From sequence record OR228459.1: DNA of 64,000 bases. One strand, given 5' to 3'. How positions within the stretch are numbered: the first letter of the stretch is position 1; every line of letters begins with the position of its first letter. Shown in pieces: positions 1 through 64,000 of this stretch. Below the pieces are notes generated by a model. That model had not been told where the DNA came from. It saw only the letters and a list, made by a program, of their open reading frames with translations, and made no database searches. The position numbers and the translations under genes are program-made.

Positions 1-1
1 G

Positions 2-163
2 ACTTTATATGATATGGTTAAATTCAATAAATTATTTGACATGCAAGAAGAATACGAAAAAGAAAATGTAATATATTGGATGTTAGTAATTACCTTTGGT
101 AATGGATTTGATTTGGAATATTTTGATGAAGGTATTCTATGCAATTCTCGTGCAGAGGTATAA
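2..163 (+). CDS. 3' end of hypothetical protein (truncated by window edge)
   Basis: Open frame from base 2 to TAA at 161-163, abutting the next start. Confidence 0.4.
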   Translation, partial: TLYDMVKFNKLFDMQEEYEKENVIYWMLVITFGNGFDLEYFDEGILCNSRAEV

Positions 164-164
164 T

Positions 165-1097
165 ATGATTACTAAAGATGATTTTTATGAATTTCTGAAA
201 GCGTTTTATAATAAGTTCAGGTCAGCGGGTGAATATTTCAATGTTCACCCATATAATGAATTTCAAAGAAAAGAAAAGGAATATCATAACTTATGTGATG
301 AATTGGGATTTTATGCTCGTGTTAGTTATAACACCTCCCCTCATGCACACAACATATATGGAATGTACGGAATTGATTTTCGTGATTTAATAACATTAGG
401 GTATATTCAAAATAAAGAATATTATTTAGAAATTCGCAATGATGAAGAAAATCCAACTTACTTAACACCAGACGACAGTACTTTTGAAAAGATAGCTAAA
501 GCATTTATTTATGGTCAAGGAAAATTCACTATTCTTCCAGATGATGTTATTACAATTGGTGATGTGTCTTTAACAGTTTTTGAAATCCATAAAGCAATTG
601 AAGAATATTCAGTACCACATCGTCTTAAAAAAATAGCAATCGATGATTTGTATGTTTTCCCATCAAAGGGTGACGATTACTCCTTTGGGGTTGGGGAACG
701 TTACACGGAAGAATATTGTGATATGGTAGAAGATATTGATACACGTTTATCACCTTATTTCTTTTCTGCTGATGGAATAGTGAATGCTGATATTTCTCCT
801 GAACATCAACGGTACTCATGGGATACATTCAAAGATAAAATAGTTGACGATATTACTGATATGGATGCCGTTTGGATTTGTAAAACAAAACCAGATGTTC
901 AATTTAATGTTAACATTGATACTTTAAAAAACTTGATTTCTTCTTTAGTAAAATCTAAAAATCCAGTAGCAGGATTATTAATGATACGTGTATTGACACA
1001 AAACAAAATCACTATAAATTACACTGATGTTCCAGAATTCAAAGTATTTGTGGAACAACATGGTCAAATAATGCGTGAATTGAGAACAATGCACTAA
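165..1097 (+). CDS. hypothetical protein
   Basis: Track ORF 96..1097; start moved to ATG 165 behind GAGG; no family recognised. Confidence 0.75.
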   Translation: MITKDDFYEFLKAFYNKFRSAGEYFNVHPYNEFQRKEKEYHNLCDELGFYARVSYNTSPHAHNIYGMYGIDFRDLITLGYIQNKEYYLEIRNDEENPTYLTPDDSTFEKIAKAFIYGQGKFTILPDDVITIGDVSLTVFEIHKAIEEYSVPHRLKKIAIDDLYVFPSKGDDYSFGVGERYTEEYCDMVEDIDTRLSPYFFSADGIVNADISPEHQRYSWDTFKDKIVDDITDMDAVWICKTKPDVQFNVNIDTLKNLISSLVKSKNPVAGLLMIRVLTQNKITINYTDVPEFKVFVEQHGQIMRELRTMH

Positions 1098-1139
1098 TAT
1101 ATGGGAAGCAATGCTTCCCATTTTCTTTAAGAGAATTTT

Positions 1140-1550
1140 ATGAATTTAGAAAAAACATTAAAATACATTGATGATAATTTTGAAAAACTGTATTCAGAAA
1201 AAAGTAAATCAAACACTAGAATTGATATTGAAAACAGTTTTATGGGTATTATTTTTGATTGGGATTTTTCTACTAAAGATACAGTACTGAAACTTGAATG
1301 GTTTCCGCATCAATATAAGTATTCTATTATCATTGAACTTTATAGTGAGACCGAATTTATATTAAACACATGGAATTCTAGAAGTTATTTGTGGTATGAA
1401 GATTTTATTATAGATTTTGATATTGAACGTGGTTATTTTGATTGTTTAGATACTGTATATCCTATGGCATCTAACTTCAAATTTAAGTACTTAAAAATAC
1501 TGAAAAGTATTTCTGTGAAATACATGATTAAGAAGGGTATAAACAAATGA
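1140..1550 (+). CDS. hypothetical protein
   Basis: Track ORF in tandem operon. Confidence 0.7.
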   Translation: MNLEKTLKYIDDNFEKLYSEKSKSNTRIDIENSFMGIIFDWDFSTKDTVLKLEWFPHQYKYSIIIELYSETEFILNTWNSRSYLWYEDFIIDFDIERGYFDCLDTVYPMASNFKFKYLKILKSISVKYMIKKGINK

Positions 1551-1557
1551 GGTGAAT

Positions 1558-1800
1558 ATGAAAACCGATAAAGCTATTGAAAAGATGCGTCGTAATAAGC
1601 GTAATTGGACTATCCCTAAACTGAAAGTAATCGCCGCACGTTGTGGTATTTCGTGCGTGTCGAATGGCAGTACTCATCACGTTTTCAGGTTAGAGGGTGT
1701 TGTAGAACATTTGTCAATTCCATTCAATGGTAAGGACATTCACCCTGATTATATAACTAAATTTCTACGCCTAATAGATAAGGCAACAGGAGAGAAGTAA
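1558..1800 (+). CDS. HicA-like mRNA interferase (dsRBD fold), no adjacent HicB
   Basis: NGSTHHVFR...LSIPFNGKDIHPDYITKFL matches the HicA pattern GSH-x-x-F...IP...KD(I/L)xxxY; ~80 aa, basic; SD GAGG before ATG 1558. Confidence 0.65.
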   Translation: MKTDKAIEKMRRNKRNWTIPKLKVIAARCGISCVSNGSTHHVFRLEGVVEHLSIPFNGKDIHPDYITKFLRLIDKATGEK

Positions 1801-3035
1801 TGATTTCTGAATACATGGCAATGTTTTCAAAAATGATGAATGACTATCCGTGGATGATGGGTCTTTATTCATTATATGGAATGGCAGTAATAACGTATCT
1901 AACAAAATTCATTCCTAAGATTTGGAACTTTATCTACAGTCAAAGTATTACAACATTAGAATTGAATAATGCTGGTTGGTCTGGAAATGAAGCTCACTTT
2001 TTGGCATTTATGGAATGGTACTTAAAAAGTCCATATGCTAAGTGGTCACGCTATCTTTCACTAGATGGTAAATTTCACAGATGGGAAGATGATGAACCTA
2101 CGAATAAAACTTATGTAATTGGTGCTGGTTATGGTACACACTTCTTCTTTTACAAGAAGCGTCTATTTTGGTTCTCTAAAGGAACATTACAAAGTTCGGG
2201 TTCGGAGAAAGAAAAACAAAATATTGTAATTAAAACACTAGGACGCACACAGAAACCATTAGTAGATTTAGTTGCTGATTTTGCAGTTAAACCTAAAGAA
2301 ACTGATATTAGTATCTTTAACTATAAAGATGATTGGGAACAGATTTCATCAGTAACTAAACGTCCACTATCATCAGTAATTCTACGTAAAGATATTAAAG
2401 ATGAATTGGTTGGAAATCTTGAGTACTTCTATGCTAATCGTGAATGGTACGTGTCACGTGGTCTAGCATATAAACAAACTTATATCCTACACGGTTTACC
2501 CGGTACAGGTAAAAGTAGTACTATCAAAGCACTAGCATCACACTTCAAAAAGAATATCTGTATCATTGATATTACTACAATGAGTAACATGGCATTCGAA
2601 AAAGCAATGGCATCCGTTCCTCGTGGTTCAATCGTTCTAATCGAAGATTTTGATTCGTGTCGTGCATTACATTCACGTGAAGATAGTGAAGATAATACAA
2701 ATGGGATGGCTGAATTGGTCGAAGTACTCTCACTATCTAAAGTACTAAATGTTCTTGATGGTGTAGTTAGTCTAGATGATACTGTGGTATTTTTGACCAC
2801 CAACCACCTAGAGAAGATTGACGCTGCAATGACACGTAAAGGCCGGGTTGATTATTGCATCGAGATTCCACACCTAGAAGATGCAGAAGTGAAAGAATAT
2901 ATTCATCTTATGTATCCAGATAAAGAAATTCCACAAAAAACATTTGACACCATCGCGGGTTGTGATATACAATCTCTTTACCTCGAACATAAAGAAGATT
3001 TCAACAGCTTCATTGGAAGTCTAAAGGAGAAATAA
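1800..3035 (+). CDS. BCS1-like AAA ATPase with N-terminal membrane anchor
   Basis: RPLSSVIL, Walker A GLPGTGKS, Walker B IEDFD, LNVLDG, TTNHLEKIDAAMTRKGRVD; hydrophobic N-terminus and BCS1_N-like middle. Confidence 0.8.
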   Translation: MISEYMAMFSKMMNDYPWMMGLYSLYGMAVITYLTKFIPKIWNFIYSQSITTLELNNAGWSGNEAHFLAFMEWYLKSPYAKWSRYLSLDGKFHRWEDDEPTNKTYVIGAGYGTHFFFYKKRLFWFSKGTLQSSGSEKEKQNIVIKTLGRTQKPLVDLVADFAVKPKETDISIFNYKDDWEQISSVTKRPLSSVILRKDIKDELVGNLEYFYANREWYVSRGLAYKQTYILHGLPGTGKSSTIKALASHFKKNICIIDITTMSNMAFEKAMASVPRGSIVLIEDFDSCRALHSREDSEDNTNGMAELVEVLSLSKVLNVLDGVVSLDDTVVFLTTNHLEKIDAAMTRKGRVDYCIEIPHLEDAEVKEYIHLMYPDKEIPQKTFDTIAGCDIQSLYLEHKEDFNSFIGSLKEK

Positions 3036-3445
3036 TGGCTGAACTTAAACTCAAGTTGCGTGAGCGTTGGGTTAATGTTAGCGATAATACGGTAATTCAA
3101 AGTCTCGTCACTGAGGAAACTATTCACATTGATGATGACTTAGATTTTGAAGAAATGGCACATTATTATATGTGCCTCCGTGTTGGGTCGAGTATTGTAG
3201 ATGGTGTCCGTCATGAAGTTTCAGTTTATGACGGTTCATTGACAAAAGAAGAAATGTTTGATTTCATTCTAAACAATACAGTAACATTATCTCCTGATGG
3301 ATCTACTTGGAAGAAACATAATGAAGACGGTACTGAAGAAAAAGTAGTACTGAAATATAATGTATCAATTAATGGCTGTAGTATGAGTGGTTATGATTTA
3401 GAAGATGCTATTAATCACTACGTTAAGGAGATTCAAAATAAATGA
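3035..3445 (+). CDS. hypothetical protein
   Basis: Track ORF, TAATG coupling. Confidence 0.75.
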   Translation: MAELKLKLRERWVNVSDNTVIQSLVTEETIHIDDDLDFEEMAHYYMCLRVGSSIVDGVRHEVSVYDGSLTKEEMFDFILNNTVTLSPDGSTWKKHNEDGTEEKVVLKYNVSINGCSMSGYDLEDAINHYVKEIQNK

Positions 3446-3765
3446 TTTCAGTAATGTGTGTAATTTGTGCTACTATCGTAATTTGTACTTTTATTAAGTA
3501 CCGTTGCATTTGGAAATGTCAGCAACAAGAATACAAATTATATCGTGAGAAAAACAAGAAATCACCGTTTGTTATTCGTCCACATTTATATAAGCATCCA
3601 CATGATGCATCTAAACATTATTGGGGTTATGTAGTATTCAATACTGACACTGACCACCCATATACTGGCATTGATAAAAACAATACATCTTTTACTGTAT
3701 ATCGCGAAAAGGCCGATGCAGATAAGCGTCGTAAAGAATTGGATGAATTATATGAATACAATTGA
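3442..3765 (+). CDS. hypothetical protein, N-terminal hydrophobic segment
   Basis: Track ORF, ATGA overlap. Confidence 0.7.
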   Translation: MISVMCVICATIVICTFIKYRCIWKCQQQEYKLYREKNKKSPFVIRPHLYKHPHDASKHYWGYVVFNTDTDHPYTGIDKNNTSFTVYREKADADKRRKELDELYEYN

Positions 3766-3943
3766 TTATAATGATGCCATAAAATTGATGGAGAAATTCA
3801 TCAATACTTACAAAGTAAAAGGAAAATTAAAAGGGTATTCTTATTCATTCAGTTCACGTAAGATAGAATTACGAGACAATAGTACTTCCGAATCTGTTAT
3901 TATATGCAACGATCGTCTGATATATGTACAATCAATAACCTGA
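3752..3943 (+). CDS. hypothetical protein
   Basis: Track ORF 3671..3943, start trimmed. Confidence 0.5.
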   Translation: MNTIDYNDAIKLMEKFINTYKVKGKLKGYSYSFSSRKIELRDNSTSESVIICNDRLIYVQSIT

Positions 3944-4097
3944 TTCAAAACTACATCCTTTAAACGTTACTTATGTGAAGAAGAATGTTTTCAGGATTCT
4001 TGTATTGGTGAAGTCGGTTGCGATGAAAAGATGGAGTTGCTTATCAAAGAATGTGTTGACGTGTACTACCAAAGTGTGATAAACTCGCTTAACATAG

Positions 4098-4508
4098 GTG
4101 GTTGGGTTGATGAGTGAAAATGTTGTTAATCGTAATAAACTATTAGAACGAGGTTTAATGTTGATAGTTGGTGCTACTATGTCATTAGAAGATACTGGTA
4201 GTACTGGTCAATACCTCGTGAAAATGGGTACAATGAAGTTAGTACTATCTAGAAACTTTACAGAGGTTGCTATTTCAAAACACTATGTAACTATTAGATG
4301 GATGAGTGAAAGTATTGTATTAAGTCGGGCAACATCAGAAGAAGATTATTTTCAGAAGATGTGTCTTGATGATTCGTATTGTGATGAAGAGTACGAAAAA
4401 GGTATTAAAGAATTTTTTGATTTATATATGAAATCCTTGTATCGCAATTTTGCAATAGGGGGTTTCCTAGAAGGTGCTTATGCAGAAGATATCGAAAACG
4501 ATCAGTAA
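4098..4508 (+). CDS. hypothetical protein
   Basis: Track ORF. Confidence 0.65.
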   Translation: MVGLMSENVVNRNKLLERGLMLIVGATMSLEDTGSTGQYLVKMGTMKLVLSRNFTEVAISKHYVTIRWMSESIVLSRATSEEDYFQKMCLDDSYCDEEYEKGIKEFFDLYMKSLYRNFAIGGFLEGAYAEDIENDQ

Positions 4509-4809
4509 GTATCTCGCTGGTTTGAGTAAGTTTAAACAAGGCGAAGAATACGAAAGTAACAACATAAAATATAGGATTATGTTTGATCCACAATCCTATG
4601 ATCAAGTACTATTATTTTTCAGTAAAGAGAATGGGCGAGAATCAATCCAATTTGCTTGTACTGAATTTGGTATTTACATTCGTGAAGAAGATAGTGATTC
4701 ACCATCTCACTATTACTATCACACCCTTATGTACACACGTGATTTTGGATTTACCCTTTACGATCTAGCCAATGTGTATCACATTTTCAAAGAAATGAAA
4801 AAATCTTGA
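4474..4809 (+). CDS. hypothetical protein
   Basis: Track ORF. Confidence 0.65.
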   Translation: MLMQKISKTISKYLAGLSKFKQGEEYESNNIKYRIMFDPQSYDQVLLFFSKENGRESIQFACTEFGIYIREEDSDSPSHYYYHTLMYTRDFGFTLYDLANVYHIFKEMKKS

Positions 4810-4864
4810 GACAAATCTTAGCTTTTGTGATATAATAACGAGAGTCAATCAATGGAGATAAAAT

Positions 4865-5725
4865 ATGTTTACTAAATTTCACAATGTAAGTTTCATCACT
4901 TCAACTGTCACTGGTCTAGAGGTCGAAGGCAATCATCTAGTGATTCACACAACTGGTAGTTCTTACGAAGTTCCTTTCAAGAGTGGGGCTGAAGCAAAAT
5001 CTGGTCTAGATGAACTAACTGATATTCTAAACAATAATAATATTAATACCAATAAAAAAGAAGAAACCGCATCCAAGACCGATGATATTCTAAATCTTGC
5101 ACAGGAAGCCGTAGAATCGCTTCAAGGCGTTCTAGGAACCCTACGTAGTGCTGCTACTTCTAAAGTGGCTGACGTAGCAGTTAAAAGCGTTTTAGACCGT
5201 ATTGATGGTCGTCTATCTTCTGTACTTGATGCAAAAGATGATCTTATTGCCAAAGCTAAGAGCATCTTTGAACATGCGGAACCAGAAAATAAACCAAAAG
5301 CACAACCAAAAACTAAAGAAAAGTCAGTAGTAAAAGAACCTAAGAACAGCGATGTATCAGTAGGTGATAACATTTTTGGTGATATTCTAAATGATATCTT
5401 CACTGGTACTTCTTGTGTGGATGTTTCACATGAGCATGGTGCTAAGAAAATCACAGTGGACGAATTCAAACAAGTATTTGGTACTGAGTCTGAACCACTA
5501 ATCGGTGATCTAACCGATAAACAATTACGTGAGTTCATTTCTGAGTTTGTTGATGGTGCACTAGAGAATGAGCGTGTACAAGTACTATTCAATAATATCA
5601 AAGAACAATTTGGCGTTGAAGAAGCAGAAAAAGCAATTGAAGGATATAAGAAACTAATTCATACATTCTGTAACCAAAATGTTGAGATGACACTATCTCA
5701 AGTAATTGCTCGTTACTTCTCCTAA
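4865..5725 (+). CDS. hypothetical protein
   Basis: 286-aa ORF, SD GGAG, TATAAT at 4831, ends at a terminator. Confidence 0.85.
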   Translation: MFTKFHNVSFITSTVTGLEVEGNHLVIHTTGSSYEVPFKSGAEAKSGLDELTDILNNNNINTNKKEETASKTDDILNLAQEAVESLQGVLGTLRSAATSKVADVAVKSVLDRIDGRLSSVLDAKDDLIAKAKSIFEHAEPENKPKAQPKTKEKSVVKEPKNSDVSVGDNIFGDILNDIFTGTSCVDVSHEHGAKKITVDEFKQVFGTESEPLIGDLTDKQLREFISEFVDGALENERVQVLFNNIKEQFGVEEAEKAIEGYKKLIHTFCNQNVEMTLSQVIARYFS

Positions 5726-5726
5726 T

Positions 5727-5756
5727 AAAAAAGGCGACCGAAAGGCCGCCTTTTTT
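5727..5756. terminator. bidirectional intrinsic terminator
   Basis: AAAAAA-GGCG(A)CC-GAAA-GG(C)CGCC-TTTTTT between convergent genes. Confidence 0.85.
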
Positions 5757-5759
5757 GTT

Positions 5760-6902
5760 TTAGTCTTTACCAACTATTACAATTTTACCAGTTAATTCAA
5801 TATTGCTATGTAGAATTATTTCTTCATCACTTTCTAAATCTACTTCAAGCATAACTACGTTATTACCTTCGTACACAGTAAAGGAAATATTCTTCTTACC
5901 ATGTTCAGACGCTGCGATGTTCATCAAGAATTTTTCACCTGATGCAGTCCACGCTAGAGGTGCTACATATGGAGTTGTTTTGAGAGTTTTACCAATAATT
6001 ACAGCACGATATGGAGTATCATCGTATTTGGTTACTGTAATATTCCCATTCACTACTGATACGTCTGCATCATAAAGTACAAAATTAGTTTGATCTAATG
6101 ATTGAAGTTGGATTACAATATCATTACCACGTCCATGAACAGAAGCAGGTATGGTTGATACGAATACATTACCAGATTGTTGTTGTTCTGAACTTGGAAT
6201 TGAAATTGACGTAACATAATCTGAGTCTTGGTCATCCATGATAATTGGAACTGTTACTGACTTGTCATTATAGTTTGGAGAGGTTACTTTAATAGTAACT
6301 GTACCCGGCCCTACTATTGGGGTAACAGTGTCGATAACGAATGAACCATCTGGATTTACAATACCGGTTACTTCTCTACCATCTGGTAGTGTTGCTGTTA
6401 TCACCATACCATTAGTGTTTACTGTTCCACTAGGAACTGTTATCACACCGGTAATACTGGTATCACCATTTTTAATTGGATTTGCTATGATATTAGAAAT
6501 ATCAATGGGTGGAATTCCACATTCAGGAATGTACATATCATAAAGTACTTTTCCGTTACTTAGAATCTTTTTATTAGTTAAGAATCTGATTACAAAACCT
6601 TCAATTGTGTGTTGCGGGTTATAGCCACGAACAAAGAAAGTATTTCTTGGAATCATATTAACTAATTGCGAATCGGATAACGAATAATCTAAAAATACGC
6701 CTGTTACGTCTACGCCTGTTAGTAATAGCTTTTGGTATACAATTTCAGTACTTGGATCAATTAAGTCAAACATTACATCTGAACGTTGTTTGTAGATGCG
6801 AAGGTTTGTAGTCTTAGTGTGATCGTGGAAGTGTACACCGTTAGCAATATACCCACAGACACCGTAAGGATATTCATTAATTCCAGCTATCGGTCTTGCC
6901 AT
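5760..6902 (-). CDS. putative virion structural protein (Ig-like middle, two C-terminal repeats)
   Basis: Beta-rich V/T/G/P segment (ITGVITVPSG...GSFVIDT); repeats IPASVHG..VIIG and IAASEHG..IVIVG; TAAATA promoter upstream. Confidence 0.6.
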   Translation of the reverse strand: MARPIAGINEYPYGVCGYIANGVHFHDHTKTTNLRIYKQRSDVMFDLIDPSTEIVYQKLLLTGVDVTGVFLDYSLSDSQLVNMIPRNTFFVRGYNPQHTIEGFVIRFLTNKKILSNGKVLYDMYIPECGIPPIDISNIIANPIKNGDTSITGVITVPSGTVNTNGMVITATLPDGREVTGIVNPDGSFVIDTVTPIVGPGTVTIKVTSPNYNDKSVTVPIIMDDQDSDYVTSISIPSSEQQQSGNVFVSTIPASVHGRGNDIVIQLQSLDQTNFVLYDADVSVVNGNITVTKYDDTPYRAVIIGKTLKTTPYVAPLAWTASGEKFLMNIAASEHGKKNISFTVYEGNNVVMLEVDLESDEEIILHSNIELTGKIVIVGKD

Positions 6903-6933
6903 TTTTCCCCCTTAAACATGAGTGTTATATCAA

Positions 6934-6939
6934 TATTTA
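6934..6939 (-). promoter_or_regulatory. late-type promoter core TAAATA
   Basis: Same motif ~30 nt upstream of most - strand gene blocks; resembles the T4 late core TATAAATA. Confidence 0.55.
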
Positions 6940-6956
6940 CCTCAAAGAATAAAAAA

Positions 6957-6985
6957 TTGACACCATACATGATTTACGGTATAAT
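6957..6985 (+). promoter_or_regulatory. sigma70-type promoter
   Basis: TTGACA-17-TATAAT, perfect consensus. Confidence 0.85.
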
Positions 6986-7041
6986 GTGTTTTGTTGATTG
7001 GGAGACCGATTGATCTCAAATTTATAAATTCAGGAGTTGTT

Positions 7042-7614
7042 ATGAGTCGTTTAATTATTAAGAATAACAAGATGACAGTTCGCTTGCACAATGATGAGGC
7101 TGATTCGTTCATGGCTAAAGCTATTGCGAAATCAGAAAAATTTGAACGCATTGCGTCAGCAGCGAAGTCACCTTATGGTTTCAATCATCCACACGCTCAT
7201 TTCGTTGGGATGGTTGCAGAACACGCTTCATGGATTCTGTTTAATAGTATTGAAGAACTAACCGGGAATGACCTGAAAATTGATCCTGCATATCGCGATG
7301 AGAACCGTGAGGCTGAATGTGACCTGTACGTTAACGGATTACGTATTGAAGTTAAAGGTATTAAGTATGGGTCGTGGTTAAACTTCGGGCCATGTATTAG
7401 CTCTCGTCAATTGAAAAAAATTGAGAAAAAAGCTGACATTGTTTTGTGGGCGTTGTATAATGAACGTCGTCAGGAATTTTCATTCGAAGGATTTAACTAC
7501 GTTAAAGATATTCGTTCTATTCCTACTGTAGTTACAGGTGCAGTGGGTCGTCCACAAATCGAAAATCATCCAGTACTGGATATTCTTAAACCACTTCAGG
7601 AGCTTGCACTATGA
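7042..7614 (+). CDS. PD-(D/E)XK nuclease-like protein
   Basis: GMVAE...CDLYVNGLRIEVKG gives E...D...EVK spacing; start at ATG 7042 behind AGGAG. Confidence 0.5.
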   Translation: MSRLIIKNNKMTVRLHNDEADSFMAKAIAKSEKFERIASAAKSPYGFNHPHAHFVGMVAEHASWILFNSIEELTGNDLKIDPAYRDENREAECDLYVNGLRIEVKGIKYGSWLNFGPCISSRQLKKIEKKADIVLWALYNERRQEFSFEGFNYVKDIRSIPTVVTGAVGRPQIENHPVLDILKPLQELAL

Positions 7615-7820
7615 AAGCATGGGTATATGTTGATGGATATGCAAAAGTAGAAGCTGATTTCCCAGAACTACCACGGGTGGGAGATGAAATCTCTATTAAA
7701 AGCATGACCGACTCATTTGGAACTAAGTACATTGTTGATTATGTACAGCATGAAATTCGCCACGGCGATCTAACAACTAAAGTAACTATTAATATCTACA
7801 CAAAGGAGGTTCCACTATGA
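7611..7820 (+). CDS. hypothetical protein
   Basis: Track ORF, ATGA overlap. Confidence 0.7.
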   Translation: MKAWVYVDGYAKVEADFPELPRVGDEISIKSMTDSFGTKYIVDYVQHEIRHGDLTTKVTINIYTKEVPL

Positions 7821-8290
7821 TTCTCTCGTGTATTGCAATTTTAATTCTATTCTGTGTGATTCTTTCTTGGACTGATTTACATTCACACGTAGGGTATGCT
7901 TTCTATGTAGCAAAGAATGAAGGATGGCATCTATTTCCAATTGTTTGGTTTCAATCATTCTTTCTACCTACAGCATTTTTACGTAGTGGTAAGTCTGCTT
8001 TTGATTATACTGAATTGTCCAAATTGGAACGTACACTAAGGGCGTACTTTAGTAACGAGGAAGGAATCGAAGCAGAATGGGAATCACGGCGTGGACAGTA
8101 TTTTGAAATCAGTCGTAAGGGATTTAAAGGAATTCGTTTCCATATACCAAAAGATGATAGTGTTTCAATCAATGGTTATGATCGCTTAGTTCCACCACGC
8201 CTAGCATTTTTGATGCTAGCATGTGCTAAACAGATTGTAAACGATCATAAAAAGAAAAAAAATACGAGTGAAAAACCACTTTTCAGTTGA
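7817..8290 (+). CDS. hypothetical membrane-anchored protein
   Basis: Track ORF, hydrophobic N-terminus. Confidence 0.75.
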   Translation: MILSCIAILILFCVILSWTDLHSHVGYAFYVAKNEGWHLFPIVWFQSFFLPTAFLRSGKSAFDYTELSKLERTLRAYFSNEEGIEAEWESRRGQYFEISRKGFKGIRFHIPKDDSVSINGYDRLVPPRLAFLMLACAKQIVNDHKKKKNTSEKPLFS

Positions 8291-8315
8291 CAGATTGGTA
8301 ATACCTAGATATAAT
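8287..8315 (+). promoter_or_regulatory. sigma70-type promoter
   Basis: TTGACA-17-TATAAT. Confidence 0.8.
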
Positions 8316-8343
8316 ACTTTCACTAACTAAGGAGATAATTTGT

Positions 8344-8826
8344 ATGAATATCGTAGCAACTAAACTCTCAAGTTCAATGAGTAAACGTCAAGGTTATCTT
8401 TCAATCTCTGATGCAATGGAACCAAATCTAAAAAGCTATACATTCAGCCATTGCCTTAAACTCAAAAAAGATGCACTCGGATTTACAAAATGGGTTCTAT
8501 ATTGGGATGATACCGATTTCGTAGTAGTATTCACTGTTATTACCACTGTTCTCAGTACTGGTTATATCAAAGCAACTATAATTGATCGTGAATTGACTGA
8601 TGTGCAAACTGTTGGTGCTTACACTGGTAAAAACTCATTCACTGAAGTTCATCTTGTACAAGGAAAATATCTAAGTACTAAAGAACGTGCGAACGCTATA
8701 AGTACTGCTCTTAGTACTCATGATTTCCGTGGGAATAACACTTCAACAAAAGAAGATCCCGAAAAACTACAAGCACAGATTGACGCCATTGCTGAATCTT
8801 GGGGAATTAAACCCAAAAAATCATAA
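8344..8826 (+). CDS. hypothetical protein
   Basis: Track ORF, SD AAGGAG. Confidence 0.8.
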   Translation: MNIVATKLSSSMSKRQGYLSISDAMEPNLKSYTFSHCLKLKKDALGFTKWVLYWDDTDFVVVFTVITTVLSTGYIKATIIDRELTDVQTVGAYTGKNSFTEVHLVQGKYLSTKERANAISTALSTHDFRGNNTSTKEDPEKLQAQIDAIAESWGIKPKKS

Positions 8827-8870
8827 CCAGTTCAGGCCACTCAGTGGCCTTCTTTAAGGAGTTGATAAAA

Positions 8871-9314
8871 ATGATTACTTCAAAATTTTTCAAATATTAT
8901 GTAGCATTTTATTTTTGTCTTTTATATTTGTTTGTAGGGTATTATACTAATATCATTACATGGGAAACTCCGTCACATTTACGGATTCTTATGAGTATTA
9001 TTCTTAGTCTTGGAACATGTTTCTTTGCTGCAATGGTATTATCTTGTATGGCAGAAGATATGATGGCTGCTAAAGAATCATTCAGTATTTTTGGAAAGAA
9101 AAAACTATTTCGCATTTGGCAATACTTAGCAGCACCAATTTTCATTTGGGAAATTTATAAATGGGAACATTTCGGAATTATTATTCCATCATTATTGATG
9201 TACATGGGTATGAAAGCACTAATCACTAATCACAATAATCATGTTGAAGCATTCAACGAAGAAGAACTTAAACGTAAAGCACGTCAGGAACAAGCGGAAC
9301 AGGTGACATTATGA
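8871..9314 (+). CDS. hypothetical multi-pass membrane protein
   Basis: Track ORF 8844..9314, start moved behind AAGGAG; about 4 hydrophobic segments. Confidence 0.75.
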   Translation: MITSKFFKYYVAFYFCLLYLFVGYYTNIITWETPSHLRILMSIILSLGTCFFAAMVLSCMAEDMMAAKESFSIFGKKKLFRIWQYLAAPIFIWEIYKWEHFGIIIPSLLMYMGMKALITNHNNHVEAFNEEELKRKARQEQAEQVTL

Positions 9315-9724
9315 TCAAAGGTCTTTATATTTTCTTTTCAGTACTGATCGGTATTAAAGTACTAGAAGGAATTCCATTTCTAGATGTATTATCAGGTTCG
9401 TGGCATATTGTAAGTACTGTTGCATTACGTTCTTTTATGTTTTTAGCACTTTTTCTGGTTGCTTTTAACACCGCAGCGTTTATGGAAGAAAAAGATAACC
9501 ATGACAGTTCTTTTGTGCAATTTTATCTACGCCAGTTCATAGGTCTTAAATTATTACCATTATGGCCTTTGTACTTTTGGTTTGGGGCAGCAGCATTTCA
9601 AGTACAAGTGAATAACGTTATCGATGCAGTAGCAATTTTCATTATTACTTTACTAGCAACAAGCGTTGTTCTTGTTCAGAATGGCTTGTATAAGCGGTTC
9701 CTAATGGAAGAAGTAAAAAAGTAA
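9311..9724 (+). CDS. hypothetical multi-pass membrane protein
   Basis: Track ORF, about 4 hydrophobic segments. Confidence 0.75.
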   Translation: MIKGLYIFFSVLIGIKVLEGIPFLDVLSGSWHIVSTVALRSFMFLALFLVAFNTAAFMEEKDNHDSSFVQFYLRQFIGLKLLPLWPLYFWFGAAAFQVQVNNVIDAVAIFIITLLATSVVLVQNGLYKRFLMEEVKK

Positions 9725-9733
9725 ACATAATCA

Positions 9734-9762
9734 TTGACCGCCTAGGCGGTCATTGTTATAAT
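9734..9762 (+). promoter_or_regulatory. sigma70-type promoter with -35 inside a hairpin
   Basis: TTGACC-17-TATAAT; TGACCGCC-TA-GGCGGTCA inverted repeat. Confidence 0.75.
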
Positions 9763-9792
9763 ATATGCATACAAACAAAAGAGGAAATAAGA

Positions 9793-10215
9793 ATGTCTTG
9801 GAAACATGTTGACCGTGCTGAACTGAACCAATTTGATATCTTTGCTTTTGTAAATCTCAAACAAAATGTAGTGATGAAAGGTCGTGTTTTCACAGGTTCC
9901 GATTTAGTTACTAAAGTGCTAGTAATGGATAGTGAAGGTGAAATTCAAGGCGTACTCGATCTCCCTGATTGGGCCTATTACAGTACTGAAGATGCCATGC
10001 TTAAAGCATTCTATGAAGAAGTTGGAGCACTTCCTGGGGGTGACTTCAAGAATAAAGTATGGAACATGACGCATAATAATTATCGCATGGAACAACTTTC
10101 GGCAATGATTCAGCGTCTTACTGACATTGCATTTGAAACACCAGAAGCAATCATTTTAAAATACGTTCCCGATTTGACCATTACTGATTCAATGCTTGAG
10201 CAATTCAAGTTCTAA
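9793..10215 (+). CDS. hypothetical protein
   Basis: Track ORF, SD GAGG. Confidence 0.8.
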   Translation: MSWKHVDRAELNQFDIFAFVNLKQNVVMKGRVFTGSDLVTKVLVMDSEGEIQGVLDLPDWAYYSTEDAMLKAFYEEVGALPGGDFKNKVWNMTHNNYRMEQLSAMIQRLTDIAFETPEAIILKYVPDLTITDSMLEQFKF

Positions 10216-10229
10216 TAGAAAAAAAGCAG

Positions 10230-10258
10230 TTGACGTTTAATACGTTGGCTGCTATAAT
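10230..10258 (+). promoter_or_regulatory. sigma70-type promoter
   Basis: TTGACG-17-TATAAT. Confidence 0.75.
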
Positions 10259-10288
10259 TTCTATACTTAATCAAAGGAGAATAATATC

Positions 10289-10645
10289 ATGAGACACCGT
10301 TCCGAATTCATTCGCAACCGTACTGAATATCTAATGAATAAAGGCATAGATGTAGATACTGCTTCCAAGCAAGCAAATCTTGATTTCCGTAGTATGACTG
10401 AGTTGGCGGCTGAATGTGTAATGACTTGTGCTGATGAAGAACTTCCCGGTAAAGGTAATACTCGTTGTAATCGTACAGCTTGTCAAAGTGATAAGCATGT
10501 GTTATTTTATAATTTCGTTATGGGAAAGAATTATTGCGTCAATTGTGCAACTGATATTCGTTTCTGTAACAATCTTAACAAATTAGATTTATACCCTGAG
10601 TACAATAAATCTTTGGATAAACTGTTAGAGGACAATGCAAAATGA
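10289..10645 (+). CDS. hypothetical Cys-rich (possible Zn-binding) protein
   Basis: CNRTAC...YCVNCA. Confidence 0.7.
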   Translation: MRHRSEFIRNRTEYLMNKGIDVDTASKQANLDFRSMTELAAECVMTCADEELPGKGNTRCNRTACQSDKHVLFYNFVMGKNYCVNCATDIRFCNNLNKLDLYPEYNKSLDKLLEDNAK

Positions 10646-10890
10646 GTCAAGCTGAAATCACCGCAGACATTATCATCACTGAACAGCAACACATTGAAGA
10701 ACTCCGTATGCACATCAAAGACCTGTACCAGCAAGTTTCTGATGGTCTAATGGAAAGTGGTAATGTAGTTACTAAGGCTATTGAAAATCTGTACAAAGAG
10801 ATCGATGCATCCTTTAATAAAAAAAGTAAGTACGAACAGAACGTACTAGCACTTAAACGTCAAATCTTCAAAGAATTGGGAGTACTGTAA
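10642..10890 (+). CDS. hypothetical coiled-coil protein
   Basis: Track ORF. Confidence 0.75.
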   Translation: MSQAEITADIIITEQQHIEELRMHIKDLYQQVSDGLMESGNVVTKAIENLYKEIDASFNKKSKYEQNVLALKRQIFKELGVL

Positions 10891-11181
10891 ATGTTCAAGA
10901 GCTTTGCCCCTTGGGATAAAAAACCAGAAGAAAATGGTGCATACATCGTTGTGGTCTATTCTCGTGATGGTGTACCAGTGATGCGTATTGCATTTTATGA
11001 TGTTGAGTCAAATACGTGGACACAGCAGCATATTGAAGAATATGGGTATTCCACTACTTCCAAACTTAACGACAACATTATTTCTTATTATAAGAAAATT
11101 GATGGTGTTTCTTTTGAGGTAATCCCTGAATCCTATAAGATCAAAATGGATGGGGTTAAACTTAACGAAGATGACGAATGA
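10891..11181 (+). CDS. hypothetical protein (weak DUF551-like pattern)
   Basis: KPEENGAYIV...AFYD...W; family call is weak. Confidence 0.6.
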   Translation: MFKSFAPWDKKPEENGAYIVVVYSRDGVPVMRIAFYDVESNTWTQQHIEEYGYSTTSKLNDNIISYYKKIDGVSFEVIPESYKIKMDGVKLNEDDE

Positions 11182-11681
11182 CAACAATCTACGTTAACCA
11201 CAAATTGGGTGTCGTAATGACCGACACCCGTACTACAACTACAGTACAAGAAACATTTCTAGGTATCCCAATAGCAACGTATGATACATTCAATGATGAT
11301 GGTGTAAAAGCTATTAATGTACATGATCGTATCTTTGTTGAAAGTGGTTCATGTGAAGAGAGTACTAAAATTCTTCAGTACTTAGCACATGGAACACCGA
11401 TTAAACCTGCACCAAAAAAGTATAAACTTCTAAGTAATTGTTTTCTAGTGGATAAGAATTGGCTACTCCAAATTTATATCCAGAAAGGTAAGGTACATAA
11501 GCGTTTCCACGTTGTAAAAGAAGACTCTTGGTATTGCACTGGAAGCGGTAGCAATGCGTTGTATGAAGCATTAAAGGTTTATGACTTTAAGCCAACGTTA
11601 GAAGAAGCTATATCGGCCTTTAAGACCGTTCATTTCAGTGATCGTTTTACAAGCAATCAGGTACTGATTTACAAAATCTGA
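11178..11681 (+). CDS. Ntn-hydrolase / HslV-proteasome-beta-like peptidase
   Basis: N-terminal MTTI (Thr nucleophile after Met removal), DTR, and CTGSG motif. Confidence 0.6.
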   Translation: MTTIYVNHKLGVVMTDTRTTTTVQETFLGIPIATYDTFNDDGVKAINVHDRIFVESGSCEESTKILQYLAHGTPIKPAPKKYKLLSNCFLVDKNWLLQIYIQKGKVHKRFHVVKEDSWYCTGSGSNALYEALKVYDFKPTLEEAISAFKTVHFSDRFTSNQVLIYKI

Positions 11682-11710
11682 TTGACACAAATTTTAAATA
11701 TTAGTATTAT
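11682..11710 (+). promoter_or_regulatory. sigma70-type promoter of the sigma factor gene
   Basis: TTGACA-17-TATTAT. Confidence 0.75.
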
Positions 11711-11712
11711 AG

Positions 11713-11740
11713 ATGCCAGCAACAAAGCTGGCATTTTTTT
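11713..11740 (+). terminator. intrinsic terminator overlapping the predicted +1
   Basis: ATGCCAGC-AACAAA-GCTGGCAT followed by a T run. Confidence 0.75.
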
Positions 11741-11759
11741 ATCAAATTAGGAGTTATGC

Positions 11760-12728
11760 GTGAAAAAACTAAATCTAGAATCTATCCACGATGAAGTACT
11801 AGACGAATGTTTCCACAATGAGAACAATACTGTAAAAAGTTTGCTTCAAAGTTCGGCTGATGATATTGATGATGAAAGCACCGCAGTTGTAAGCAGTGAA
11901 GCATACAATACAAAAGAACGTTTGCCAGCAGGTTTGACCAACGAAATTCTTATTGACCGCATTAACAGCGGTATTGATGTGGCTAAAAACATGGACATGC
12001 TAGTACGTTGCAACAGTGGTTTAGTTTATGCAATTGCTCGTAAATGTACTTGTAACATTCAATTCCAAGATAAAGTACAATATGGTTTCGAAGGATTGAT
12101 ACATGCAATCCGCAAATTCGATACTTCTAAAAAAACCAGCTTTAGTACTTATGCTACTACTGCAATCAGGCAGACTATGTATAACTACGGTAACGAAGAG
12201 TCTCGTATGGTAGCACTACCCAAGTATCAATCAGTTAACAACGTAACGATTCAGAACTTCATTGAGCGTTTCATTGCAAACAACGGTCGTAACCCAACGC
12301 ATGAGCAGATTTCAGAAGGTACTGGTATTGACCTAACTTCAGTATCTCGTGTAATGAAATACACAAGCAATGCAATCAGTCTTGATACACCAGTTAATGA
12401 AGATGGGTCTGTAATGCTTCAGGACGTGATTAAAGGTGAAAGCGAAGACTTCCATTTAGATCCGGGTCTAATCACCGATGAGAGCATTATGAACGAACTT
12501 TTGGAAGTAATTTTTCATGACCTATCGCCAGATGATCGTGCATTAGTTGAAGCAGTACACGGCTTGAATCACGAAGATGAAAAATCTTTTTGGACTCTAG
12601 CATCGGAAGGTTTTGTTTACACTGATAGTAAAGGGCGTCAATATTCTTCACGTACCTCTTTACATCGCTGCTACAATGATGTAGTATCACGTATTCGTCG
12701 TCATATGAATGAGCGTGGTATCAAATGA
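11760..12728 (+). CDS. sigma70-family RNA polymerase sigma factor
   Basis: Region 2 LVYAIARK...GLIHAIRKFD...FSTYATTAIRQ; region 3 GRNPTHEQIS...ISLDTPV; divergent region 4. Confidence 0.88.
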   Translation: MKKLNLESIHDEVLDECFHNENNTVKSLLQSSADDIDDESTAVVSSEAYNTKERLPAGLTNEILIDRINSGIDVAKNMDMLVRCNSGLVYAIARKCTCNIQFQDKVQYGFEGLIHAIRKFDTSKKTSFSTYATTAIRQTMYNYGNEESRMVALPKYQSVNNVTIQNFIERFIANNGRNPTHEQISEGTGIDLTSVSRVMKYTSNAISLDTPVNEDGSVMLQDVIKGESEDFHLDPGLITDESIMNELLEVIFHDLSPDDRALVEAVHGLNHEDEKSFWTLASEGFVYTDSKGRQYSSRTSLHRCYNDVVSRIRRHMNERGIK

Positions 12729-13054
12729 AAATAGATGCGTTGGGTGTTGGTATTGTGTTAGCAGTGGTAGGAATACTTTCCATGCCATTCTGGAAGCCAC
12801 CACTTGATAAGATTGTGTTGAATGCACTTGATAATCCATATAAGTGCAATATGATTGTTGCGAAAACCGATGGTGAAGTAGTTAGTTCTCATGAAATCAT
12901 AAAACGTTCGACATTGGTTGAATATAAATCCAAAAAGAGTGTATTAGATGGTGTGAATCTATATCCTTATTTGGAATTTAATGACACATTTAGTACTAAT
13001 GCAGTACCGAATGCGTCTATTCAATCAGCGTTGGTATTGTGTTCAAAGGTTTAA
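12725..13054 (+). CDS. hypothetical membrane-anchored protein
   Basis: Track ORF, hydrophobic N-terminus. Confidence 0.7.
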   Translation: MKIDALGVGIVLAVVGILSMPFWKPPLDKIVLNALDNPYKCNMIVAKTDGEVVSSHEIIKRSTLVEYKSKKSVLDGVNLYPYLEFNDTFSTNAVPNASIQSALVLCSKV

Positions 13055-13058
13055 AAAT

Positions 13059-13093
13059 AAAGGGTTGACTTCGGTCAGCCCTTTTGTTATTAT
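13059..13093 (+). promoter_or_regulatory. terminator/-35 hybrid element, copy 1
   Basis: AAAGGG-TTGAC-TTCG-GTCAG-CCCTTTT then TATTAT, 17-bp spacer. Confidence 0.8.
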
Positions 13094-13124
13094 ATGTCTA
13101 CACCAACTGATGAGGATTAATTAA

Positions 13125-13451
13125 ATGAAACATTCGACTTTTGACAAACAAGAAATTATGTCTCTTTTGTTCAACAATGAACAAGTCTATATCGAGCTAC
13201 CATTCAATGACCATAGTGGTATGATGATCTCACGTACCATCTCTCACTTCCACGGATATAAGAAGCAACCAAATATTGAAGTTCGTTTTTATGAAAAAGA
13301 CGGGAATTATATGTCATATGCAACAGAATACTTCAATGTATATAATATTGAAAACGCCACTGATGCAGTTCTTTCTCGCTATTACAGTGAAGATCCATTA
13401 GTGTATTCAAAATATAGTACTGATTTCGAATCAACCTTTGTGAAAGAATAA
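13125..13451 (+). CDS. hypothetical protein
   Basis: Track ORF, SD GAGG. Confidence 0.75.
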   Translation: MKHSTFDKQEIMSLLFNNEQVYIELPFNDHSGMMISRTISHFHGYKKQPNIEVRFYEKDGNYMSYATEYFNVYNIENATDAVLSRYYSEDPLVYSKYSTDFESTFVKE

Positions 13452-13471
13452 CACGACAAGGAATCATAATA

Positions 13472-13747
13472 ATGCAAGTAATAAAAATTGAATATGAAGT
13501 AACTGACCATAAACTTGGTGGCAATTATCATTTCACTGAAATTGCAGCGAATGTTGATGCGGCGGTCACATACTTAGAAAAGAACTTCACTGGACTAGTA
13601 GATGTTACTACTAATATGGTAGATTATAGTGATAATCCACCAGTAAGAGTATACCATCATACAAAAGAACGTGTAGATGAAGACGGTGATTGGGATTACC
13701 CACGCGAAACAAAAATCGAATTATACTTTGAAGAGGTTATCGAATAA
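13472..13747 (+). CDS. hypothetical protein
   Basis: Track ORF. Confidence 0.75.
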   Translation: MQVIKIEYEVTDHKLGGNYHFTEIAANVDAAVTYLEKNFTGLVDVTTNMVDYSDNPPVRVYHHTKERVDEDGDWDYPRETKIELYFEEVIE

Positions 13748-14034
13748 TGAAAGGTATCAAAGAAGATGACCAATTACGTTCAGTACTAGAAAAAGATTAT
13801 AATGATATTGTAAACTTTAAGTACTGTGGTGATGAGTACAAAAAGAATACAAAAATACGTGATTTCTTGAATAATATCTTTACAGCTAATATCAAAGCGG
13901 TGTATACTGTCAATTCCAAGACTAACATTGATAATGGATGGGATTGGAGCGGGGAAATCGTTATCATAGTTAATGGTAAAGGTAAAGTAATTATCATGTC
14001 TAATTCTGAATGGTCTTCTATCCGCTTACTTTAA
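13747..14034 (+). CDS. hypothetical protein
   Basis: Track ORF. Confidence 0.75.
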   Translation: MKGIKEDDQLRSVLEKDYNDIVNFKYCGDEYKKNTKIRDFLNNIFTANIKAVYTVNSKTNIDNGWDWSGEIVIIVNGKGKVIIMSNSEWSSIRLL

Positions 14035-14043
14035 GGAATTAAA

Positions 14044-14355
14044 ATGAAAGGTACTACAATCATAATCAGCATTTTATTTGTATTATTCGGAATTGGTGTT
14101 AAAACTGTTGTACAGAAAGCAATGGTTCAAGATTTAAATTGTGAAGTGCGTGTAATCTACGATGATTATCGTATTAATGTAAACACCGGAACATTCCAGT
14201 CAGATGAACTTGATAAAATTGTTGAATATGGTGGTGCTATGCTCGGTGAACACATCAATGATTTGAAGAAAGTCAATAAAGGTTTGTATGCTGGATCAGG
14301 TAAGAAACATGATGATGTATTGGCATCGGTCGTAACATGTAAAAAAGTAGAATAA
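14044..14355 (+). CDS. hypothetical membrane-anchored protein
   Basis: Track ORF, hydrophobic N-terminus. Confidence 0.75.
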   Translation: MKGTTIIISILFVLFGIGVKTVVQKAMVQDLNCEVRVIYDDYRINVNTGTFQSDELDKIVEYGGAMLGEHINDLKKVNKGLYAGSGKKHDDVLASVVTCKKVE

Positions 14356-14363
14356 ATTAAAGC

Positions 14364-14398
14364 AAAGGGTTGACTTCGGTCAGCCCTTTTGTTATTAT
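14364..14398 (+). promoter_or_regulatory. terminator/-35 hybrid element, copy 2
   Basis: AAAGGGTTGACTTCGGTCAGCCCTTTTGTTATTAT. Confidence 0.8.
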
Positions 14399-14430
14399 AT
14401 CTACAACGAAACGAATATTAAGAGGAAATC

Positions 14431-14856
14431 ATGTCAGCCCTTAAAACTAAAGATGGCATTGCACCCGGTAAAATTATGTACCACGTATACGGTACAGTAC
14501 TTGCAAAAAGAAGACATAAACTTACTGAAGATAATATCGACGTTCACATTGAACGTTGTATTATTACGTCTTTCCCGAAATATTATCATTACAGCTTAAG
14601 TACTCGTACTGATAGTTTGTTCGTTGATTGTATTATGTTTGGGACGATGGGAGAGTTTCGGAGTGGGTTTAGTCTTAAAGATTGTGGTATTGGTAATAAA
14701 AAGAATTACAACCTAAATCGGCTGTTCACTTCAATTGGTGATGCACGTGAATTCATTGGTGAAATCATGGAGGGAAAGTTCTTTGACGTTGAAGAACAAA
14801 TGTTGTATAATGAAGAAAAATACTATTATGACATTTGTAATAGCATTACACTTTAA
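14431..14856 (+). CDS. hypothetical protein
   Basis: Track ORF, SD GAGG. Confidence 0.75.
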   Translation: MSALKTKDGIAPGKIMYHVYGTVLAKRRHKLTEDNIDVHIERCIITSFPKYYHYSLSTRTDSLFVDCIMFGTMGEFRSGFSLKDCGIGNKKNYNLNRLFTSIGDAREFIGEIMEGKFFDVEEQMLYNEEKYYYDICNSITL

Positions 14857-14865
14857 GGAGAAATT

Positions 14866-15159
14866 ATGAAATATGATGTTATCATTCGTACTGAACAGAC
14901 TATCCCATCTTTGAAGTACATCCATAAAGATGACCAATTTGATGAAGAACGTAGTCAAGAATTAGAACGCAGTATTCTACGTATTTTCAATAAGGCATAT
15001 CGCCCACATGGTATCGAATTAGTACCACATGAGGTTGAGTACTTGCACTTTACTATTCGTACTCTAAACTATGATGGTGAATGTAAGACGGATGAACTAC
15101 GTATAGCGTATCATTTCTTCACTGGTATCTGTGAAGCCTTAGAACTTAAAGTTGCATAA
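14866..15159 (+). CDS. hypothetical protein
   Basis: Track ORF, SD AAGGAG. Confidence 0.75.
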   Translation: MKYDVIIRTEQTIPSLKYIHKDDQFDEERSQELERSILRIFNKAYRPHGIELVPHEVEYLHFTIRTLNYDGECKTDELRIAYHFFTGICEALELKVA

Positions 15160-15181
15160 ACCAGATAAATGAGGATTTAAT

Positions 15182-15511
15182 ATGCCTATTCCATTATTCC
15201 ATGAAACAAATACATTCACCGTATATAAAAAGAATGAAGAACTAAAGAGAATCAACTTCACTGGTCACAAAGTTGGTTTGTATTATAAATTATATTCAGT
15301 ACTAAAAAAGAAGCATGACTACCATTTACAAACATCAACAGTGCGTGATATTACCGGACGTGTATTAATGAATGGTAATTTCATAGATATCTTAATGCGG
15401 TTGATTGAAGAACTTAAGAAAAAATATAAGTACTCAATCATTAGTTACAAAGGGAAGGTATTGAAGTCTATCATTGGTATGATGACGAAGAAGGTGTTGC
15501 CTCACAACTAA
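15182..15511 (+). CDS. hypothetical protein
   Basis: Track ORF. Confidence 0.7.
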   Translation: MPIPLFHETNTFTVYKKNEELKRINFTGHKVGLYYKLYSVLKKKHDYHLQTSTVRDITGRVLMNGNFIDILMRLIEELKKKYKYSIISYKGKVLKSIIGMMTKKVLPHN

Positions 15512-15795
15512 TGAATTTAAAAGAGAAGTATACTAAAAGTGGTGATCCACGTTTATTCCGCAAAGTACAAGTACTTGACAACGAATCCCAACGTAGTACG
15601 TATGAAAGTCTTGATGATCTAATTGATATGTTCCGAACTACCAAAGATGCTAAAGAACCAGAATTTGGTGTATACCTTAGCTTTGAAGAAGTACTAGAAG
15701 ATATGCGTCCATTTATTGTTAATGGTTCAGACAAAGAAAAGATTGAAGCTAAAGCAATCTTGGCTTATGTTGCTGCTAAACTAGCGGAGAAATAG
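15511..15795 (+). CDS. hypothetical protein
   Basis: Track ORF. Confidence 0.75.
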   Translation: MNLKEKYTKSGDPRLFRKVQVLDNESQRSTYESLDDLIDMFRTTKDAKEPEFGVYLSFEEVLEDMRPFIVNGSDKEKIEAKAILAYVAAKLAEK

Positions 15796-15832
15796 TTGGG
15801 ACAAACATGAATTAATGTCCTATAATAAGATA

Positions 15833-16260
15833 TAAACCGATTACGGGGAGTCCAATGGACTCCCTGATGTTGTTATTCCTGATCCACTTGAAAATGTAAA
15901 GGGCAGATGAGTTGATAATCGCAACGAAGTGCAGATGAAACCCGCTCGGCGGCAATGCGGCACTATAAACGAGAACGTAAGGCACGTAACCTCGCTAGAT
16001 AGACATATGAGAGTACTCACCAGATTGCTAAGGGAGTTTATTAAAGGGTTAGTCACACCCATAATAAACACATTCTATCGTGGACTGTATCGCGTTAGAA
16101 TGAGTGTAGTAGGACTACGACCGTTGCATAGAACAGAGATAGGGAGAAACAGGGCAACTCGCTTCCGTGTCATTGACAATTCTCTATACAGTAAAGCCGA
16201 TGCCACCAGCGTCAAGTTTTAATTCTTCCTCCCCAGCGGGGGGATGAAATTGCCTCTACA
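15833..16260 (+). ncRNA. candidate large structured non-coding RNA (unassigned class)
   Basis: Gap of more than 500 nt in an otherwise gapless gene run; GC-richer; many helices; TATAAT at 15821. Confidence 0.4.
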
Positions 16261-16280
16261 AACCTCGTCAATATAAAAGG

Positions 16281-16309
16281 TTGACATAATCAAATAAATG
16301 AATTACACT
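16281..16309 (+). promoter_or_regulatory. sigma70-type promoter
   Basis: TTGACA-17-TACACT. Confidence 0.65.
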
Positions 16310-16370
16310 GAACGAAGTGAAGAGTAATTCCGTTGCTATCGAAGATAGTAACGTTTGATAGGAGTTCAAA

Positions 16371-17237
16371 ATGATCCACCTAAAATTATCAATTCCAGAT
16401 ATGGATTATGCCAATCTCAATCCTGATTTTTATCCATACATTGACTGGAATAAATTGCGAGATACAGAAATCTCATTAATGCCGAAAGATGTAATTCTAT
16501 ATGCACCAATTCGTAAAATCATTTCCCATTTAGGTACACAAGAAAAATCAGGTACAAGTGATATCCAAGTACTAGAAGTAATCGCACGTTGCTTTAATGA
16601 ATTGAATGAAAAAAAACATTTATTTTCACGCGATGTAGATTTGTTCAACTTCATTAATGAATTTTGTAGTTTTGAATTTCGTAAGAAATATCATAGACAA
16701 TTACTTGCTAAACGCCACCCAGAACATACATATCAGTTTGTCTGTACATTGGTCGCAGATTATATTGTTGGTTTGGAGTTTTTAGATAAACTACCTTACC
16801 ATAAAATGACAATTGATGTATTCAACAAACTAAAACTGGAAGATATGAGAAAATTAATCTTCAATACTAATTACATTCAAAATACATTAACATATCAAGT
16901 ACCGATGGATGAAGCCGCTTTTGCATTACCATCGTCTGATTTAGAAAAATTAAAAATGCCAGTTCCCCGAAATGTTATGTTTACAAAAACACTACAGAAA
17001 TTATGCACGAGTGAACAGTTTTCGGTAGTTGTAAAACAACAAGAAGAAATTAATTGGGATGAAATGGTTAACTTATACCATAAATGTGAAATAGTATACA
17101 GTGACTTATTTCTAGTTTGGAAAAAGTTTATTGAAGAAAGTAATGAGGATTATATTCGCGATTCTGAAGAATTTGTAAGAGAATCTTTCAACAACAACTT
17201 TGATAGAAGTTACTTTAATATTAAGGATTACTTATGA
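16371..17237 (+). CDS. hypothetical protein
   Basis: 288-aa ORF, SD AGGAG. Confidence 0.85.
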   Translation: MIHLKLSIPDMDYANLNPDFYPYIDWNKLRDTEISLMPKDVILYAPIRKIISHLGTQEKSGTSDIQVLEVIARCFNELNEKKHLFSRDVDLFNFINEFCSFEFRKKYHRQLLAKRHPEHTYQFVCTLVADYIVGLEFLDKLPYHKMTIDVFNKLKLEDMRKLIFNTNYIQNTLTYQVPMDEAAFALPSSDLEKLKMPVPRNVMFTKTLQKLCTSEQFSVVVKQQEEINWDEMVNLYHKCEIVYSDLFLVWKKFIEESNEDYIRDSEEFVRESFNNNFDRSYFNIKDYL

Positions 17238-17530
17238 TTCTAAACATTTTTGTACTAATGATTGTTTTCATCCCTTTTTGGACTTCACTAGTCTATAAAC
17301 ACTCAACTTGGATTACTAAAGTAATGGTGTTCATTTGGTGTTCGTTGGTTGCATTTGTATTGTTCATGGTACGGGATGCTTCTATATCACTTGAACAGTA
17401 CGGATATCCAATTGATTGGTTCCCAATAACGTTAATATGTTCTTGGTTTATATTTGGACAATTTATTGGTTTAAAGGCAGTATTATCTGAATTACCCCGG
17501 TACAATTCTCTAAATAGTACTAATGATTAA
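17234..17530 (+). CDS. hypothetical membrane protein
   Basis: About 3 hydrophobic segments. Confidence 0.7.
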   Translation: MILNIFVLMIVFIPFWTSLVYKHSTWITKVMVFIWCSLVAFVLFMVRDASISLEQYGYPIDWFPITLICSWFIFGQFIGLKAVLSELPRYNSLNSTND

Positions 17531-17550
17531 ATCTTTTTAGGAGAATTTAT

Positions 17551-17931
17551 ATGGCACACGACCAATGGGATCGCAAAGATCCGTCACATGATGTAGATGC
17601 ATCGAAACTAGACGACAAACACAAAACCAAGTACTTTGATGAATTGGGGCTATTGAAGCCAGATCAATCTCTTTCGCATGATCGTCCTTCACGTGAGAAG
17701 TCTTTCAGTCTAGAATCATTAGGCCATGAGCTACGTGAAGTTTTCAGTAATCACCCAATCTATGTGCGTGACATTATTGAAAAACTCAAGGTAACACCAA
17801 AAGAACACTTTAAAGCCACAGTACACGCCGCTTTCAAAGCACTACACGAAGCACGTGGCAGTGAGCGTAAGATCCATGCTGCAATCATTGACGCGATTGA
17901 GTCAGTGAAGCACAAATTTAGTAAGAAATAA
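17551..17931 (+). CDS. hypothetical late protein with KYFxxLGLL motif
   Basis: TAAATA at 17511; SD AGGAG; motif shared with 58693..59226. Confidence 0.75.
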   Translation: MAHDQWDRKDPSHDVDASKLDDKHKTKYFDELGLLKPDQSLSHDRPSREKSFSLESLGHELREVFSNHPIYVRDIIEKLKVTPKEHFKATVHAAFKALHEARGSERKIHAAIIDAIESVKHKFSKK

Positions 17932-17934
17932 CAC

Positions 17935-17971
17935 AAAAGGGTTGACGAGAGTCAGCCCTTTTTCGTATAAT
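17935..17971 (+). promoter_or_regulatory. terminator/-35 hybrid element, copy 3
   Basis: AAAAGGGTTGAC-GAGA-GTCAGCCCTTTTT..TATAAT. Confidence 0.8.
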
Positions 17972-18006
17972 AAGAGTATCGAAACAAAACTATTAAGGAA
18001 ATCATA

Positions 18007-18966
18007 ATGCCACATTTCACTTTTGCAGAACCAACACAAACCAGTACTAAAAAGACAAAGGTTAAAACCGACAATGCTGCTGGTTTAATCTACACTGCAA
18101 TGAAGAAATCCAAGGTTCGTAATCCTAAATTTAAACCAGCATTTGTTGCTAGTTTACCACGTCAGCACAACTACTCTAAAACAGTACTTGTACTGTTGAA
18201 TATGTATAAATCATCGGGTTCTTTGAAATGTTCCTGCTGTAATTCATCTGAAGCATACTTTGTAATACATGTCGAATGTGGTCGTGCAACATTTCGTGCT
18301 ATGGTAGATACTAATAGTGGTCGTCAAGTCCTGACCGTTGACCATGATGTACTGAAATCGTTAGGCGGTAAAGATGAAGAACAAAACTACAATCCGTTGT
18401 GCTATAAATGCAATCAGATTCGTGGTTCTCGTTTCGCTGGATTTAAAGAATTCAAAGAATGGTATGATTCACAAGAAGTAATTGATACCATCAGTGGTTT
18501 ACCATCAGCAAACTTCTGTCATATAGATTTTAAAAGTAATCTTAACAATAATATCCATTGTGAAACCATTAATGGTGCAACTGCGTTGCCACCAAATATG
18601 ATGAATGAACTTAAGAAAGAAATGCGTCGTGACCAATATGACATTTTCTCTAAACTATCGATAAAGATTTGGTTGAAGATGGATCGTGATAGTGCTAATA
18701 CTATCTTAAATGAATTAGTACTCGAACGTATACAAAAACGTCACAACAAGAAACATATTAAATTACAAAATCATAACTTTTTTAACTACCAGAAGAATAT
18801 TACTGATCATCGTAAAATAAAGATGCATATCGAAGAACAATTACGTGCACAGGTTCGCAAGTTACGTAATACACCAGTACATGTCAGTACTGAAGAAGTT
18901 AAAAAAGTCAATACTGCATTTAGTTTTAAAAATATTTGGTCAGCCTTGAAAAATATCTTTGCCTAA
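18007..18966 (+). CDS. HNH endonuclease domain protein
   Basis: CSCC...LTVDHDVLKSLGGKDEEQNYNPLCYKCNQIRG (Zn-binding HNH pattern). Confidence 0.75.
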   Translation: MPHFTFAEPTQTSTKKTKVKTDNAAGLIYTAMKKSKVRNPKFKPAFVASLPRQHNYSKTVLVLLNMYKSSGSLKCSCCNSSEAYFVIHVECGRATFRAMVDTNSGRQVLTVDHDVLKSLGGKDEEQNYNPLCYKCNQIRGSRFAGFKEFKEWYDSQEVIDTISGLPSANFCHIDFKSNLNNNIHCETINGATALPPNMMNELKKEMRRDQYDIFSKLSIKIWLKMDRDSANTILNELVLERIQKRHNKKHIKLQNHNFFNYQKNITDHRKIKMHIEEQLRAQVRKLRNTPVHVSTEEVKKVNTAFSFKNIWSALKNIFA

Positions 18967-18969
18967 GTA

Positions 18970-19003
18970 TTGACACGATCAGGGAGTATGTTATAATACT
19001 CCC
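18970..19003 (+). promoter_or_regulatory. sigma70-type promoter with -10 inside an inverted repeat
   Basis: TTGACA..GGGAGTAT-GTTATA-ATACTCCC; 25-nt identity with 20288..20312. Confidence 0.75.
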
Positions 19004-19026
19004 ATAGAAAATAAAGAGGACATATC

Positions 19027-19353
19027 ATGAATTATCAACTAGTACTTGCTGCATTAAATGAACTTAAATCTGGTCATATTGAAGACACCAGTAAAGGTAT
19101 TTGTTTCAATCTAGCATGGAAACTTGATATGGATCGTAACAATCCATTGAACATGAGTACTCATTTCATTGAGGAAGCATTTACTTCAATTTTTGGTTCA
19201 GTACTGACTTCTCCAGTTGAAGGTGATATTATTTCGTATTTGAACAACAAAAATAAATGGGATAAAGAAACAGAAATGGGCTTGCGTCGTTTTGATTTAC
19301 TTGATAAAATGATTGCATACGCTGAAGAACAACTCAACAAAGAGGAAGCATAA
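19027..19353 (+). CDS. hypothetical protein
   Basis: Track ORF, SD GAGG. Confidence 0.75.
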   Translation: MNYQLVLAALNELKSGHIEDTSKGICFNLAWKLDMDRNNPLNMSTHFIEEAFTSIFGSVLTSPVEGDIISYLNNKNKWDKETEMGLRRFDLLDKMIAYAEEQLNKEEA

Positions 19354-19354
19354 G

Positions 19355-19519
19355 ATGAAATACTTAATCGCATTTGCACTGATTATTGGTTTGGCTGGTG
19401 GTTTCTGGATTGGTAAAGCAACTTATCAGGTCAAACTCACTGCTGGTTCTTGTCTCGATGCAACTACTCAAAGCATTGGAGAAAGTATCGATAACTTTAT
19501 TAGCAACATTAAGGGGTAA
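19355..19519 (+). CDS. small membrane-anchored hypothetical protein
   Basis: Track ORF trimmed to ATG 19355. Confidence 0.65.
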   Translation: MKYLIAFALIIGLAGGFWIGKATYQVKLTAGSCLDATTQSIGESIDNFISNIKG

Positions 19520-19522
19520 CAT

Positions 19523-19810
19523 ATGATTCAATACTTCCAAACTCGTCGTATTTCTGACATGACTGAAGGCTGTGGTCACATGGTTAATGACCGTGCTTTT
19601 ACGGAATGGCAATATGCAGCAGATTATATTAACTCCCAACCGGGCGTAATGGGTCGTCGTGTGAAATGGACAGAAGAAAAATATGCTGGTGATTGGGATA
19701 TCCAAACCATTAATGTATATGATTCTCCATTTGATCCAGAAGCAGAAGCACGTGCAAACGCACTTGCTAAACTAACACCACAAGAACGCAAACTATTGGG
19801 GCTTGAATAA
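19523..19810 (+). CDS. hypothetical protein
   Basis: Track ORF. Confidence 0.75.
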   Translation: MIQYFQTRRISDMTEGCGHMVNDRAFTEWQYAADYINSQPGVMGRRVKWTEEKYAGDWDIQTINVYDSPFDPEAEARANALAKLTPQERKLLGLE

Positions 19811-20022
19811 TGAGTGTAGAACTTACTACCTTCAATGAAGGTAATAAAACTTACTTAGCTGTCGGTTTCATTGAAGATCGTGGTTTTGATGATTCTAATG
19901 TATGTCAGTACCGTTGTGTTGATGCTCAAGGTTATGAGTTTTACACTGATGATCACGGTGAAGCAATGGAATTTATCAGTAATGGTCTAACACAGCCTAA
20001 GAACACATGGACGCTTCCATGA
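19810..20022 (+). CDS. hypothetical protein
   Basis: Track ORF. Confidence 0.7.
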   Translation: MSVELTTFNEGNKTYLAVGFIEDRGFDDSNVCQYRCVDAQGYEFYTDDHGEAMEFISNGLTQPKNTWTLP

Positions 20023-20279
20023 AGTACATAATGATTGTACTGGCTATGCTTTTCCTAAGTGCATGTGATGATGAACCAGTGATCGATGCCAAGTATTTGG
20101 CTATGCATGAGTGCGTCTACACTGGTAAATCATTTCAAACTGATGAAAAGACGTGGATTTCTAACGGGCGTGGTGGTTCATGGAAAGATGTAACTAATCG
20201 TTACTATGTCTATGATTGTCCACCGGGAAAGCAAAAAACTTTATCAACTGTTAGGCTTGTTATTGATACTGAGCATTGA
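20019..20279 (+). CDS. putative lipoprotein
   Basis: MKYIMIVLAMLFLSAC signal with LSAC lipobox. Confidence 0.7.
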   Translation: MKYIMIVLAMLFLSACDDEPVIDAKYLAMHECVYTGKSFQTDEKTWISNGRGGSWKDVTNRYYVYDCPPGKQKTLSTVRLVIDTEH

Positions 20280-20309
20280 CAACATTCGGGAGTATGTTAT
20301 AATACTCCC
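20276..20309 (+). promoter_or_regulatory. sigma70-type promoter with -10 inside an inverted repeat
   Basis: TTGACA..GGGAGTATGTTATAATACTCCC. Confidence 0.75.
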
Positions 20310-20332
20310 ATATTAAGAAAACAGGAGCTACA

Positions 20333-20491
20333 ATGGAAAATATTTACGTTAATGCATTTAATGGTTTAGTTCGTAAGTTCGTTGGTGGTAAAGGTTTCAA
20401 TTTGCAAGATGATGGAACATGGGTTAAAACCGGCATATCTGAGAAATTGATTAAAAATCTTCCTTACTATAAGTTACAGGAAAACAAATAA
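20333..20491 (+). CDS. small hypothetical protein (below track cutoff)
   Basis: SD AGGAG, MENIYVNAF..., 52 aa, TAATG coupling. Confidence 0.65.
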   Translation: MENIYVNAFNGLVRKFVGGKGFNLQDDGTWVKTGISEKLIKNLPYYKLQENK

Positions 20492-20781
20492 TGAAAGTAG
20501 ATATCCATTATACTAGTTTTAATATGCGTAAAGATACTGAAAGTATTGTGGCTACTTCTGGTGCAATTGCATTTTTTAATGATCACGACATTCCTTATGT
20601 TCTTGAAGAACATGATAGGTTCGGCGGCGGTAAGAAAGAAATGATAACTTGGCATGAAAGTGCAACACCAATCGAACTTGTTGATTTCTCTATTGATGTT
20701 ATGCATGAATACGCTCAACGCTATAATCTCATTTTCCAGATTGGTAAAGAAACCGTAGTTATTAAATTCGATGAAAAATAA
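20491..20781 (+). CDS. hypothetical protein
   Basis: Track ORF. Confidence 0.75.
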   Translation: MKVDIHYTSFNMRKDTESIVATSGAIAFFNDHDIPYVLEEHDRFGGGKKEMITWHESATPIELVDFSIDVMHEYAQRYNLIFQIGKETVVIKFDEK

Positions 20782-20790
20782 GGAATTCTT

Positions 20791-21438
20791 ATGTTAAAAG
20801 ATCCTAACTTTGAACCAATGGATTTATTTTTTAAGAATAAAGATCACGGTTTGTATTTCTCTTACATTATGGTTAAGAGTCCTATTGATGGACGTATTAT
20901 CCCTGCCATGAGTGGATACACTGATCCTTCTCATGAACGCTGGGAAGGTGAAAAGAAATCTATTAAGGTATTTTTAACAGCACGTCATGCACCGGGAATC
21001 TATTTGGGTTTTCCAATGGAAGACATGCTCGCATTGAGTCCCACCCGCCATATTGAAAGTGTTGGAAATTTCGACTTGAGTACTGGTATGTACTATACAT
21101 ATGAAGAAATGAAAGAACAATTCAATCGTGGTTATCATTTACAGAATGAACCATTAAGTACTGGAAAACCAGCAGCACATATGAATTCAATAGCCAATCC
21201 ATATGGGTTAGCTGATAACATCTCTCAAGTACTAAAATATTACCGGAAGGTTGTGACTAATCCCAATGTTAATGTCGTCCTGCATGTACAGCAGCACGAT
21301 AAGACTAAAAATACAGTGGGGATGCGTTGGCATAAATCCGGTAAGTATATCGGTAATCATAATCCAAAGCATGAATATATTAATGATGAAGAAGGGTTTG
21401 ATCGCTTTATTTCTTACCATTTCTATGTTATAGAGTAG
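20791..21438 (+). CDS. hypothetical protein
   Basis: Track ORF, SD AAGGA. Confidence 0.8.
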   Translation: MLKDPNFEPMDLFFKNKDHGLYFSYIMVKSPIDGRIIPAMSGYTDPSHERWEGEKKSIKVFLTARHAPGIYLGFPMEDMLALSPTRHIESVGNFDLSTGMYYTYEEMKEQFNRGYHLQNEPLSTGKPAAHMNSIANPYGLADNISQVLKYYRKVVTNPNVNVVLHVQQHDKTKNTVGMRWHKSGKYIGNHNPKHEYINDEEGFDRFISYHFYVIE

Positions 21439-21444
21439 GTGTGT

Positions 21445-21648
21445 ATGGGTAAATTTCTAGTAATTGGATTTGTAATAGGATTTCTAGTAATATTAGGTAT
21501 TTTTGGGGCTGTCTTTATGATTACATATTGGGATTCATTGTATCCTGAATGGGATCGCATTGGAACAGATGAAATCGCGAACACCTGTTTAATATCATCA
21601 TTTGGTGGACTAATAGGTATGTTTATAACTCTTTGGATAATTGATTAA
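21445..21648 (+). CDS. small membrane protein
   Basis: Two hydrophobic segments. Confidence 0.65.
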   Translation: MGKFLVIGFVIGFLVILGIFGAVFMITYWDSLYPEWDRIGTDEIANTCLISSFGGLIGMFITLWIID

Positions 21649-22028
21649 TGCATAAAATAATTATTGTAGTACTTCTAATGTTTGGTGTATCATATTCTGC
21701 ATTAGCTGAAAAGATTCTTTGTGTTGATGTGAAGCATAAAGCTCACGTTATTGAATTTGTCACCGATAGTATTGACTTTGTGTATCTAGATGGTGTAGAA
21801 TATCAACGTCAACCACATATGGCAAAAATAAGTACTGAGTACTTTACAAGTGATAAGAAAATGTTAACATTTTTCTTTGATCCAAATCCAGAAAAACGTG
21901 ATTGGTTTAATATTTTGTTAACATCAATCCCAAAGAAAAATGAAAAAGTACTTGAAGATTTCTTCGCATTGTGCGATAATGTAAACCTTCTCGAAGAAGA
22001 ACAACAACCTCAACTCGTTAAACAATAA
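21648..22028 (+). CDS. putative exported protein
   Basis: Signal-like MHKIIIVVLLMFGVSYSALA. Confidence 0.7.
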   Translation: MHKIIIVVLLMFGVSYSALAEKILCVDVKHKAHVIEFVTDSIDFVYLDGVEYQRQPHMAKISTEYFTSDKKMLTFFFDPNPEKRDWFNILLTSIPKKNEKVLEDFFALCDNVNLLEEEQQPQLVKQ

Positions 22029-22037
22029 GGAAACTAC

Positions 22038-22370
22038 ATGTTTATTCTATCTCTAGGTTATATTATTTTTGTCGCTACTATGATTATTTCTATCTTCCGT
22101 GTTCACGTTAATAAAGAAGATTTTGATGTAATTGGCTCTTATTTCAATAATACCCCAGAACACAGTAATTTCGCAAAATATGTATATTACTGTCTTTATG
22201 CTTGGGTGATTGCTTGGGGACTATCTCTTATTCTACCAGTACTTGCTATCGTATGTATGGTAATTAATCTAGTACTTTACATTGCAGCTTGGATTTGGAT
22301 TTACGAATGTTATAAAGATGGTCACATGGTACGTTGGTTCAACGACATTAAAGCTAAATTAAATCCATAA
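22038..22370 (+). CDS. membrane protein
   Basis: About 3 hydrophobic segments. Confidence 0.7.
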   Translation: MFILSLGYIIFVATMIISIFRVHVNKEDFDVIGSYFNNTPEHSNFAKYVYYCLYAWVIAWGLSLILPVLAIVCMVINLVLYIAAWIWIYECYKDGHMVRWFNDIKAKLNP

Positions 22371-22374
22371 GATG

Positions 22375-22414
22375 AAAAAAAGGGTTGACGAAAGTCAGCC
22401 CTTTTTGTTATAAT
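22375..22414 (+). promoter_or_regulatory. terminator/-35 hybrid element, copy 4
   Basis: AGGGTTGAC-GAAA-GTCAGCCCTTTTT..TATAAT. Confidence 0.8.
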
Positions 22415-22440
22415 AATTTCATCAACTAAAGGAGAACTAT

Positions 22441-22863
22441 ATGCCTCGTGCTTCATTTAAAGTAACTGATTGTGATGTAAATCTTATTAGGCGTGATATG
22501 TTTGAAACAAAAAAATCCTATGAATATTTTCTCATTGGTTTCCACGCAGCACGTGAATTGCAGATGTTGAAAGATTCTGGAAATATTATCATGGATTCTG
22601 GAACCCCACTTGAATCTAATTGTGATTTTTATATTGCATTTGACCAGTGGAAAGATGAACTATCAATGCCTCGGCTTGGGCCATCGGTAGATGGTAAGAG
22701 TATGACTATGTGGTTTGGTGCAACAATGGGTAACATTCCAAATACCACTTTTGTATATAAACGCGAATTGAAAGATGCGTTTGGTAAGATCACATATGTA
22801 GTACCAACAAATCAAAAAAAATTTGAAATAAAAGAGTTGACTGACTACAATTCTATGGTATAA
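22441..22863 (+). CDS. hypothetical protein
   Basis: Track ORF, SD GGAG. Confidence 0.75.
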   Translation: MPRASFKVTDCDVNLIRRDMFETKKSYEYFLIGFHAARELQMLKDSGNIIMDSGTPLESNCDFYIAFDQWKDELSMPRLGPSVDGKSMTMWFGATMGNIPNTTFVYKRELKDAFGKITYVVPTNQKKFEIKELTDYNSMV

Positions 22864-22893
22864 TAGTAGTACTTAATTGGAGAGAACTCTAAA

Positions 22894-23124
22894 ATGTTCG
22901 ATGAAGATATGTCGGAATTACCACCAGTACTAGAAGAAACGCTTGAAGAAATTAACAAAATGGGTAAGAAAGATCTACGTGAGTTTGCCTGTAGTATTCT
23001 TTTAAACTTAGTAGATCTTCAAGAAAAGCATTTAGAACTTCAACGTCGTTACAATCGTAATCGTGCAGACTATCTTTCACGTTGCACCAGTTCGGGTGGG
23101 ATTACTATCCCTCCACGTTTTTAA
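22894..23124 (+). CDS. hypothetical coiled-coil protein
   Basis: Track ORF. Confidence 0.7.
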   Translation: MFDEDMSELPPVLEETLEEINKMGKKDLREFACSILLNLVDLQEKHLELQRRYNRNRADYLSRCTSSGGITIPPRF

Positions 23125-23134
23125 GGAGTTGTAT

Positions 23135-23464
23135 ATGGTTATTGTACTTAATTCTATTTCTCAAATACTTTGGTTTTTTGTCTCGGTATTCGGATTAGTT
23201 TCTTTGATCCTTATGTTCTTTAAAAAGAAATCATGGCTAAGACGTATTAATATGGACGAATGGGATTCTCCTTTTTTGGCGTGGGTTTCATTTATTGGGG
23301 GTATGTTCATTTTTGGTATGCATTTAGTGATGGATGAAAGTGGTGTTTCATTGAATGGTTTTAGTGTCGGTTTTATGATTTCAATAATGCTTATTGGGTT
23401 TTGTTTAGTAGAGTTTTTATTTTCATTAATCTCAGATTGGCGTAAAAATATACCGGAGTCCTAA
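23135..23464 (+). CDS. membrane protein
   Basis: Track ORF trimmed to ATG behind AAGGAG; 3 hydrophobic segments. Confidence 0.7.
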   Translation: MVIVLNSISQILWFFVSVFGLVSLILMFFKKKSWLRRINMDEWDSPFLAWVSFIGGMFIFGMHLVMDESGVSLNGFSVGFMISIMLIGFCLVEFLFSLISDWRKNIPES

Positions 23465-23797
23465 ATGAAACTAGCATTGCAAAATATTTTACTACTAATC
23501 ATCACTGTAAGTATTGCATTTGGCTTTTATTATGTGTATAATAATGCTATGCAAAAACGTTTGGAAAAGCCATACCATTGTTATCTGATTGTTAAACCGA
23601 AAAATGATTATGGAATAACTGAACGTTTCAATACAACCAGAAAAGAATTGAGTACTCTCTCTGTTGGACAGGTATATCATGGTTACACCGTATCAAGTAT
23701 CAATTCAACAATGAGTAAAAGTGTGTACACAATTCGCTACAATCCTGATAATAATTCTGAACTAATTGAAGGTTCAGTGTCATGTTTTGAAGATTAG
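23465..23797 (+). CDS. membrane-anchored hypothetical protein
   Basis: Track ORF. Confidence 0.7.
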   Translation: MKLALQNILLLIITVSIAFGFYYVYNNAMQKRLEKPYHCYLIVKPKNDYGITERFNTTRKELSTLSVGQVYHGYTVSSINSTMSKSVYTIRYNPDNNSELIEGSVSCFED

Positions 23798-23805
23798 AGG
23801 TTTAA

Positions 23806-24123
23806 ATGAATTTCAGTACTACAACGAAGTCGGGTATGATTCAATACGCTAAAATCGACCCAACTAAAAACATCAACGTCTTAGAAGTCGAGCAGAATAT
23901 TATTGAAAAATTTAATAAGAAATGGAAAAATAAAAATATTGAAGTTCAAAAATATTCTGAACATTTACCATTTGCTTTTGTAATTTCTGCTACAACAACA
24001 TATAGTACTGTAACTGGTGTTAAAGAACAACATCCAGAATATAGTGAGTTTGTTCTATGTGCTGGTTATCTCGATGGTTGTGCAGACAATTTTGGGTTGA
24101 AGTGTACACGTTCTGGATTGTAA
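23806..24123 (+). CDS. hypothetical protein
   Basis: Track ORF. Confidence 0.7.
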   Translation: MNFSTTTKSGMIQYAKIDPTKNINVLEVEQNIIEKFNKKWKNKNIEVQKYSEHLPFAFVISATTTYSTVTGVKEQHPEYSEFVLCAGYLDGCADNFGLKCTRSGL

Positions 24124-24125
24124 TG

Positions 24126-24166
24126 AAAAAAGGGATTGACTTCGGTCATCCCTTTTAATATAATAA
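24126..24166 (+). promoter_or_regulatory. terminator/-35 hybrid element, copy 5
   Basis: AGGGATTGAC-TTCG-GTCATCCCTTTT..TATAAT. Confidence 0.7.
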
Positions 24167-24176
24167 AGGAAATAAT

Positions 24177-24359
24177 ATGAGAACTTGTCTAACATTTCTT
24201 ATTATTTTTGTATTAAGTTGCACCTTTATGTATGGCATACCTATATATAAAGAATGGAATGAACTTGGTAAGTATGTTGATAGTTTGGACACACTAAACA
24301 AGTTTGCTCCTGTATTAATTTCTGCATGTATTGCAACTTTTTTTTACATTAATGAATGA
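24177..24359 (+). CDS. small membrane protein
   Basis: Two hydrophobic segments. Confidence 0.6.
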   Translation: MRTCLTFLIIFVLSCTFMYGIPIYKEWNELGKYVDSLDTLNKFAPVLISACIATFFYINE

Positions 24360-24380
24360 AATCTTTTTGGAGATTAATTA

Positions 24381-24704
24381 ATGACTATGAATAAATTAAT
24401 ATTTCTTGTAATTCTTACTATTGTTGTAGTTGGCTTATCCTCCCAATCACATGCTGATGAATTGGACGAACCAATCTGTAAAGTACGGGTATGTAATAAG
24501 ATTGAACGCTTCTCTTTAGACTTGTTTGCTCATGTGAAAGATTCAATGGGTGAAGTATGTGACACTATTATTATTCCACAATCACAATTAGGTCAAGGTG
24601 TAGGTCAAGTACTGAACTCCGAATCAAGATGGTATCAAGGTTCTAGTATTAACCCTACTAAGAAATCAGTTACTCGTATTCAAGAAATTATTCGTTGCAA
24701 ATAG
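24381..24704 (+). CDS. putative exported Cys-containing protein
   Basis: Signal-like N-terminus ending SHA; four Cys. Confidence 0.7.
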   Translation: MTMNKLIFLVILTIVVVGLSSQSHADELDEPICKVRVCNKIERFSLDLFAHVKDSMGEVCDTIIIPQSQLGQGVGQVLNSESRWYQGSSINPTKKSVTRIQEIIRCK

Positions 24705-24718
24705 TATGTGAGGAAAGT

Positions 24719-24925
24719 ATGATTAAAGAATTTCCAGATGGTGTAAGTGTTCGTGTTCTAAAAGAACTAATCAAAGATTGGCCTGAAGTAAGAGAAAATG
24801 GCGAAGATACGATGGTATACTTGGGTGATGGAAATGGCTACAGTAACCAAGCAATTGAGGTTAGTACTATTGATCAAGATGAACATGGAGTAAGTGATTT
24901 ATTCATTGCTCATAATTCCAAATAA
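24719..24925 (+). CDS. hypothetical protein
   Basis: Track ORF trimmed behind GAGG. Confidence 0.7.
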   Translation: MIKEFPDGVSVRVLKELIKDWPEVRENGEDTMVYLGDGNGYSNQAIEVSTIDQDEHGVSDLFIAHNSK

Positions 24926-24930
24926 AACAA

Positions 24931-25137
24931 TTGGAGGAAGAAGTGACCAGTACTATTCATTCTACTTTAACGTTTATTGTGTCACAAATAATCCTTGTGT
25001 GTTTGATGCTGTTAGGGTATAATGTATATCAAAGTACAGGAAAGTTCTGGCACTTCTTAGCATTAGGAATGGTAGCCGTCTGTACTGCATTATTGTTTAT
25101 TGAGTTGATGAACAGATACATCAAGGTGAAGCAATGA
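24931..25137 (+). CDS. small membrane protein
   Basis: Two hydrophobic segments. Confidence 0.6.
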   Translation: MEEEVTSTIHSTLTFIVSQIILVCLMLLGYNVYQSTGKFWHFLALGMVAVCTALLFIELMNRYIKVKQ

Positions 25138-25775
25138 CTAAACAAGAAATCTTTAAGCACATTATTACGATCCTACGTCCCGAAACCCTCCGTCGCCAAA
25201 TGGAGTTTGATATTGTTCAAGCAGAACGTATCATCAAAGAGAAAGTACAAGAAGTTGGCCTGACCTTTATTGGTATTGGGATGTATGCTGTCGTAGTCGA
25301 ACATCCTGACTATCCTGAACGTGTATTCAAAGTAACTACTTCTCGCTGGGATGGTTATCGTGAATATGTAAAGTACTGTATAGCTAACAAGGGTAAAAAG
25401 TTTCTACCTGTTATCCATAGTGCTAATGAGAAAGGAAACTTCGGATGGTATGAACTTGATAAGTACTACCCCATCCTAGACCCAAACGGTGGCTATGAGG
25501 CGTTCGTTAGTATCTATGTAGAGGATATGTATGCCTATGCTCATGCGGGGCAGTACAGTGATTCTGTTAAGGATTTAGAGGGTAGACCAGAAGCTATTGA
25601 GATTTATAAACGTGCAAAAGAGATTGCTGATTTATACAAAAATAGCTTTACATTGGATATTCACACTGGTAATATAATGCTTAGTAAAGATGGTGAAGTA
25701 ATTATTACTGATCCACTAGCGGCTGATGTACGCAGGGAAATCCCTGTATCAGAAGCTGATCCCGAATTCGATTAG
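25134..25775 (+). CDS. Ser/Thr protein kinase, T7 gp0.7-like
   Basis: GIGMYAVVVEHPDYPERVFKV, DGYREY, DIHTGNIM, ITDP parallel T7 0.7 GNGHFSAAYSHP..RVIKV..DMHSGNIM..ITDP. Confidence 0.8.
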   Translation: MTKQEIFKHIITILRPETLRRQMEFDIVQAERIIKEKVQEVGLTFIGIGMYAVVVEHPDYPERVFKVTTSRWDGYREYVKYCIANKGKKFLPVIHSANEKGNFGWYELDKYYPILDPNGGYEAFVSIYVEDMYAYAHAGQYSDSVKDLEGRPEAIEIYKRAKEIADLYKNSFTLDIHTGNIMLSKDGEVIITDPLAADVRREIPVSEADPEFD

Positions 25776-25964
25776 GAGCTATTATGAACTCAAATAACCT
25801 CATTCTGAAAGAAGCAATTCATACTCTGTGTGTTCTTCGTTGTCAAAATCTTCAGATGATTTATGAAGGAAACGATAACACTTCAAAAGAAAAAGAAATC
25901 GAAGCACAGGAGAAATTCATCAAAGAGTTAATTGATGAACATGTGCCTAACTAATGGTGAATGT

Positions 25965-26543
25965 ATGAGAAAAATAGTTCTTGCACTTGCATTAACACTA
26001 TTCAGTACTACAGCTTTTAGTACTCAATACCAATGCAGTGTATCAAGAAGTACAGGACAATTCACAAAAGGTATCATCACTGAACGTGGTGATGCCGTAT
26101 CCTTTACGACCTTTGACAATAAAGAAACTTATACGTCTGGTTCCTTATTTGAACTACAGACGAATAACATCATGCTAAAGCATAAAGCAAAGGATAACGT
26201 AGCTTTCTGTACTAACGTCATGACTACTGCTACTGAAGATAACTTTGGTAATAAGTCTTTCAAGTTCAAAAATACTGGTAGTGGTGAAAGTTTAACCTTC
26301 TATGATTGTGAAGAGTTTCAGCAACCAGAAGGGGAAGAAGCATGTGATATACCCCTCCCAGAACCATCTGTATGCCACGCTACTGAGCCTAAAAAACTAG
26401 CTGATAAGCTAGATGGTAATGGTGACAAACCCCCTGAGAAGAAGTCTGGTAAGCCACATAAACCTAAGAATCCATTCAACAAAGCTAACAAACCGAAGCC
26501 AAAATCGAAGATGCCAACACCAGATAATATGTGTCCTACTTAA
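25965..26543 (+). CDS. putative exported protein with Lys/Pro-rich tail
   Basis: Signal MRKIVLALALTLFSTTAFS; KP-rich C-terminus. Confidence 0.75.
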   Translation: MRKIVLALALTLFSTTAFSTQYQCSVSRSTGQFTKGIITERGDAVSFTTFDNKETYTSGSLFELQTNNIMLKHKAKDNVAFCTNVMTTATEDNFGNKSFKFKNTGSGESLTFYDCEEFQQPEGEEACDIPLPEPSVCHATEPKKLADKLDGNGDKPPEKKSGKPHKPKNPFNKANKPKPKSKMPTPDNMCPT

Positions 26544-26547
26544 AAAT

Positions 26548-26582
26548 AAAGGGTTGACTTTGGTCATCCCTTTTGATATTAT
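26548..26582 (+). promoter_or_regulatory. terminator/-35 hybrid element, copy 6
   Basis: AAAGGGTTGAC-TTTG-GTCATCCCTTTT..TATTAT. Confidence 0.75.
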
Positions 26583-26611
26583 ATATGCATACCAACAAAG
26601 GGGATTACGTG

Positions 26612-26782
26612 ATGAAAATCGAACTAACTACTCATGATAAAAAACCAGCATTCAAAATCCTTACTGGTTATCGTGCTGGTAACTACATTGAAAGTAAAGA
26701 AGGTTGTGTTCAACACTTTCAAAGTACTGAATCAGCTATCAAATGGGCTGAAGAAATTGGTTATAAAATAATTATTAAGTGA
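26612..26782 (+). CDS. small hypothetical protein
   Basis: Track ORF trimmed. Confidence 0.65.
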   Translation: MKIELTTHDKKPAFKILTGYRAGNYIESKEGCVQHFQSTESAIKWAEEIGYKIIIK

Positions 26783-26789
26783 GGATAAT

Positions 26790-27017
26790 ATGAAAATTGC
26801 ATACGTAGGTAGCCATAAATTTATTACACGTAATGAACGTCTGTACTTTATTTGTGAGCGTACAAAAGACGCTGCTGTACAGGCTGAATGGGCTGATGAT
26901 GTATTGAAACGTGCTAACGTACAATTTGATAATGGTCGTTGGTCACATGAAGCTGCTGGTGAAATACTAGAGAAAGCGGAAGATGTACTTTCTAACTATC
27001 TTGTTGTTACTGCTTAA
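26790..27017 (+). CDS. hypothetical protein
   Basis: Track ORF, SD GAGG. Confidence 0.75.
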   Translation: MKIAYVGSHKFITRNERLYFICERTKDAAVQAEWADDVLKRANVQFDNGRWSHEAAGEILEKAEDVLSNYLVVTA

Positions 27018-27028
27018 GAGGAAATATT

Positions 27029-27223
27029 ATGAAACTTAAACGTTATGAACGCAATCGTATTATGGATGCACTGTACCGTGAAGAAACTTCAATCAAAGCG
27101 GTGAAACAACATTTTGTTTTGGGATTCCGTATGCCAGCACGTAAAGCAAAGCAGACCGCAGTTGACCTTTTGAATGAAGGAATTGAGTACTGGAACTCTG
27201 ATGTGATGGATGACATTTACTGA
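27029..27223 (+). CDS. hypothetical protein
   Basis: Track ORF, SD GAGG. Confidence 0.7.
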   Translation: MKLKRYERNRIMDALYREETSIKAVKQHFVLGFRMPARKAKQTAVDLLNEGIEYWNSDVMDDIY

Positions 27224-27392
27224 TGAGTGGATTTATATTCACGGTAGTAGTAACATGCATTGTTTGTGCAATATCTTACTATTATCTTCATATACATCCA
27301 GAAGGTGCATTTTCTAAAAAGAAATCGCCATCAAAACCAGTCGTGGATGAAGATTATGTAAATAATTTTTGGAAGTAGACATTTATCTGTAT

Positions 27393-27429
27393 AAAAGGGT
27401 TGACTTAGGTCAGCCTTTTTTGCTATTAT
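27393..27429 (+). promoter_or_regulatory. terminator/-35 hybrid element, copy 7
   Basis: AAAAGGGTTGAC-TTAG-GTCAGCCTTTTTT..TATTAT. Confidence 0.8.
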
Positions 27430-27459
27430 ATATGCATACCAACGAAGGAGATTAAGTAA

Positions 27460-28227
27460 ATGACCCGCGAAGAGAAAGCAATCCAAATTGAGAAAAACTT
27501 CAATAGCATGATGGATGCATTGGAATGTCTTCTGTCTCCTGAGAGCACCGTAAACAGCATGATCGTTAGCGGTAAAGGCGGCGTCGGGAAAACATATAAC
27601 ATTGAGCAACGCCTTATGCAAGCTGACAGTAACCTTGAATGCACATACAAAAGCATTTCTGGTAAAATCACTACTATGGGTCTGTTCAAAGCTCTCTACG
27701 AATCACGTCACAGTACTGATGTGCTTCTGCTTGACGATGTTGATGTATTCGCAAATGAAACAACTATCGATTTATTGAAAGCAGTACTTGACACTACTGA
27801 TGTTCGTACTGTATCATACATCACAAGCTCAAAAGCACTAGCTGAATCTGGCATCCCACAGCAATTTGATTTCCGTGGCAAAGTAATCTTTATCACTAAC
27901 AAAAATTTAGCTCGTATGGCTAAAGCTGAGAATGCCTTGTCACCACACGTTGATGCATTGCTTACTCGTAGTATCTTTATTGATCTTCAACTCTTCACAA
28001 ACGAAGAAGTGATGATCCACATAGAAAACCTTATGCGTAAGCATAACATGCTTGTTAAGCATGGTATTAACAAACAAGGTTCTGATATGATCCTGAATTG
28101 GATGCTTAAACATGAATCTAAACTTCGTTCACCTTCATTGCGTATGCCAGTACTAATCGCTGGTATGTACAATAAATTCCCATTTGATTGGGAAGAAAAA
28201 TGTGAAAACATGTTCCTTGAAAAATAA
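27460..28227 (+). CDS. AAA+ / P-loop ATPase
   Basis: Walker A GKGGVGKT, Walker B LLLDDVD, sensor IFITN. Confidence 0.8.
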   Translation: MTREEKAIQIEKNFNSMMDALECLLSPESTVNSMIVSGKGGVGKTYNIEQRLMQADSNLECTYKSISGKITTMGLFKALYESRHSTDVLLLDDVDVFANETTIDLLKAVLDTTDVRTVSYITSSKALAESGIPQQFDFRGKVIFITNKNLARMAKAENALSPHVDALLTRSIFIDLQLFTNEEVMIHIENLMRKHNMLVKHGINKQGSDMILNWMLKHESKLRSPSLRMPVLIAGMYNKFPFDWEEKCENMFLEK

Positions 28228-28237
28228 TGGAGAATCC

Positions 28238-28555
28238 ATGATTACTTTAAACGTCATTCTAGCTCTACTCGGTGCAGTATTTCTTGTTGTTGGTTGGTAT
28301 TCAATTTGGAAAGAAACAGTATTCACTGACTTCTTTGAATTCTATATTGAAAAAAATAACATTTGGGCTGTTGTTCTACAATCATTCAACCACTCTCTAA
28401 TTCTAATTGGTTATGCTTGTGGTATTCTACGCGAAACAACAGGAGAAACATTACTGCTACTAGCATATCTAGTACTATCACTTGTATTAATGCTAGGTAC
28501 AGCATTTTTCTTTGCACCCGGTCGTTTCAAGAAGTTAAAAGGTAAACAGAAATGA
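28238..28555 (+). CDS. membrane protein
   Basis: 3 hydrophobic segments; start trimmed behind GGAG. Confidence 0.7.
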   Translation: MITLNVILALLGAVFLVVGWYSIWKETVFTDFFEFYIEKNNIWAVVLQSFNHSLILIGYACGILRETTGETLLLLAYLVLSLVLMLGTAFFFAPGRFKKLKGKQK

Positions 28556-28911
28556 ATTGGCACAACGTTAATATTGTGGTAAGCATTTACACTATACTAG
28601 TAGTGATGTTATCATTGCTAGCGTTAGGTAAGTTCTTTTGTGTAAAAGTACTGTACGATTTATATGACCGAATTAATAATTATATTGACGAAACACTTCC
28701 CGGTATATTTTGTATAGGTCTAGTCGTTGAAATAGCAACATTAATATGTTATCATTATGAGTGGAAACCGGGATTGATGTTATTATTATTTGCTATTTCG
28801 ATTATAACACTCATCGGTATTGTATTTTTAGTACTTGGGTTATTTTTCATTACATCAAAGTTTTTATCTGATTATCATCGTAAACTTAAAGAACGTAAAA
28901 ACATTTACTAG
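28552..28911 (+). CDS. membrane protein
   Basis: 3 hydrophobic segments, basic tail. Confidence 0.7.
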   Translation: MNWHNVNIVVSIYTILVVMLSLLALGKFFCVKVLYDLYDRINNYIDETLPGIFCIGLVVEIATLICYHYEWKPGLMLLLFAISIITLIGIVFLVLGLFFITSKFLSDYHRKLKERKNIY

Positions 28912-28920
28912 GAGATTATT

Positions 28921-29250
28921 ATGTTTCTACAATATTATGGCATGATTGGTTTTGCTATTGGTATTATAATCTGCTTAGTTTTTCTTTACCAATGGTATTT
29001 CAATGTAAAAGAATTTAAAGAACTAAAATACTTTGGTTCTTTCTTTTGTGTAATTGGTACTATTATGTCAGTGGTTGGTTATGTAGTATTGGTTATTTTT
29101 GATGTTGGTGGTGATAATCCCGAACAGATGTTGCGTTTCTGGAACAGATGTGGTATTATATATTCAACAATTACGATATTATTCGTGATTGAGATGCTAT
29201 TACATTATCGTTCCAAGTATATTATTGGAGATAAGAACAATGAAACCTGA
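28921..29250 (+). CDS. membrane protein
   Basis: 3 hydrophobic segments. Confidence 0.7.
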   Translation: MFLQYYGMIGFAIGIIICLVFLYQWYFNVKEFKELKYFGSFFCVIGTIMSVVGYVVLVIFDVGGDNPEQMLRFWNRCGIIYSTITILFVIEMLLHYRSKYIIGDKNNET

Positions 29251-29371
29251 TTCATGGGTTATTGAAGATATTCGCAGAATGCGGCAAACAAAAACCCGTA
29301 CACAAATCGAAGAATCATATTTAGAACTTCTATTGTGGTATGTGAAAGTACTTAATTCTAAGGAGTAATAT

Positions 29372-29710
29372 ATGTTCGGAACTACTAGTGATTTTATTGT
29401 TATTATCAGCCTAACATTAATGGTTATGTTATTCCTTGATTATGTCTTCGGTGCTGACAAACTTGAATTTGCCCGGACATTACTTGTAAAGAATCAGGAA
29501 TGGATTTTTGCACTAGGTTGGATTGGTGTTGGAACTATATTCAAATGTATTGGAATCTTCACTGATAGTGAAACACTATATGGTTTAGGAACTTTTTATG
29601 TTTGGATTATTATTGGTGCTTTCGGTATATATTATGGTTCCTTATATGTGGTAAAATTTATTTTAAATCTACGTTCTGCTAATATTGCAAAACGCAAAAA
29701 GCCCCGCTAA
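29372..29710 (+). CDS. membrane protein
   Basis: 3 hydrophobic segments, basic tail. Confidence 0.7.
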   Translation: MFGTTSDFIVIISLTLMVMLFLDYVFGADKLEFARTLLVKNQEWIFALGWIGVGTIFKCIGIFTDSETLYGLGTFYVWIIIGAFGIYYGSLYVVKFILNLRSANIAKRKKPR

Positions 29711-29721
29711 GGGGCTTTTTT
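29696..29721. terminator. bidirectional intrinsic terminator
   Basis: AAAAA-GCCCC-GCTAA-GGGGC-TTTTTT between convergent blocks. Confidence 0.85.
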
Positions 29722-30367
29722 ATTCAAATGGATATGTTGGTGGAGTTATGGATGATTCTGTATACAACGCAGAATTGCTTATTCTGATTTGGTCATAGTA
29801 AGCATTAGCAGAAGTTTCATACCCACCAATTCGTAATGGTGTGTTATAAACACCCCATCGATCACCATTAAGAATCATTTTCAAAGAACCACTGATATAT
29901 AAACGAACATCGGTTCCGCTCTGTACTAATGCTACATGTGTCCATACATTAAGTGGTATATTACTTGAAATTAGGCTAGTACCTTTCGTTCTACCCTGTA
30001 AGTACAAATTACTTGTATAGATTTTTACACCACCAGTAACACCAGTACCATTACTGATATACCAGTTATTGGTATTTCTACCAACAGCATACATGTAAAA
30101 TTCAATAGTATAATCACCTTCTTGTTTAGATACGTTAAGATCTTTCATTTGATCCACAGCTAAACTGATAAAACCAGAAGTGAATCTAAATGATTTCTCT
30201 TGTTCGGGTAATACTATAGTACTGTCTATAGAAGGAGTACTGTTTAATGTAATAACCCTTCCCGGATTCCAAACATCTTTGAATCCATCTTTAGCTCTCA
30301 TGAGCATACCATATTTTTTATCTGGTGCTGTATTAGCATATGTTAATAATCTTGAAAATGGTATCAT
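29720..30367 (-). CDS. MIPF-tag protein with LamG/concanavalin-like domain
   Basis: MIPFSRLLTYAN; YTIEFYMY..WTHVALVQ..LYISG..LRIGG..YDQIRISNSALY. Confidence 0.75.
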   Translation of the reverse strand: MIPFSRLLTYANTAPDKKYGMLMRAKDGFKDVWNPGRVITLNSTPSIDSTIVLPEQEKSFRFTSGFISLAVDQMKDLNVSKQEGDYTIEFYMYAVGRNTNNWYISNGTGVTGGVKIYTSNLYLQGRTKGTSLISSNIPLNVWTHVALVQSGTDVRLYISGSLKMILNGDRWGVYNTPLRIGGYETSANAYYDQIRISNSALYTESSITPPTYPFE

Positions 30368-30440
30368 TTTATTTTCCTTAATTTTGCAGACATATATTTA
30401 ATTAGAAAAATCCCCTAACTTTGACAGTACATGGATACAT

Positions 30441-31571
30441 TTAAAAAGGTAAATCCGTCTGTTCAGAAATAATATAACTCAATGGTGTTTGGCATATCGA
30501 ATAATTTTTACCAGCCATACTACTAGGTGGATATCCACTCATCCAAATTTTATTACCTGACCAGAAATAATTAATATACGTTCCACCACTATATGACATA
30601 TTCGTATTATAAGAACTGAAATCTACTTCTTTCCATGATTCAAAATATGGTAAATTATTGCTGGACTGACTATTAATAGGACTATACCCTGTACTAACAA
30701 GTTTATTTGTATCAGAATTGTGTAGATATAATCTACTAGGAGATGGAGATATATTGTCATTATAAAATTTACTCATGTCACCTATATTGAATCCAACATT
30801 AATACTTTTTTGACTTAAACCTGAAACCCCTGTATTTGATGTACCGGTAACATGGATAATATTATCAGTACTTATAACAATTATACCATTATTATAATAA
30901 ATGGTATTAGGTGTGAAAGATATATCTTTAAGTACTTCGGTAAACGTAACTTTATCTCCCGGTTGGTCATTTATTTGCAGGGAGTTATTATTTCCAGCAC
31001 CCCAAATAGTATTATCATTTTTTACAATAAAACATGTGTCTCCGCCAGCATCACCAAAAACACTTTTAACATTTTCAGACATTAATACCCAATCACTAAC
31101 AAATGTTTTAGTTCCATTTCCAATAGAACCATTGCGATTATATCCTCTACCATAAAGTTTACCATCATTTAACAAAACAAAGACAGTGTATCCAGCGATA
31201 ATATTTTTAATATTAGATATATCGAAAGCTGAAAAGTACTGACTTACATCTGTAAATCCCTGCTGGATTGTATTCGCATTATGAAAGCAATATAATGATC
31301 CAGTAGCATACATTTTACCATCAGTCTTATGAGCAAAAGTAACATACCCTGTCCAGAAGTTTACAACATCTTGTGCAGACAAGACAATATCTCCTGTTAT
31401 ATTCAAAGCTGTACTTCCACCCCATAGGTAATCATTATCAACACCATGTGCATATAAATCCCCGTTTTCTAAGAGGATCAGACCACGGGTGTTATATGAC
31501 AAAATTTTTTTAATACTTGGTAATCCGGGTGCTATATTAGCATAATTTAATATACGAGTGAATGGTATCAT
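30441..31571 (-). CDS. MIPF-tag RCC1/BLIP-II-like beta-propeller protein
   Basis: MIPFTRILNYAN (start trimmed from 31595); LLNDGKLYGRGYNRNGSIGNG. Confidence 0.75.
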   Translation of the reverse strand: MIPFTRILNYANIAPGLPSIKKILSYNTRGLILLENGDLYAHGVDNDYLWGGSTALNITGDIVLSAQDVVNFWTGYVTFAHKTDGKMYATGSLYCFHNANTIQQGFTDVSQYFSAFDISNIKNIIAGYTVFVLLNDGKLYGRGYNRNGSIGNGTKTFVSDWVLMSENVKSVFGDAGGDTCFIVKNDNTIWGAGNNNSLQINDQPGDKVTFTEVLKDISFTPNTIYYNNGIIVISTDNIIHVTGTSNTGVSGLSQKSINVGFNIGDMSKFYNDNISPSPSRLYLHNSDTNKLVSTGYSPINSQSSNNLPYFESWKEVDFSSYNTNMSYSGGTYINYFWSGNKIWMSGYPPSSMAGKNYSICQTPLSYIISEQTDLPF

Positions 31572-31582
31572 TTTATTTCTCC

Positions 31583-32761
31583 TTACGTGTTCCACGGTAA
31601 TTTTATTGGTGTGAATTTTGGATACAAAATAGTTGCTTCTAAACCGGGTAAGTACTTACCTTGTCCAGCACCATAAACATTCCCATTAACATCACACAGT
31701 ATTGTTGAATAATTTCCACATGCAGTTATTGTTTTTATTTCTGAACCTTTTACTTGTACATCCCCTCCACCAAAAATAGTTGGTAGGTAATTAACAATAG
31801 TTGCCACAGTAGAACCAGTACCAGATGAATACGAACTCGCATTATTATATCCATTAACCATCAATCTATCATAACCATCAACAATATATGTAAGAACATT
31901 AAATGTAGTGAATGATGATTTTGCAGGTAATGACAATGTATTAGTAACTAATGTTGGTTTTTGAACCGGGGCAGGTGAAGCAGTACTTCCCGGTGTTGCA
32001 GTACTATAATAATTTGTACCCCATGAATATACATTACCATCAATTGTGATACATTTATAGGATAATGCATCGCTTGATAACGATTTACACTTTTGATTAT
32101 TTGGTAACACCAATCTTGTAAATGATAAAAGTGTAACCCCGTTATTGGCAATGCCAGAATTATTATCATTTCCACATCGGTATAGTTCTCCGGTTTTAGT
32201 AAGGAGCCATGTTGCAATATTTCCATTAACATCAAGTACTTCCTCTACTGGCCCACCAGTATGCTGTAACATAGTCCATGTTAATGGTGCGGTACTTAAT
32301 CCAAATGATGGATAATTAGTTGGACTAATTACTTTTACAACCCCAGAACTATCAATTTTATATAATCCATGTCTAGTAGTAAATAACTTATGAATATCAT
32401 TGCCATCTGATAGCATTAGATCAGTGAAATCAGTAAATGTATTTGTATTCGATGCATTTGGTATAACAGACGCAATCCAACCCGTATAAAACCATTTTCC
32501 ATCTACTGTTTTGATTATACATCCCGGAGTCATATCTTCTATCCAAAAGTCTTCTACGTCATCGCGAAGAATATGCCATCCATCTAAAAAATTATTAATG
32601 TCTTGACCATTGCCAAATTCACCATTACTACTTTCACCGAATGCATATAATATATTATTATTATCTAACAGATAAAGTGCTTTTTGCCATCCTGCTATTT
32701 TCTTTACAAATTTGTTTTGTACGGTATTTCCATACGTTAATATCCTTGCGAATGGTATCAT
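31583..32761 (-). CDS. MIPF-tag RCC1-like beta-propeller protein
   Basis: MIPFARILTYGN; FGESSNGEFGNG, GNVYSWGTN. Confidence 0.75.
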   Translation of the reverse strand: MIPFARILTYGNTVQNKFVKKIAGWQKALYLLDNNNILYAFGESSNGEFGNGQDINNFLDGWHILRDDVEDFWIEDMTPGCIIKTVDGKWFYTGWIASVIPNASNTNTFTDFTDLMLSDGNDIHKLFTTRHGLYKIDSSGVVKVISPTNYPSFGLSTAPLTWTMLQHTGGPVEEVLDVNGNIATWLLTKTGELYRCGNDNNSGIANNGVTLLSFTRLVLPNNQKCKSLSSDALSYKCITIDGNVYSWGTNYYSTATPGSTASPAPVQKPTLVTNTLSLPAKSSFTTFNVLTYIVDGYDRLMVNGYNNASSYSSGTGSTVATIVNYLPTIFGGGDVQVKGSEIKTITACGNYSTILCDVNGNVYGAGQGKYLPGLEATILYPKFTPIKLPWNT

Positions 32762-33954
32762 TTTATATCTCCTTGATTTACATTCAATCCATGTTTCATT
32801 GATTCTTTCGTTAAATCTTTTGGGAATTTACCAAATTTGTCTGATATATTAGTATAAGTATCATATGTAATTATTTCTGTTTTAGTATTAAATCTACCAC
32901 ACATATATATTGAACCATCTTTCAAGTATACATAAGTTGCTGAGTTACCTAAATCAAGATACACAATATCATTAGTATTAAATGGAACTTGAACTTTTAC
33001 TGGAGATACTCTAACGGTTCCATCATTTAATCCTCTAAATGAAGTATTTCCGGTAACATACATACCTTCATTTGTGTAATACATAGTTGTATTACAGTTT
33101 GAAAATGAATTATCAGCAAGACCTATAATACTGGTTCTCATAGGCCATGAATTACTTATTATAGTGGTTGACGTTAGATTATTAGTAGAACCATTACCAA
33201 ATACACCATTAAAACCAAATCCTCTTCCATACCACGTTTTATCAACATAAGAAGGAAAAATTATTGCATATTGATGATCCTGTAGTGATTTACCATATAT
33301 CTCATCAGTACTAGCATTTCCAATTAATACTGGATATGAATAAAAAGTACTTTCAGGGGCTGATGAAAATATACTAGCTATATTTTGACCACCACCATGT
33401 ACTTGACCCGATGTATTAATTGTCCACCAGTTTGTACCACTATTACCTATAGCTATAATATTTGTACTTACTAAATTCCAATTTGTATATGGCACTGTAC
33501 TAGAGTTTAAACCCCTTTGTGAACCAATCACTCTGAAAAAATTATTATTATCTATGAAACCAATACTAGGGGAACCTGTATTAAATGAAACTGTATCAAT
33601 AATAATAGAGCCTGAAGAAAAGAAAATATCTTCTTTGAAAGTTGTTTCCATTGTATTGTCATTACTAGTACGATAAACTCTAGAACCCGTATAATAGACT
33701 TTATTATTAGTTTCTTGAAGCATCAAAGAGTTCCCAAATTGATCCATCCAGAAATTTTTTACGTTATTTCTTATAAGTGTCCAATCTTCATGCCATACTT
33801 TTGCTTGACCATCACCAAAAGCACCATTGCCTCTACCATGCAATTCCCCATTACTTAATAAAATCATCCAAGATGCTGTACTGAATTGTATTTTAACAAT
33901 CTTAGAATCTTCCGCTATATTGCCATAATTTAACATTCTTGTGAACGGTATCAT
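32758..33954 (-). CDS. MIPF-tag RCC1-like beta-propeller protein (divergent)
   Basis: MIPFTRMLNYGN; LSNGELHGRG, GFGFNGVFGNG. Confidence 0.7.
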   Translation of the reverse strand: MIPFTRMLNYGNIAEDSKIVKIQFSTASWMILLSNGELHGRGNGAFGDGQAKVWHEDWTLIRNNVKNFWMDQFGNSLMLQETNNKVYYTGSRVYRTSNDNTMETTFKEDIFFSSGSIIIDTVSFNTGSPSIGFIDNNNFFRVIGSQRGLNSSTVPYTNWNLVSTNIIAIGNSGTNWWTINTSGQVHGGGQNIASIFSSAPESTFYSYPVLIGNASTDEIYGKSLQDHQYAIIFPSYVDKTWYGRGFGFNGVFGNGSTNNLTSTTIISNSWPMRTSIIGLADNSFSNCNTTMYYTNEGMYVTGNTSFRGLNDGTVRVSPVKVQVPFNTNDIVYLDLGNSATYVYLKDGSIYMCGRFNTKTEIITYDTYTNISDKFGKFPKDLTKESMKHGLNVNQGDIK

Positions 33955-33964
33955 CCCCTTCTCC

Positions 33965-35131
33965 TTATATTATTCTTGGTTGCATTGGAACTTTATTCCA
34001 TTTGGTAAAATCTTCAGTTGACCCCGGTATCCATCTTGAATTACCCACTGCATATACCGTATTTTCATGCCAATAATACACGTAATAACCACCTTGAACA
34101 ACATGTGTTGGATCGAAGATAATATCTTGAAGAAAACCATTTTGCACTAAGGTTGAATATATTATTGTTGATGTATTACCTATTCCAAATCTACCATAGT
34201 AATCAGAACCAGAACTATATATAGATTCTGAAGTACAAAGATAAATTGCTCCTTCACTGCAAAAACTATTTGTGTACTGAACAAATTTACTGGCTAATTC
34301 AGAATCAATTAATGTATTTTTTGTTAGTGTCGTGTAATAAGAAGATGCAGTAGTCCCATCAGCACATAAACCATTACCACGAAACCCGCTCATATATACA
34401 TCATTGCTTTCTGTAATAATCAAGACATTATTAGCACTTAAAATAATGGTTTTTATTGGCAATGTAAACGGTACTTTATAGAATATAGGTTGCTCACTTG
34501 AAAATCCTAGACCTAAAGTTCCATATAAATTTCTTCCAGTACCGAAAAGTTCACCTGATGTACTAATATAAAATGAGGCATCACTTGATGAACTTAATGA
34601 ACTATAAATTTCTTTCACTCCACTAGCTACACGTTTAAATGATGCTGAAGGTGTAGTACCTAAACCAATATTACCGTACTGATTATTTGATGCATATGTT
34701 CCTTGACCAATAGCATAAAGCTGTTCATCTTGTAATAAAAATAATCCTCTACTTCCAAACATTAATTTGGCTTTGTTTAAATCAAAGTTATTGAAAGTTG
34801 ATGTTATTTCAGTAAATGTATTTAAATATCCAGATGATGCTCCCAATGATGCTCGATAACCAGTAAAAAACACTTTATTATTTTCAGTAATAATTAAAGT
34901 ACAGTCAACACCAACATATATATCTTTTATATTTTCGATTGGACATTTTACCCATGTATTTTTGTTTACTAATGTTCCATCACCTAATTGACCACTTGTA
35001 TTATCACCAGTACCAAATGCTTGACCATCATCAAATAGTACAAAAATAAATCCATAATACGAAACAACTTTTTTAATTTTAGTTTTTGGTAAAATATTAC
35101 CATATGATATAATTCTTGCAAATGGAATCAT
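33965..35131 (-). CDS. MIPF-tag RCC1-like beta-propeller protein
   Basis: MIPFARIISYGN; GDNTSGQLGDGT, GRNLYGTLGLG. Confidence 0.8.
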   Translation of the reverse strand: MIPFARIISYGNILPKTKIKKVVSYYGFIFVLFDDGQAFGTGDNTSGQLGDGTLVNKNTWVKCPIENIKDIYVGVDCTLIITENNKVFFTGYRASLGASSGYLNTFTEITSTFNNFDLNKAKLMFGSRGLFLLQDEQLYAIGQGTYASNNQYGNIGLGTTPSASFKRVASGVKEIYSSLSSSSDASFYISTSGELFGTGRNLYGTLGLGFSSEQPIFYKVPFTLPIKTIILSANNVLIITESNDVYMSGFRGNGLCADGTTASSYYTTLTKNTLIDSELASKFVQYTNSFCSEGAIYLCTSESIYSSGSDYYGRFGIGNTSTIIYSTLVQNGFLQDIIFDPTHVVQGGYYVYYWHENTVYAVGNSRWIPGSTEDFTKWNKVPMQPRII

Positions 35132-35168
35132 AATCCCCTCATAATTCTTGTAATTATATTATATTTAA
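35132..35168 (-). repeat. 37-bp late promoter/RBS block, identical to 38221..38257
   Basis: AATCCCCTCATAATTCTTGTAATTATATTATATTTAA at both sites; contains TAAATA and GAGGGG on the - strand. Confidence 0.85.
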
Positions 35169-35171
35169 TTA

Positions 35172-35206
35172 AAAAAGGTCAGTACTGGTATTGTACTGAC
35201 CTTTTT
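35172..35206 (-). terminator. intrinsic terminator
   Basis: AAAAAGGTCAGTAC-TGGTATT-GTACTGACCTTTTT. Confidence 0.8.
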
Positions 35207-35207
35207 A

Positions 35208-36329
35208 TTATTTCCAAGGCATTTTTTCATCGGCAAGTCGAGTAAGCCTATTAAAAAATGAAATTCCATTTATTGGTGTATTACCACATACAAACATATC
35301 ATCGTTATTATCAATAACCATTGAAAATAAATTATCACCACCAAATGAAACAATATTAGATACTGTACCGAATATCATTGGTGTTAGTGTAGCTTGTGCT
35401 GATGAAGATGCACCATTACCACATTGTCCATAGCTATTAAATCCACAACGCCATATTTGATTGTTAATCCATATCATCGGTGACATACCCAAACTGTTTG
35501 TTAAAGAACCAATTACTCTTAATGGTACAGAAGGATCAAATTGAGTACTGATCTGTACTGAATTAAGTACTGGATTTGTATTACCAACCGAACCTTGACC
35601 TTGTGTGTTAATTGATGCAGTTCGTATAGAACCATCTTTCATAAAATAATATGTTGTATAAAACGTATTAGCAGTGTACAATACATCATCCAATGTTTTC
35701 GTAAATGTAGGTACTGAGGTTGGTGTAGTACCAGATAACATCATCATTCCTGCATAATAACAACTTCCATCACTTAATATTAAACAGGTTGTATTGAATG
35801 AACAGGACATGTACTGAACGTTTTCGATTGAACTATATGTGAATTTAGTAACACTAGCAGAACTACCAGTACCGAAACACCCAGCACTATTGCTTCCATA
35901 AAAGAACCATTTTCCATTATTCAATAATACTCTAATACCTTCAGCAATGTAAACACTTTTTATATCATCTGGCGATACCCCAAAATCTGAAAAGTACTTC
36001 GTTACATTAACAAAGGATCTTGTATTTTGTGCTATTGGCATACCATATGTACTTCCAGTGTACCACATTATATTATCTTCATCTATAGCCAGTGTTCCAT
36101 GTACACCACCGAAATATCTTTTCACTCTGGTTAATACCTTAGTCCACGATGATAGGTTCGTTGTATCACCAGTTCCTAATTGACCCAAGTTATTCTGTCC
36201 AATTGCATATAGATCACCATTACGGTGTAAATACCATGCTGCACTGTAATTTACCTGAACTCGTTCACCCAATATAGTCGGTGCTTTAACTTCATTGCCA
36301 TAACTTAATATTCTTGTAAATGGTATCAT
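35208..36329 (-). CDS. MIPF-tag RCC1-like beta-propeller protein
   Basis: MIPFTRILSYGN; GQNNLGQLGTGD, GFNSYGQCGNG. Confidence 0.8.
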   Translation of the reverse strand: MIPFTRILSYGNEVKAPTILGERVQVNYSAAWYLHRNGDLYAIGQNNLGQLGTGDTTNLSSWTKVLTRVKRYFGGVHGTLAIDEDNIMWYTGSTYGMPIAQNTRSFVNVTKYFSDFGVSPDDIKSVYIAEGIRVLLNNGKWFFYGSNSAGCFGTGSSASVTKFTYSSIENVQYMSCSFNTTCLILSDGSCYYAGMMMLSGTTPTSVPTFTKTLDDVLYTANTFYTTYYFMKDGSIRTASINTQGQGSVGNTNPVLNSVQISTQFDPSVPLRVIGSLTNSLGMSPMIWINNQIWRCGFNSYGQCGNGASSSAQATLTPMIFGTVSNIVSFGGDNLFSMVIDNNDDMFVCGNTPINGISFFNRLTRLADEKMPWK

Positions 36330-36351
36330 TATTATTCCTCGATTATTTTAA

Positions 36352-37521
36352 TTACATTGGCAATACCAACGGAAGTACTGAACCAATACCATATGTTGGA
36401 ACATTACTTTGTATTGTTGGTGCTGTATTTTTTGGTGAAGATGTGGCTATATTAGGAAAAGATGAAGATGGATTAAACAATACTATATTACCAGAACCAC
36501 TCATAAGCATCAACCCATCGTATTTCTCATTTTGTGCACATTTCTCGAATGTTCCAATGTCAACTGTAGAATTCACATAGTTTTTACTTCTATGTCCACA
36601 ACCATATATTTCATTATCAACTGTCATGTAATATGATACGCTTCCTGAACTCGTATTAATAAATTTAAAATAGCTACGGAAATTAGCTGGTAGAATTGGT
36701 AATGTTCCTGATACGAATCCATAAAACCCACTATTAGTATTACCATTACCCAACGAACCATATGATCCCCATCCAGTTCCGTAATATGTCCCATCAGATA
36801 AAAAAATTATACAATTGTTATTGCACATTTTAATTTGATTGATTTTTTGAACATCCACACCCGGAAATGATTCAGTAAATGTTAATACATTAGAAACACT
36901 ACTTGCATTACATTGGTTTTGTGTATTACGTCCAGATGATAGTACTGTGCCATCTTCTAAGATAATTCTTGCTGCTCCAGTACCAGACATACATGCTACC
37001 GCATTTGATGAATTAAACAATTTCTTTAACGAAAAAAAACCAACATTGGCTTTCCCTTGACCTGACCAACCTTCTGTATCAGTACCAATACCCCACACCG
37101 AACCATCATTATGAATAAGCATAAGACCATTTCTATCAATATTAATGTATTTTATCTCATTAATATCTATTCCGACAAAACTAGATGTAACGTCAATCCA
37201 TGTATTCGAAACTGTTACAGAACTTTTCAATACGTTGTGACCCGTTAACATAACTTTACCAGTACTTGTAATATATATTGTTTGTGAAAAACCAGTACTA
37301 CATAACCTAACTTCATCAACTTCGGGAACCATAATCCACTCATTAAATGAATTTGTGTTATTTCCAGTACCCAATTGACCATTGGCATTACTACCAGACA
37401 AATATAACTTTTCATTGTAAATCAATGAATACGTTTCACTATATTCTGAAGTACTCAATAAAATTGATTTTGGTATTGGTGGTGTATTTCCATATAACAT
37501 GATTCTAGCAAATGGTATCAT
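36352..37521 (-). CDS. MIPF-tag RCC1-like beta-propeller protein
   Basis: MIPFARIMLYGN (start trimmed from 37536); GSNANGQLGTGN, GWGSYGSLGNG. Confidence 0.8.
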   Translation of the reverse strand: MIPFARIMLYGNTPPIPKSILLSTSEYSETYSLIYNEKLYLSGSNANGQLGTGNNTNSFNEWIMVPEVDEVRLCSTGFSQTIYITSTGKVMLTGHNVLKSSVTVSNTWIDVTSSFVGIDINEIKYINIDRNGLMLIHNDGSVWGIGTDTEGWSGQGKANVGFFSLKKLFNSSNAVACMSGTGAARIILEDGTVLSSGRNTQNQCNASSVSNVLTFTESFPGVDVQKINQIKMCNNNCIIFLSDGTYYGTGWGSYGSLGNGNTNSGFYGFVSGTLPILPANFRSYFKFINTSSGSVSYYMTVDNEIYGCGHRSKNYVNSTVDIGTFEKCAQNEKYDGLMLMSGSGNIVLFNPSSSFPNIATSSPKNTAPTIQSNVPTYGIGSVLPLVLPM

Positions 37522-38220
37522 ATTTGAACCTCCCACATCTTAACATATTGTATCCTACCTTTGAATAAAACTGGATTAGCATTATTATCTCCAGCAACAT
37601 ATGAGCCAAATAAACTAAAATACTGATTATCTGGTGATAATATTTGATACCAAGGAAATGTTTGTGTTTCATTAAAAAGTTCAGAATGTACAGTAACAGA
37701 AATACCTTTTCTAAACTCCATTTTTATAGTATCCCATGCATTGGGGTTAGACCATGTTGGAAGTATTCGGGCAAAATTATTTCCCCAATCTATGAATACT
37801 TGATTATATGTAGCACTATATTGGTTGAATGCATTAACAAATCCCGATATTCTTCTGCTATTATAATTACCAGTTTCAAATAACGTTTGCCCCCCCAAGT
37901 GGTGAACATTTCATTCTATATTCTATGGCAAATGCATTATACAGACTGAAGTCTAATTTGATTCCTTTTACTGGATTTATAGTTCTAAAATAAACACTAC
38001 TATTTGTACAATCCAATACATTAGACCCTATTTCATCATCATATACCACAGTTCCGGCGATGGGATTAGTTATACCTATTTGTGAACGTTGTAAAAATGC
38101 ATTACCTGCTCTATCAGGAATACCAGTACTACCAATTTTTTGAGTACTGTAATCTACATCAAGTATCATTTTTTCGGGTGCAATATTCCCGTATTTTAAT
38201 ATCATTGAAAATGGTATCAT
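37518..38220 (-). pseudogene. MIPF-tag LamG-like gene split by a frameshift in a G7 tract
   Basis: ORFs 37876..38220 and 37518..37898 fuse into one 233-aa frame if one G is removed from G7 (C7 at 37890-37896 on +). Confidence 0.7.
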
Positions 38221-38257
38221 AATCCCCTCATAATTCTTGTAATTATATTATATTTAA
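38221..38257 (-). repeat. 37-bp late promoter/RBS block, identical to 35132..35168
   Basis: Direct sequence identity. Confidence 0.85.
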
Positions 38258-38307
38258 CCAAAAAAAGCCAGTACACCATTTTTAGTACTACACGAAATTT
38301 AAGTTTA

Positions 38308-39492
38308 CTATAATTTCCACGGTAATTGCATTAGAGATTGAAAATATCCATTGAAAATATCATTTGTTAAACAAGTTGGGTTCGTGTTTTTCCCGCAGCC
38401 CAAAATAATATTTTCATCCCTGCATATATATCCATTATAATAATTACATATAATAATATCATGTTCTTTGCAAATTATATCAGGAACTATAGTATATGTA
38501 CCTATATATTGGGGTGATGTTCCTAAACCCAACGCATAATTATAATTATTTCCAGTACTATATAATCTATTATTAATATCAACATACATGGAAACGCCAC
38601 TATGCATTGTATATACTTTACCAAAATAATTATAATCATTACATGAATTCGGTAATTCCACGGTGATCATATTACCTGATGTATTTTGATTCGTATTCGT
38701 TGTATTTCCATCACCGAATGCCCCGGCTGAATTCGTACCAATACAATATGCTGTTGACTTAGTATACGCAATCGTATTGTTAGTAGACATCCTAACCTGA
38801 AGTATAGGTTCACTTACAGTACTAAACATTCGATGAAAACGAACAATATTCTCATTATTAATGCCACCCTCAGTACTGGTTTTTATACAATATGATGCAT
38901 TCCTACCAGCACCCCACACTGTCCCGTCTTTTTTAATATATACACTATTTTGTGAAGTAATAGAACAATCTTCAACATCAGTATCTATCAATGTCAATGG
39001 GAAATATCCAGTACTACCAACACCTAATTCACCATAACGATTAAGTCCAATACCATAAAGTTCACCATTGTTTAATAATACAAATGTATTATTCTCAGGA
39101 ACTATTTTTTTAATATCTGATATATTAATAGAACTAAACAAGTTAGAGATATCAGTAAATGTCGTATACCCTGATGCTGTACCACTGTTATTCTGAATTG
39201 CTCGATCGCCTGATAAAAATATTTTATCATCATGCGAAATATATATAGTACTTCCAATCCCATTAGTACATAACTTAATATCCGATTCTGGTATTTTAAA
39301 TAAAGATCTAGGTCTATCTGATTTATGACCCAACCCCAATTGACCATATGCGTTATACCCACCAACATAGGCATCGCCGGTGCTTAATAAAATACTATAA
39401 GAAACATTAGAACTAAAACTTAAATTCATTTGTTTGATATATGGTATTTCTCTTATATTACCGTATGTCAATATCCTAGCAAATGGTATCAT
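38308..39492 (-). CDS. MIPF-tag RCC1-like beta-propeller protein
   Basis: MIPFARILTYGN; GYNAYGQLGLGH, GLNRYGELGVG. Confidence 0.8.
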   Translation of the reverse strand: MIPFARILTYGNIREIPYIKQMNLSFSSNVSYSILLSTGDAYVGGYNAYGQLGLGHKSDRPRSLFKIPESDIKLCTNGIGSTIYISHDDKIFLSGDRAIQNNSGTASGYTTFTDISNLFSSINISDIKKIVPENNTFVLLNNGELYGIGLNRYGELGVGSTGYFPLTLIDTDVEDCSITSQNSVYIKKDGTVWGAGRNASYCIKTSTEGGINNENIVRFHRMFSTVSEPILQVRMSTNNTIAYTKSTAYCIGTNSAGAFGDGNTTNTNQNTSGNMITVELPNSCNDYNYFGKVYTMHSGVSMYVDINNRLYSTGNNYNYALGLGTSPQYIGTYTIVPDIICKEHDIIICNYYNGYICRDENIILGCGKNTNPTCLTNDIFNGYFQSLMQLPWKL

Positions 39493-39530
39493 ACATTCTC
39501 CTTATTTGTACAATTATATTATATTTAATT

Positions 39531-39565
39531 AAAAATGACAGTACTTATGTAGTACTGTCATTTTT
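39531..39565 (-). terminator. intrinsic terminator
   Basis: AAAAATGACAGTACT-TATGT-AGTACTGTCATTTTT. Confidence 0.85.
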
Positions 39566-39569
39566 CTTA

Positions 39570-40373
39570 TTATGTAGTTGGGCCTACATTACTTGTGGGA
39601 AATCTACGACCACCTCCCCAAATAATACGCACACCACCCAATCCTTCATCAGTACTTGTATTACCAGCACCACGATATATGGTTGTACCCGGAACCGCAC
39701 TACCTGAACTACCACGATAATGTGCAGCAGAACCACTTCCAGATTCACCCATACCAAATAAACCAACTGCACCACCTGAAGCAGCTATACCGCCCCCTCC
39801 GCCAGCACCACCAGCACCAGAACTGCCAGATGAACTACTTGCACCATTACCACCATTACCTTCATAGCCACCAGCACCACCTGAGCCGCCTCTTTCATAT
39901 CGATAAGTACCAGAAGTCGGCCCACTACCACCTCTACCACCATCGCCGCCGCCATCGTTTATTTGACTGGCATTCTTTCCACCAACACCTCCTGACCCTC
40001 CGGCACCACTAGACATTGTAGTACCATAACTGCCCATTTTTCCACCACCAGCAATGCAAGCATTTGAGTTATTTTGTAATACATAAGAATTTCCACCATC
40101 AGAATTGGCTGTATAACCATTTACACCAACTGTAACTGATAGTACTTCACCGGGAGTTACCACTACATCATTCCTATAACTTAAACCACCGCCACCGCCA
40201 CCACCACCAGTACTTCCAGTGCCAACCCTACCACCACCGCCAACACATAATATACATATAGATTCAACATCATCTGGTACTATAAACTCAAATGTTCCAG
40301 ATTGAACCCAGACCATTTCCCCTTTTGGTGGTAATTTATTTCCGTATGTTAGCATTTTTGTAAATGGTATCAC
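39570..40373 (-). CDS. MIPF-tag glycine-rich domain protein (tail/fibre-associated type)
   Basis: GTG start, MIPFTKMLTYGN; SGTFEFIVP..LCVGGGG..GGGGGGG..GGVRIIWG. Confidence 0.75.
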   Translation of the reverse strand: MIPFTKMLTYGNKLPPKGEMVWVQSGTFEFIVPDDVESICILCVGGGGRVGTGSTGGGGGGGGLSYRNDVVVTPGEVLSVTVGVNGYTANSDGGNSYVLQNNSNACIAGGGKMGSYGTTMSSGAGGSGGVGGKNASQINDGGGDGGRGGSGPTSGTYRYERGGSGGAGGYEGNGGNGASSSSGSSGAGGAGGGGGIAASGGAVGLFGMGESGSGSAAHYRGSSGSAVPGTTIYRGAGNTSTDEGLGGVRIIWGGGRRFPTSNVGPTT

Positions 40374-40383
40374 GATTGTCTCC

Positions 40384-41517
40384 TTAATTAATTCTTATTT
40401 TAGTAAAAATATTATTTTCTGAACCATCAGATTTTTTTCCCGGTAAAACACTAATACTTCCAACTCCCCAAATATCATTTCCATCAAATATTAAAGAATA
40501 AAAAGTTCCACCCAAAATCTGTACTTTTTTGTTATCTTGTACTGTTGTAAATTTAGGAATTTCTTTAAAAATAGAGGATGCCTGTGGTAAGCCACTATAT
40601 TCAACTAGACCCGTTGCATAAAATGTACCGTTAGTACCTAAAAATATATTTCTGTTTGGTGTACCCTTTAACTTTCCTCCAATAACCATTTGGGATGGCA
40701 TGTTTATTTTGGTTGACCAAGATTTAAGCTGAGTATTTGAATTTACACCGTCACCTAATATCCCATTAATTTGCCAACCAGAACCTGCTATTGTCGTTGG
40801 TGTCCAATATGATAATGTACTAGCACGTGTTGCCATAAAGGATGATGTGCCACCATTAAGTATTATCCCCCACGTATACTTATTTTCTGAATTACCAGAA
40901 CCAAATTGACCATAAGGCTGTTGTCCCGCTCCATACAAATATACGGAAGTGGGTGAAATTCCACGAGCTATCATAGAATAGTCTCCAACATATAATTCTT
41001 GATGGTAAGTAGTACCAACTCGCGTAAATGAACTTATCCGATTTGTAGATCCTAGACCACACGCCCCATTACTATTCCAACCTCTTGAATATAATTGATT
41101 GTCGATATCAATATATCCCATAGTGTATAAACCAATATCTAATTCTTTCACCGAATCATAAGATGGCATAGTATTAGTTATATCATCACCTTCTATTGGA
41201 GATAATCCACCAGTAGTATTCTTGGTTCCTAATACATCATAGTTTCCATTAAAAATCCATTTTCCATCCTTAGTATATATTAATGTACTCTTAGAACCAC
41301 ACCAAACATCTTCTGCATTTCTATCCAGTACTACAAACTCGTAGTACTGATATGTTGCTGTGCAATCCTTTAACTGATTAGAATTGTTATAACCAATACC
41401 ATATAGTAATCCACTTTCCATTAATACCACATAATGTGTATCACCACATGATATTTTCTTTATATTACTTGGTACAACTACATTACCATATCCCAATATC
41501 CTCGCAAATGGTATCAT
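40384..41517 (-). CDS. MIPF-tag RCC1-like beta-propeller protein
   Basis: MIPFARILGYGN (start trimmed from 41535); ISCGDTHYVVLMESGLLYGIGYN, GWNSNGACGLG. Confidence 0.8.
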   Translation of the reverse strand: MIPFARILGYGNVVVPSNIKKISCGDTHYVVLMESGLLYGIGYNNSNQLKDCTATYQYYEFVVLDRNAEDVWCGSKSTLIYTKDGKWIFNGNYDVLGTKNTTGGLSPIEGDDITNTMPSYDSVKELDIGLYTMGYIDIDNQLYSRGWNSNGACGLGSTNRISSFTRVGTTYHQELYVGDYSMIARGISPTSVYLYGAGQQPYGQFGSGNSENKYTWGIILNGGTSSFMATRASTLSYWTPTTIAGSGWQINGILGDGVNSNTQLKSWSTKINMPSQMVIGGKLKGTPNRNIFLGTNGTFYATGLVEYSGLPQASSIFKEIPKFTTVQDNKKVQILGGTFYSLIFDGNDIWGVGSISVLPGKKSDGSENNIFTKIRIN

Positions 41518-41591
41518 ATATCCCCCATAATTCATGTAATTATACTATATTTAATTAAAAAAGGCTAGTACGCACTTGTACTAGCCATCTC

Positions 41592-42737
41592 TCAATTAAT
41601 AGATTTAATATCAACTTCTGCACCCAATGACAATTTAGTAAAGGTAGTTGTATCTTGACTTAAGGAAGGAAAAGAAGAACCACTATACCAAATTGTATTT
41701 CTAGTTATTATCATAGTATTAGTTGAATTAGCACATATTCCAATTATATCATTAAGTACTAACTCATCTGGCAAATTAATAATTGTCTTATTTTGGGGCG
41801 TAACCTTATTACCTAAACCCAATTGTCCACTTGTATTATTTCCAGTACAATATAAATCATTATTCACACTAAAAAATGTACCATAACGTGTTAATATAGA
41901 ATATGGATGATTGAAAAACTTATTAGCACCAACCATACTATACAAACCCGTAATACCAATTTGGGCTGTACTTCCATTACCCATACAATAATAAGTACCT
42001 AATCCCGCTCCATATATCCAACTTTGATTAATAGACATAACCGCCGATGGCATTAAACTCCATGAAATGTTAGAAGTTCTAGGAGCAGAAGCAACTTGTA
42101 CTTCATTCGGCGTAGGTGATGTTCCAAGCATCGATGGTGCATTACCAAAACCACAGATAACATCATATGCACTGAACCATTTTCGATAAGCCGTTATGCC
42201 ATTATAAAGCTGTACATCTTTAACCCTAGAAACCATTAAAGTAGGTACTGATAACATTCCATTTAAGGCAACCTTATTACTTAAACTATAAGTACTATTC
42301 CTACCAACCATATATAAATCACCATATGTGCGATCAGTCGAATTCGGTATTAAATAAGCCATGTTGTTTAAAGTAGCTGTAATGTTATAAGCATCACTAG
42401 GAATAGTAAAGGGAAGTTTGGTAAAACTATATACATTACTATTAAGCCCTAAACATGTGCGGTTGCCAGATATATAGTACTGACCATCATTTCCTTGAAT
42501 GATCACACTCATATCAGTAGCACATACCACTTTTTTAATATTACCTGCAATCAATCTCCATTCAGATAATGGTGCAGAATCACCAGTACCCAATTGACCC
42601 TGACTATTATCCCCTAATGCAAATAAATTACCAATAGAATCTATATATAATGCAAAATAATTCAATCCACAGAATTGAACTATTTTTGCATCCGGTAATG
42701 TGTTCCCATAATCCAATATCCTAGCAAACGGTATCAT
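41592..42737 (-). CDS. MIPF-tag RCC1-like beta-propeller protein
   Basis: MIPFARILDYGN; GDNSQGQLGTGD, GNNTSGQLGLGN. Confidence 0.8.
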   Translation of the reverse strand: MIPFARILDYGNTLPDAKIVQFCGLNYFALYIDSIGNLFALGDNSQGQLGTGDSAPLSEWRLIAGNIKKVVCATDMSVIIQGNDGQYYISGNRTCLGLNSNVYSFTKLPFTIPSDAYNITATLNNMAYLIPNSTDRTYGDLYMVGRNSTYSLSNKVALNGMLSVPTLMVSRVKDVQLYNGITAYRKWFSAYDVICGFGNAPSMLGTSPTPNEVQVASAPRTSNISWSLMPSAVMSINQSWIYGAGLGTYYCMGNGSTAQIGITGLYSMVGANKFFNHPYSILTRYGTFFSVNNDLYCTGNNTSGQLGLGNKVTPQNKTIINLPDELVLNDIIGICANSTNTMIITRNTIWYSGSSFPSLSQDTTTFTKLSLGAEVDIKSIN

Positions 42738-43933
42738 ATATTATCCTCTCTTAAATTAAAATCTGTTATTAATGTAAAATTCTCAGATAATGGTGTACTT
42801 AATGGCGTAAATCCAACACCAGCACTTGTTGTTAACCCCGAACCCTTTGCATATAGTAACGGGGCCATATTCAATGCACAAAGAGCAAACATCCTCGTAT
42901 TTGTATAAGCCCTATATGTGTTCCCATTGCCCTGTACTGTATATCTTGGCGTGAATGTGAGAAGACGATCTCCACCACCTCCATCCATATAACCCGCAAA
43001 ATATAGTACACCATTAGTATCAGATAGGATATTCGTCCAATACGTCTGGATGGATGTCCCAAATAGTGATAATAAATTACCCGGCTTAAATGCTAATTGT
43101 GCAGTATATAACCGAACATTCGCATCTACACTAATATTACCTATCCCCCACGCACCAGCATAATTTCTTCCTGAACAATAATATTTTCCGTCCGTCCTAA
43201 AAAGCATAAAATGTGTTTGACTTATACGAAATGCATTATATTCATAATCTACCTCAGATGTAGCCTCAGAAAATAATTGTGTCCATGTAGTATATACAGT
43301 ACTTTGAGATGTAGTCTGCATCTGTTGATAAGTGTTATCTCCAGTACCCCAAAATGTTCCATCCAAATCCTGATATACTCCATTAATATTCGTTATCCAA
43401 CAATCCTGTACTGACGATTTTAATAGTACTGGCGTGAAACTAGGAGTTTTATTAGCACTACCAAAGTAACCATAATCGTTTTTTCCATGTGCATATAATG
43501 AACCATCATTCAACAAAATATAAACTGTGTTGTAATTCATTGTTATTTTCTTAATCTTTAATATATCAAAATACGTAGAATAAAATGAAGTCTTATCAAC
43601 CCATGTGGCTGTATTACTAGTACCATCATATATCGTCTGACGACCTGTATAAAATAATTTATCATCATTCGATAATACAAACGTTCCATATGTACTACCC
43701 CATGCAGTCTTTACATCCCTCTTAACTAAATGCATCTCACCATAGTAATTTACACCAACTGGAAAACCCAAAACATATCCATAATTCTTATCACAGGTTC
43801 CCCATAACTCTCCATTATTCAAATGCATCCACATCGTCGCGGCGGTATTATCCGAATCCAAAAAGAAGTCAATCACTTTTGCGGGTGCTGCTACCTTATT
43901 CCCATACTCTAATATCCTAGTAAATGGTATCAT
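42734..43933 (-). CDS. MIPF-tag RCC1-like beta-propeller protein
   Basis: MIPFTRILEYGN; LLNDGSLYAHGKNDYG, GRNYAGAWGIG. Confidence 0.8.
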   Translation of the reverse strand: MIPFTRILEYGNKVAAPAKVIDFFLDSDNTAATMWMHLNNGELWGTCDKNYGYVLGFPVGVNYYGEMHLVKRDVKTAWGSTYGTFVLSNDDKLFYTGRQTIYDGTSNTATWVDKTSFYSTYFDILKIKKITMNYNTVYILLNDGSLYAHGKNDYGYFGSANKTPSFTPVLLKSSVQDCWITNINGVYQDLDGTFWGTGDNTYQQMQTTSQSTVYTTWTQLFSEATSEVDYEYNAFRISQTHFMLFRTDGKYYCSGRNYAGAWGIGNISVDANVRLYTAQLAFKPGNLLSLFGTSIQTYWTNILSDTNGVLYFAGYMDGGGGDRLLTFTPRYTVQGNGNTYRAYTNTRMFALCALNMAPLLYAKGSGLTTSAGVGFTPLSTPLSENFTLITDFNLREDNI

Positions 43934-43962
43934 ATTATCCCCCTATAATTATCATTATATCA

Positions 43963-43968
43963 TATTTA
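43963..43968 (-). promoter_or_regulatory. late-type promoter core TAAATA heading the array
   Basis: Also at 41548, 39522, 38251, 35162 and 30395, each 28-31 nt before an MIPF start. Confidence 0.65.
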
Positions 43969-44347
43969 CCCATATATATACCCTTTTTAATATATTAGAA
44001 AACTCTATAGTACTACCATATATACACCATATAAACGCATAGAAAGCCATAAGAGAAGACTTCTCCAATATTATACACAGGTGTAGCTCCTGTAGATAGC
44101 GGCTCTTAGACGCTTATCGAAAGGATTCAACACCTGTAAAAATACCCAATTGTTAATATGTACAGTACTTTTACTTTTAAAATTATTCAGGAAATAGTTA
44201 CACATTGAACTATATTAGTAAGTACTAATGGAAGCTACTATTCAGTACTTACCCCCTTCCGCTATATCTTCTCTGTATAAGAAGATAGAAAAGTACTAAA
44301 AAGTACTACACACCTTTTTTACAAAGTACCATTCAACCTTTTTCCCG

Positions 44348-44436
44348 AAAGTACTCCATCCTAAATCCCAATCCTAGAAATTTTGGAGTACCCTCCAACC
44401 TCCAGCTAAAATCTCAAAAGTACTCCATCCTAAATC
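44348..44436 (+). repeat. 20-bp direct repeat pair in the non-coding boundary
   Basis: AAAGTACTCCATCCTAAATC near 44348 and again near 44417. Confidence 0.75.
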
Positions 44437-45244
44437 TGAATCAACAAAATGCTGGACAACCATTCAGTACTAAATTATAATGTTATTAGTGGGAATCTAC
44501 CCTCGTATATATGATGCTGTATATAATATCAGTACTGAACGAATTAACAGTATTAGTAGATATACCAGTACTGAAAATATTTTGAAAATAGTTGTTGACA
44601 CCGTGGGAATATTTTGACATAATACACGGCATGGAAGATGTGGTGAGTTATCATCCTGACTTCTGTCTTGTTTATGAAAATAGATTGAAACAGTACTAAC
44701 ACGTTTATAACAACGTAACAGTACTGATATGAAGTGAAAAGTATTACCCACCAGCTTAAGCTGGTGGATGTGGTTAGAATAATAAGAAGGGGAATCCCCA
44801 ATCATACGATGAACTATATTCAATTCTACCAGTACTGCGAATAGTTACTCCACAAGAATGAGAAGACTGTTGTAGTACTGAACTTTTTATGACGAGAAAA
44901 TTTGAATAGATTTTGGGTGTACTTATCCTGTACTCTGGACGGATTAAGGGCGTGTTTGATTCTCATTCGCATATAAGAATGATAAACTTTCTCAACATGA
45001 GAATGGTTCTCAGTTGCAAATAAGAATAGTTCTCAAATGAGAATAATAATGATTATCGTTTTCAGTACTAGACTAATTTTTCCATTGGCTAGCCTACCGC
45101 GACGGAATATAATATTCCGGCAGTATCACGAATCAGCTTGTTTTAAATCTGCCGTTATTATCTCAATATCTGGGTAGAATGTCAAGCTAATATTTTAAAA
45201 AATAAATGCTTGACACGTTGGCAGTACTTTGCTATTATATACAC

Positions 45245-45300
45245 ATAGCAAGAACAATGCTCAAGCCCACAGGGTGCGGAGGTGTATTCGTTAAAAGCTA
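45245..45300 (+). ncRNA. candidate small RNA, CCC-NNN-GGGTGC family copy 1
   Basis: TTGACA(45210)-17-TATTAT; AGCA-AGAACAA-TGCT then GCCCACAGGGTGCGGAGGTGTAT; 3' end approximate. Confidence 0.5.
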
Positions 45301-45319
45301 AATGCGAATGATTATCATT

Positions 45320-45374
45320 TCGCTCATATGATACATTTCCGCACCCTCTAGGGTCTCCGCTTTCTCGCGTCTAT
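45320..45374 (-). ncRNA. candidate small RNA, family copy 2
   Basis: TTGACG(45409)-17-TATAAT; CGC-GAGAAA-GCG then ACCCTAGAGGGTGCGGAAATGTATC. Confidence 0.5.
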
Positions 45375-45559
45375 ATAGTAATTATACGGTAATGCGGTTT
45401 ATGCGTCAAGTACTTTTTTAAAGAAAATCGAAAATAATTTAGTACTATATGTATATAAGGAAGGAAAAAGAATTTTCAAAAAGTACTTGCATTCTAATTT
45501 AACCTATTGCATAATAGCTACATCGAAACGAGATACACAAACACATTAAGGAAAACGAT

Positions 45560-45793
45560 ATGATTCGCATTGTTCGCATTAATTACTCTACCGGTGAAGC
45601 TGATAAAGTAGCGGTTATTGTATCAGAAAAGAATGATGATCATCTACACAATACGCTGATGCGTTTTGTTAGTGCGGTTGACCGTTGGGCTAGTATTGAG
45701 TACTTAGAAACGTTTAAAGTCCCTGCCGTCCAGCTTAACGGGCATGATATTAAAGCAATTTGGAATGCTGACGAAATGATCGCGAACATGTAA
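45560..45793 (+). CDS. hypothetical protein
   Basis: Own promoter and SD AAGGA. Confidence 0.75.
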   Translation: MIRIVRINYSTGEADKVAVIVSEKNDDHLHNTLMRFVSAVDRWASIEYLETFKVPAVQLNGHDIKAIWNADEMIANM

Positions 45794-46098
45794 TTATTTC
45801 AAGTACTATCAAAATTTACTTGACTTACTTTGATAGTACTTTATAATACTTACATACAAACGAAGTACTATTAAGGAAAGCATTATGATCACTATCGAGA
45901 AAATCCGTTTAGCAGTAGAAGAACTGATCGCGGCTGGCTGGATTGTCGCAGAAAGTGAAGAAGAAATTAACATTGTAGTAAATGGTATGTATTCAGTTAT
46001 GACAAACGTGGAGTAAGTTAGTATTAAAAGTACTTGCATTTACTTAGCGAGTACTTTATAATACTTACATACAAACGAAACACTATTAAGGAAATATC

Positions 46099-46716
46099 AT
46101 GGAAAACATTATCGACGTTATCAAGTCTGTTTCTTATGCTGATCTGAATGAAGCACAAAAAGAAAAAGCTATTGAGATCATGCGAGAGTTAGAGAATCAA
46201 GAAATGACTCCGTTTTGGTCTGTAGATATTACTGATCAATGGAAAGAAACTTTAGACACTGAATACGGCATTACTGATGCAGTGATTTATTGGTCTGGTT
46301 TTTGTTCACAAGGTGACGGTGCATCGATTAGTACTGAATACTATATTGATATTGAGAAGTTTTTACGTAAATGTAAAGCGTGGTCAAAATTCCGTGTACT
46401 GCACAAAATTATTGACCGTGAAGAAATTCATGCTAAGATTGATCGTAGCTCAAGCCGTTACAATCATGAAAACACTGTAAGCGGTAGCGTAGAGCTTGAT
46501 TATAACATTGATTGGACGGCGAAGCAGGAAAGCGAAGCTGAACGCTTAGAAGAATTTTTGACCGAAACTATTCGCGAACTTTCTTGTAAGCTGTATAAAG
46601 AACTTGATAATGAGAATGATTATCAAAACAGCGATGATGCCCTTTGGTCTACCATTGAAGCAAATGAATATGATTTTGCTGTAAACTCAAACGGCGACGT
46701 TTTGCGTATCGCCTAA
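46099..46716 (+). CDS. conserved-looking phage hypothetical protein
   Basis: YADLNEAQKEKAIE..IYWSGFCSQGDGAS pattern; own promoter and SD. Confidence 0.8.
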   Translation: MENIIDVIKSVSYADLNEAQKEKAIEIMRELENQEMTPFWSVDITDQWKETLDTEYGITDAVIYWSGFCSQGDGASISTEYYIDIEKFLRKCKAWSKFRVLHKIIDREEIHAKIDRSSSRYNHENTVSGSVELDYNIDWTAKQESEAERLEEFLTETIRELSCKLYKELDNENDYQNSDDALWSTIEANEYDFAVNSNGDVLRIA

Positions 46717-46999
46717 AGTACTGACATACTGTAAAACGCTCTATAACGCATTGTAGGGCGTTTTAAGGAATAGCAGTATCATTTATCATCTTAATTAATT
46801 AAACGGCGTAGACGGCGATTTATGAGCAAACAAGATATATTGAAAGGGGATGTTTTATACTGGTTAGATCCTGATGATGGGATCTGTTCTGGATGGGTAA
46901 CAGTATTAGACGTTAATACTACAGTACTGGTAAAAGGTGCAACGGCAGAATTTGAAGTGCTACCCGAAGAACTTTATTCGCATGAAGTTTAAAAAGTAC

Positions 47000-47056
47000 T
47001 TGCAAAGTAAATCTAAAAGCGTATAATGATTTGCATAGGGGGAAACATCTTCCCCC
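47000..47056 (+). promoter_or_regulatory. promoter + 5' leader hairpin cassette (family A), first of 10 copies
   Basis: TTGCAA..TATAAT..CATAGGGGGAA-ACATC-TTCCCCC; also near 48957, 49311, 50076, 52144, 53671, 54826, 61546, 62402, 63099. Confidence 0.8.
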
Positions 47057-47076
47057 CACTATTAAGAGAAACGATT

Positions 47077-47517
47077 ATGACTATCTACTATCTGACTTAT
47101 AAAACCGCCGACAATGTAACTGATGCTAATGTGACCGCAAACACGGTACAGGAAGCAATGGAAGTACTGAAAGCGGAACTACCTGATATTCAGATCGTTT
47201 GTGTAGTTGATACCGAAACGAATCTTAAAACTATTATTGACCACTATGATTATTTCCGTGGGCGTAAGTTACAGGACTGGTATCATATCGAAATAGAAAC
47301 ACGTGAACTACCAGAAGAACAACAGCACTTTGAGCAGGGTACTAGCATTTGGGTTACTACCGATAAACGCATATATTTCTGTTCACGCATACACGTTAAC
47401 AAGCGTGTTAAAATTGGGGCAGATTCATATAGTGGACTGTTTACAAATAGTAACCTACTAAATGACAAGTACATAAAAGTTTATGAGCGTTTTGGAACTG
47501 ATATTTACGCTTCATAA
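47077..47517 (+). CDS. hypothetical protein
   Basis: Track ORF trimmed to ATG 47077. Confidence 0.75.
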   Translation: MTIYYLTYKTADNVTDANVTANTVQEAMEVLKAELPDIQIVCVVDTETNLKTIIDHYDYFRGRKLQDWYHIEIETRELPEEQQHFEQGTSIWVTTDKRIYFCSRIHVNKRVKIGADSYSGLFTNSNLLNDKYIKVYERFGTDIYAS

Positions 47518-47519
47518 TA

Positions 47520-47613
47520 TCACAAAGGGGAAGCAATTGCTTCCCTGTTTATTTGTACAGTACTATAATCTATAGATACAATACCGCACCCCGTGGGCTA
47601 ATGTGTTTTCATG
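47520..47613 (-). ncRNA. candidate small RNA, family copy 3
   Basis: TTGACA(47648)-17-CATAAT; CATGAAAACACATTAGCCCACGGGGTGCGGTATTGTATC; ends at hairpin GGGAAGCAATTGCTTCCC. Confidence 0.55.
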
Positions 47614-48046
47614 GGTATTATTATGCCAGTACTACAAACATTTGTCAATCATTATTTTCAATTAATTTAAACGCACTGTAACACTGTATAAGGCGTTTTG
47701 TTATTAAGGTAAGCAAACGTATTGAGTACTATCTAAAAGGCCGTTGTGGGCTTGCTGGTGGCGTTGTGTTGTAGTATTGAAATATAAGGAAAATATAAAA
47801 AAGGCTGTCAATGATTAAAAAAGTACTTGACGGATTGATTTAGTACTGTCATAATGTATCACATAGAGCGGCGGGATGGATAAACATTCCTAAGTAGACA
47901 GCCAGTAAGTCATACGAAAGACTGGTGCCGAACTGAAAGAAAGATTGAAAAGAGTTTTAAAAAGTACTTGACAAGCTGGTGGGAAATTGAGATAATGACC
48001 CCGTAGACAGCAAACAACCTAATTAAACTTTAAGAGGAAATATACA

Positions 48047-48634
48047 ATGACTACTACTACTGAAAATGCACGTGTTACCCTGAAATCTGCACTGGAAGCT
48101 GGCGACGTTAAAACCCTTGCTGTTATCCTTGCGAAAGTTGGTCATGATAAAGACGGCGTATCTAAATTGGGCTTGACTTTCTCACTGGCGGTTAAGGAAG
48201 CGAAGGAAGTACTTAAAGAGCAAGCCAAAGCAGCAGAAGAAGCTGCACGTCAGGCAGCAGAACGCCGCGAAGCTAAAAAGGCTGCACGTCAAGCCGAAGA
48301 AGAAAAGCGTCAGGCTGAGATCAAGGCAGAAAAAGAAAATATGCTCAAGTTCCTCATGGATACGGTTAACGGTATGGGCTTAGACCTTGAGGCGGCAGAA
48401 GCGGCAGCAGAAGCGGCAATTGTTAAAAAGTACGGCGATGTTAACAAAGTACCTAAGTATACTTTTAACCGTGTAGCGGTGATTGTAGACGGTAAAGAAT
48501 ACAACATGCCAACTTCTGGGAACATGGTAGAAGTACTTAAAAATGCACTTGAAGCAAGCGGTAAATCGCGTAAAGAGTTTATCATCGAACACGCGAAAGA
48601 CAAGGCAGAAGCGGAAGCGGCATTCGCTGAATAA
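48047..48634 (+). CDS. H-NS-like protein (coiled coil + H-NS-type C-terminal domain), tentative
   Basis: EVLKNALEASGKSRKEFII aligns by eye with H-NS [19 protein letters not shown]; long Ala/Glu/Lys helix upstream. Confidence 0.5.
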   Translation: MTTTTENARVTLKSALEAGDVKTLAVILAKVGHDKDGVSKLGLTFSLAVKEAKEVLKEQAKAAEEAARQAAERREAKKAARQAEEEKRQAEIKAEKENMLKFLMDTVNGMGLDLEAAEAAAEAAIVKKYGDVNKVPKYTFNRVAVIVDGKEYNMPTSGNMVEVLKNALEASGKSRKEFIIEHAKDKAEAEAAFAE

Positions 48635-48692
48635 TAACAGTACTAAACTATAGGCGGCCTAAGTGGTCGCCTTTTTTTAATTGGGGGATTAT

Positions 48693-48953
48693 ATGGCTGT
48701 AGGATTCGCGAAAGACGGGGCAGAACAAGACGAGATTTTAGCGGTCATAAACGCCGCTGTAAGCCACGCAAGGAATCAGATAGGGGATAGTACTATTACA
48801 AGTAGAACGCACTGCCTAGACTGTTCTAGGACTATTCCTGAGCGTAGACGGGAAGTAGTAAAGGGTGTTAAGTACTGCGTAGAGTGTCAGGCTGATCATG
48901 ATAGTATATTTAAAAGAGATCCGCGTAATTGTTGGCACAGATCTATGAGATAG
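48693..48953 (+). CDS. DksA/TraR C4 zinc-finger protein, YbiI-like
   Basis: MAVGFAKDGA..CLDCSRTIPERRREVVKGVKYCVECQ..SMR parallels YbiI MASGWANDDA..CEECGAPIPQARREAIPGVRLCIHCQ. Confidence 0.85.
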   Translation: MAVGFAKDGAEQDEILAVINAAVSHARNQIGDSTITSRTHCLDCSRTIPERRREVVKGVKYCVECQADHDSIFKRDPRNCWHRSMR

Positions 48954-49034
48954 TACTTGACATACTTTCTGATTAAAGTATAATGATTTGCATAGAGGGA
49001 AACATCTTCCTTCACTAATTAAGGAAATAGAATC

Positions 49035-49307
49035 ATGCGTACACCAATGACCCGCGAAGAAATACACACAGTACTGACAACTAACATTCAGGACTGGAAG
49101 AAATACGCAGATATTAACGAAGCTCAAGACTTGAACAATGAGCTAGATGGTGAAGATCTGGACGTAATTTGTTCCCCTGAGTTTTATGATGATATTCATT
49201 CCGATGATGATGTTTGGAATGTACTGGAAAAGCATTTCCTCGATACTGATTTAAGTATCTACTCGCGTGATACTTTTATTTTAATTCACAACATTTATAA
49301 CAAATAA
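49035..49307 (+). CDS. hypothetical acidic protein
   Basis: Family A cassette + SD. Confidence 0.75.
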   Translation: MRTPMTREEIHTVLTTNIQDWKKYADINEAQDLNNELDGEDLDVICSPEFYDDIHSDDDVWNVLEKHFLDTDLSIYSRDTFILIHNIYNK

Positions 49308-49386
49308 TTGTTGACTTACTTATATAGTACTGTATAATGGTTTGCATAGGGGGAAACATCTTCCCCCATCAATTAAGGAAAAGAAA

Positions 49387-49596
49387 ATGACTCGATACAC
49401 TGTAGAAGTACGTACTACTAAAAACATTGCTACTGATGTGATTCGTTATTATAAGATGGTTTGTGGTGTTGCTCGCCGTATTAGTAAAGCGGATTATGAC
49501 AAGCTGGATCGCGAAGCTGATGGTATGGATTGTTTTTATACAGTAAACACAAAAACGCATACAAAGCAATTTAAAACATTGTCTTATTACATGTAA
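49387..49596 (+). CDS. hypothetical protein
   Basis: Family A cassette + SD; start trimmed. Confidence 0.7.
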   Translation: MTRYTVEVRTTKNIATDVIRYYKMVCGVARRISKADYDKLDREADGMDCFYTVNTKTHTKQFKTLSYYM

Positions 49597-49679
49597 AAAG
49601 TTTTACTCCAGTACTTGACAATAGATGCGAGTACTGGCATAATAACTTTATTGAAACGAAATACTATTAAGGAAATATC

Positions 49680-50069
49680 ATGGCTAATCTCATTGTTCGA
49701 TTGTATGAAGATTGTTTCTACTTTTAGTATTGTGGGAAACCTATATCCGTTAAAGAGATGATCGCATCGGGCTATATGTTATCTAAGCATGATCACACTG
49801 GATTCATGGCTGAAATGGTTGCGGCTAGTTATAAGTTTGGTGAAGAATGGGAAGCACAATATTTTCCGGCTGTCAATGCAATGATTAAGCGGTTGGCAGA
49901 ACACACTGAGTTTATGGAATTTTGGACTGTTTTAAAAATGGTTGACGTGAATCAGAATGGGGAAACGTGTCAGCCATACGCACATTTTGACGCTGGGGAA
50001 GATATTAGCACAATTTGGAAATGGTTGGAAGATAAATTTACAACAATTAAAATTGCAGATTACTTGTAA
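49680..50069 (+). pseudogene. hypothetical gene interrupted by in-frame TAG at 49725-49727
   Basis: SD AAGGA + ATG 49680 is in frame with track ORF 49758..50069 across a single amber codon. Confidence 0.55.
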
Positions 50070-50153
50070 AAGTACTTGCATTACTATCTGAAAAGCGTAT
50101 AATGGTTTGCATAGGGGGAAACATCTTCCCCCACTAACTAAGAGAAGAATATC

Positions 50154-50534
50154 ATGGCTAATCAAATCACTCCAGCACAGACCTTCAATAAATTCAGTAC
50201 TGAAATCGTATTGAAAGAGTATGTGCCAGATTATGGTTGGACTGATGCATGTGTATGCACTGATGTAGCAGATGCAAAGCAACGCATTAAAGATTATCGT
50301 GCGGAGGGTTTACAGGTTAAAACTGCCCGTCGCCGTGTACTTAACAAAGATGCTTTCTTATGTCAAGCTCTTTTAAACTTCTGCCGTGACTACTATCGCC
50401 GTACTGGTGGATTATGGCCTAATGAGGTTGAAGTACTGAAATCTAACGGTAAAGTAAAATTTACCTTGACTTTAAAAGAAATTGAGGAAGTACTTGGTGA
50501 TGATTGTTTTTTAGTAACTTCACAGCCAGCATAA
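50154..50534 (+). CDS. hypothetical protein
   Basis: Family A cassette. Confidence 0.8.
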   Translation: MANQITPAQTFNKFSTEIVLKEYVPDYGWTDACVCTDVADAKQRIKDYRAEGLQVKTARRRVLNKDAFLCQALLNFCRDYYRRTGGLWPNEVEVLKSNGKVKFTLTLKEIEEVLGDDCFLVTSQPA

Positions 50535-50603
50535 AAAAGTACTTGACACATAACGGGGATATGATACAATATCCCCATATTGAAAAGTAATGGAAGTACT
50601 GAA

Positions 50604-50795
50604 ATGAATTATCAAAAGGTTAGCAAGCGAGTAGTTGAACTCTCTAAGAAAGCACGTAAAGAGTATACCTTAGAACGTTCAATTAACAACTATCATTTAA
50701 AGCAAGGTGATAAGTTTATTGTTATTGACGAACCTTTGGAAATCGTGTATATTGTAGTTAATGCGATGATTCGTGATAAAACGAGGATTAAGTAA
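50604..50795 (+). CDS. hypothetical protein
   Basis: Track ORF trimmed. Confidence 0.6.
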   Translation: MNYQKVSKRVVELSKKARKEYTLERSINNYHLKQGDKFIVIDEPLEIVYIVVNAMIRDKTRIK

Positions 50796-51050
50796 ATGCG
50801 TACATTAGACCAACTTATTGACCCTAATACGTCAGCACGTCGATCAATGGTTACTATCGGCGGTAATGGTAAACAACACTGGAGTGGTTACATTTGCTTT
50901 ATTGTTGGTGGAAAAATGTATGAGCGGGTAGTATATCACAAAGAGATTAATTATATACTATTCCGTAAAGAAGTCATAGCAGTCGATCCTACCGCCCTAA
51001 AACCGATTGCAGGGGCATGGAACAAAGAATCGCTGTACCTTACAGCTTAA
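50796..51050 (+). CDS. hypothetical protein
   Basis: Track ORF. Confidence 0.7.
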   Translation: MRTLDQLIDPNTSARRSMVTIGGNGKQHWSGYICFIVGGKMYERVVYHKEINYILFRKEVIAVDPTALKPIAGAWNKESLYLTA

Positions 51051-51099
51051 CCAATAAAAGGCCGCTACGTGCGGCCTATCGCGTTCTAGAGGGTATATT

Positions 51100-51288
51100 A
51101 TGAATACTGTACAAGTACTAGATGAGATTGAAAAAATTGTTGACAGTACTAACAAACGTGATATACTGTTATCAAGAAATAAGGCTAACCAGTACGAAAA
51201 GAATTGCGTACAATCTGCACTAGGGGGTAACTTTGAATCGCTACACTCAACCATACTTCAAGGGAATAACAACCGCCCACCAGCGTAA
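51100..51288 (+). CDS. hypothetical protein
   Basis: Track ORF, SD GAGG. Confidence 0.5.
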   Translation: MNTVQVLDEIEKIVDSTNKRDILLSRNKANQYEKNCVQSALGGNFESLHSTILQGNNNRPPA

Positions 51289-51521
51289 AAAGAAACTACA
51301 CATAGTACAGAAACGAAAGCGTAAAGTACTTAAACTTAAACCAACATATAGTTGGGGATTGTCGTGGGATGAAATCAATCACGGACTATCATGGAATCAA
51401 TTATATGTTATTGGCTCAAGTGTTGGACGCTTTCATTTTAGTACTATATCACGACAAGAAACACGTGTAAACCCATATAAAAGTACTTGACATATATCCG
51501 GCTTAGTGAGATAATACTTAC

Positions 51522-51580
51522 AAGCCGGAGAAACGGCGTGACCCATAGGGTGCGAAGAAGTAATCAGTACTTGAGAATGA
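51522..51580 (+). ncRNA. candidate small RNA, family copy 4
   Basis: TTGACA(51487)-17-GATAAT; GCCG-GAGAAA-CGGC then ACCCATAGGGTGCG. Confidence 0.5.
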
Positions 51581-51584
51581 TAAT

Positions 51585-51636
51585 CATTTACAACACTAGA
51601 CAGATTTATGCACCCGATGGGTTAGATTGTTTTCAT
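51585..51636 (-). ncRNA. candidate small RNA, family copy 5
   Basis: TTGACA(51671)-17-TATTAT; CATGAAAACAATCTAACCCATCGGGTGCATAAATCTGTC. Confidence 0.55.
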
Positions 51637-51764
51637 GCATATATAATATCAAAGTACTGTTATAGTGTCAAGCATTTTTATTTGATAATTATTTTAAAAA
51701 AAGTCTTGCATTACTTTCTGAATAACGTATAATACTTACATCAACCACTGAGAGGAAAGAAACA

Positions 51765-52136
51765 ATGTCTATTAAGCGTATTGTATTTGGTCGCGGTGCA
51801 AGTGAAGAAGTAGTACCTGTTGAACTGATCGCGATGTTAAATGAAATGATTCGCCGTGGTGATATTAATTTTAGTCCTGATGTAATGCCTTATGCGATTT
51901 CGTATGAGGTGCGTAAAAGTCCTAAGTACTGGAAGATTGACCGTGTAGAATTGGACAAAGAAACCGGAGAGATTCGCGAGTTTGGGCGTAGTTCTGTTGG
52001 TGCTGTAGATTTTGAAGGGAACGTGTTTAAATCTGCCAGCTATAAAGCCGTTGCTAAGGGTATCCGTGGAAACATCTTTGTTAACAATGGTTTTAGTGCA
52101 ATTACTGGTGACGGATATATTCGTTATTTAAATTAA
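51765..52136 (+). CDS. conserved-looking phage hypothetical protein
   Basis: KYWKI..GAVDFEGNVFKSASYKAVAKGIRGNI pattern; own promoter. Confidence 0.8.
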   Translation: MSIKRIVFGRGASEEVVPVELIAMLNEMIRRGDINFSPDVMPYAISYEVRKSPKYWKIDRVELDKETGEIREFGRSSVGAVDFEGNVFKSASYKAVAKGIRGNIFVNNGFSAITGDGYIRYLN

Positions 52137-52223
52137 AAAGTACTTGCAAAGTAATCTGATTAGCGTATAATGTTTTACATAGAGAGGGGAAATAGTTTCC
52201 CCTCCATATTAAGGAAAAGTATC

Positions 52224-52460
52224 ATGGCACAGAAAATCACTCGCGATAACGTAGAATTTTACATTGATATCCTGAATACTAAACTTGAAAAGATGGGTGC
52301 TCCACTACGTTACAAAATGATCCCTGTTGCTGGTGGTTATGAGTTGCAAAAGTACAAGGGTGATATTCAGGTTGATTATTGTGTATCTGGTCAAAAACTC
52401 CGTGAAGTTTATGAGATTGTACGTTTTGCAGCTAACATGATTTCGGATAACGTGAAGTAA
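52224..52460 (+). CDS. hypothetical protein
   Basis: Family A cassette; start trimmed. Confidence 0.75.
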   Translation: MAQKITRDNVEFYIDILNTKLEKMGAPLRYKMIPVAGGYELQKYKGDIQVDYCVSGQKLREVYEIVRFAANMISDNVK

Positions 52461-52540
52461 TTATTATCAAAAAGTACTATTGACAGAAACATGATAGTAC
52501 TTTATAATACTTACATCAATTAAGCAAAGAGGAAAACAAA

Positions 52541-52846
52541 ATGCAAATGTCTAACCTGTATGTAGCTCACATCACTATGCGTCATGGTGAATATGAAACA
52601 CTGGTTAAACGTCTGATTATTGCTAAGAGTTTAGCAGAGGCAGAATTATACGCCTATGAAGAAGGGATGGCAACATTTGACGGTAGCGAATTAGAAGATA
52701 AATCCAGCTATCAAGAAGCGGATCAACCTCATACGTGGTATTTCTCAGGCGGGGATTGGTGCGTTACTCTTAATGCAGTTACATGGATTGAGGATCGCGA
52801 AACAGCTAAAGTAATTGCTAAATCTGATTTACTGTCTTATCTGTAA
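52541..52846 (+). CDS. hypothetical protein
   Basis: Own promoter, SD GAGG. Confidence 0.8.
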   Translation: MQMSNLYVAHITMRHGEYETLVKRLIIAKSLAEAELYAYEEGMATFDGSELEDKSSYQEADQPHTWYFSGGDWCVTLNAVTWIEDRETAKVIAKSDLLSYL

Positions 52847-52913
52847 AAGTACTTGACAACCTTTCGGGGGTAGGATATACTATCCCCATCAATTAAGCAA
52901 AGAGAGAAACAAA

Positions 52914-53324
52914 ATGTTTAAAATTACTAGCGTAGAAAAAAGCGGCGATTCCATGATTGTAAGTGCTTTCTGGAATGATGCTTGTCAAGTATCTATTAGC
53001 TTTAATCAAATGGGCGTAGTACAATCCTGTACTTTCGCAGAGGATACCAAAGAGCGAGCACAATTAGAAGATCATGCACGTTCGGTAATTAAATTCAATA
53101 TTCCTATTGAAATGGAACCTAATATCATTTATACTGATGATCAGGTCGAGCAAATGAAACGTTGGTATGAATCTTTGATTAAAGCGGAAAAGGTCATTGC
53201 AGAAATGGATCAATGTATCGTTGAAGCTGATTGGTTATCTGATATGTTCGGGCAAACATCCGGTAGCATTATTGATGCCCTGTTTAATGTTCGTGCGGCG
53301 TTAGATCCTCGCATCAATCAATAA
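52914..53324 (+). CDS. hypothetical protein
   Basis: Own promoter TTGACA-17-TATACT. Confidence 0.8.
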   Translation: MFKITSVEKSGDSMIVSAFWNDACQVSISFNQMGVVQSCTFAEDTKERAQLEDHARSVIKFNIPIEMEPNIIYTDDQVEQMKRWYESLIKAEKVIAEMDQCIVEADWLSDMFGQTSGSIIDALFNVRAALDPRINQ

Positions 53325-53326
53325 AG

Positions 53327-53365
53327 AAAAAAGGGGTTGACTTCGGTCGCCCCTTTTGTTATTAT
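53327..53365 (+). promoter_or_regulatory. terminator/-35 hybrid element, copy 8
   Basis: AAGGGGTTGAC-TTCG-GTCGCCCCTTTT..TATTAT. Confidence 0.8.
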
Positions 53366-53371
53366 ATAGTC

Positions 53372-53435
53372 ATTGGCAGATAAGCTACTAACCCATAGGG
53401 TGCAATAGTCTGTCTGTAGTATTTTAGTACTGAAA
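53372..53435 (+). ncRNA. candidate small RNA, family copy 6
   Basis: TGGC-AGATAA-GCTA then ACCCATAGGGTGCAATAGTCTGTC. Confidence 0.5.
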
Positions 53436-53501
53436 AATAGTTCTTGCTTTTATGTGCTGGTGGTGTATAATACTTGTATTGAAACAAACGAGGGTTCAAT
53501 T

Positions 53502-53663
53502 ATGGAACATGATTTTGATTCATCGGATTTTGAGTTGGCTAGTGATTATGCATGGCATCTTATGCAAAAAGAAGGTAAATCCGAAACTGATGCATTAATG
53601 CAGGCGGCTAACCAATATAATATTAATTACGTATCATTACAAGGATATTGGGATCAAGCATAA
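53502..53663 (+). CDS. small acidic hypothetical protein
   Basis: Track ORF trimmed behind GAGG. Confidence 0.65.
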   Translation: MEHDFDSSDFELASDYAWHLMQKEGKSETDALMQAANQYNINYVSLQGYWDQA

Positions 53664-53747
53664 AAAGTACTTGCATTACATATTCAGTACTGTATAATGG
53701 TTTGCATAGGGAAAAACAACTTCCCCCACTAATTAAGGAAATGAATT

Positions 53748-54212
53748 ATGAATAGCATCCAGTTCGTAGAAGCCATTGAAAAAGAATTCCTGTCAGTATT
53801 TCCTAACGGTTTCTTTATTGCCCGACCTTTACCGTTGGGCGGTGATGTAGGGATCACTATGGGACTGACTCGCGAACAGGCCGATTGTCCTCATAATATC
53901 CGTGATAATGATCGTATGCGTATGACCTTCGCGATCCACGGTATGAAGTTTGGGGATAGTGAAGATTATAACGACAAGTTAATTATGGAACCGTACTATT
54001 CAGCGATTAGCACGATTCCACGCAAGCCATACTACGCTATGGGACACGATAAGATCAAGACACGCAAAACCACTAACACGCCGGAAAAATTGATTGTAAC
54101 GCTTTCTAAGTACATTAAAACCGCAGGGCAGCAAGTAAAAGAGCTAGCAGAAGTAAACGAGATTTATCAGCAGGAACAGATTAAACCTCAGTACTTAGAA
54201 ATTAACGTGTAA
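53748..54212 (+). CDS. hypothetical protein
   Basis: Family A cassette. Confidence 0.8.
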   Translation: MNSIQFVEAIEKEFLSVFPNGFFIARPLPLGGDVGITMGLTREQADCPHNIRDNDRMRMTFAIHGMKFGDSEDYNDKLIMEPYYSAISTIPRKPYYAMGHDKIKTRKTTNTPEKLIVTLSKYIKTAGQQVKELAEVNEIYQQEQIKPQYLEINV

Positions 54213-54276
54213 TTATTATCAAAAGTACTTTACAAATACAGTAGAGTACTTTATAATACTTACATCAATTAAGCAA
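54210..54276 (+). repeat. 67-bp promoter repeat (family B), copy 1
   Basis: TAATTATTATCAAAAGTACTTTACAAATAYAGTAGAGTACTTTATAATACTTACATCAAYTAAGCAA. Confidence 0.9.
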
Positions 54277-54289
54277 AGAGGGTTACAAA

Positions 54290-54514
54290 ATGGCGGCTAA
54301 AACTTTTGAACAGTTAAAATGGGTTGCTGGTCAAATCACTGATGATCTGATGTATTCCCGAATGAATGAAGCAGTACTAAAAACCGTTTTCAATCGCCGG
54401 ACTAAATCTACTGAAATGGCTACCTTATGCGGCCTTGTATGTGCTAGTGCAATGGAACGTAAAATTAATACAGAAGTAATTGAGCGTTATTTACGCAACG
54501 TACATACTGAGTAA
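54290..54514 (+). CDS. hypothetical protein
   Basis: Between family B repeats. Confidence 0.75.
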   Translation: MAAKTFEQLKWVAGQITDDLMYSRMNEAVLKTVFNRRTKSTEMATLCGLVCASAMERKINTEVIERYLRNVHTE

Positions 54515-54578
54515 TTATTATCAAAAGTACTTTACAAATATAGTAGAGTACTTTATAATACTTACATCAATTAAGCAA
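54512..54578 (+). repeat. 67-bp promoter repeat (family B), copy 2
   Basis: One mismatch versus copy 1. Confidence 0.9.
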
Positions 54579-54591
54579 CGGGATTTATACT

Positions 54592-54822
54592 ATGGATAAT
54601 CGTGAAATCATTGCTCAAGTACTGACACGTATTTTAATGTCAACTCGACTTTCACAGGTACGCAACATCACAGCCGCACATGAAAATACATGGCGTGAAG
54701 CCTTAAATGGTAGTAATGCAAGTCAGCTAGCGGCGGATAATAAGCTGAAAGAAGTTATCAAGTCTGCTATGGCAGAATTGAATGATGATGCAGTAAATTA
54801 TGTTTTAAATTCTTTCAAATAG
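54592..54822 (+). CDS. hypothetical protein
   Basis: Track ORF after family B repeat. Confidence 0.75.
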   Translation: MDNREIIAQVLTRILMSTRLSQVRNITAAHENTWREALNGSNASQLAADNKLKEVIKSAMAELNDDAVNYVLNSFK

Positions 54823-54902
54823 TAATTGCATTACTTCTGAAATAACGTATAATGGTTTGCATAGGGGGAAACAACTTCCCCCACTAATTAAGGAAATATA
54901 AT

Positions 54903-55211
54903 ATGATTGCTAACGTTCAAGCCAACTTTGAAAACCAATTCATCAATGAAATATTGCGACTGGATGATGGGGTCGCACGTATTAACTACGGTTTTAACTC
55001 CGGTGGTTATGAAAGTAACGTGTACTTTTATACTGCTGACGGTGGTACACTGGCAATCGATACGGTAATTGTTGAAATACAAAAAGTAAACTTCAATGAT
55101 GAAAATGATCCACAGTGGTATATCATCGGCTATGACGTGAACTATGAAGATCAAGATCTTTATGACTCACATACAGGCCAGCAAATCATTCCCGCTTATG
55201 GGGATGAATAA
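54903..55211 (+). CDS. conserved-looking phage hypothetical protein
   Basis: DGGTL..WYIIGYDVNYEDQDLYDSHTG..IPAYG pattern. Confidence 0.8.
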   Translation: MIANVQANFENQFINEILRLDDGVARINYGFNSGGYESNVYFYTADGGTLAIDTVIVEIQKVNFNDENDPQWYIIGYDVNYEDQDLYDSHTGQQIIPAYGDE

Positions 55212-55214
55212 TAA

Positions 55215-55306
55215 CACAAAGGGGAGCTAACACTCCCCTGTTTATTTGTACAGTACTAAATCATATAGATACAATTCCGCACCCTGTGGGTTAGATTGTT
55301 TTCATG
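55215..55306 (-). ncRNA. candidate small RNA, family copy 7
   Basis: TTGACA(55341)-17-TATAAT; CATGAAAACAATCTAACCCACAGGGTGCGGAATTGTATC; terminator hairpin near 55220-55240. Confidence 0.55.
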
Positions 55307-55426
55307 ACAATAATTATACTTAAAATCGGGTGACGTGTCAAGCATTTATTTTATTAAAAACGTACTTGCAATTTTTCAGTACTGTAGTATAATACTTGTA
55401 TTGAAACGAGATAAGGGAAACACAAA

Positions 55427-55966
55427 ATGATTACACAAATCTATCACGGCAGCACCCGTTTTGATACTGCTGGTGGATATAAAGGCGGCAAGCCTAACAG
55501 CTTTCAATATGGTGTAGGTCTGTATTGTACTAATGCTTACTTGTGGGCTGAGAAGTACGGTCGAAGTGTTTATGTATTAGATGTGGAACTCAAACCAGAA
55601 CACCACGCCGACAATGTAGAAATTACAATTGAAAACTTGCAATATTGGGTTAACTGCTATTGCTCGCAAAAAGTAGCAAAGATCTTTAAAAAGGAATTCA
55701 GCCAGCGTAAAACTATGACTGCAAATCGCTTTGAATTGTGGTTGTACTGGAATGTAAGACGCTTTAAACCAATCGCCGTACAATTAGCTGCTTTCTTTGC
55801 TGCACAAGGTGTAACCCATAATAGCGAGGTTGGCAATTATGGTGGTAAACTCATTCGTATCTATGACTTTGATATTATCAAAGGTTACACAAAGGATAAA
55901 GAAGTACTACAAAAGTTAAACTACAACAATACAGAATTACCTGATTATCTGAAAGAAAAAGTTTGA
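55427..55966 (+). CDS. ADP-ribosyltransferase-fold protein (H-Y type), tentative
   Basis: IYHGST...YGVGLYCT..AEKYG matches the YHGT..GxGxYxT..AxxY pattern. Confidence 0.55.
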   Translation: MITQIYHGSTRFDTAGGYKGGKPNSFQYGVGLYCTNAYLWAEKYGRSVYVLDVELKPEHHADNVEITIENLQYWVNCYCSQKVAKIFKKEFSQRKTMTANRFELWLYWNVRRFKPIAVQLAAFFAAQGVTHNSEVGNYGGKLIRIYDFDIIKGYTKDKEVLQKLNYNNTELPDYLKEKV

Positions 55967-56023
55967 CAGTACTAAGGGAGTATTATATAATACTCCCATC
56001 TTAAGAAAACAAGGAATTACAAA

Positions 56024-56248
56024 ATGTCTTTATACTCACTGGAAGTTGAACATCATAACTTTAGTACTAAAATGATTGTAAGTACTGATGCAAAAGAGAG
56101 AGAAGATCAGTACAATGAAGTTATGACATGGGCTAAAGGTTTCTATCCTGCTGGGACTATTTTAAAGGCTAAGTGGGTATCACATGAAACTAAACTTGAT
56201 TTTCATTCAGCTATTGCTGGTGGTTATGAGGGGATTAAACTGTTATGA
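56024..56248 (+). CDS. hypothetical protein
   Basis: Own promoter and SD. Confidence 0.75.
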   Translation: MSLYSLEVEHHNFSTKMIVSTDAKEREDQYNEVMTWAKGFYPAGTILKAKWVSHETKLDFHSAIAGGYEGIKLL

Positions 56249-56391
56249 AAAAAGAATTTATCTTGCGAGTACAAATGAAAGGCGGTGCACAACGTACTTT
56301 TCGTGAATGGGGTTGGTCTGCTGGTATGGCCTTTGAACAGCTTAAAAAAGATAATCCCGATGTTCAATACAAAATAGAATCAAAAGAGGCG

Positions 56392-56458
56392 TAATTATTA
56401 TCAAAAGTACTTTACAAATATAGTAGAGTACTTTATAATACTTACATCAACTAAGCAA
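56392..56458 (+). repeat. 67-bp promoter repeat (family B), copy 3
   Basis: One mismatch versus copy 2. Confidence 0.9.
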
Positions 56459-56683
56459 AGAGGATAGGAAAATGAAAGAATCTCAATACGAAGCAGTACT
56501 GGCACAGACTGGTGAAGATCTGACTACTGAGCAGTACGCTAAAATTGAAGAGATGCTTTTAGCTGGTAAATCTGTTAAAGACACTGTGAAAGCAGTTCGT
56601 AAGATGTAAAATAATTAGTCAGTACTCTTGACATTATCATAGAGTACTGCTATAATTACTTTACTTAATCAGGAGAACATACG

Positions 56684-57001
56684 ATGGCTTTACATTCAGC
56701 AATGCGAAAAACTGTTAATATCTATGCAGATAAAAACATTATGGATTGTACTCTTGGACATACTGATAATCAATATGCCATTATTGTAAAAAACCCGTTC
56801 ACTGGTGAAGATTGCATTTACAGTGGACAGTACTTAGAAAGTAATTTATTACCTGCCACAAAACGCAGTGAAATGAAAGGGTATATTACCCGGCACAGAG
56901 CAGAACGTGACATTGCAACAATCTTTTTACCCGGTCAAAATGCTCGCGTGGTAACGATGGAAGAAGCAGAGATTTTTCTTGGCAGCCGCTTTAAAGTGTA
57001 G
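56684..57001 (+). CDS. hypothetical protein
   Basis: Own promoter, SD AGGAG. Confidence 0.8.
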   Translation: MALHSAMRKTVNIYADKNIMDCTLGHTDNQYAIIVKNPFTGEDCIYSGQYLESNLLPATKRSEMKGYITRHRAERDIATIFLPGQNARVVTMEEAEIFLGSRFKV

Positions 57002-57212
57002 TATAATACTTTTATCAAATCAAGTGGAGTACTAAAAAGATGATTACACCTATTGCACCAATTCACAAGACAGTGTATAATACTTATAGTACTCCAAAGC
57101 AGCAACATATTATCGAGGAACTGAAAGAACAGAAAAAAGAAGTAAAAAGTACTGGTAACCGAATCGATATTAAAGTATAATACTTACATCAACCACAAAG
57201 AGGAATACAAAA

Positions 57213-57551
57213 ATGGCTATTACTTCTATCTTCTGCAACACCCGAAACGAAGCACGTCAGGCTAAAATCGATTTCAACGGTAAAATTGTTGACAATGGTT
57301 CTGATGCACCCAAGGGACAGCGTTGGGAAGTACAATACGAAGTAGCCCCCGTATCTGATGCCATCGCGGAACTTGCAGCAATCATGCAAGCGGAAGTACA
57401 AGACATGGCACTAGAAGAAGTGTCTCCACGTGAGATTATGGGTCTTCCACGTCCTGTAAGCAAGAATAAAAAAACCCGTGCTGTGATCATGAAAGATCGC
57501 AAAGGTAATTCAGTTACTGTACAGGTTCGTCGTCGCCGCATTACTGCCTAA
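57213..57551 (+). CDS. hypothetical protein, basic C-terminus
   Basis: SD GAGG; ends VRRRRITA. Confidence 0.8.
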   Translation: MAITSIFCNTRNEARQAKIDFNGKIVDNGSDAPKGQRWEVQYEVAPVSDAIAELAAIMQAEVQDMALEEVSPREIMGLPRPVSKNKKTRAVIMKDRKGNSVTVQVRRRRITA

Positions 57552-57591
57552 CCGAAAGGGGGAGCAATCCCCCAAACTTTTAAGAGGATTT

Positions 57592-57843
57592 ATGAAGAAG
57601 CAAGTACAACTAATTAATGGTAATTTCATGCGATTGCATTATAAACCGCAAAAGAAAATCATTGAGAAAGCTACAAAGGTAGCAAATGATTTTGTTAGTG
57701 GGACAGTTCGCCCCCGTAAACTATCTAACGGATTGTTTCAAGTACTGGATATTAGCAGAACAGAACGTATCGTAATTGATAAGGAAAAGCAAATACATTT
57801 AATGAGTCACGAAAAGTACAATGATTTTGTGAATCAGCGTTGA
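57592..57843 (+). CDS. small basic protein, possible ParE/RelE-like fold
   Basis: KATKV..PRKL..QVLDI...R(I)V..LMSHEKYN pattern recalled from phage ParE-like proteins; weak. Confidence 0.35.
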   Translation: MKKQVQLINGNFMRLHYKPQKKIIEKATKVANDFVSGTVRPRKLSNGLFQVLDISRTERIVIDKEKQIHLMSHEKYNDFVNQR

Positions 57844-57897
57844 CAGACTACCGACAACATAGTATAATACTTTCATCAACTAAACGATGGTTCTAAA

Positions 57898-58287
57898 ATG
57901 AAAAATATTGTTTCTGCTATCGCTATCGCTGTTATGTTTTCTTCAACTCCAGTTATGGCATACACTGTTAATCTGAATGAATTGACAGATTGGGGAAATC
58001 AAATGCGTGATCGCTTTGCAGTACCAGACCATATCCAGCCGCAGCAAAAACAAGGTAGTGAAATGTTATGCCGTGGGGTAATGACTAACGAGCAAACCGG
58101 ACAACAAATCCGCGAACAATTCAGTACTAGTGGTGAACGTTCGGTATCGGGTAATGATATCATCTATCATGATGAAGATGAAACCGGAAGCACTACATTG
58201 CAAATTAATGCAAAAACTGGTAAAGGCTTTATTACGATGATGGACACTGAAAAAGTTATCGTAACTGGTAATGTAGTTTGCAAATAA
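57898..58287 (+). CDS. putative exported protein
   Basis: Signal MKNIVSAIAIAVMFSSTPVMA. Confidence 0.75.
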   Translation: MKNIVSAIAIAVMFSSTPVMAYTVNLNELTDWGNQMRDRFAVPDHIQPQQKQGSEMLCRGVMTNEQTGQQIREQFSTSGERSVSGNDIIYHDEDETGSTTLQINAKTGKGFITMMDTEKVIVTGNVVCK

Positions 58288-58293
58288 AGTACT

Positions 58294-58331
58294 AAAAAGG
58301 GGTTGACTTCGGTCGGCCCTTTTGCTATTAT
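58294..58331 (+). promoter_or_regulatory. terminator/-35 hybrid element, copy 9
   Basis: AAAAGGGGTTGAC-TTCG-GTCGGCCCTTTT..TATTAT. Confidence 0.8.
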
Positions 58332-58336
58332 ATATC

Positions 58337-58385
58337 CCATAGAAACAAGTTAACCCACAGGGTGGCGTAGTCCGTCCAAAATTTA
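58337..58385 (+). ncRNA. candidate small RNA or leader, family copy 8
   Basis: CATAGAAACAAGTTAACCCACAGGGTGGCGTAGTCCGTC. Confidence 0.45.
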
Positions 58386-58400
58386 TTAAAAGTATAATAT

Positions 58401-58655
58401 ATGGAAATATGGAAAACAATCACTGATTCCCCTAATTATGAAGTAAGTAATTTAGGAAATATACGAAAAATACGTGATAATAAAGGTATGGCACAAACTA
58501 ATAGTAAACTTTCAGATGATGATATTAAATTCATCCGAGCTAATTTTAAAAAATGTGATCCTGTATATGGTGGAATACCACTAGCAAAGCGATTTGGTGT
58601 ATATAAAAGTACTATATACAAAATTGTACAAGGACGTGCATGGAAGCATATATAA
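58401..58655 (+). CDS. NUMOD4-HTH protein lacking the HNH domain (homing endonuclease remnant)
   Basis: MEIWKTI..YEVSNLGNIR joined to SKLSDDDIKFIR..LAKRFGVYKSTIYKIVQGRAWKHI. Confidence 0.7.
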   Translation: MEIWKTITDSPNYEVSNLGNIRKIRDNKGMAQTNSKLSDDDIKFIRANFKKCDPVYGGIPLAKRFGVYKSTIYKIVQGRAWKHI

Positions 58656-58692
58656 ATATATTCATAATACCATTTTATATAAGGAGTATATT

Positions 58693-59226
58693 ATGCCGGG
58701 TAAATTTCAAGATAAAAATGGTGGGTTAATTGCAGGACATAGTGATCGCTGGTCTGATGAAAACCGCCGTAAAAATAGTTTTAATGCTGGTGCTGGAAGT
58801 CGAGCTAGTCGAAATCAAGGACTAGGACAAAAAGGACTCGACAATACTAAAACAGATACCATTGTAGATACTTCTAGGATGAAACCAGAAGAAAAACTAA
58901 AGTACTTCCAATCTTTGGGATTACTTGGTCATCAAGAGAAAGGTTCTAAAGAGCCTCCAAAAGCAGCACCACAAAAACCAATGCCTACCGATAGTAAATC
59001 ACTTATTAGTACTTTACAAGATCAATGGAAAGATGCGTTTAAAGGCGATGTACGCCATTCTAAGCGACTTATTGCAGAACTTAAGGACGTTGCCCCAGCT
59101 AAGATTAAAAAAGCTCTACAAGCTGCTTACAGGGCCACACAAGAGGTTACCGCACGTGAAGACGACCCTCTAACAATCGTTGAATATATCAGTGATGCTA
59201 TTGTTCCATTTACATATGAAGATTGA
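58693..59226 (+). CDS. hypothetical late protein with KYFxxLGLL motif
   Basis: TATAAATA at 58651; SD AAGGAG; start trimmed from 58594. Confidence 0.75.
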   Translation: MPGKFQDKNGGLIAGHSDRWSDENRRKNSFNAGAGSRASRNQGLGQKGLDNTKTDTIVDTSRMKPEEKLKYFQSLGLLGHQEKGSKEPPKAAPQKPMPTDSKSLISTLQDQWKDAFKGDVRHSKRLIAELKDVAPAKIKKALQAAYRATQEVTAREDDPLTIVEYISDAIVPFTYED

Positions 59227-59229
59227 AAT

Positions 59230-59265
59230 AAAAGGTTGACATGAGTCAGCCTTTTTTGCTATCAT
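59230..59265 (+). promoter_or_regulatory. terminator/-35 hybrid element, copy 10
   Basis: AAAGGTTGAC-ATGA-GTCAGCCTTTTTT..TATCAT. Confidence 0.75.
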
Positions 59266-59292
59266 AGTCCTACACCAATAGGAGATAGTAAC

Positions 59293-59556
59293 ATGAAATA
59301 CTTACTAATCATCGCCGCATTATTCAGTACTCAAGCAATGGCAACAGATATGGTTTGTAGTGCTGATGGTTTCCAAACTGTATTCAAGGTAGATGGCAAC
59401 ACGCTTATTGACACAAACGAACACGTAGTAGCTGAAGAAATCAGTACTGGTAAGTTTATGGCACAAGATCAGTTCGGTGAAGTAGTTTATACTATTCACG
59501 GAAATAAGATTGTAATGCAATTCAGTGGCGTTATCAAAGAGTACAATTGCAAATGA
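59293..59556 (+). CDS. putative exported protein
   Basis: Signal MKYLLIIAALFSTQAMA. Confidence 0.75.
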   Translation: MKYLLIIAALFSTQAMATDMVCSADGFQTVFKVDGNTLIDTNEHVVAEEISTGKFMAQDQFGEVVYTIHGNKIVMQFSGVIKEYNCK

Positions 59557-59747
59557 TTGTACAAGTAACACTAAAAGGATTGAAGCCCGGAGAAGATGAC
59601 TACGAAACACATGTAGCCACTATTTCCGGGTTGACAATGGATGAGATTGATGGTAATATACTGTCATACATCTACGAATGGCGTAATGCAAACGGGTATT
59701 ACAAAATGAAATATATTCATAAAGAGGTAATCTCATGCGATAACTAA
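59547..59747 (+). CDS. hypothetical protein
   Basis: Track ORF. Confidence 0.65.
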   Translation: MQMIVQVTLKGLKPGEDDYETHVATISGLTMDEIDGNILSYIYEWRNANGYYKMKYIHKEVISCDN

Positions 59748-59763
59748 CACAGGAGATTACACA

Positions 59764-59979
59764 ATGCCAACTCATTCACTAGTACTTAATGGGATTCGAT
59801 TCAAAATGACTGAGGGTGCATTGCAAAGTACTAACACGCAATTAGTACTTGATAAACTCACAAAAGAACAATGTGATGGTATCCTTCGCGAAGCAAATCG
59901 CATTAAGTCAACTGTATCAAATCACCCGGTTAAGCGTCAATTACTTCAGGGGATCATTATGGGATGTTTGCGTAAATGA
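59764..59979 (+). CDS. hypothetical protein
   Basis: SD AGGAG. Confidence 0.7.
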   Translation: MPTHSLVLNGIRFKMTEGALQSTNTQLVLDKLTKEQCDGILREANRIKSTVSNHPVKRQLLQGIIMGCLRK

Positions 59980-60154
59980 TTTATCAACAAATTATTGCAG
60001 TACTGAAAACACTTGACTACGGAAATGCAATCCGTTATGCTAGTGCTAACGCCTTTGAACTCGCTCAAATGTATGAGCAAGGTAGTACCATTGATGAGCT
60101 GGTGGAGGTTTGTCTCAGTCATAAATAATCTTGTAATTATTACAGGAGATCATT

Positions 60155-60427
60155 ATGACAGACTTAAACGCAATCAAGCAATGGAGTACTATCCCATTAA
60201 ACGAACTACCGCAACTACTAAAGCAACAAGGTTTTCAATTCGTACCACGTTTTAGTACTGAAGATCATCGTATCTTCGTATCTCAAGACGGACAATATTT
60301 GATTAATATTATCCGTAATACTGGAAAAGTATACAGTACTAAAAATCAGAAATCACCTTTGCATATTTTTGGTATTCGTAATGGTGAGATCCCAAAAGGT
60401 GCAGATAAAGCATTCAGAACTGAATAA
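60155..60427 (+). CDS. hypothetical protein
   Basis: SD AGGAG. Confidence 0.75.
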   Translation: MTDLNAIKQWSTIPLNELPQLLKQQGFQFVPRFSTEDHRIFVSQDGQYLINIIRNTGKVYSTKNQKSPLHIFGIRNGEIPKGADKAFRTE

Positions 60428-60428
60428 T

Positions 60429-60468
60429 AAAAAAAGGGTTGACTTAGGTCGGCCCTTTTTGTTATTAT
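60429..60468 (+). promoter_or_regulatory. terminator/-35 hybrid element, copy 11
   Basis: AAAAAGGGTTGAC-TTAG-GTCGGCCCTTTTT..TATTAT. Confidence 0.8.
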
Positions 60469-60496
60469 ATACTTATTGAAGCGAAGGAGATAGAAC

Positions 60497-61087
60497 ATGT
60501 ACGTCACTAAAGCAGCAAAGAAACACTTAAAAGAACTTGACAAGTTACCAACTAATAAACAAATGTTAAAGTACTGTCGAGAAAATTTAACACGTTTGGG
60601 TAAGGGATCAAGTCGTGAAGTTTTTGCATTATCTGATACATTAGTAATCAAGATCGCTTTAGGTGGTGTAGGTGTAAAACAGAATGAAAATGAGATTCGT
60701 ATCTGGAATCTAGTTAGTTATTCATTTACTGGATTTAAGAGATCATTCGCTAAAGTACTGGTAAATTCATGCCACTGGAAAGAATTCTATATCGTCATGG
60801 AGCGTTTAAATACACAAACCGTGTCGCGGTCAATCTTTAATACAAGTACTGTTAGAGCGTGGCGTATGGATCGTACCGCAATGCATCCAATTGCTAAACG
60901 TATATTCAAAGATGTACAAGCCACTGATGATAATGCTTTTACTAATAACATAGCAGATATAACTCCACGAAATATGGGAACATCAAAAACAGGTGTTGTC
61001 AAGATGTTGGATTATGGTTTTAGTACTCCTATATGGAATGGACTCGCTAACGGTACATTAAAGAATAGAGAATTACTTATAAAATAG
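60497..61087 (+). CDS. protein-kinase-like fold protein
   Basis: LGKGSSREVF, VIKIA, QNENE, YIVMERL, DITPRNMG, MLDYG. Confidence 0.75.
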   Translation: MYVTKAAKKHLKELDKLPTNKQMLKYCRENLTRLGKGSSREVFALSDTLVIKIALGGVGVKQNENEIRIWNLVSYSFTGFKRSFAKVLVNSCHWKEFYIVMERLNTQTVSRSIFNTSTVRAWRMDRTAMHPIAKRIFKDVQATDDNAFTNNIADITPRNMGTSKTGVVKMLDYGFSTPIWNGLANGTLKNRELLIK

Positions 61088-61149
61088 TGCTTGACTACTT
61101 TATGCTGGTGGGATATACTTATCCCATCAACAACAAAGAGGAATACAAA

Positions 61150-61395
61150 ATGTTTAAAGTACGTAAATGGTCTGACTCTAACTCCCGCCCATATGATGTT
61201 GTTTATGTAGATGATATTCGAAACAATATCCACTATCAACCCGGCGTAGAATTTAGTACGATTGAAGGTGCTTATAAACATAAAGAAGTACTAATCAAAA
61301 GTACTGATGAAGATAGTATAGAATTTATCCGTAATCATTGGCCCACTGATGGTGCCGCTGATGAGGATAATTCAGAAGAACCAAAAATAGATTAA
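61150..61395 (+). CDS. hypothetical protein
   Basis: Own promoter TTGACT-17-TATACT; start trimmed. Confidence 0.7.
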   Translation: MFKVRKWSDSNSRPYDVVYVDDIRNNIHYQPGVEFSTIEGAYKHKEVLIKSTDEDSIEFIRNHWPTDGAADEDNSEEPKID

Positions 61396-61396
61396 T

Positions 61397-61434
61397 AAAA
61401 AGAGGTTGACTTCGGTCAGCCTTTTTTGTATTAT
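61397..61434 (+). promoter_or_regulatory. terminator/-35 hybrid element, copy 12
   Basis: AAAAGAGGTTGAC-TTCG-GTCAGCCTTTTTT..TATTAT. Confidence 0.8.
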
Positions 61435-61440
61435 ATATAT

Positions 61441-61495
61441 CAAGAAAACAGCTAACCCACAGGGTGCATAAATCCGTCTTTCAAATGTATATTTT
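61441..61495 (+). ncRNA. candidate small RNA, family copy 9
   Basis: CAAGAAAACAGCTAACCCACAGGGTGCATAAATCCGTC. Confidence 0.5.
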
Positions 61496-61627
61496 TTCAT
61501 CGAAGTACTAAAACGAATACGAAACAAATAAATTTCAAAAAGTACTTGACCACTATTACCGATTGTCGTATAATGTTTTACATCGAGAGGGGAAATGGTT
61601 CTACTCTCTAACTTAAGGAATTAAATC

Positions 61628-62149
61628 ATGATTACTACTCCAGTACGCGATATGTTTAACGTTAACCCCAACACTGGTATTGCTTATGGATACATCAACG
61701 CGAACAACGTAAACAGTGAAGTACTGAATGAAATTTTCTGCAATGGTATTGATGTAGCTCGACTTGAAGCAGATATTGACTTCGCCAAACGTTATGATTT
61801 CGTAGTACCTGATCAAAAGGAATCAGAAGATTATACTGCTTATCTTGAGCGTGTACAATCCGATATGCTTGACTTCCTTAACAATCTGGGCGATGATGTG
61901 ATGGAAGAAGTGGAAGCACATGATCGCGAATATGAAGAGTTTACAGGTCATGTACACGCCGCCACAGTAGATAAGACTACAGTACTTTATAACACTGATA
62001 ACAATACTATCTGTGTTATGGATGGCATCAATGTTGGTTTTTTCTATGCTTGCTCTCCATGCTGCCCGAATGCTGGTGATCTTGATAGTGCTGGTGGAAG
62101 TGTAGAAACTTACGATGTACCTGTAAGCTGGCGTGAACTGGATTACTAA
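61628..62149 (+). CDS. conserved-looking phage hypothetical protein
   Basis: NPNTGIAYGYI..CSPCCPNAGDLD pattern; family A cassette. Confidence 0.8.
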   Translation: MITTPVRDMFNVNPNTGIAYGYINANNVNSEVLNEIFCNGIDVARLEADIDFAKRYDFVVPDQKESEDYTAYLERVQSDMLDFLNNLGDDVMEEVEAHDREYEEFTGHVHAATVDKTTVLYNTDNNTICVMDGINVGFFYACSPCCPNAGDLDSAGGSVETYDVPVSWRELDY

Positions 62150-62480
62150 TTGACAACAACAAAGGGATAGTATATACTATCCCTAACTTAAGAAAAGAGG
62201 AAATCAAAATGGTTCACGTTGATCTTGAAGTACTGAAAAAAGTATGGTACGACATTGGCTATAAAAATATTAGCTGGACGGATAACCAGTACATCGAGCT
62301 TAAGGCACTGGATAACTGGCAGCGTAATGAAGTACTGAAAGCACACAAAAAAGGTGTAGATGATCGCTTTAACTTTCCTGTACTTTAATAGAAAAAAGTA
62401 CTTGCATAGTATTCTGATTACTGTATAATGTTTTTCATAGAGAGGGGAATGGTTCTTCTCTCTAAATTAAGGAAAACATT

Positions 62481-62663
62481 ATGACTAACAAATATCGTAC
62501 TCAGTTCTTCATGGTTGATGGTGCTCGATTAACTGCTGCTGACGTACACGAGTACTACGGAGTGAGCATTGATGATCTTCTGGTGATGCATGAAGATGAA
62601 ACACAATTCTTCCATGCTCATGGGTACGAGGTTAAAGTAACACGCTGCCCAGCATACAATTAA
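62481..62663 (+). CDS. small hypothetical protein
   Basis: Family A cassette. Confidence 0.7.
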   Translation: MTNKYRTQFFMVDGARLTAADVHEYYGVSIDDLLVMHEDETQFFHAHGYEVKVTRCPAYN

Positions 62664-62708
62664 TCATTTGGGGAGAGAGGTAATACTCTCCCATATTAAG
62701 GAACGTCC

Positions 62709-62975
62709 ATGAAACTGATTAACACACTAACGCGATTGTTTGGCACTGATAATGTTGACGATTGGAACGATGTTAACGATGAAGATAATGTGATTGATTA
62801 CATCGTTATCTACCACAACAATGATGGTGATAATGAGTGTGAGCCTGATTACTTCCTACGCCACTACGACAACGGATCATACCAGCTTAATGATCTCAGT
62901 GGCAACGTAATTCACACTGGTAATGATCTGGCAGTACTAAAGAAAGTACTAAAGAATTTACCAAAAAGTAATTGA
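62709..62975 (+). CDS. acidic hypothetical protein
   Basis: SD AAGGA. Confidence 0.75.
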   Translation: MKLINTLTRLFGTDNVDDWNDVNDEDNVIDYIVIYHNNDGDNECEPDYFLRHYDNGSYQLNDLSGNVIHTGNDLAVLKKVLKNLPKSN

Positions 62976-63005
62976 CTATAATCTGCTGGTGGAGTATTAT
63001 ATATC

Positions 63006-63065
63006 CATTGGCAGATAAGCCACTAACCCACGGGGTGCATAGATCCATCTATTGGATTTAAGTAC
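63006..63065 (+). ncRNA. candidate small RNA, family copy 10
   Basis: TTGACT(62972)-17-TATTAT; TGGC-AGATAA-GCCA then ACCCACGGGGTGCATAGATCCATC. Confidence 0.5.
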
Positions 63066-63182
63066 TAAAACCTTTTAAAAAAAGAATAAAGAAAGTACTT
63101 GCATTACTATCTCAGTACTGTATAATGTTTTACATCGAGAGGGGGAAATGGTTCTCCCTCCTAATCCAAAAGGATACGCACT

Positions 63183-63584
63183 ATGTTCACATTAAACCAT
63201 TTCTCCGATGTTGTTGCTGTTGCTAAAACCTTCGGCGTTGATGCACTTCGATACGCGATGGATAACAGCACCGTATCCGTTGGTGCATGTCACACTATCC
63301 GTGACTGCATGAAGTGGGCTGCTAACAAAGTTGTTAGTATTGATAACTTCAACGATGGTAACAATGAGTATAGCATTGATGCTGTATTCTCTACCGAGAA
63401 CGTAGCTGGTCTGTACATCACTGGCCTCGATGATATTCGTATCTCTCGTACTGGTTTCGGTTCCTTCTACGGCGATGCACGTGAAGCAATGGAGAAGGGT
63501 ATTATCAATGCCGAGCAGTTAGGCAAAGTACTAAAAGAGATTGCATTACGCAATGAAGCAGCTAAAGCCTTTGGTTTGCTGTAA
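63183..63584 (+). CDS. hypothetical protein
   Basis: Family A cassette. Confidence 0.8.
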   Translation: MFTLNHFSDVVAVAKTFGVDALRYAMDNSTVSVGACHTIRDCMKWAANKVVSIDNFNDGNNEYSIDAVFSTENVAGLYITGLDDIRISRTGFGSFYGDAREAMEKGIINAEQLGKVLKEIALRNEAAKAFGLL

Positions 63585-63648
63585 TACATAACACACTATA
63601 CAAGGCCACTGGTTAACGCTGGTGGCCTTTTACTATGGAGGTAATATC

Positions 63649-63855
63649 ATGACAACATATAGGGTAGAGGGTTGCTTAGGCGTGACTATAGGCAGCGTGA
63701 GCACCATAGATGATGCAACGGCTTTAGTACTAAAGCAAATACCTATCAGTGCTAAGACTACAGCACAGTTAGCGGGTAAGCTATCCCGTAAGGCAGTAGG
63801 TGGGAAGGTATACGTAGACTATGGCGGTACTGGCTGTACTGTATTTGTGGAATAA
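63649..63855 (+). CDS. hypothetical protein
   Basis: SD GGAGG; start trimmed. Confidence 0.65.
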   Translation: MTTYRVEGCLGVTIGSVSTIDDATALVLKQIPISAKTTAQLAGKLSRKAVGGKVYVDYGGTGCTVFVE

Positions 63856-64000
63856 GGAATTTTTACCTAAGTCAGATTTTATCTAACTCATTTTTAAAAT
63901 AAGTCAAGAAAAAAATGAGTAAGGTATTGGTTGACTTTTCTATAAAAAATATTGATTGGACTATGAAAAATTTTTACCTTAGTGAAGGCCAGTCATGCCT

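Follow-up and report, generated by a model that had tools for sequence, protein, structure and literature searches.

The iterated palindrome AGTACT in Klebsiella phage fENko-Kae01 and other RaK2-like jumbo phages

Abundance of AGTACT in genes and intergenic DNA

Why does a 360-kb Klebsiella jumbo phage, whose genome has been purged of most other restriction-type palindromes, carry the 6-bp palindrome AGTACT about nine times more often than expected? We addressed this question starting from the last 64 kb of the genome of phage fENko-Kae01 (64,000 nucleotides, identical to OR228459.1 296106-360105, hereafter the window), for which an initial annotation made from the sequence alone had claimed a strong over-representation of this word. 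The observation itself is confirmed. AGTACT occurs 248 times in the window, while dinucleotide-preserving shuffles gave 17.6 ± 4.3 copies with a maximum of 30. Exactly 25 copies lie in the first 10 kb and 36 between positions 44160 and 47980, both matching the earlier hand counts, and the earlier expectation of about one copy per 3 kb is close to the shuffle value of one per 3.6 kb. AGTACT is the top hexamer by observed/expected ratio in the window, and in the 340-kb unique genome it is the top of all 4096 hexamers as well, with 819 copies against about 96 expected (dinucleotide model, z = 74).

To exclude trivial causes, we ran the controls for codon usage, dipeptide usage and GTAC frequency that had been named beforehand as able to overturn the claim, and none of them removed the excess. 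Synonymous-codon shuffles that keep every protein gave 198 ± 11 copies against 725 observed in genes, while codon-order shuffles gave 125 ± 10. The excess occurs in all three reading frames and about half of all synonymous opportunities are used, namely 56% of Ser-Thr, 47% of X-Val-Leu and 38% of [KQE]-Tyr-[FLSYCW] opportunities. Furthermore, the amino acid sequence itself is bent toward the word, since Ser-Thr and Val-Leu dipeptides are in excess (ST 603 vs. TS 424; VL 736 vs. LV 504). A codon or dipeptide artifact is rejected on these grounds. The unit is the hexamer and not GTAC: GTAC lacking an AGTAC half-site is at expectation (571/546), one half-site gives a 2.2-fold and the full palindrome an 8.6-fold excess, a half-site halo as expected for recognition by a dimer. 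A maximal-order Markov model does "explain" the hexamer, but only because its own pentamers carry the excess. Repeat families or mobile elements inflating the count are likewise rejected, since the flanks carry almost no information and the sites outside the terminal repeat are spread like a Poisson process. Their spacing is about 450 bp with no gap above 2.9 kb, without preference for gene starts or gene ends and without helical phasing of coding sites, for which only a 3-nt periodicity was seen.

The same genome has zero copies of 24 other palindromic hexamers and of GCGC. This extreme purge suggests unmodified, restriction-exposed DNA. The AGTACT excess as a mere by-product of the purge was considered, but the magnitudes do not fit.

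Early promoters, hairpins and the genome end

The density of the word triples in the 19.7-kb terminal repeat, which harbors an array of early genes (Table 1). The initial annotation had placed AGTACT just before -35 boxes, in promoter spacers and in terminator stems. The promoter placement is confirmed: among 41 promoter-like sites in the repeat, 13 have AGTACT starting 5 nt before the -35 box, and 12 have a copy ending 1-4 nt before the -10 box. AGTACT abuts the -35 box, and a second copy often lies 20 bp downstream. The two positions correspond to about -40..-35 and -20..-14, 20-21 bp apart, and the same offsets of -5 and +15/16 from the -35 box were found in fENko-Kae01, G17 and RaK2, with a sharp 20-bp pair peak only in early regions. 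However, part of this conservation could reflect duplicated promoter cassettes. In contrast, a systematic use in terminator stems does not hold. The example given for it (39540-39556) is a genuine hairpin with AGTACT in both arms, yet none of the 25 terminator-like hairpins in the repeat uses the site, and the claim is anecdotal.

Table 1. Features carrying AGTACT in the window (positions within the 64,000-nt stretch).
Position	Strand	Feature
1..64000	.	Field of 248 AGTACT sites: 2-4 per kb in 1-44 kb (almost all inside genes) and 5-12 per kb from 44 kb on
39534..39562	.	Bidirectional terminator-like hairpin whose two 12-nt arms each contain AGTACT (39540, 39551), flanked by an A-run and a T-run
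44265..64000	+	Right copy of the 19,736-bp direct terminal repeat (early-gene array); 122 sites (6.2/kb), 11.7/kb in intergenic DNA and 4.4/kb in genes
44292..44471	.	Cluster of five AGTACT sites plus AGTAC half-sites within the first ~210 bp of the physical genome end, including a twice-repeated element, AGTACTCCATCCTAAATC...GGAGTAC, also present in the G17 leader
47822..47855	+	Two-site early promoter: AGTACT 47822-47827 overlapping the first T of the -35 box TTGACG (47827); second AGTACT 47842-47847; -10 box CATAAT 47850-47855
47963..47996	+	Example of a one-site early promoter (AAAAGTAC-TTGACA); others at 48952, 50538, 51482, 52848 and 61541
49610..49643	+	Two-site early promoter: sites 49610 and 49630; -35 TTGACA at 49615; -10 box at 49638
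52473..52508	+	Two-site early promoter: sites 52473 and 52496; -35 TTGACA at 52480; -10 TATAAT at 52503
53666..53698	+	Two-site early promoter with a TTGCAT-type -35 box: sites 53666 and 53686, followed by gTATAAT
54224..54257	+	Two-site early promoter: sites 54224 and 54245; near-identical cassettes at 54526-54559 and 56406-56439
56621..56656	+	Two-site early promoter: sites 56621 and 56643; -35 TTGACA at 56628; -10 TATAAT at 56651
63094..63126	+	Two-site early promoter: sites 63094 and 63114; TTGCAT -35 box; gTATAAT

The location within sigma-70 promoter footprints might point to a host protein as reader, such as a nucleoid protein, RNA polymerase subunits or SlmA, whose binding consensus GTGAGTACTCAC has an AGTACT core. 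However, the flanks required by SlmA are under-represented around the phage sites: G at -1 and C at +1 are disfavored, and GAGTACTC occurs 8 times against 26 expected, by which SlmA sites are rejected. In addition, the host background is poor in the word (3 sites in a 50-kb E. coli K-12 sample), and since the trait is the same in phages of Enterobacterales and of Xanthomonas, a host reader would have to be conserved across those hosts. We consider a host reader to be the least likely of the alternatives discussed here.

Distribution among relatives and turnover of sites

The trait is shared by G17 (76/12), RaK2 (88/10), GAP32 (90/12) and Xanthomonas phage XaC1 (128/17), while it is absent from Atu_ph07, PA5oct and T4. 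A scan of viral contigs found the multi-copy architecture confined to the clade, which comprises ~100 genomes and includes coliphages that grow on MG1655 such as Sharanji and slurp01. Despite this maintained density of 6-9x, individual coding sites turn over strongly: 143 of 200 aligned site columns are private to one genome, in lineages whose synonymous sites are close to saturated (four-fold-site identity ~0.5). Between fENko-Kae01 and 7t3, which belong with SE_PL, Munch and PHA46 to five near-identical genomes, substitutions are not detectably rarer inside sites (7 vs. ~9 expected), indicating that either the constraint per site is weak or this comparison is underpowered.

Such turnover without detectable per-site constraint among close relatives, together with a pressure strong enough to shift dipeptide usage, might fit a mutational or repair drive, in which a Vsr-like very-short-patch repair system or biased gene conversion would keep regenerating sites that have no function of their own, an explanation of the HIP1/CCWGG type. 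A methylase-linked mutational drive was one of the readings offered by the initial annotation, but it is not supported. All one-mismatch neighbors of AGTACT but one are mildly enriched (1.3-2.5x) rather than depleted, with the deamination products AGTATT/AATACT at 1.35x. Non-repeat intergenic DNA has a lower density than genes (1.7 vs. 2.2 per kb), the fixed promoter positions are conserved across genera, and no cytosine methyltransferase motif was found in the genome. Consequently, we regard a drive as improbable.

Candidate readers and writers of the word

The interpretation given with the initial annotation, a genome-wide site for a phage-encoded DNA-binding, protective, modifying or packaging protein that doubles as an operator of early promoters, or else the footprint of a drive, is partly supported. 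A DNA-level, genome-wide enrichment that contrasts with strong palindrome avoidance, its incorporation into early sigma-70 promoters at operator-like positions conserved in distant relatives, and the comparison with cyanobacterial HIP1 all hold. Our preferred, yet tentative, explanation is that AGTACT is a selectively maintained recognition word on the double-stranded DNA of RaK2-like jumbo phages. What the analysis shows directly is the roughly 9-fold excess in all frames and in non-coding DNA, the use of synonymous opportunities and the bent amino acid sequence, the density held while sites turn over, the Poisson-like spread outside the repeat, the two fixed promoter positions and the cluster at the physical genome end. 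In contrast, we only infer that the hexamer is read as a dyad by an as yet unidentified dimeric factor made or carried by the phage. At early promoters two dimers on the same helix face would bracket the -35 box inside the RNA polymerase footprint and act as an operator that times early transcription. The ~700 evenly sprinkled sites in genes would keep that factor concentrated on phage DNA, where the word is roughly 40-fold (genome-wide) to 100-fold (terminal repeat) denser than in the E. coli sample (2.4-6 vs. 0.06 per kb), and they would act as a self-mark for a genome that appears to have no protective base modification. However, that a single factor serves both purposes is an inference as well, and the two site classes could have different readers.

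No binding protein was found in support of this view among the proteins examined. Pfam scans of 40 window proteins, out of ~580 encoded by the genome, revealed no HTH, RHH or similar domain, but only a DksA/TraR zinc finger, a sigma-70-family factor, RCC1 repeats, HNH/NUMOD4, a BCS1-like AAA ATPase and DUFs. The sigma factor may or may not be the reader: its orthologues occur in many clade lineages but are only 29-45% identical.

A methyltransferase or topoisomerase would fit the near-absence of flank preference as well as a binding protein does. The only methyltransferase-motif gene found in the genome is ENKO_087 (record 40162-40692, outside the window), which encodes a small Dam-family N6-adenine methyltransferase (PF05869, E = 9e-29). 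Its orthologue and the neighboring cytidylyltransferase gene are conserved in the fENko group, Asteriusvirus, Alcyoneusvirus, XaC1/XbC2 and Yersinia fHe-Yen9. One might speculate that this candidate writer methylates an adenine in AGTACT, and that methylated sites would mark phage DNA, set early-promoter activity on injected versus replicated DNA, or gate cutting at the genome end, as Dam sites do at the phage P1 pac site. The weak flank preference, fitting enzyme-like 6-bp recognition, and the cluster of sites at the terminus are in line with this idea. However, characterized members of this family act on GATC or are non-specific, and a published analysis suggests that this small subfamily may methylate RNA (PMC7824862). 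Furthermore, the closest homologues outside the clade (42-46% identity), found in unrelated phages, come without AGTACT enrichment, so that the methyltransferase is not sufficient for the trait. A PDB sequence search returned no solved structure, the protein scores below the NCBIfam cut-off, and methylation alone does not explain why the site should be enriched. Our literature searches found no methylome or digest data. We consider an epigenetic mark possible but unlikely.

Still less likely, the word might be the preferred substrate site of a phage DNA enzyme. The phage encodes a topoisomerase II, a primase and several nucleases. Cleavage around a GTAC core by the T4-type type II topoisomerase would give the 4-nt stagger typical of these enzymes, while other candidates are a primase or a translocating nuclease that is tamed by the word, like Chi but orientation-free because the word is palindromic. 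The even spacing, the dyad symmetry and the almost absent flank information agree with such a site. However, it does not explain the two fixed positions in early promoters or the 20-bp pairing, T4 encodes a type II topoisomerase too but shows no enrichment, and no site preference is known for these enzymes in this clade.

A further-reaching, rather unlikely reading that our data do not rule out is that AGTACT represents a sequence-encoded "self" code of jumbo phages with unmodified DNA. A phage factor reading the word would let the phage spare its own genome while shutting down or degrading the host chromosome, and would also switch the early promoter array in the terminal repeat. This would be a functional replacement for the modified cytosine of T4 and the first highly iterated palindrome with a defined role in a virus.

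Since these phages have purged nearly every GC-containing 6-bp palindrome, a single one kept at about nine times expectation implies a benefit that outweighs the restriction risk, under a pressure held across phages of Klebsiella, E. coli, Cronobacter and Xanthomonas. The finding points to an unknown sequence-specific reader or writer in a clade where more than 80% of genes have no known function. It gives a concrete handle on early-gene control in RaK2-like jumbo phages, several of which are being considered for therapy, and makes the question of how an unmodified phage genome distinguishes itself from host DNA directly testable. It also predicts that ScaI- or RsaI-type restriction systems would be unusually potent barriers against these phages, unless the sites are protected. 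We found no prior description, and no paper in the literature collection searched links AGTACT, ScaI or RsaI to these phages.

Among described systems, HIP1 (GCGATCGC) of cyanobacteria is likewise a short palindrome many-fold over-represented genome-wide, embedded in coding sequence in all frames, shaping codon and amino acid choice and keeping its abundance across related genomes. However, AGTACT is a 6-mer in a lytic phage clade and not in a cellular genome, it lacks the neighbor depletion of a repair drive, and it has a promoter subclass of fixed geometry. With operators of phage repressors or regulators at sigma-70 promoters it shares dyad-symmetric sites at fixed positions inside the polymerase footprint, paired two helical turns apart and common to a whole class of promoters, while only 6 bp are specified with little flank information and the same word occurs ~700 times in genes. 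Dam (GATC) clusters at the P1 pac site and Dam-controlled promoters also combine a short palindrome at the packaging end and in promoters with a phage-encoded Dam-family enzyme, but there the motif is GATC, which is not 9-fold enriched genome-wide in Dam-regulated systems. Hydroxymethylcytosine of T4 as a self-mark and the first-step-transfer terminal repeat of T5 are possible functional analogies only: a way to tell phage from host DNA, and a long terminal repeat packed with strong early promoters that would enter the cell first. The mark would here be a sequence word instead of a modified base, and T4 shows neither the enrichment nor the palindrome purge. Chi, KOPS and DNA-uptake sequences are dense, dispersed words as well, read by a translocating or binding machine, far more frequent in self than in foreign DNA and conserved in density rather than position. 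Those words are asymmetric and strand-biased, whereas AGTACT is a perfect palindrome for which an orientation bias is impossible. Genuine Chi octamers are separately enriched in fENko-Kae01, so attack on DNA ends seems to matter to this phage.

AGTACT Enrichment Withstands Composition and Codon Controls

The window matches Klebsiella phage fENko-Kae01 (OR228459.1) at 100% identity. This phage is a 360,105-bp jumbo myovirus with a 19,736-bp direct terminal repeat (PMC11218385), and its close relatives at 98–99% identity are the Salmonella phages 7t3, SE_PL, Munch and PHA46. The rest of the genome was retrieved and analyzed as well. AGTACT occurs 248 times in the window, while dinucleotide-preserving shuffles gave 17.6 ± 4.3. 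The counts made by eye in the initial annotation were accurate, with 25 sites in the first 10 kb and 36 in 44160-47980, and its observation of a strong over-representation of AGTACT is confirmed and even strengthened by our analysis. In the 340,369-bp unique genome 819 sites were found against 96–115 expected, which is the largest excess of any hexamer (z = 74). The density is 1.7–2.6 per kb across the unique genome and 6.2 per kb in the terminal repeat.

To exclude an artifact of composition, we applied the controls that had been named beforehand as possible refutations. Inside genes there are 725 sites, whereas shuffling synonymous codons within each gene, with proteins kept, gave 198 ± 11 and shuffling codon order gave 125 ± 10. 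All three frames contribute to the excess: AGT-ACT encodes 56% of all 603 Ser-Thr dipeptides (15% expected), xxA-GTA-CTx is used at 47% of 559 permissive X-Val-Leu tripeptides, and xAG-TAC-Txx is used at 38% of 332 permissive [KQE]-Tyr-[FLSYCW] tripeptides. In addition, the permissive peptides are themselves in excess, with 603 ST against 443 expected (TS 424) and 736 VL against 532 expected (LV 504). Thus, protein sequence is bent toward the word. The tetramer is not the unit, since GTAC with no AGTAC half-site is at expectation (571/546), while words with one half-site are at 2.2x and the palindrome at 8.6x. The flanks carry almost no information, with only a mild preference for C or A before the site and against G before and C after it.

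This enrichment contrasts with an extreme purge of restriction-type words in the same genome. Of the 64 palindromic hexamers, 26 are absent from the window and 24 from the 340-kb unique genome, AAGCTT for example being found 0 times against ~115 expected. GCGC is absent from both window and unique genome (334 expected in the latter), and CCWGG occurs once against 224 expected. G17, RaK2, GAP32 and XaC1 share this purge, while PA5oct and Atu_ph07 do not, and T4, which has modified DNA, shows neither the purge nor the enrichment. We infer that the DNA of this phage is exposed to restriction and probably unmodified, which makes the enrichment of one palindrome more striking.

Besides AGTACT, the Chi octamer GCTGGTGG is enriched, with 24 copies on the + strand and 8 on the - strand genome-wide against ~1.5 expected each. 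In genes, 19 sense copies compare with 8.4 ± 2.1 after synonymous shuffling, and half of the + strand copies lie in the terminal repeat. An inverted Chi pair forms a hairpin ~0.5 kb from the genome end, and the same hairpin is present in the G17 leader.

Phylogenetic Spread and Two Classes of Sites

To determine how far the trait extends, we compared ~43-kb loci centered on the DNA polymerase. The results show that it belongs to the RaK2-like clade and does not depend on the host.

AGTACT and GCGC in ~43-kb loci centered on the DNA polymerase
Phage	AGTACT observed / expected	GCGC
G17 (Asteriusvirus)	76 / 12	0
RaK2 (Alcyoneusvirus)	88 / 10	0
GAP32 (Mimasvirus)	90 / 12	0
XaC1 (Xanthomonas phage, 65% polymerase identity)	128 / 17	0
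Atu_ph07 (42% polymerase identity)	1 / 5	normal
PA5oct (38% polymerase identity)	3 / 14	normal

In 26 orthologue sets aligned across five genomes, 143 of 200 site columns are private to one genome and only 5 are shared by all, while four-fold-degenerate identity is about 0.5. Where both genomes keep a permissive peptide, a site in one predicts a site in the other only moderately (0.52–0.79 against 0.27–0.54). Between fENko and 7t3 (0.95% divergence), substitutions are not detectably rarer inside sites (7 against ~9 expected), although this test has low power. What is maintained is density, not position.

The sites fall into two classes, coding sites and promoter sites. Outside the repeat they are spread like a Poisson process (CV 0.95), the largest gap of 2.9 kb being about the chance value, and they show neither a preference for gene starts or ends nor helical phasing. 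Non-repeat intergenic DNA is slightly poorer in sites than coding DNA (1.7 against 2.2 per kb). In the repeat, by contrast, intergenic density is 11.7 per kb and the placement is stereotyped, as one copy overlaps the first T of the -35 box (AAAAGTAC-TTGACA or TTGCAT), while a second often ends 1–2 nt before the -10 box, the two being 20–23 bp apart. The same two offsets occur in the early-gene arrays of G17 and RaK2, which are not alignable with fENko apart from short patches, and pooled early regions show a sharp peak at exactly 20 bp (23 pairs against about 2.5 expected). A scan of viral contigs for the exact two-site promoter found it in multiple copies only in RaK2 (and once in Serratia phage BF). 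Outside the clade it occurs only as one conserved promoter in each of two unrelated families of metagenomic viral contigs (IMG/VR contigs, loci L020-L033; GC ~0.41–0.44), which have the exact AGTACTTGACA-N9-10-AGTACT-N1-TATAAT architecture without genome-wide enrichment. These promoters may be ordinary operators for an AGTACT-reading regulator.

Furthermore, five sites plus half-sites lie within the first ~210 bp of the physical genome end and include a repeated element that is also present in the G17 leader. The initial annotation had in addition placed AGTACT systematically in terminator stems. However, while its example is a genuine one, it is not a general pattern.

Candidate Mechanisms and Proteins

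A repair-type mutational drive predicts depletion of the precursor neighbors of the word. Instead, all but one neighbor class are mildly enriched, including AGTATT/AATACT at 1.35x, and the mutational-drive reading, one of those put forward in the initial annotation, is disfavored. The palindromic symmetry, the half-site halo, the sites in untranscribed promoter DNA and the 20-bp pairing rather point to recognition of double-stranded DNA by a dimeric factor. The word is roughly 40-fold (genome-wide) to 100-fold (terminal repeat) denser in the phage than in a 50-kb E. coli sample, which has 3 sites, and it could therefore serve to distinguish phage from host DNA. Our best reading combines an operator role at early promoters with a genome-wide self-mark. 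However, it is only the anatomy of the sites that our analysis demonstrates, while the factor that would read them is inferred. The proposal of the initial annotation was supported only in part: a binding or modification site doubling as an operator is compatible with all the evidence, but remains unproven.

The only methyltransferase-like gene found is ENKO_087 (176 aa, PF05869 Dam family), which lies outside the window and is merely a candidate, with no specificity for AGTACT established. Its orthologue, next to a cytidylyltransferase gene, is conserved across the clade. However, a published analysis suggests that this small subfamily may act on RNA (PMC7824862), unrelated phages carrying its closest homologues lack the enrichment, and no solved structure exists. 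Pfam scans of 40 window proteins found no classical DNA-binding regulator. They did reveal a sigma-70-family sigma factor separate from the gp55-like late sigma, with Pfam regions 2 and 3 detected but no assignment for the C-terminal ~95 aa. Its full-length orthologues occur in many lineages of the clade, but are only 29–45% identical.

Highly iterated palindromes and dispersed recognition words are as such known, while their occurrence in this setting is unexpected. Searches of the paper library found no mention of AGTACT, ScaI or RsaI in connection with these phages, and the genome papers examined say nothing about it. The CBB paper describes RpoD-like early promoters with UP-like elements, but not this motif.

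Other Features of the Window

Besides the AGTACT sites, the early region shows further recurrent elements. About ten early transcripts start with a conserved leader, in which GnTTTGCATAG is followed by a GGGGGAAA...TTCCCCC-type hairpin of -8 to -15 kcal/mol and then by TAAGGA. This might be a 5′ stabilizer or a regulatory RNA element, and RaK2 early leaders have similar hairpins. The motif TTGAAACGA recurs just downstream of early -10 boxes and matches the TGAAACG element proposed as a divergent -35 box of a second promoter class in CBB and GAP32 (PMC5259590), so these could be nested middle promoters.

Coordinates of features in fENko-Kae01 (window positions unless stated)
Feature	Position	Strand
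Window in OR228459.1	record 296106-360105	
Direct terminal repeat	44265-64000	
BCS1-like AAA+ ATPase (hypothetical in the record)	1800-3035	+
Sigma-70-family sigma factor	11760-12728	+
HNH endonuclease (hypothetical in the record)	18007-18966	+
Block of RCC1-repeat genes	30441-43933	-
Glycine-rich protein interrupting the RCC1 block	39570-40373	
Chi octamers	44746-44769; copies at 44760, 47754, 47975, 52329, 53456, 55469, 56216, 60098, 61104, 62090, 62985, 63618 (+) and 44748, 51277 (-)	+ and -
Conserved early leaders	47028-47060, 48985-49015, 49339-49370, 50104-50135, 52172-52210, 54854-54885, 61575-61610, 62430-62465, 63127-63165	
DksA/TraR-type C4 zinc-finger protein	48693-48953	+
Motif downstream of early -10 boxes	49650-49665, 53460-53475, 55395-55410 and similar	
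NUMOD4-motif protein (HNH endonuclease in the record)	58401-58655	+

The gene for the zinc-finger protein lies in the longest stretch of the sampled 8 kb of the terminal repeat that still matches distant relatives at the nucleotide level (72–95% identity patches). The RCC1 block comprises about 11 paralogous genes of 373–399 aa encoding RCC1-repeat beta-propeller proteins. The phAPEC6 paper notes 11 such genes and speculates that they organize DNA around a capsid inner body.

What the first reader, a model, noticed from the sequence alone, without database searches (positions are those of the whole stretch)
45210..63065. Ten-copy family of promoter-driven short non-coding units with a conserved ACCC-NNN-GGGT(GC) hairpin
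Seen: ten sites (core near 45265+, 45341-, 47586-, 51541+, 51611-, 53391+, 55279-, 58353+, 61455+, 63026+). Each has a near-consensus sigma70 promoter (TTGACN-17-[TCG]AT[AT]AT). About 20-28 nt after the -10 comes [AG]CCC-loop-GGGT, followed by GC in 9 of 10. The loop varies (ACA, ATA, ACG, ATC, TAGA) while the stem is kept, which suggests selection on structure. The 5' side is either a small hairpin with an A-rich loop (GAGAAA, AGATAA, AGAACAA) or GAAAACA/GAAACA. The 3' side falls into two subtypes, GCGG..TGTAT and GCATAAATCYGTC. They occur on both strands, usually with no RBS/ORF after them, and copies 3 and 7 run ~90 nt into an intrinsic terminator, convergent on a gene. Inference: a dispersed, strongly transcribed early phage sRNA family. 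Possible roles are a decoy or sponge for a host RNA-binding defence or regulatory protein, an HK022 put-like nascent-RNA antiterminator, or an R-loop primer as at T4 origins. I do not recognise it as a described family.
Basis: partly seen in the sequence, partly recalled or inferred. Interest (0 to 1): 0.88.

Follow-up and report, generated by a model that had tools for sequence, protein, structure and literature searches.

The report
Repeated promoter-driven structured RNA module
The terminal repeat of this Klebsiella jumbo phage carries ten copies of a strong host-type promoter fused to a small conserved two-hairpin RNA, a family shared by all its RaK2-like relatives and apparently undescribed, which most likely gives abundant very early non-coding RNA of unknown target.

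Summary
The window is the right end of Klebsiella phage fENko-Kae01, and its last 19,736 bases (44265-64000) are the direct terminal repeat (DTR). A covariance model scored at every position finds exactly ten copies, all in the DTR. Each copy has a near-consensus sigma-70 promoter, a likely start at CAT, an optional hairpin P1, a 3-nt linker, a hairpin P2 (RCCC-AYA-GGGU) and a semi-conserved tail starting with GC. Related jumbo phages of Klebsiella, Escherichia, Salmonella, Cronobacter, Pectobacterium, Erwinia and Yersinia carry 9-14 copies each. In one complete 347-kb relative all nine copies lie within 16.6 kb. P1 stems differ in sequence but stay complementary. The first P2 pair is A-U or G-U and never the mirror A-C, so selection acts on the transcribed strand, not on a DNA palindrome. 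There is no match in Rfam, E. coli genomes, plasmids or 185,579 prokaryotic genomes beyond chance, and no paper was found. About half of 75 copies have no gene to express: 26 sit in convergent pairs and 12 run into a terminator. Another 30 are followed by a separate promoter, and only 2-3 are direct leaders. My best reading (about 40%) is a self-contained cassette making abundant early protein-binding RNA. Antitermination, replication priming and recombination cassettes remain rivals. No expression data exist.

The parts
45210..45292 (+). Copy 1. -35 at 45210-45215, -10 at 45233-45238, P1 is AGCA/TGCT with loop AGAACAA, P2 at 45265-45275, tail to 45292. Convergent partner of copy 2.
45326..45409 (-). 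Copy 2. -35 at 45409-45404, -10 at 45386-45381, P1 is CGC/GCG with loop GAGAAA, P2 at 45354-45343 with a 4-nt loop, tail to 45326.
45307..45319 (.). AT-rich palindrome AATGATTATCATT midway between convergent copies 1 and 2. Read-through RNA across the pair folds into one long hairpin (-45.5 kcal/mol, z -4.05).
47518..47648 (-). Copy 3, without P1 (leader GAAAACA). P2 at 47598-47588, AGTACT 23 nt after P2, bidirectional terminator at 47545-47528. Predicted RNA of about 93 nt, antisense-oriented to the upstream + strand gene.
51487..51568 (+). Copy 4. P1 is GCCG/CGGC with loop GAGAAA, P2 at 51541-51551. Convergent partner of copy 5.
51595..51671 (-). Copy 5, without P1. P2 at 51622-51612, tail of the GCATAAATCTGTC type.
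51576..51588 (.). Palindrome AATGATAATCATT between convergent copies 4 and 5. Read-through RNA folds into a long hairpin (-37.5 kcal/mol, z -4.36).
53337..53431 (+). Copy 6. The promoter is embedded in a terminator-like hairpin. P1 is TGGC/GCTA with loop AGATAA, P2 at 53391-53401, AGTACT at 53426. A second promoter and a gene follow.
55210..55341 (-). Copy 7, with no or marginal P1. P2 at 55291-55281, AGTACT 23 nt after P2, bidirectional terminator at 55239-55220. Predicted RNA of about 94 nt.
58303..58380 (+). Copy 8, without P1. P2 at 58353-58363, followed by GG instead of GC. A NUMOD4 ORF (58401-58655) follows here. In phage 7t3 the same copy is the direct 5' UTR of the next gene.
61406..61509 (+). 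Copy 9, without P1. P2 at 61455-61465, AGTACT at 61504. A second promoter at 61546 and a gene follow.
62972..63066 (+). Copy 10. P1 is TGGC/GCCA with loop AGATAA, P2 at 63026-63036, AGTACT at 63061. A second promoter and a gene follow.
44265..64000 (.). Direct terminal repeat of phage fENko-Kae01 (19,736 bp, right-hand copy). This is the only part of the window that holds the family.

Best explanation
Each copy is a self-contained cassette: a strong promoter for the host sigma-70 RNA polymerase fused to a roughly 55-60-nt structured RNA head.

The RNA starts at the A of a conserved CAT. It then carries an adenine-rich element, either presented in the loop of a small hairpin P1 or left unpaired as GAAAACA. 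A CUA-type linker follows, then an almost invariant 4-bp hairpin P2 (RCCC-AYA-GGGU), then a tail beginning with GC.

The cassettes sit only in the direct terminal repeat, which is present twice per genome. By analogy with other terminal-repeat phages this is probably the first DNA to enter the cell.

I infer that the RNA head itself is the product. It would be made in large amounts in the first minutes of infection by unmodified host polymerase. It would work by binding a protein, of phage or host origin, that reads the P1-loop adenines and the P2 stem-loop, acting as a decoy or assembly platform.

What lies downstream varies and seems secondary: a terminator, the partner copy, another promoter, or occasionally a gene.

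Shown here: the architecture, the copy number, the confinement to the repeat, the conservation across the clade, and RNA-level constraint.

Inferred only: that the RNA is made, its abundance, protein binding, action in trans, and any target.
For: Ten copies, all in the terminal repeat. There are 9-14 copies in each relative examined, all inside the known or presumed repeat. In a complete 347,546-bp relative, all nine hits lie at 32,357-48,879. Blastn finds the unit in 55 phage records, nearly all of 310-386 kb, and in no plasmid or E. coli genome.

RNA-level selection on P1: more than 12 different stem sequences keep complementarity around a conserved loop. Stems of at least 4 bp occur in 27 of 50 copies, against 22% of shuffles. 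All four P1 pairs show double-sided changes, and the covariation score is 0.340 against 0.159 in shuffles (0 of 500 reach it).

RNA-level selection on P2: it is paired in 98.7% of cells. Its first pair is A-U in 46 copies and G-U in 27, while the 3' U is invariant in 77 of 77. That asymmetry is expected for RNA of this strand and not for a dimer-bound DNA palindrome. The fourth pair shows 3 compensatory U-A and 3 U-G.

Context argues against a gene-expression role. Of 75 copies, 26 are in face-to-face pairs, 12 end in intrinsic terminators built to work in both directions, 30 are followed by an independent promoter, and 2-3 are direct leaders.

Invariant stem sequence plus a conserved loop is the usual signature of protein recognition (established knowledge, e.g. 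boxB-N and coat-protein operators).
Against: There is no transcript evidence at all.

P2 is only 4 bp with a 3-nt loop, and is marginal on its own. In several predicted minimum-energy folds it is replaced by other pairings.

Half of the window's copies lack P1.

Thirty of 75 copies have no terminator before the next promoter and gene, and a few are real 5' UTRs. A role in cis on the transcript or the polymerase is therefore not excluded.

No candidate binding protein was identified; the repeat's proteins are almost all without Pfam matches.

An alternative helix between GGGUG and the tail is compatible with the data (87.8% paired). That could point to a switch rather than a static protein site.
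Confidence: 0.4

Rival explanations
1. Processive antitermination in cis, like nut or put. The nascent P1-P2 RNA, alone or with a phage protein or Nus factors, stays bound to the polymerase that made it. This lets the polymerase read through the many intrinsic terminators of the repeat.
For: The element always lies in the first 60 nt or so of the transcript, behind a strong promoter. P1 resembles a boxB-type hairpin: a short stem of free sequence with a purine-rich loop ending in AA. The repeat is rich in terminator-like sites, 25 against 11.5 expected. The 30 tandem copies and 2-3 leader copies do precede genes.
Against: Half of all copies have no gene downstream. Terminated copies face terminators with a U-tract on their own side and only antisense DNA beyond. 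Convergent copies would drive two modified polymerases into each other. Nearly every gene in the repeat has its own promoter, so read-through is not obviously needed. No boxA-like sequence flanks the hairpins. The hairpins are far smaller than put (from memory).
Confidence: 0.2
2. Primer or R-loop RNAs of replication origins. Transcripts from the cassettes would stay hybridised to the AT-rich DNA downstream and prime leading-strand synthesis, as at T4 oriF/oriG or the T7 primary origin. Convergent pairs would act as bidirectional origins.
For: The cassettes do not depend on downstream genes and occur in both orientations. AT-rich DNA, and in pairs an AT-rich palindrome, follows the tail. These phages have a T4-like replication apparatus (PMC5259590).
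Against: Nine to fourteen origins within 20 kb is unprecedented. Conserved RNA folding (P1 covariation) is not needed for an R-loop and would compete with it. Terminated copies release their RNA. Nothing here tests for a DNA-unwinding element.
Confidence: 0.1
3. Mainly a DNA-level repeat. On this view the cassettes are mobile promoter cassettes of the PeSL kind in T4-like phages. They would persist because recombination between copies shuffles early genes, and the RNA would be a by-product.
For: Three promoters (copies 6, 8, 9) are embedded in terminator hairpins exactly like PeSLs (PMC4122927). One homology break between fENko-Kae01 and 7t3 falls at the end of P2 of copy 8. The genes of the repeat differ by many indels between close relatives.
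Against: The other four indels between the two phages are not at copies. PeSLs have their stem-loop upstream of the promoter and a ribosome site downstream, not a transcribed two-hairpin head. Strand-asymmetric and compensatory changes show selection on RNA. Sequence is conserved across genera while the flanking genes are not.
Confidence: 0.1
4. A small ligand- or factor-responsive switch. GGGUG pairs either upstream with RCCC (P2) or downstream with the tail (YRYYY). The adenine-rich 5' element would stabilise P2 by docking into it, and the choice would set the fate of the transcript.
For: The tail columns vary only by transitions that keep pairing with GGGUG: 87.8% paired in register against 31-57% when slid. 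Minimum-energy folds of several copies choose this helix. The adenine-rich element is kept even where P1 is lost.
Against: The 5' arm is invariant, so there is no compensatory proof, and the shuffle control is uninformative. No output element such as a terminator or ribosome site is consistently coupled to the alternative helix. G/U-rich sequence pairs promiscuously.
Confidence: 0.1

Closest known systems
Lambda nut (boxA/boxB) and HK022 put antiterminator RNAs
   Same: They are short structured RNA elements encoded just downstream of strong early phage promoters and transcribed by host polymerase. P1 has a boxB-like look: a short stem of free sequence with a purine-rich loop.
   Different: Here there are ten or more copies per repeat. 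Half have no gene downstream, many face terminators or each other, no boxA was found, and the hairpins are much smaller than put. Antitermination has not been tested.
PeSL (promoter-early stem-loop) cassettes of T4-like phages (PMC2839356, PMC4122927)
   Same: Both are repeated early sigma-70 promoter cassettes in regions of small, variable early genes. Three of the ten promoters here are embedded in a terminator hairpin of the A3-4G3...C3T3-4 type described for PeSLs.
   Different: The PeSL stem-loop lies upstream of the promoter and is a DNA or terminator feature, with a ribosome site and start codon after it. The conserved part here is transcribed (P1-P2-tail) and shows RNA-level constraint.
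Lambda OOP RNA and similar short antisense phage RNAs
   Same: Copies 3 and 7 give predicted RNAs of about 93 nt from their own promoter. They are convergent on a gene and end at a terminator.
   Different: The overlap is only with the terminator of the upstream gene, not with its coding part. The same RNA head also occurs in non-antisense settings.
ncRNA001 and ncRNA002 of Pseudomonas jumbo phage PA5oct (PMC7318152)
   Same: They are abundant non-coding transcripts found by RNA-seq in the long terminal repeat of a distantly related jumbo phage.
   Different: They are 236-451 nt single loci. I saw no sequence resemblance in ncRNA001, and they are not a multi-copy family.
RNA decoys of phages (RNA anti-CRISPRs that mimic CRISPR repeats; pseudo-ToxI)
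   Same: Both are small promoter-driven phage RNAs that could act by titrating a host protein, and both occur in multiple copies.
   Different: Those mimic a known host RNA. Here no host counterpart was found in 5,426 E. coli genomes or in 185,579 species genomes beyond chance.

Membership tests
Any Rfam 15 family | Covariance-model match at or near the gathering score | tested here: not met
   No hits at gathering threshold over the whole window. With E<=5 over the repeat, 8 weak hits appear and none overlaps a unit.
tRNA / tmRNA | Cloverleaf detected by ARAGORN | tested here: not met
   0 genes in the window.
HK022 put | Lies in the transcribed region shortly after an early promoter | tested here: met
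   P2 starts 20-26 nt after the -10 box in all ten copies.
HK022 put | Two substantial stem-loops (about 65-70 nt in all; size from memory) present in every copy | tested here: not met
   P1 has 3-5 bp and is absent in 5 of 10 window copies and about 15% of 50 copies. P2 has 4 bp. The whole head is about 35 nt plus tail.
HK022 put | Makes the transcribing polymerase terminator-resistant in cis | not testable with these tools
   This needs a read-through reporter or in vitro transcription.
Lambda-type nut site | boxB-type hairpin with a purine-rich loop recognised by an N protein | tested here: inconclusive
   P1 loops are GAGAAA, GCGAAA, AGAUAA or AGAACAA with covarying stems. No N-like protein was identified among the repeat's ORFs.
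Lambda-type nut site | boxA (CGCUCUUUA-like; consensus from memory) next to boxB | tested here: not met
   The column consensus of 77 copies is GC-rgarr-U-sYR-UCU-aua after P2 and A/U-rich before P1. No boxA-like string is present.
PeSL cassette | Stem-loop or terminator immediately upstream of, or overlapping, a sigma-70 early promoter | tested here: inconclusive
   True for copies 6, 8 and 9 (hairpins at 53330-53357, 58296-58323 and 61398-61427) but not for the other seven.
PeSL cassette | Ribosome site and start codon directly after the promoter | tested here: not met
   Only 2-3 of 75 copies are direct leaders.
Classical terminator-ended trans-acting sRNA | Own promoter and own intrinsic terminator with a U-tail | tested here: inconclusive
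   Met for copies 3 and 7 and for 12 of 75 copies overall. Not met for the rest.
RNA mimic of a host RNA (CRISPR repeat, antitoxin RNA, other) | Sequence resemblance to a host-encoded RNA | tested here: not met
   Blastn of a 76-nt unit against 5,426 E. coli genomes at E<=10 gave no match. The 19-nt degenerate core has 15 hits in 596 Gb of genomes, none in Enterobacterales, about what I estimated for chance. Klebsiella aerogenes was not searched separately.
Type I toxin-antitoxin locus (convergent overlapping transcripts) | Conserved small ORF on one of the two transcripts | tested here: not met
   No ORF is shared between copies. Loop length (3 or 4 nt), linker and P1 length all vary, so no reading frame is kept.
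DNA operator (palindrome bound by a dimer) | Symmetric conservation of the two half-sites | tested here: not met
   The 5' outer position is A in 46 copies and G in 28, while the 3' outer position is T in 77 of 77. The flanks are asymmetric and fixed relative to the promoter direction.
T4/T7-type transcription-primed origin | Persistent RNA-DNA hybrid and DNA unwinding element downstream of the promoter | not testable with these tools
   Only AT-richness of the downstream DNA can be seen.

The most novel reading that the evidence does not exclude
The cassettes form an RNA array that acts as an immediate-early host-takeover or counter-defence weapon. About twenty strong promoters per genome would flood the cell, within the first minutes, with a 60-100-nt RNA that captures a conserved enterobacterial RNA-binding protein or immune sensor. 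Alternatively it could nucleate a phage ribonucleoprotein. Either would be a kind of phage RNA effector without a described counterpart.
Probability: 0.2. Interest if true: 0.85.

Novelty: new variant of a known kind. Interest (0 to 1): 0.62.

Why it matters
RaK2-like jumbo phages (RaK2, K64-1, 121Q, PBECO4, GAP32, CBB and about 50 others) are candidates for phage therapy against Klebsiella, E. coli and Salmonella. Almost nothing is known about their first minutes of infection.

This family is conserved and multi-copy, and it occupies about one site per 2 kb of the terminal repeat, which is probably the first DNA to enter. It outlasts the turnover of the surrounding genes. It is therefore likely to matter for take-over.

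If the RNA proves to be a decoy, an antiterminator or a primer, each outcome would add a new RNA-based mechanism to phage biology. It would also give a compact, portable module of strong promoter plus stable RNA head.

The question can be tested directly, because members such as Sharanji and 121Q grow on laboratory E. coli K-12 strains.

For annotation, the family shows that some CDS calls in these genomes are probably spurious, for example ENKO_017 across copies 4 and 5.

Tried and rejected
- tRNA or tmRNA: none found.
- Known RNA family: no Rfam match at gathering threshold or at E<=5.
- Coding small peptide or type I toxin: no conserved frame or ribosome site across copies.
- DNA palindromic operator: rejected by strand-asymmetric variation.
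- Host RNA mimic: no match in E. coli genomes, and only chance-level hits in 185,579 species genomes.
- Plasmid or other mobile-element origin: no match in 72,556 plasmids.
- Further helices: a mutual-information scan of 77 copies gave only P1 pairs. The apparent tail subtypes do not pair with each other.
- RNAalifold on the model-fitted alignment recovers only P2. P1 support therefore rests on per-copy hairpin finding and pair counts.
- A loose promoter-plus-P2 pattern scan of IMG/VR returned mostly chance loci. Only 4 of the 100 loci scanned held real copies, all from jumbo-phage-sized or related contigs, and none of the other 20 did at E<=0.001.
- PA5oct terminal-repeat ncRNA001: no resemblance by eye.
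- Pfam scans of 30 ORFs of the repeat looking for an RNA-binding partner found only a DksA/TraR zinc finger, a ParE-like domain, a NUMOD4 motif and domains of unknown function.
- Literature searches by phage names, genus names and the core sequence itself found no description.

Full report
**Where the window comes from.** Megablast shows that window 45000-56000 is 100% identical to Klebsiella phage fENko-Kae01 (OR228459.1, 360,105 bp), a RaK2-like jumbo myovirus. The record annotates a 19,736-bp direct terminal repeat (PMC11218385). By the coordinate offset, window 44265-64000 is exactly that repeat, in its right-hand copy. The finding's span of 45210-63065 therefore lies wholly inside the repeat. 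The preceding 44 kb is unique sequence, also full of sigma-70-type promoters.

**Checking the observation.** A regular-expression scan finds [AG]CCC-N3/4-GGGT at ten distinct places and nowhere else in the window.
- RCCCNNNGGGTG occurs 9 times against 0.25 expected, with 0 of 100 shuffles reaching 9.
- All ten sites have TTGACN-17-NATWAT upstream. That promoter pattern occurs 30 times in the window against 0.71 expected.
- The distance from the -10 box to P2 is 25-26 nt in the five copies with a 5' hairpin and 20-21 nt in the five without.
- I built a covariance model from 50 copies of this and related phages. Run with all filters off over both strands of the 64 kb, it returns exactly these ten at E<=1 (35-61 bits), with none in the 44 kb outside the repeat.
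- Copies 3 and 7 are followed by AGTACT after 23 nt and then by bidirectional intrinsic terminators. This gives predicted RNAs of about 93-94 nt.

**Anatomy.** The unit has five parts, in order.
- A promoter.
- A conserved CAT about 7-8 nt after the -10 box. The A is the likely start; this is inferred from the usual spacing.
- P1, a hairpin of 3-5 bp whose loop ends in AA (GAGAAA, GCGAAA, AGAUAA, AGAACAA). In its place some copies have an unpaired GAAAACA-type stretch.
- A 3-nt linker, mostly CUA.
- P2, which is R-CCC, a loop A-Y-A (A in 74, Y in 73 and A in 69 of 77 copies), then GGG-U. An almost invariant G and C follow, then a tail with consensus rgarr-U-sYR-UCU-aua.

In many copies AGTACT lies 21-25 nt after P2.

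**Relatives.** Blastn with single units finds them in 39 and 55 phage records. These infect Klebsiella, Escherichia, Salmonella, Cronobacter, Pectobacterium, Erwinia, Yersinia and Serratia, and nearly all records are 310-386 kb. The flanking genes are mostly not conserved at the DNA level.

The model finds the following copy numbers:
- 13 copies in Pectobacterium phage CBB, positions 984-20,932 (repeat is 1-22,456).
- 12 copies in Yersinia phage fHe-Yen9-03.
- 14 copies in Cronobacter phage GAP32.
- 9 copies in Klebsiella phage Muenster, positions 2,362-18,820 (repeat is 1-20,030).

I fetched one complete, unannotated RaK2-like genome of 347,546 bp in seven pieces and scanned it. All nine hits at E<=0.1 lie at 32,357-48,879, which is 4.8% of the genome.

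The family is thus a fixed feature of the terminal repeat of this clade. A convergent pair lies about 1 kb from the left end in both fENko-Kae01 (record 978/1054) and CBB (984/1042).

**RNA or DNA?** Three observations point to RNA of the promoter strand.

First, P1 stems differ between copies while staying complementary around a constant loop. Examples are AGCA/UGCU, GCCG/CGGC, UGGC/GCCA, GGAG/CUCC, UCCA/UGGA, ACCAC/GUGGU and GACG/CGUC. Stems of at least 4 bp are found in 27 of 50 copies, against 22% of shuffled leaders.

Second, I counted pairs on the 77-copy model alignment. All four P1 pairs show changes on both sides. The whole-structure covariation score is 0.340 against 0.159 in shuffles (0 of 500 reach it), and it falls to 0.03-0.14 when partners are slid. 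That alignment was fitted to the structure, which favours it. The per-copy hairpin count does not depend on it.

Third, P2 is paired in 98.7% of cells. Its outer pair is A-U in 46 copies and G-U in 27, while the 3' U never changes. Its inner pair shows 3 U-A and 3 U-G. A palindromic protein site on DNA would vary symmetrically. G-U is allowed only on this strand's RNA.

RNAalifold by itself recovers P2 only.

**Possible alternative pairings.** GGGUG can also pair with the tail (YRYYY). This is 87.8% paired in register against 31-57% when slid. All changes are one-sided transitions, so the helix is compatible with the data but unproven. Some minimum-energy folds prefer it, or prefer a longer hairpin reaching AGUACU.

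**Contexts.** I classified 75 copies by what follows them.
- 26 sit in 13 face-to-face pairs at fixed spacings of 47, 58 or 65 nt. Copies 1/2 and 4/5 are of this kind.
- 12 run into intrinsic terminators that have a U-tract on both sides. Copies 3 and 7 are of this kind, both antisense-oriented to the upstream gene.
- 30 are followed, after AGTACT and an A-rich stretch, by a second promoter and a gene. Copies 6, 9 and 10 are of this kind.
- 2-3 are direct 5' UTRs.
- 5 are unclear.

Copy 8 is instructive. Homology between fENko-Kae01 and Salmonella phage 7t3 breaks at the end of its P2. In 7t3 the unit is followed 38 nt later by a Shine-Dalgarno sequence and ATG. In fENko-Kae01 an 84-aa ORF with a NUMOD4 motif is inserted there.

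Read-through RNA across a convergent pair would fold into one long hairpin, at -45.5 and -37.5 kcal/mol with z about -4.

**What it is not.**
- There are no tRNAs.
- There is no Rfam match, even at E<=5.
- No reading frame is shared between copies.
- There is no similarity in 5,426 E. coli genomes or in 72,556 plasmids.
- The 19-nt core has 15 hits in 185,579 species genomes. None is in Enterobacterales, and the number is about what I estimated for chance.
- Of 120 IMG/VR loci pulled by a loose pattern, only four held real copies.

**Literature.** The papers on fENko-Kae01, CBB, Sharanji and phAPEC6, and a 2026 review of jumbo phages, do not mention the element, and none reports transcript maps for this clade. 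The core sequence itself appears in no relevant paper.

Two related things are described. PeSL cassettes of T4-like phages pair a stem-loop with an early promoter (PMC4122927). Three of the ten promoters here match them, but the transcribed part does not. Pseudomonas jumbo phage PA5oct has two abundant non-coding RNAs in its terminal repeat (PMC7318152), and I saw no sequence resemblance in ncRNA001.

**Mechanism.** The following is shown:
- a conserved cassette of strong promoter plus structured RNA head;
- multiple copies, confined to the repeat;
- constraint at the RNA level;
- usually no gene of its own.

I infer that the head itself is the product. It would be made at once by host polymerase from about twenty promoters per genome, counting both repeats. 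It would work through a protein that reads the P1-loop adenines and the invariant P2. I put this at about 0.4.

The rivals are as follows.
- Antitermination in cis, about 0.2. The position and the boxB-like P1 fit. The gene-less copies, the terminators facing the copies and the absence of boxA do not.
- Priming of replication, about 0.1.
- A DNA-level recombination cassette, about 0.1.
- A small switch built on the alternative helix, about 0.1.

None can be settled without transcript mapping, a pull-down and reporters. The steps are listed separately.

**Verdict.** This is a real and apparently undescribed RNA motif family, specific to the terminal repeats of RaK2-like jumbo phages. Its function is unknown. 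Its functional ideas remain hypotheses, and the put-like one is the least fitting.

Noticed in passing
whole window, e.g. 45223, 47559, 53426, 55252, 61504, 63061: The palindromic hexamer AGTACT occurs 248 times in 64 kb. Of these, 122 are in the 19.7-kb repeat, where about 6 are expected from base composition. It sits directly upstream of -35 boxes (AGTACTTGACA), in promoter spacers just before the -10 box, about 23 nt after many units, and inside terminator stems in CBB and GAP32. This looks like a binding site for an unknown factor.
   Followed up: partly
window 44760-63618 (12 sites), plus 19394: The E. coli Chi sequence GCTGGTGG occurs 13 times on the + strand, 12 of them in the terminal repeat, against 0.2 expected. 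Only 6 occur on the other strand. All face the same way, which suggests protection of the DNA end from RecBCD.
   Followed up: partly
window 45307-45319 and 51576-51588: AATGAT(A/T)ATCATT lies exactly between the two convergent unit pairs. From memory it equals the core of the Fur-box consensus. Similar GAATGAGAATCATT sequences sit between pairs in Yersinia, Klebsiella and metagenomic relatives, but not in CBB or GAP32.
   Followed up: partly
window 13065, 14370, 24136, 26554, 53337, 58303, 60431, 61406: These promoters have their -35 box inside the stem and UUCG-type loop of a terminator hairpin, with the T-run of the terminator leading into the -10 box (AAAAGGGG-TTGACTTCGGTC-CCCCTTTTG-TATTAT). 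They are compact terminator-promoter cassettes like the PeSLs of T4-like phages.
   Followed up: partly
window 51487-51732 (record CDS ENKO_017): This annotated 81-aa CDS starts at the TTG of the -35 box of copy 4 and spans the whole convergent pair 4/5. It is probably a false gene call. Several tiny CDS calls in phage 7t3 overlap units in the same way.
   Followed up: no
window 58401-58655: This 84-aa ORF has a NUMOD4 motif (E 2.5e-8), typical of homing-endonuclease DNA-binding modules. It is absent from Salmonella phage 7t3, and the insertion boundary is at the end of P2 of copy 8.
   Followed up: yes
window 48693-48953 and 57592-57843: The repeat encodes a DksA/TraR-type zinc-finger protein (E 3e-8), a possible binder of the RNA polymerase secondary channel. 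It also encodes a protein with a ParE-like toxin domain (E 1.4e-12). Most other ORFs in the repeat have no Pfam match.
   Followed up: no
window 52453-58841 compared with L126 (phage 7t3): The repeats of fENko-Kae01 and 7t3 are colinear at 90-99% identity. They differ by four single-gene insertions in 7t3 and one replacement. This shows rapid gene turnover among early genes, while all the units are kept.
   Followed up: partly
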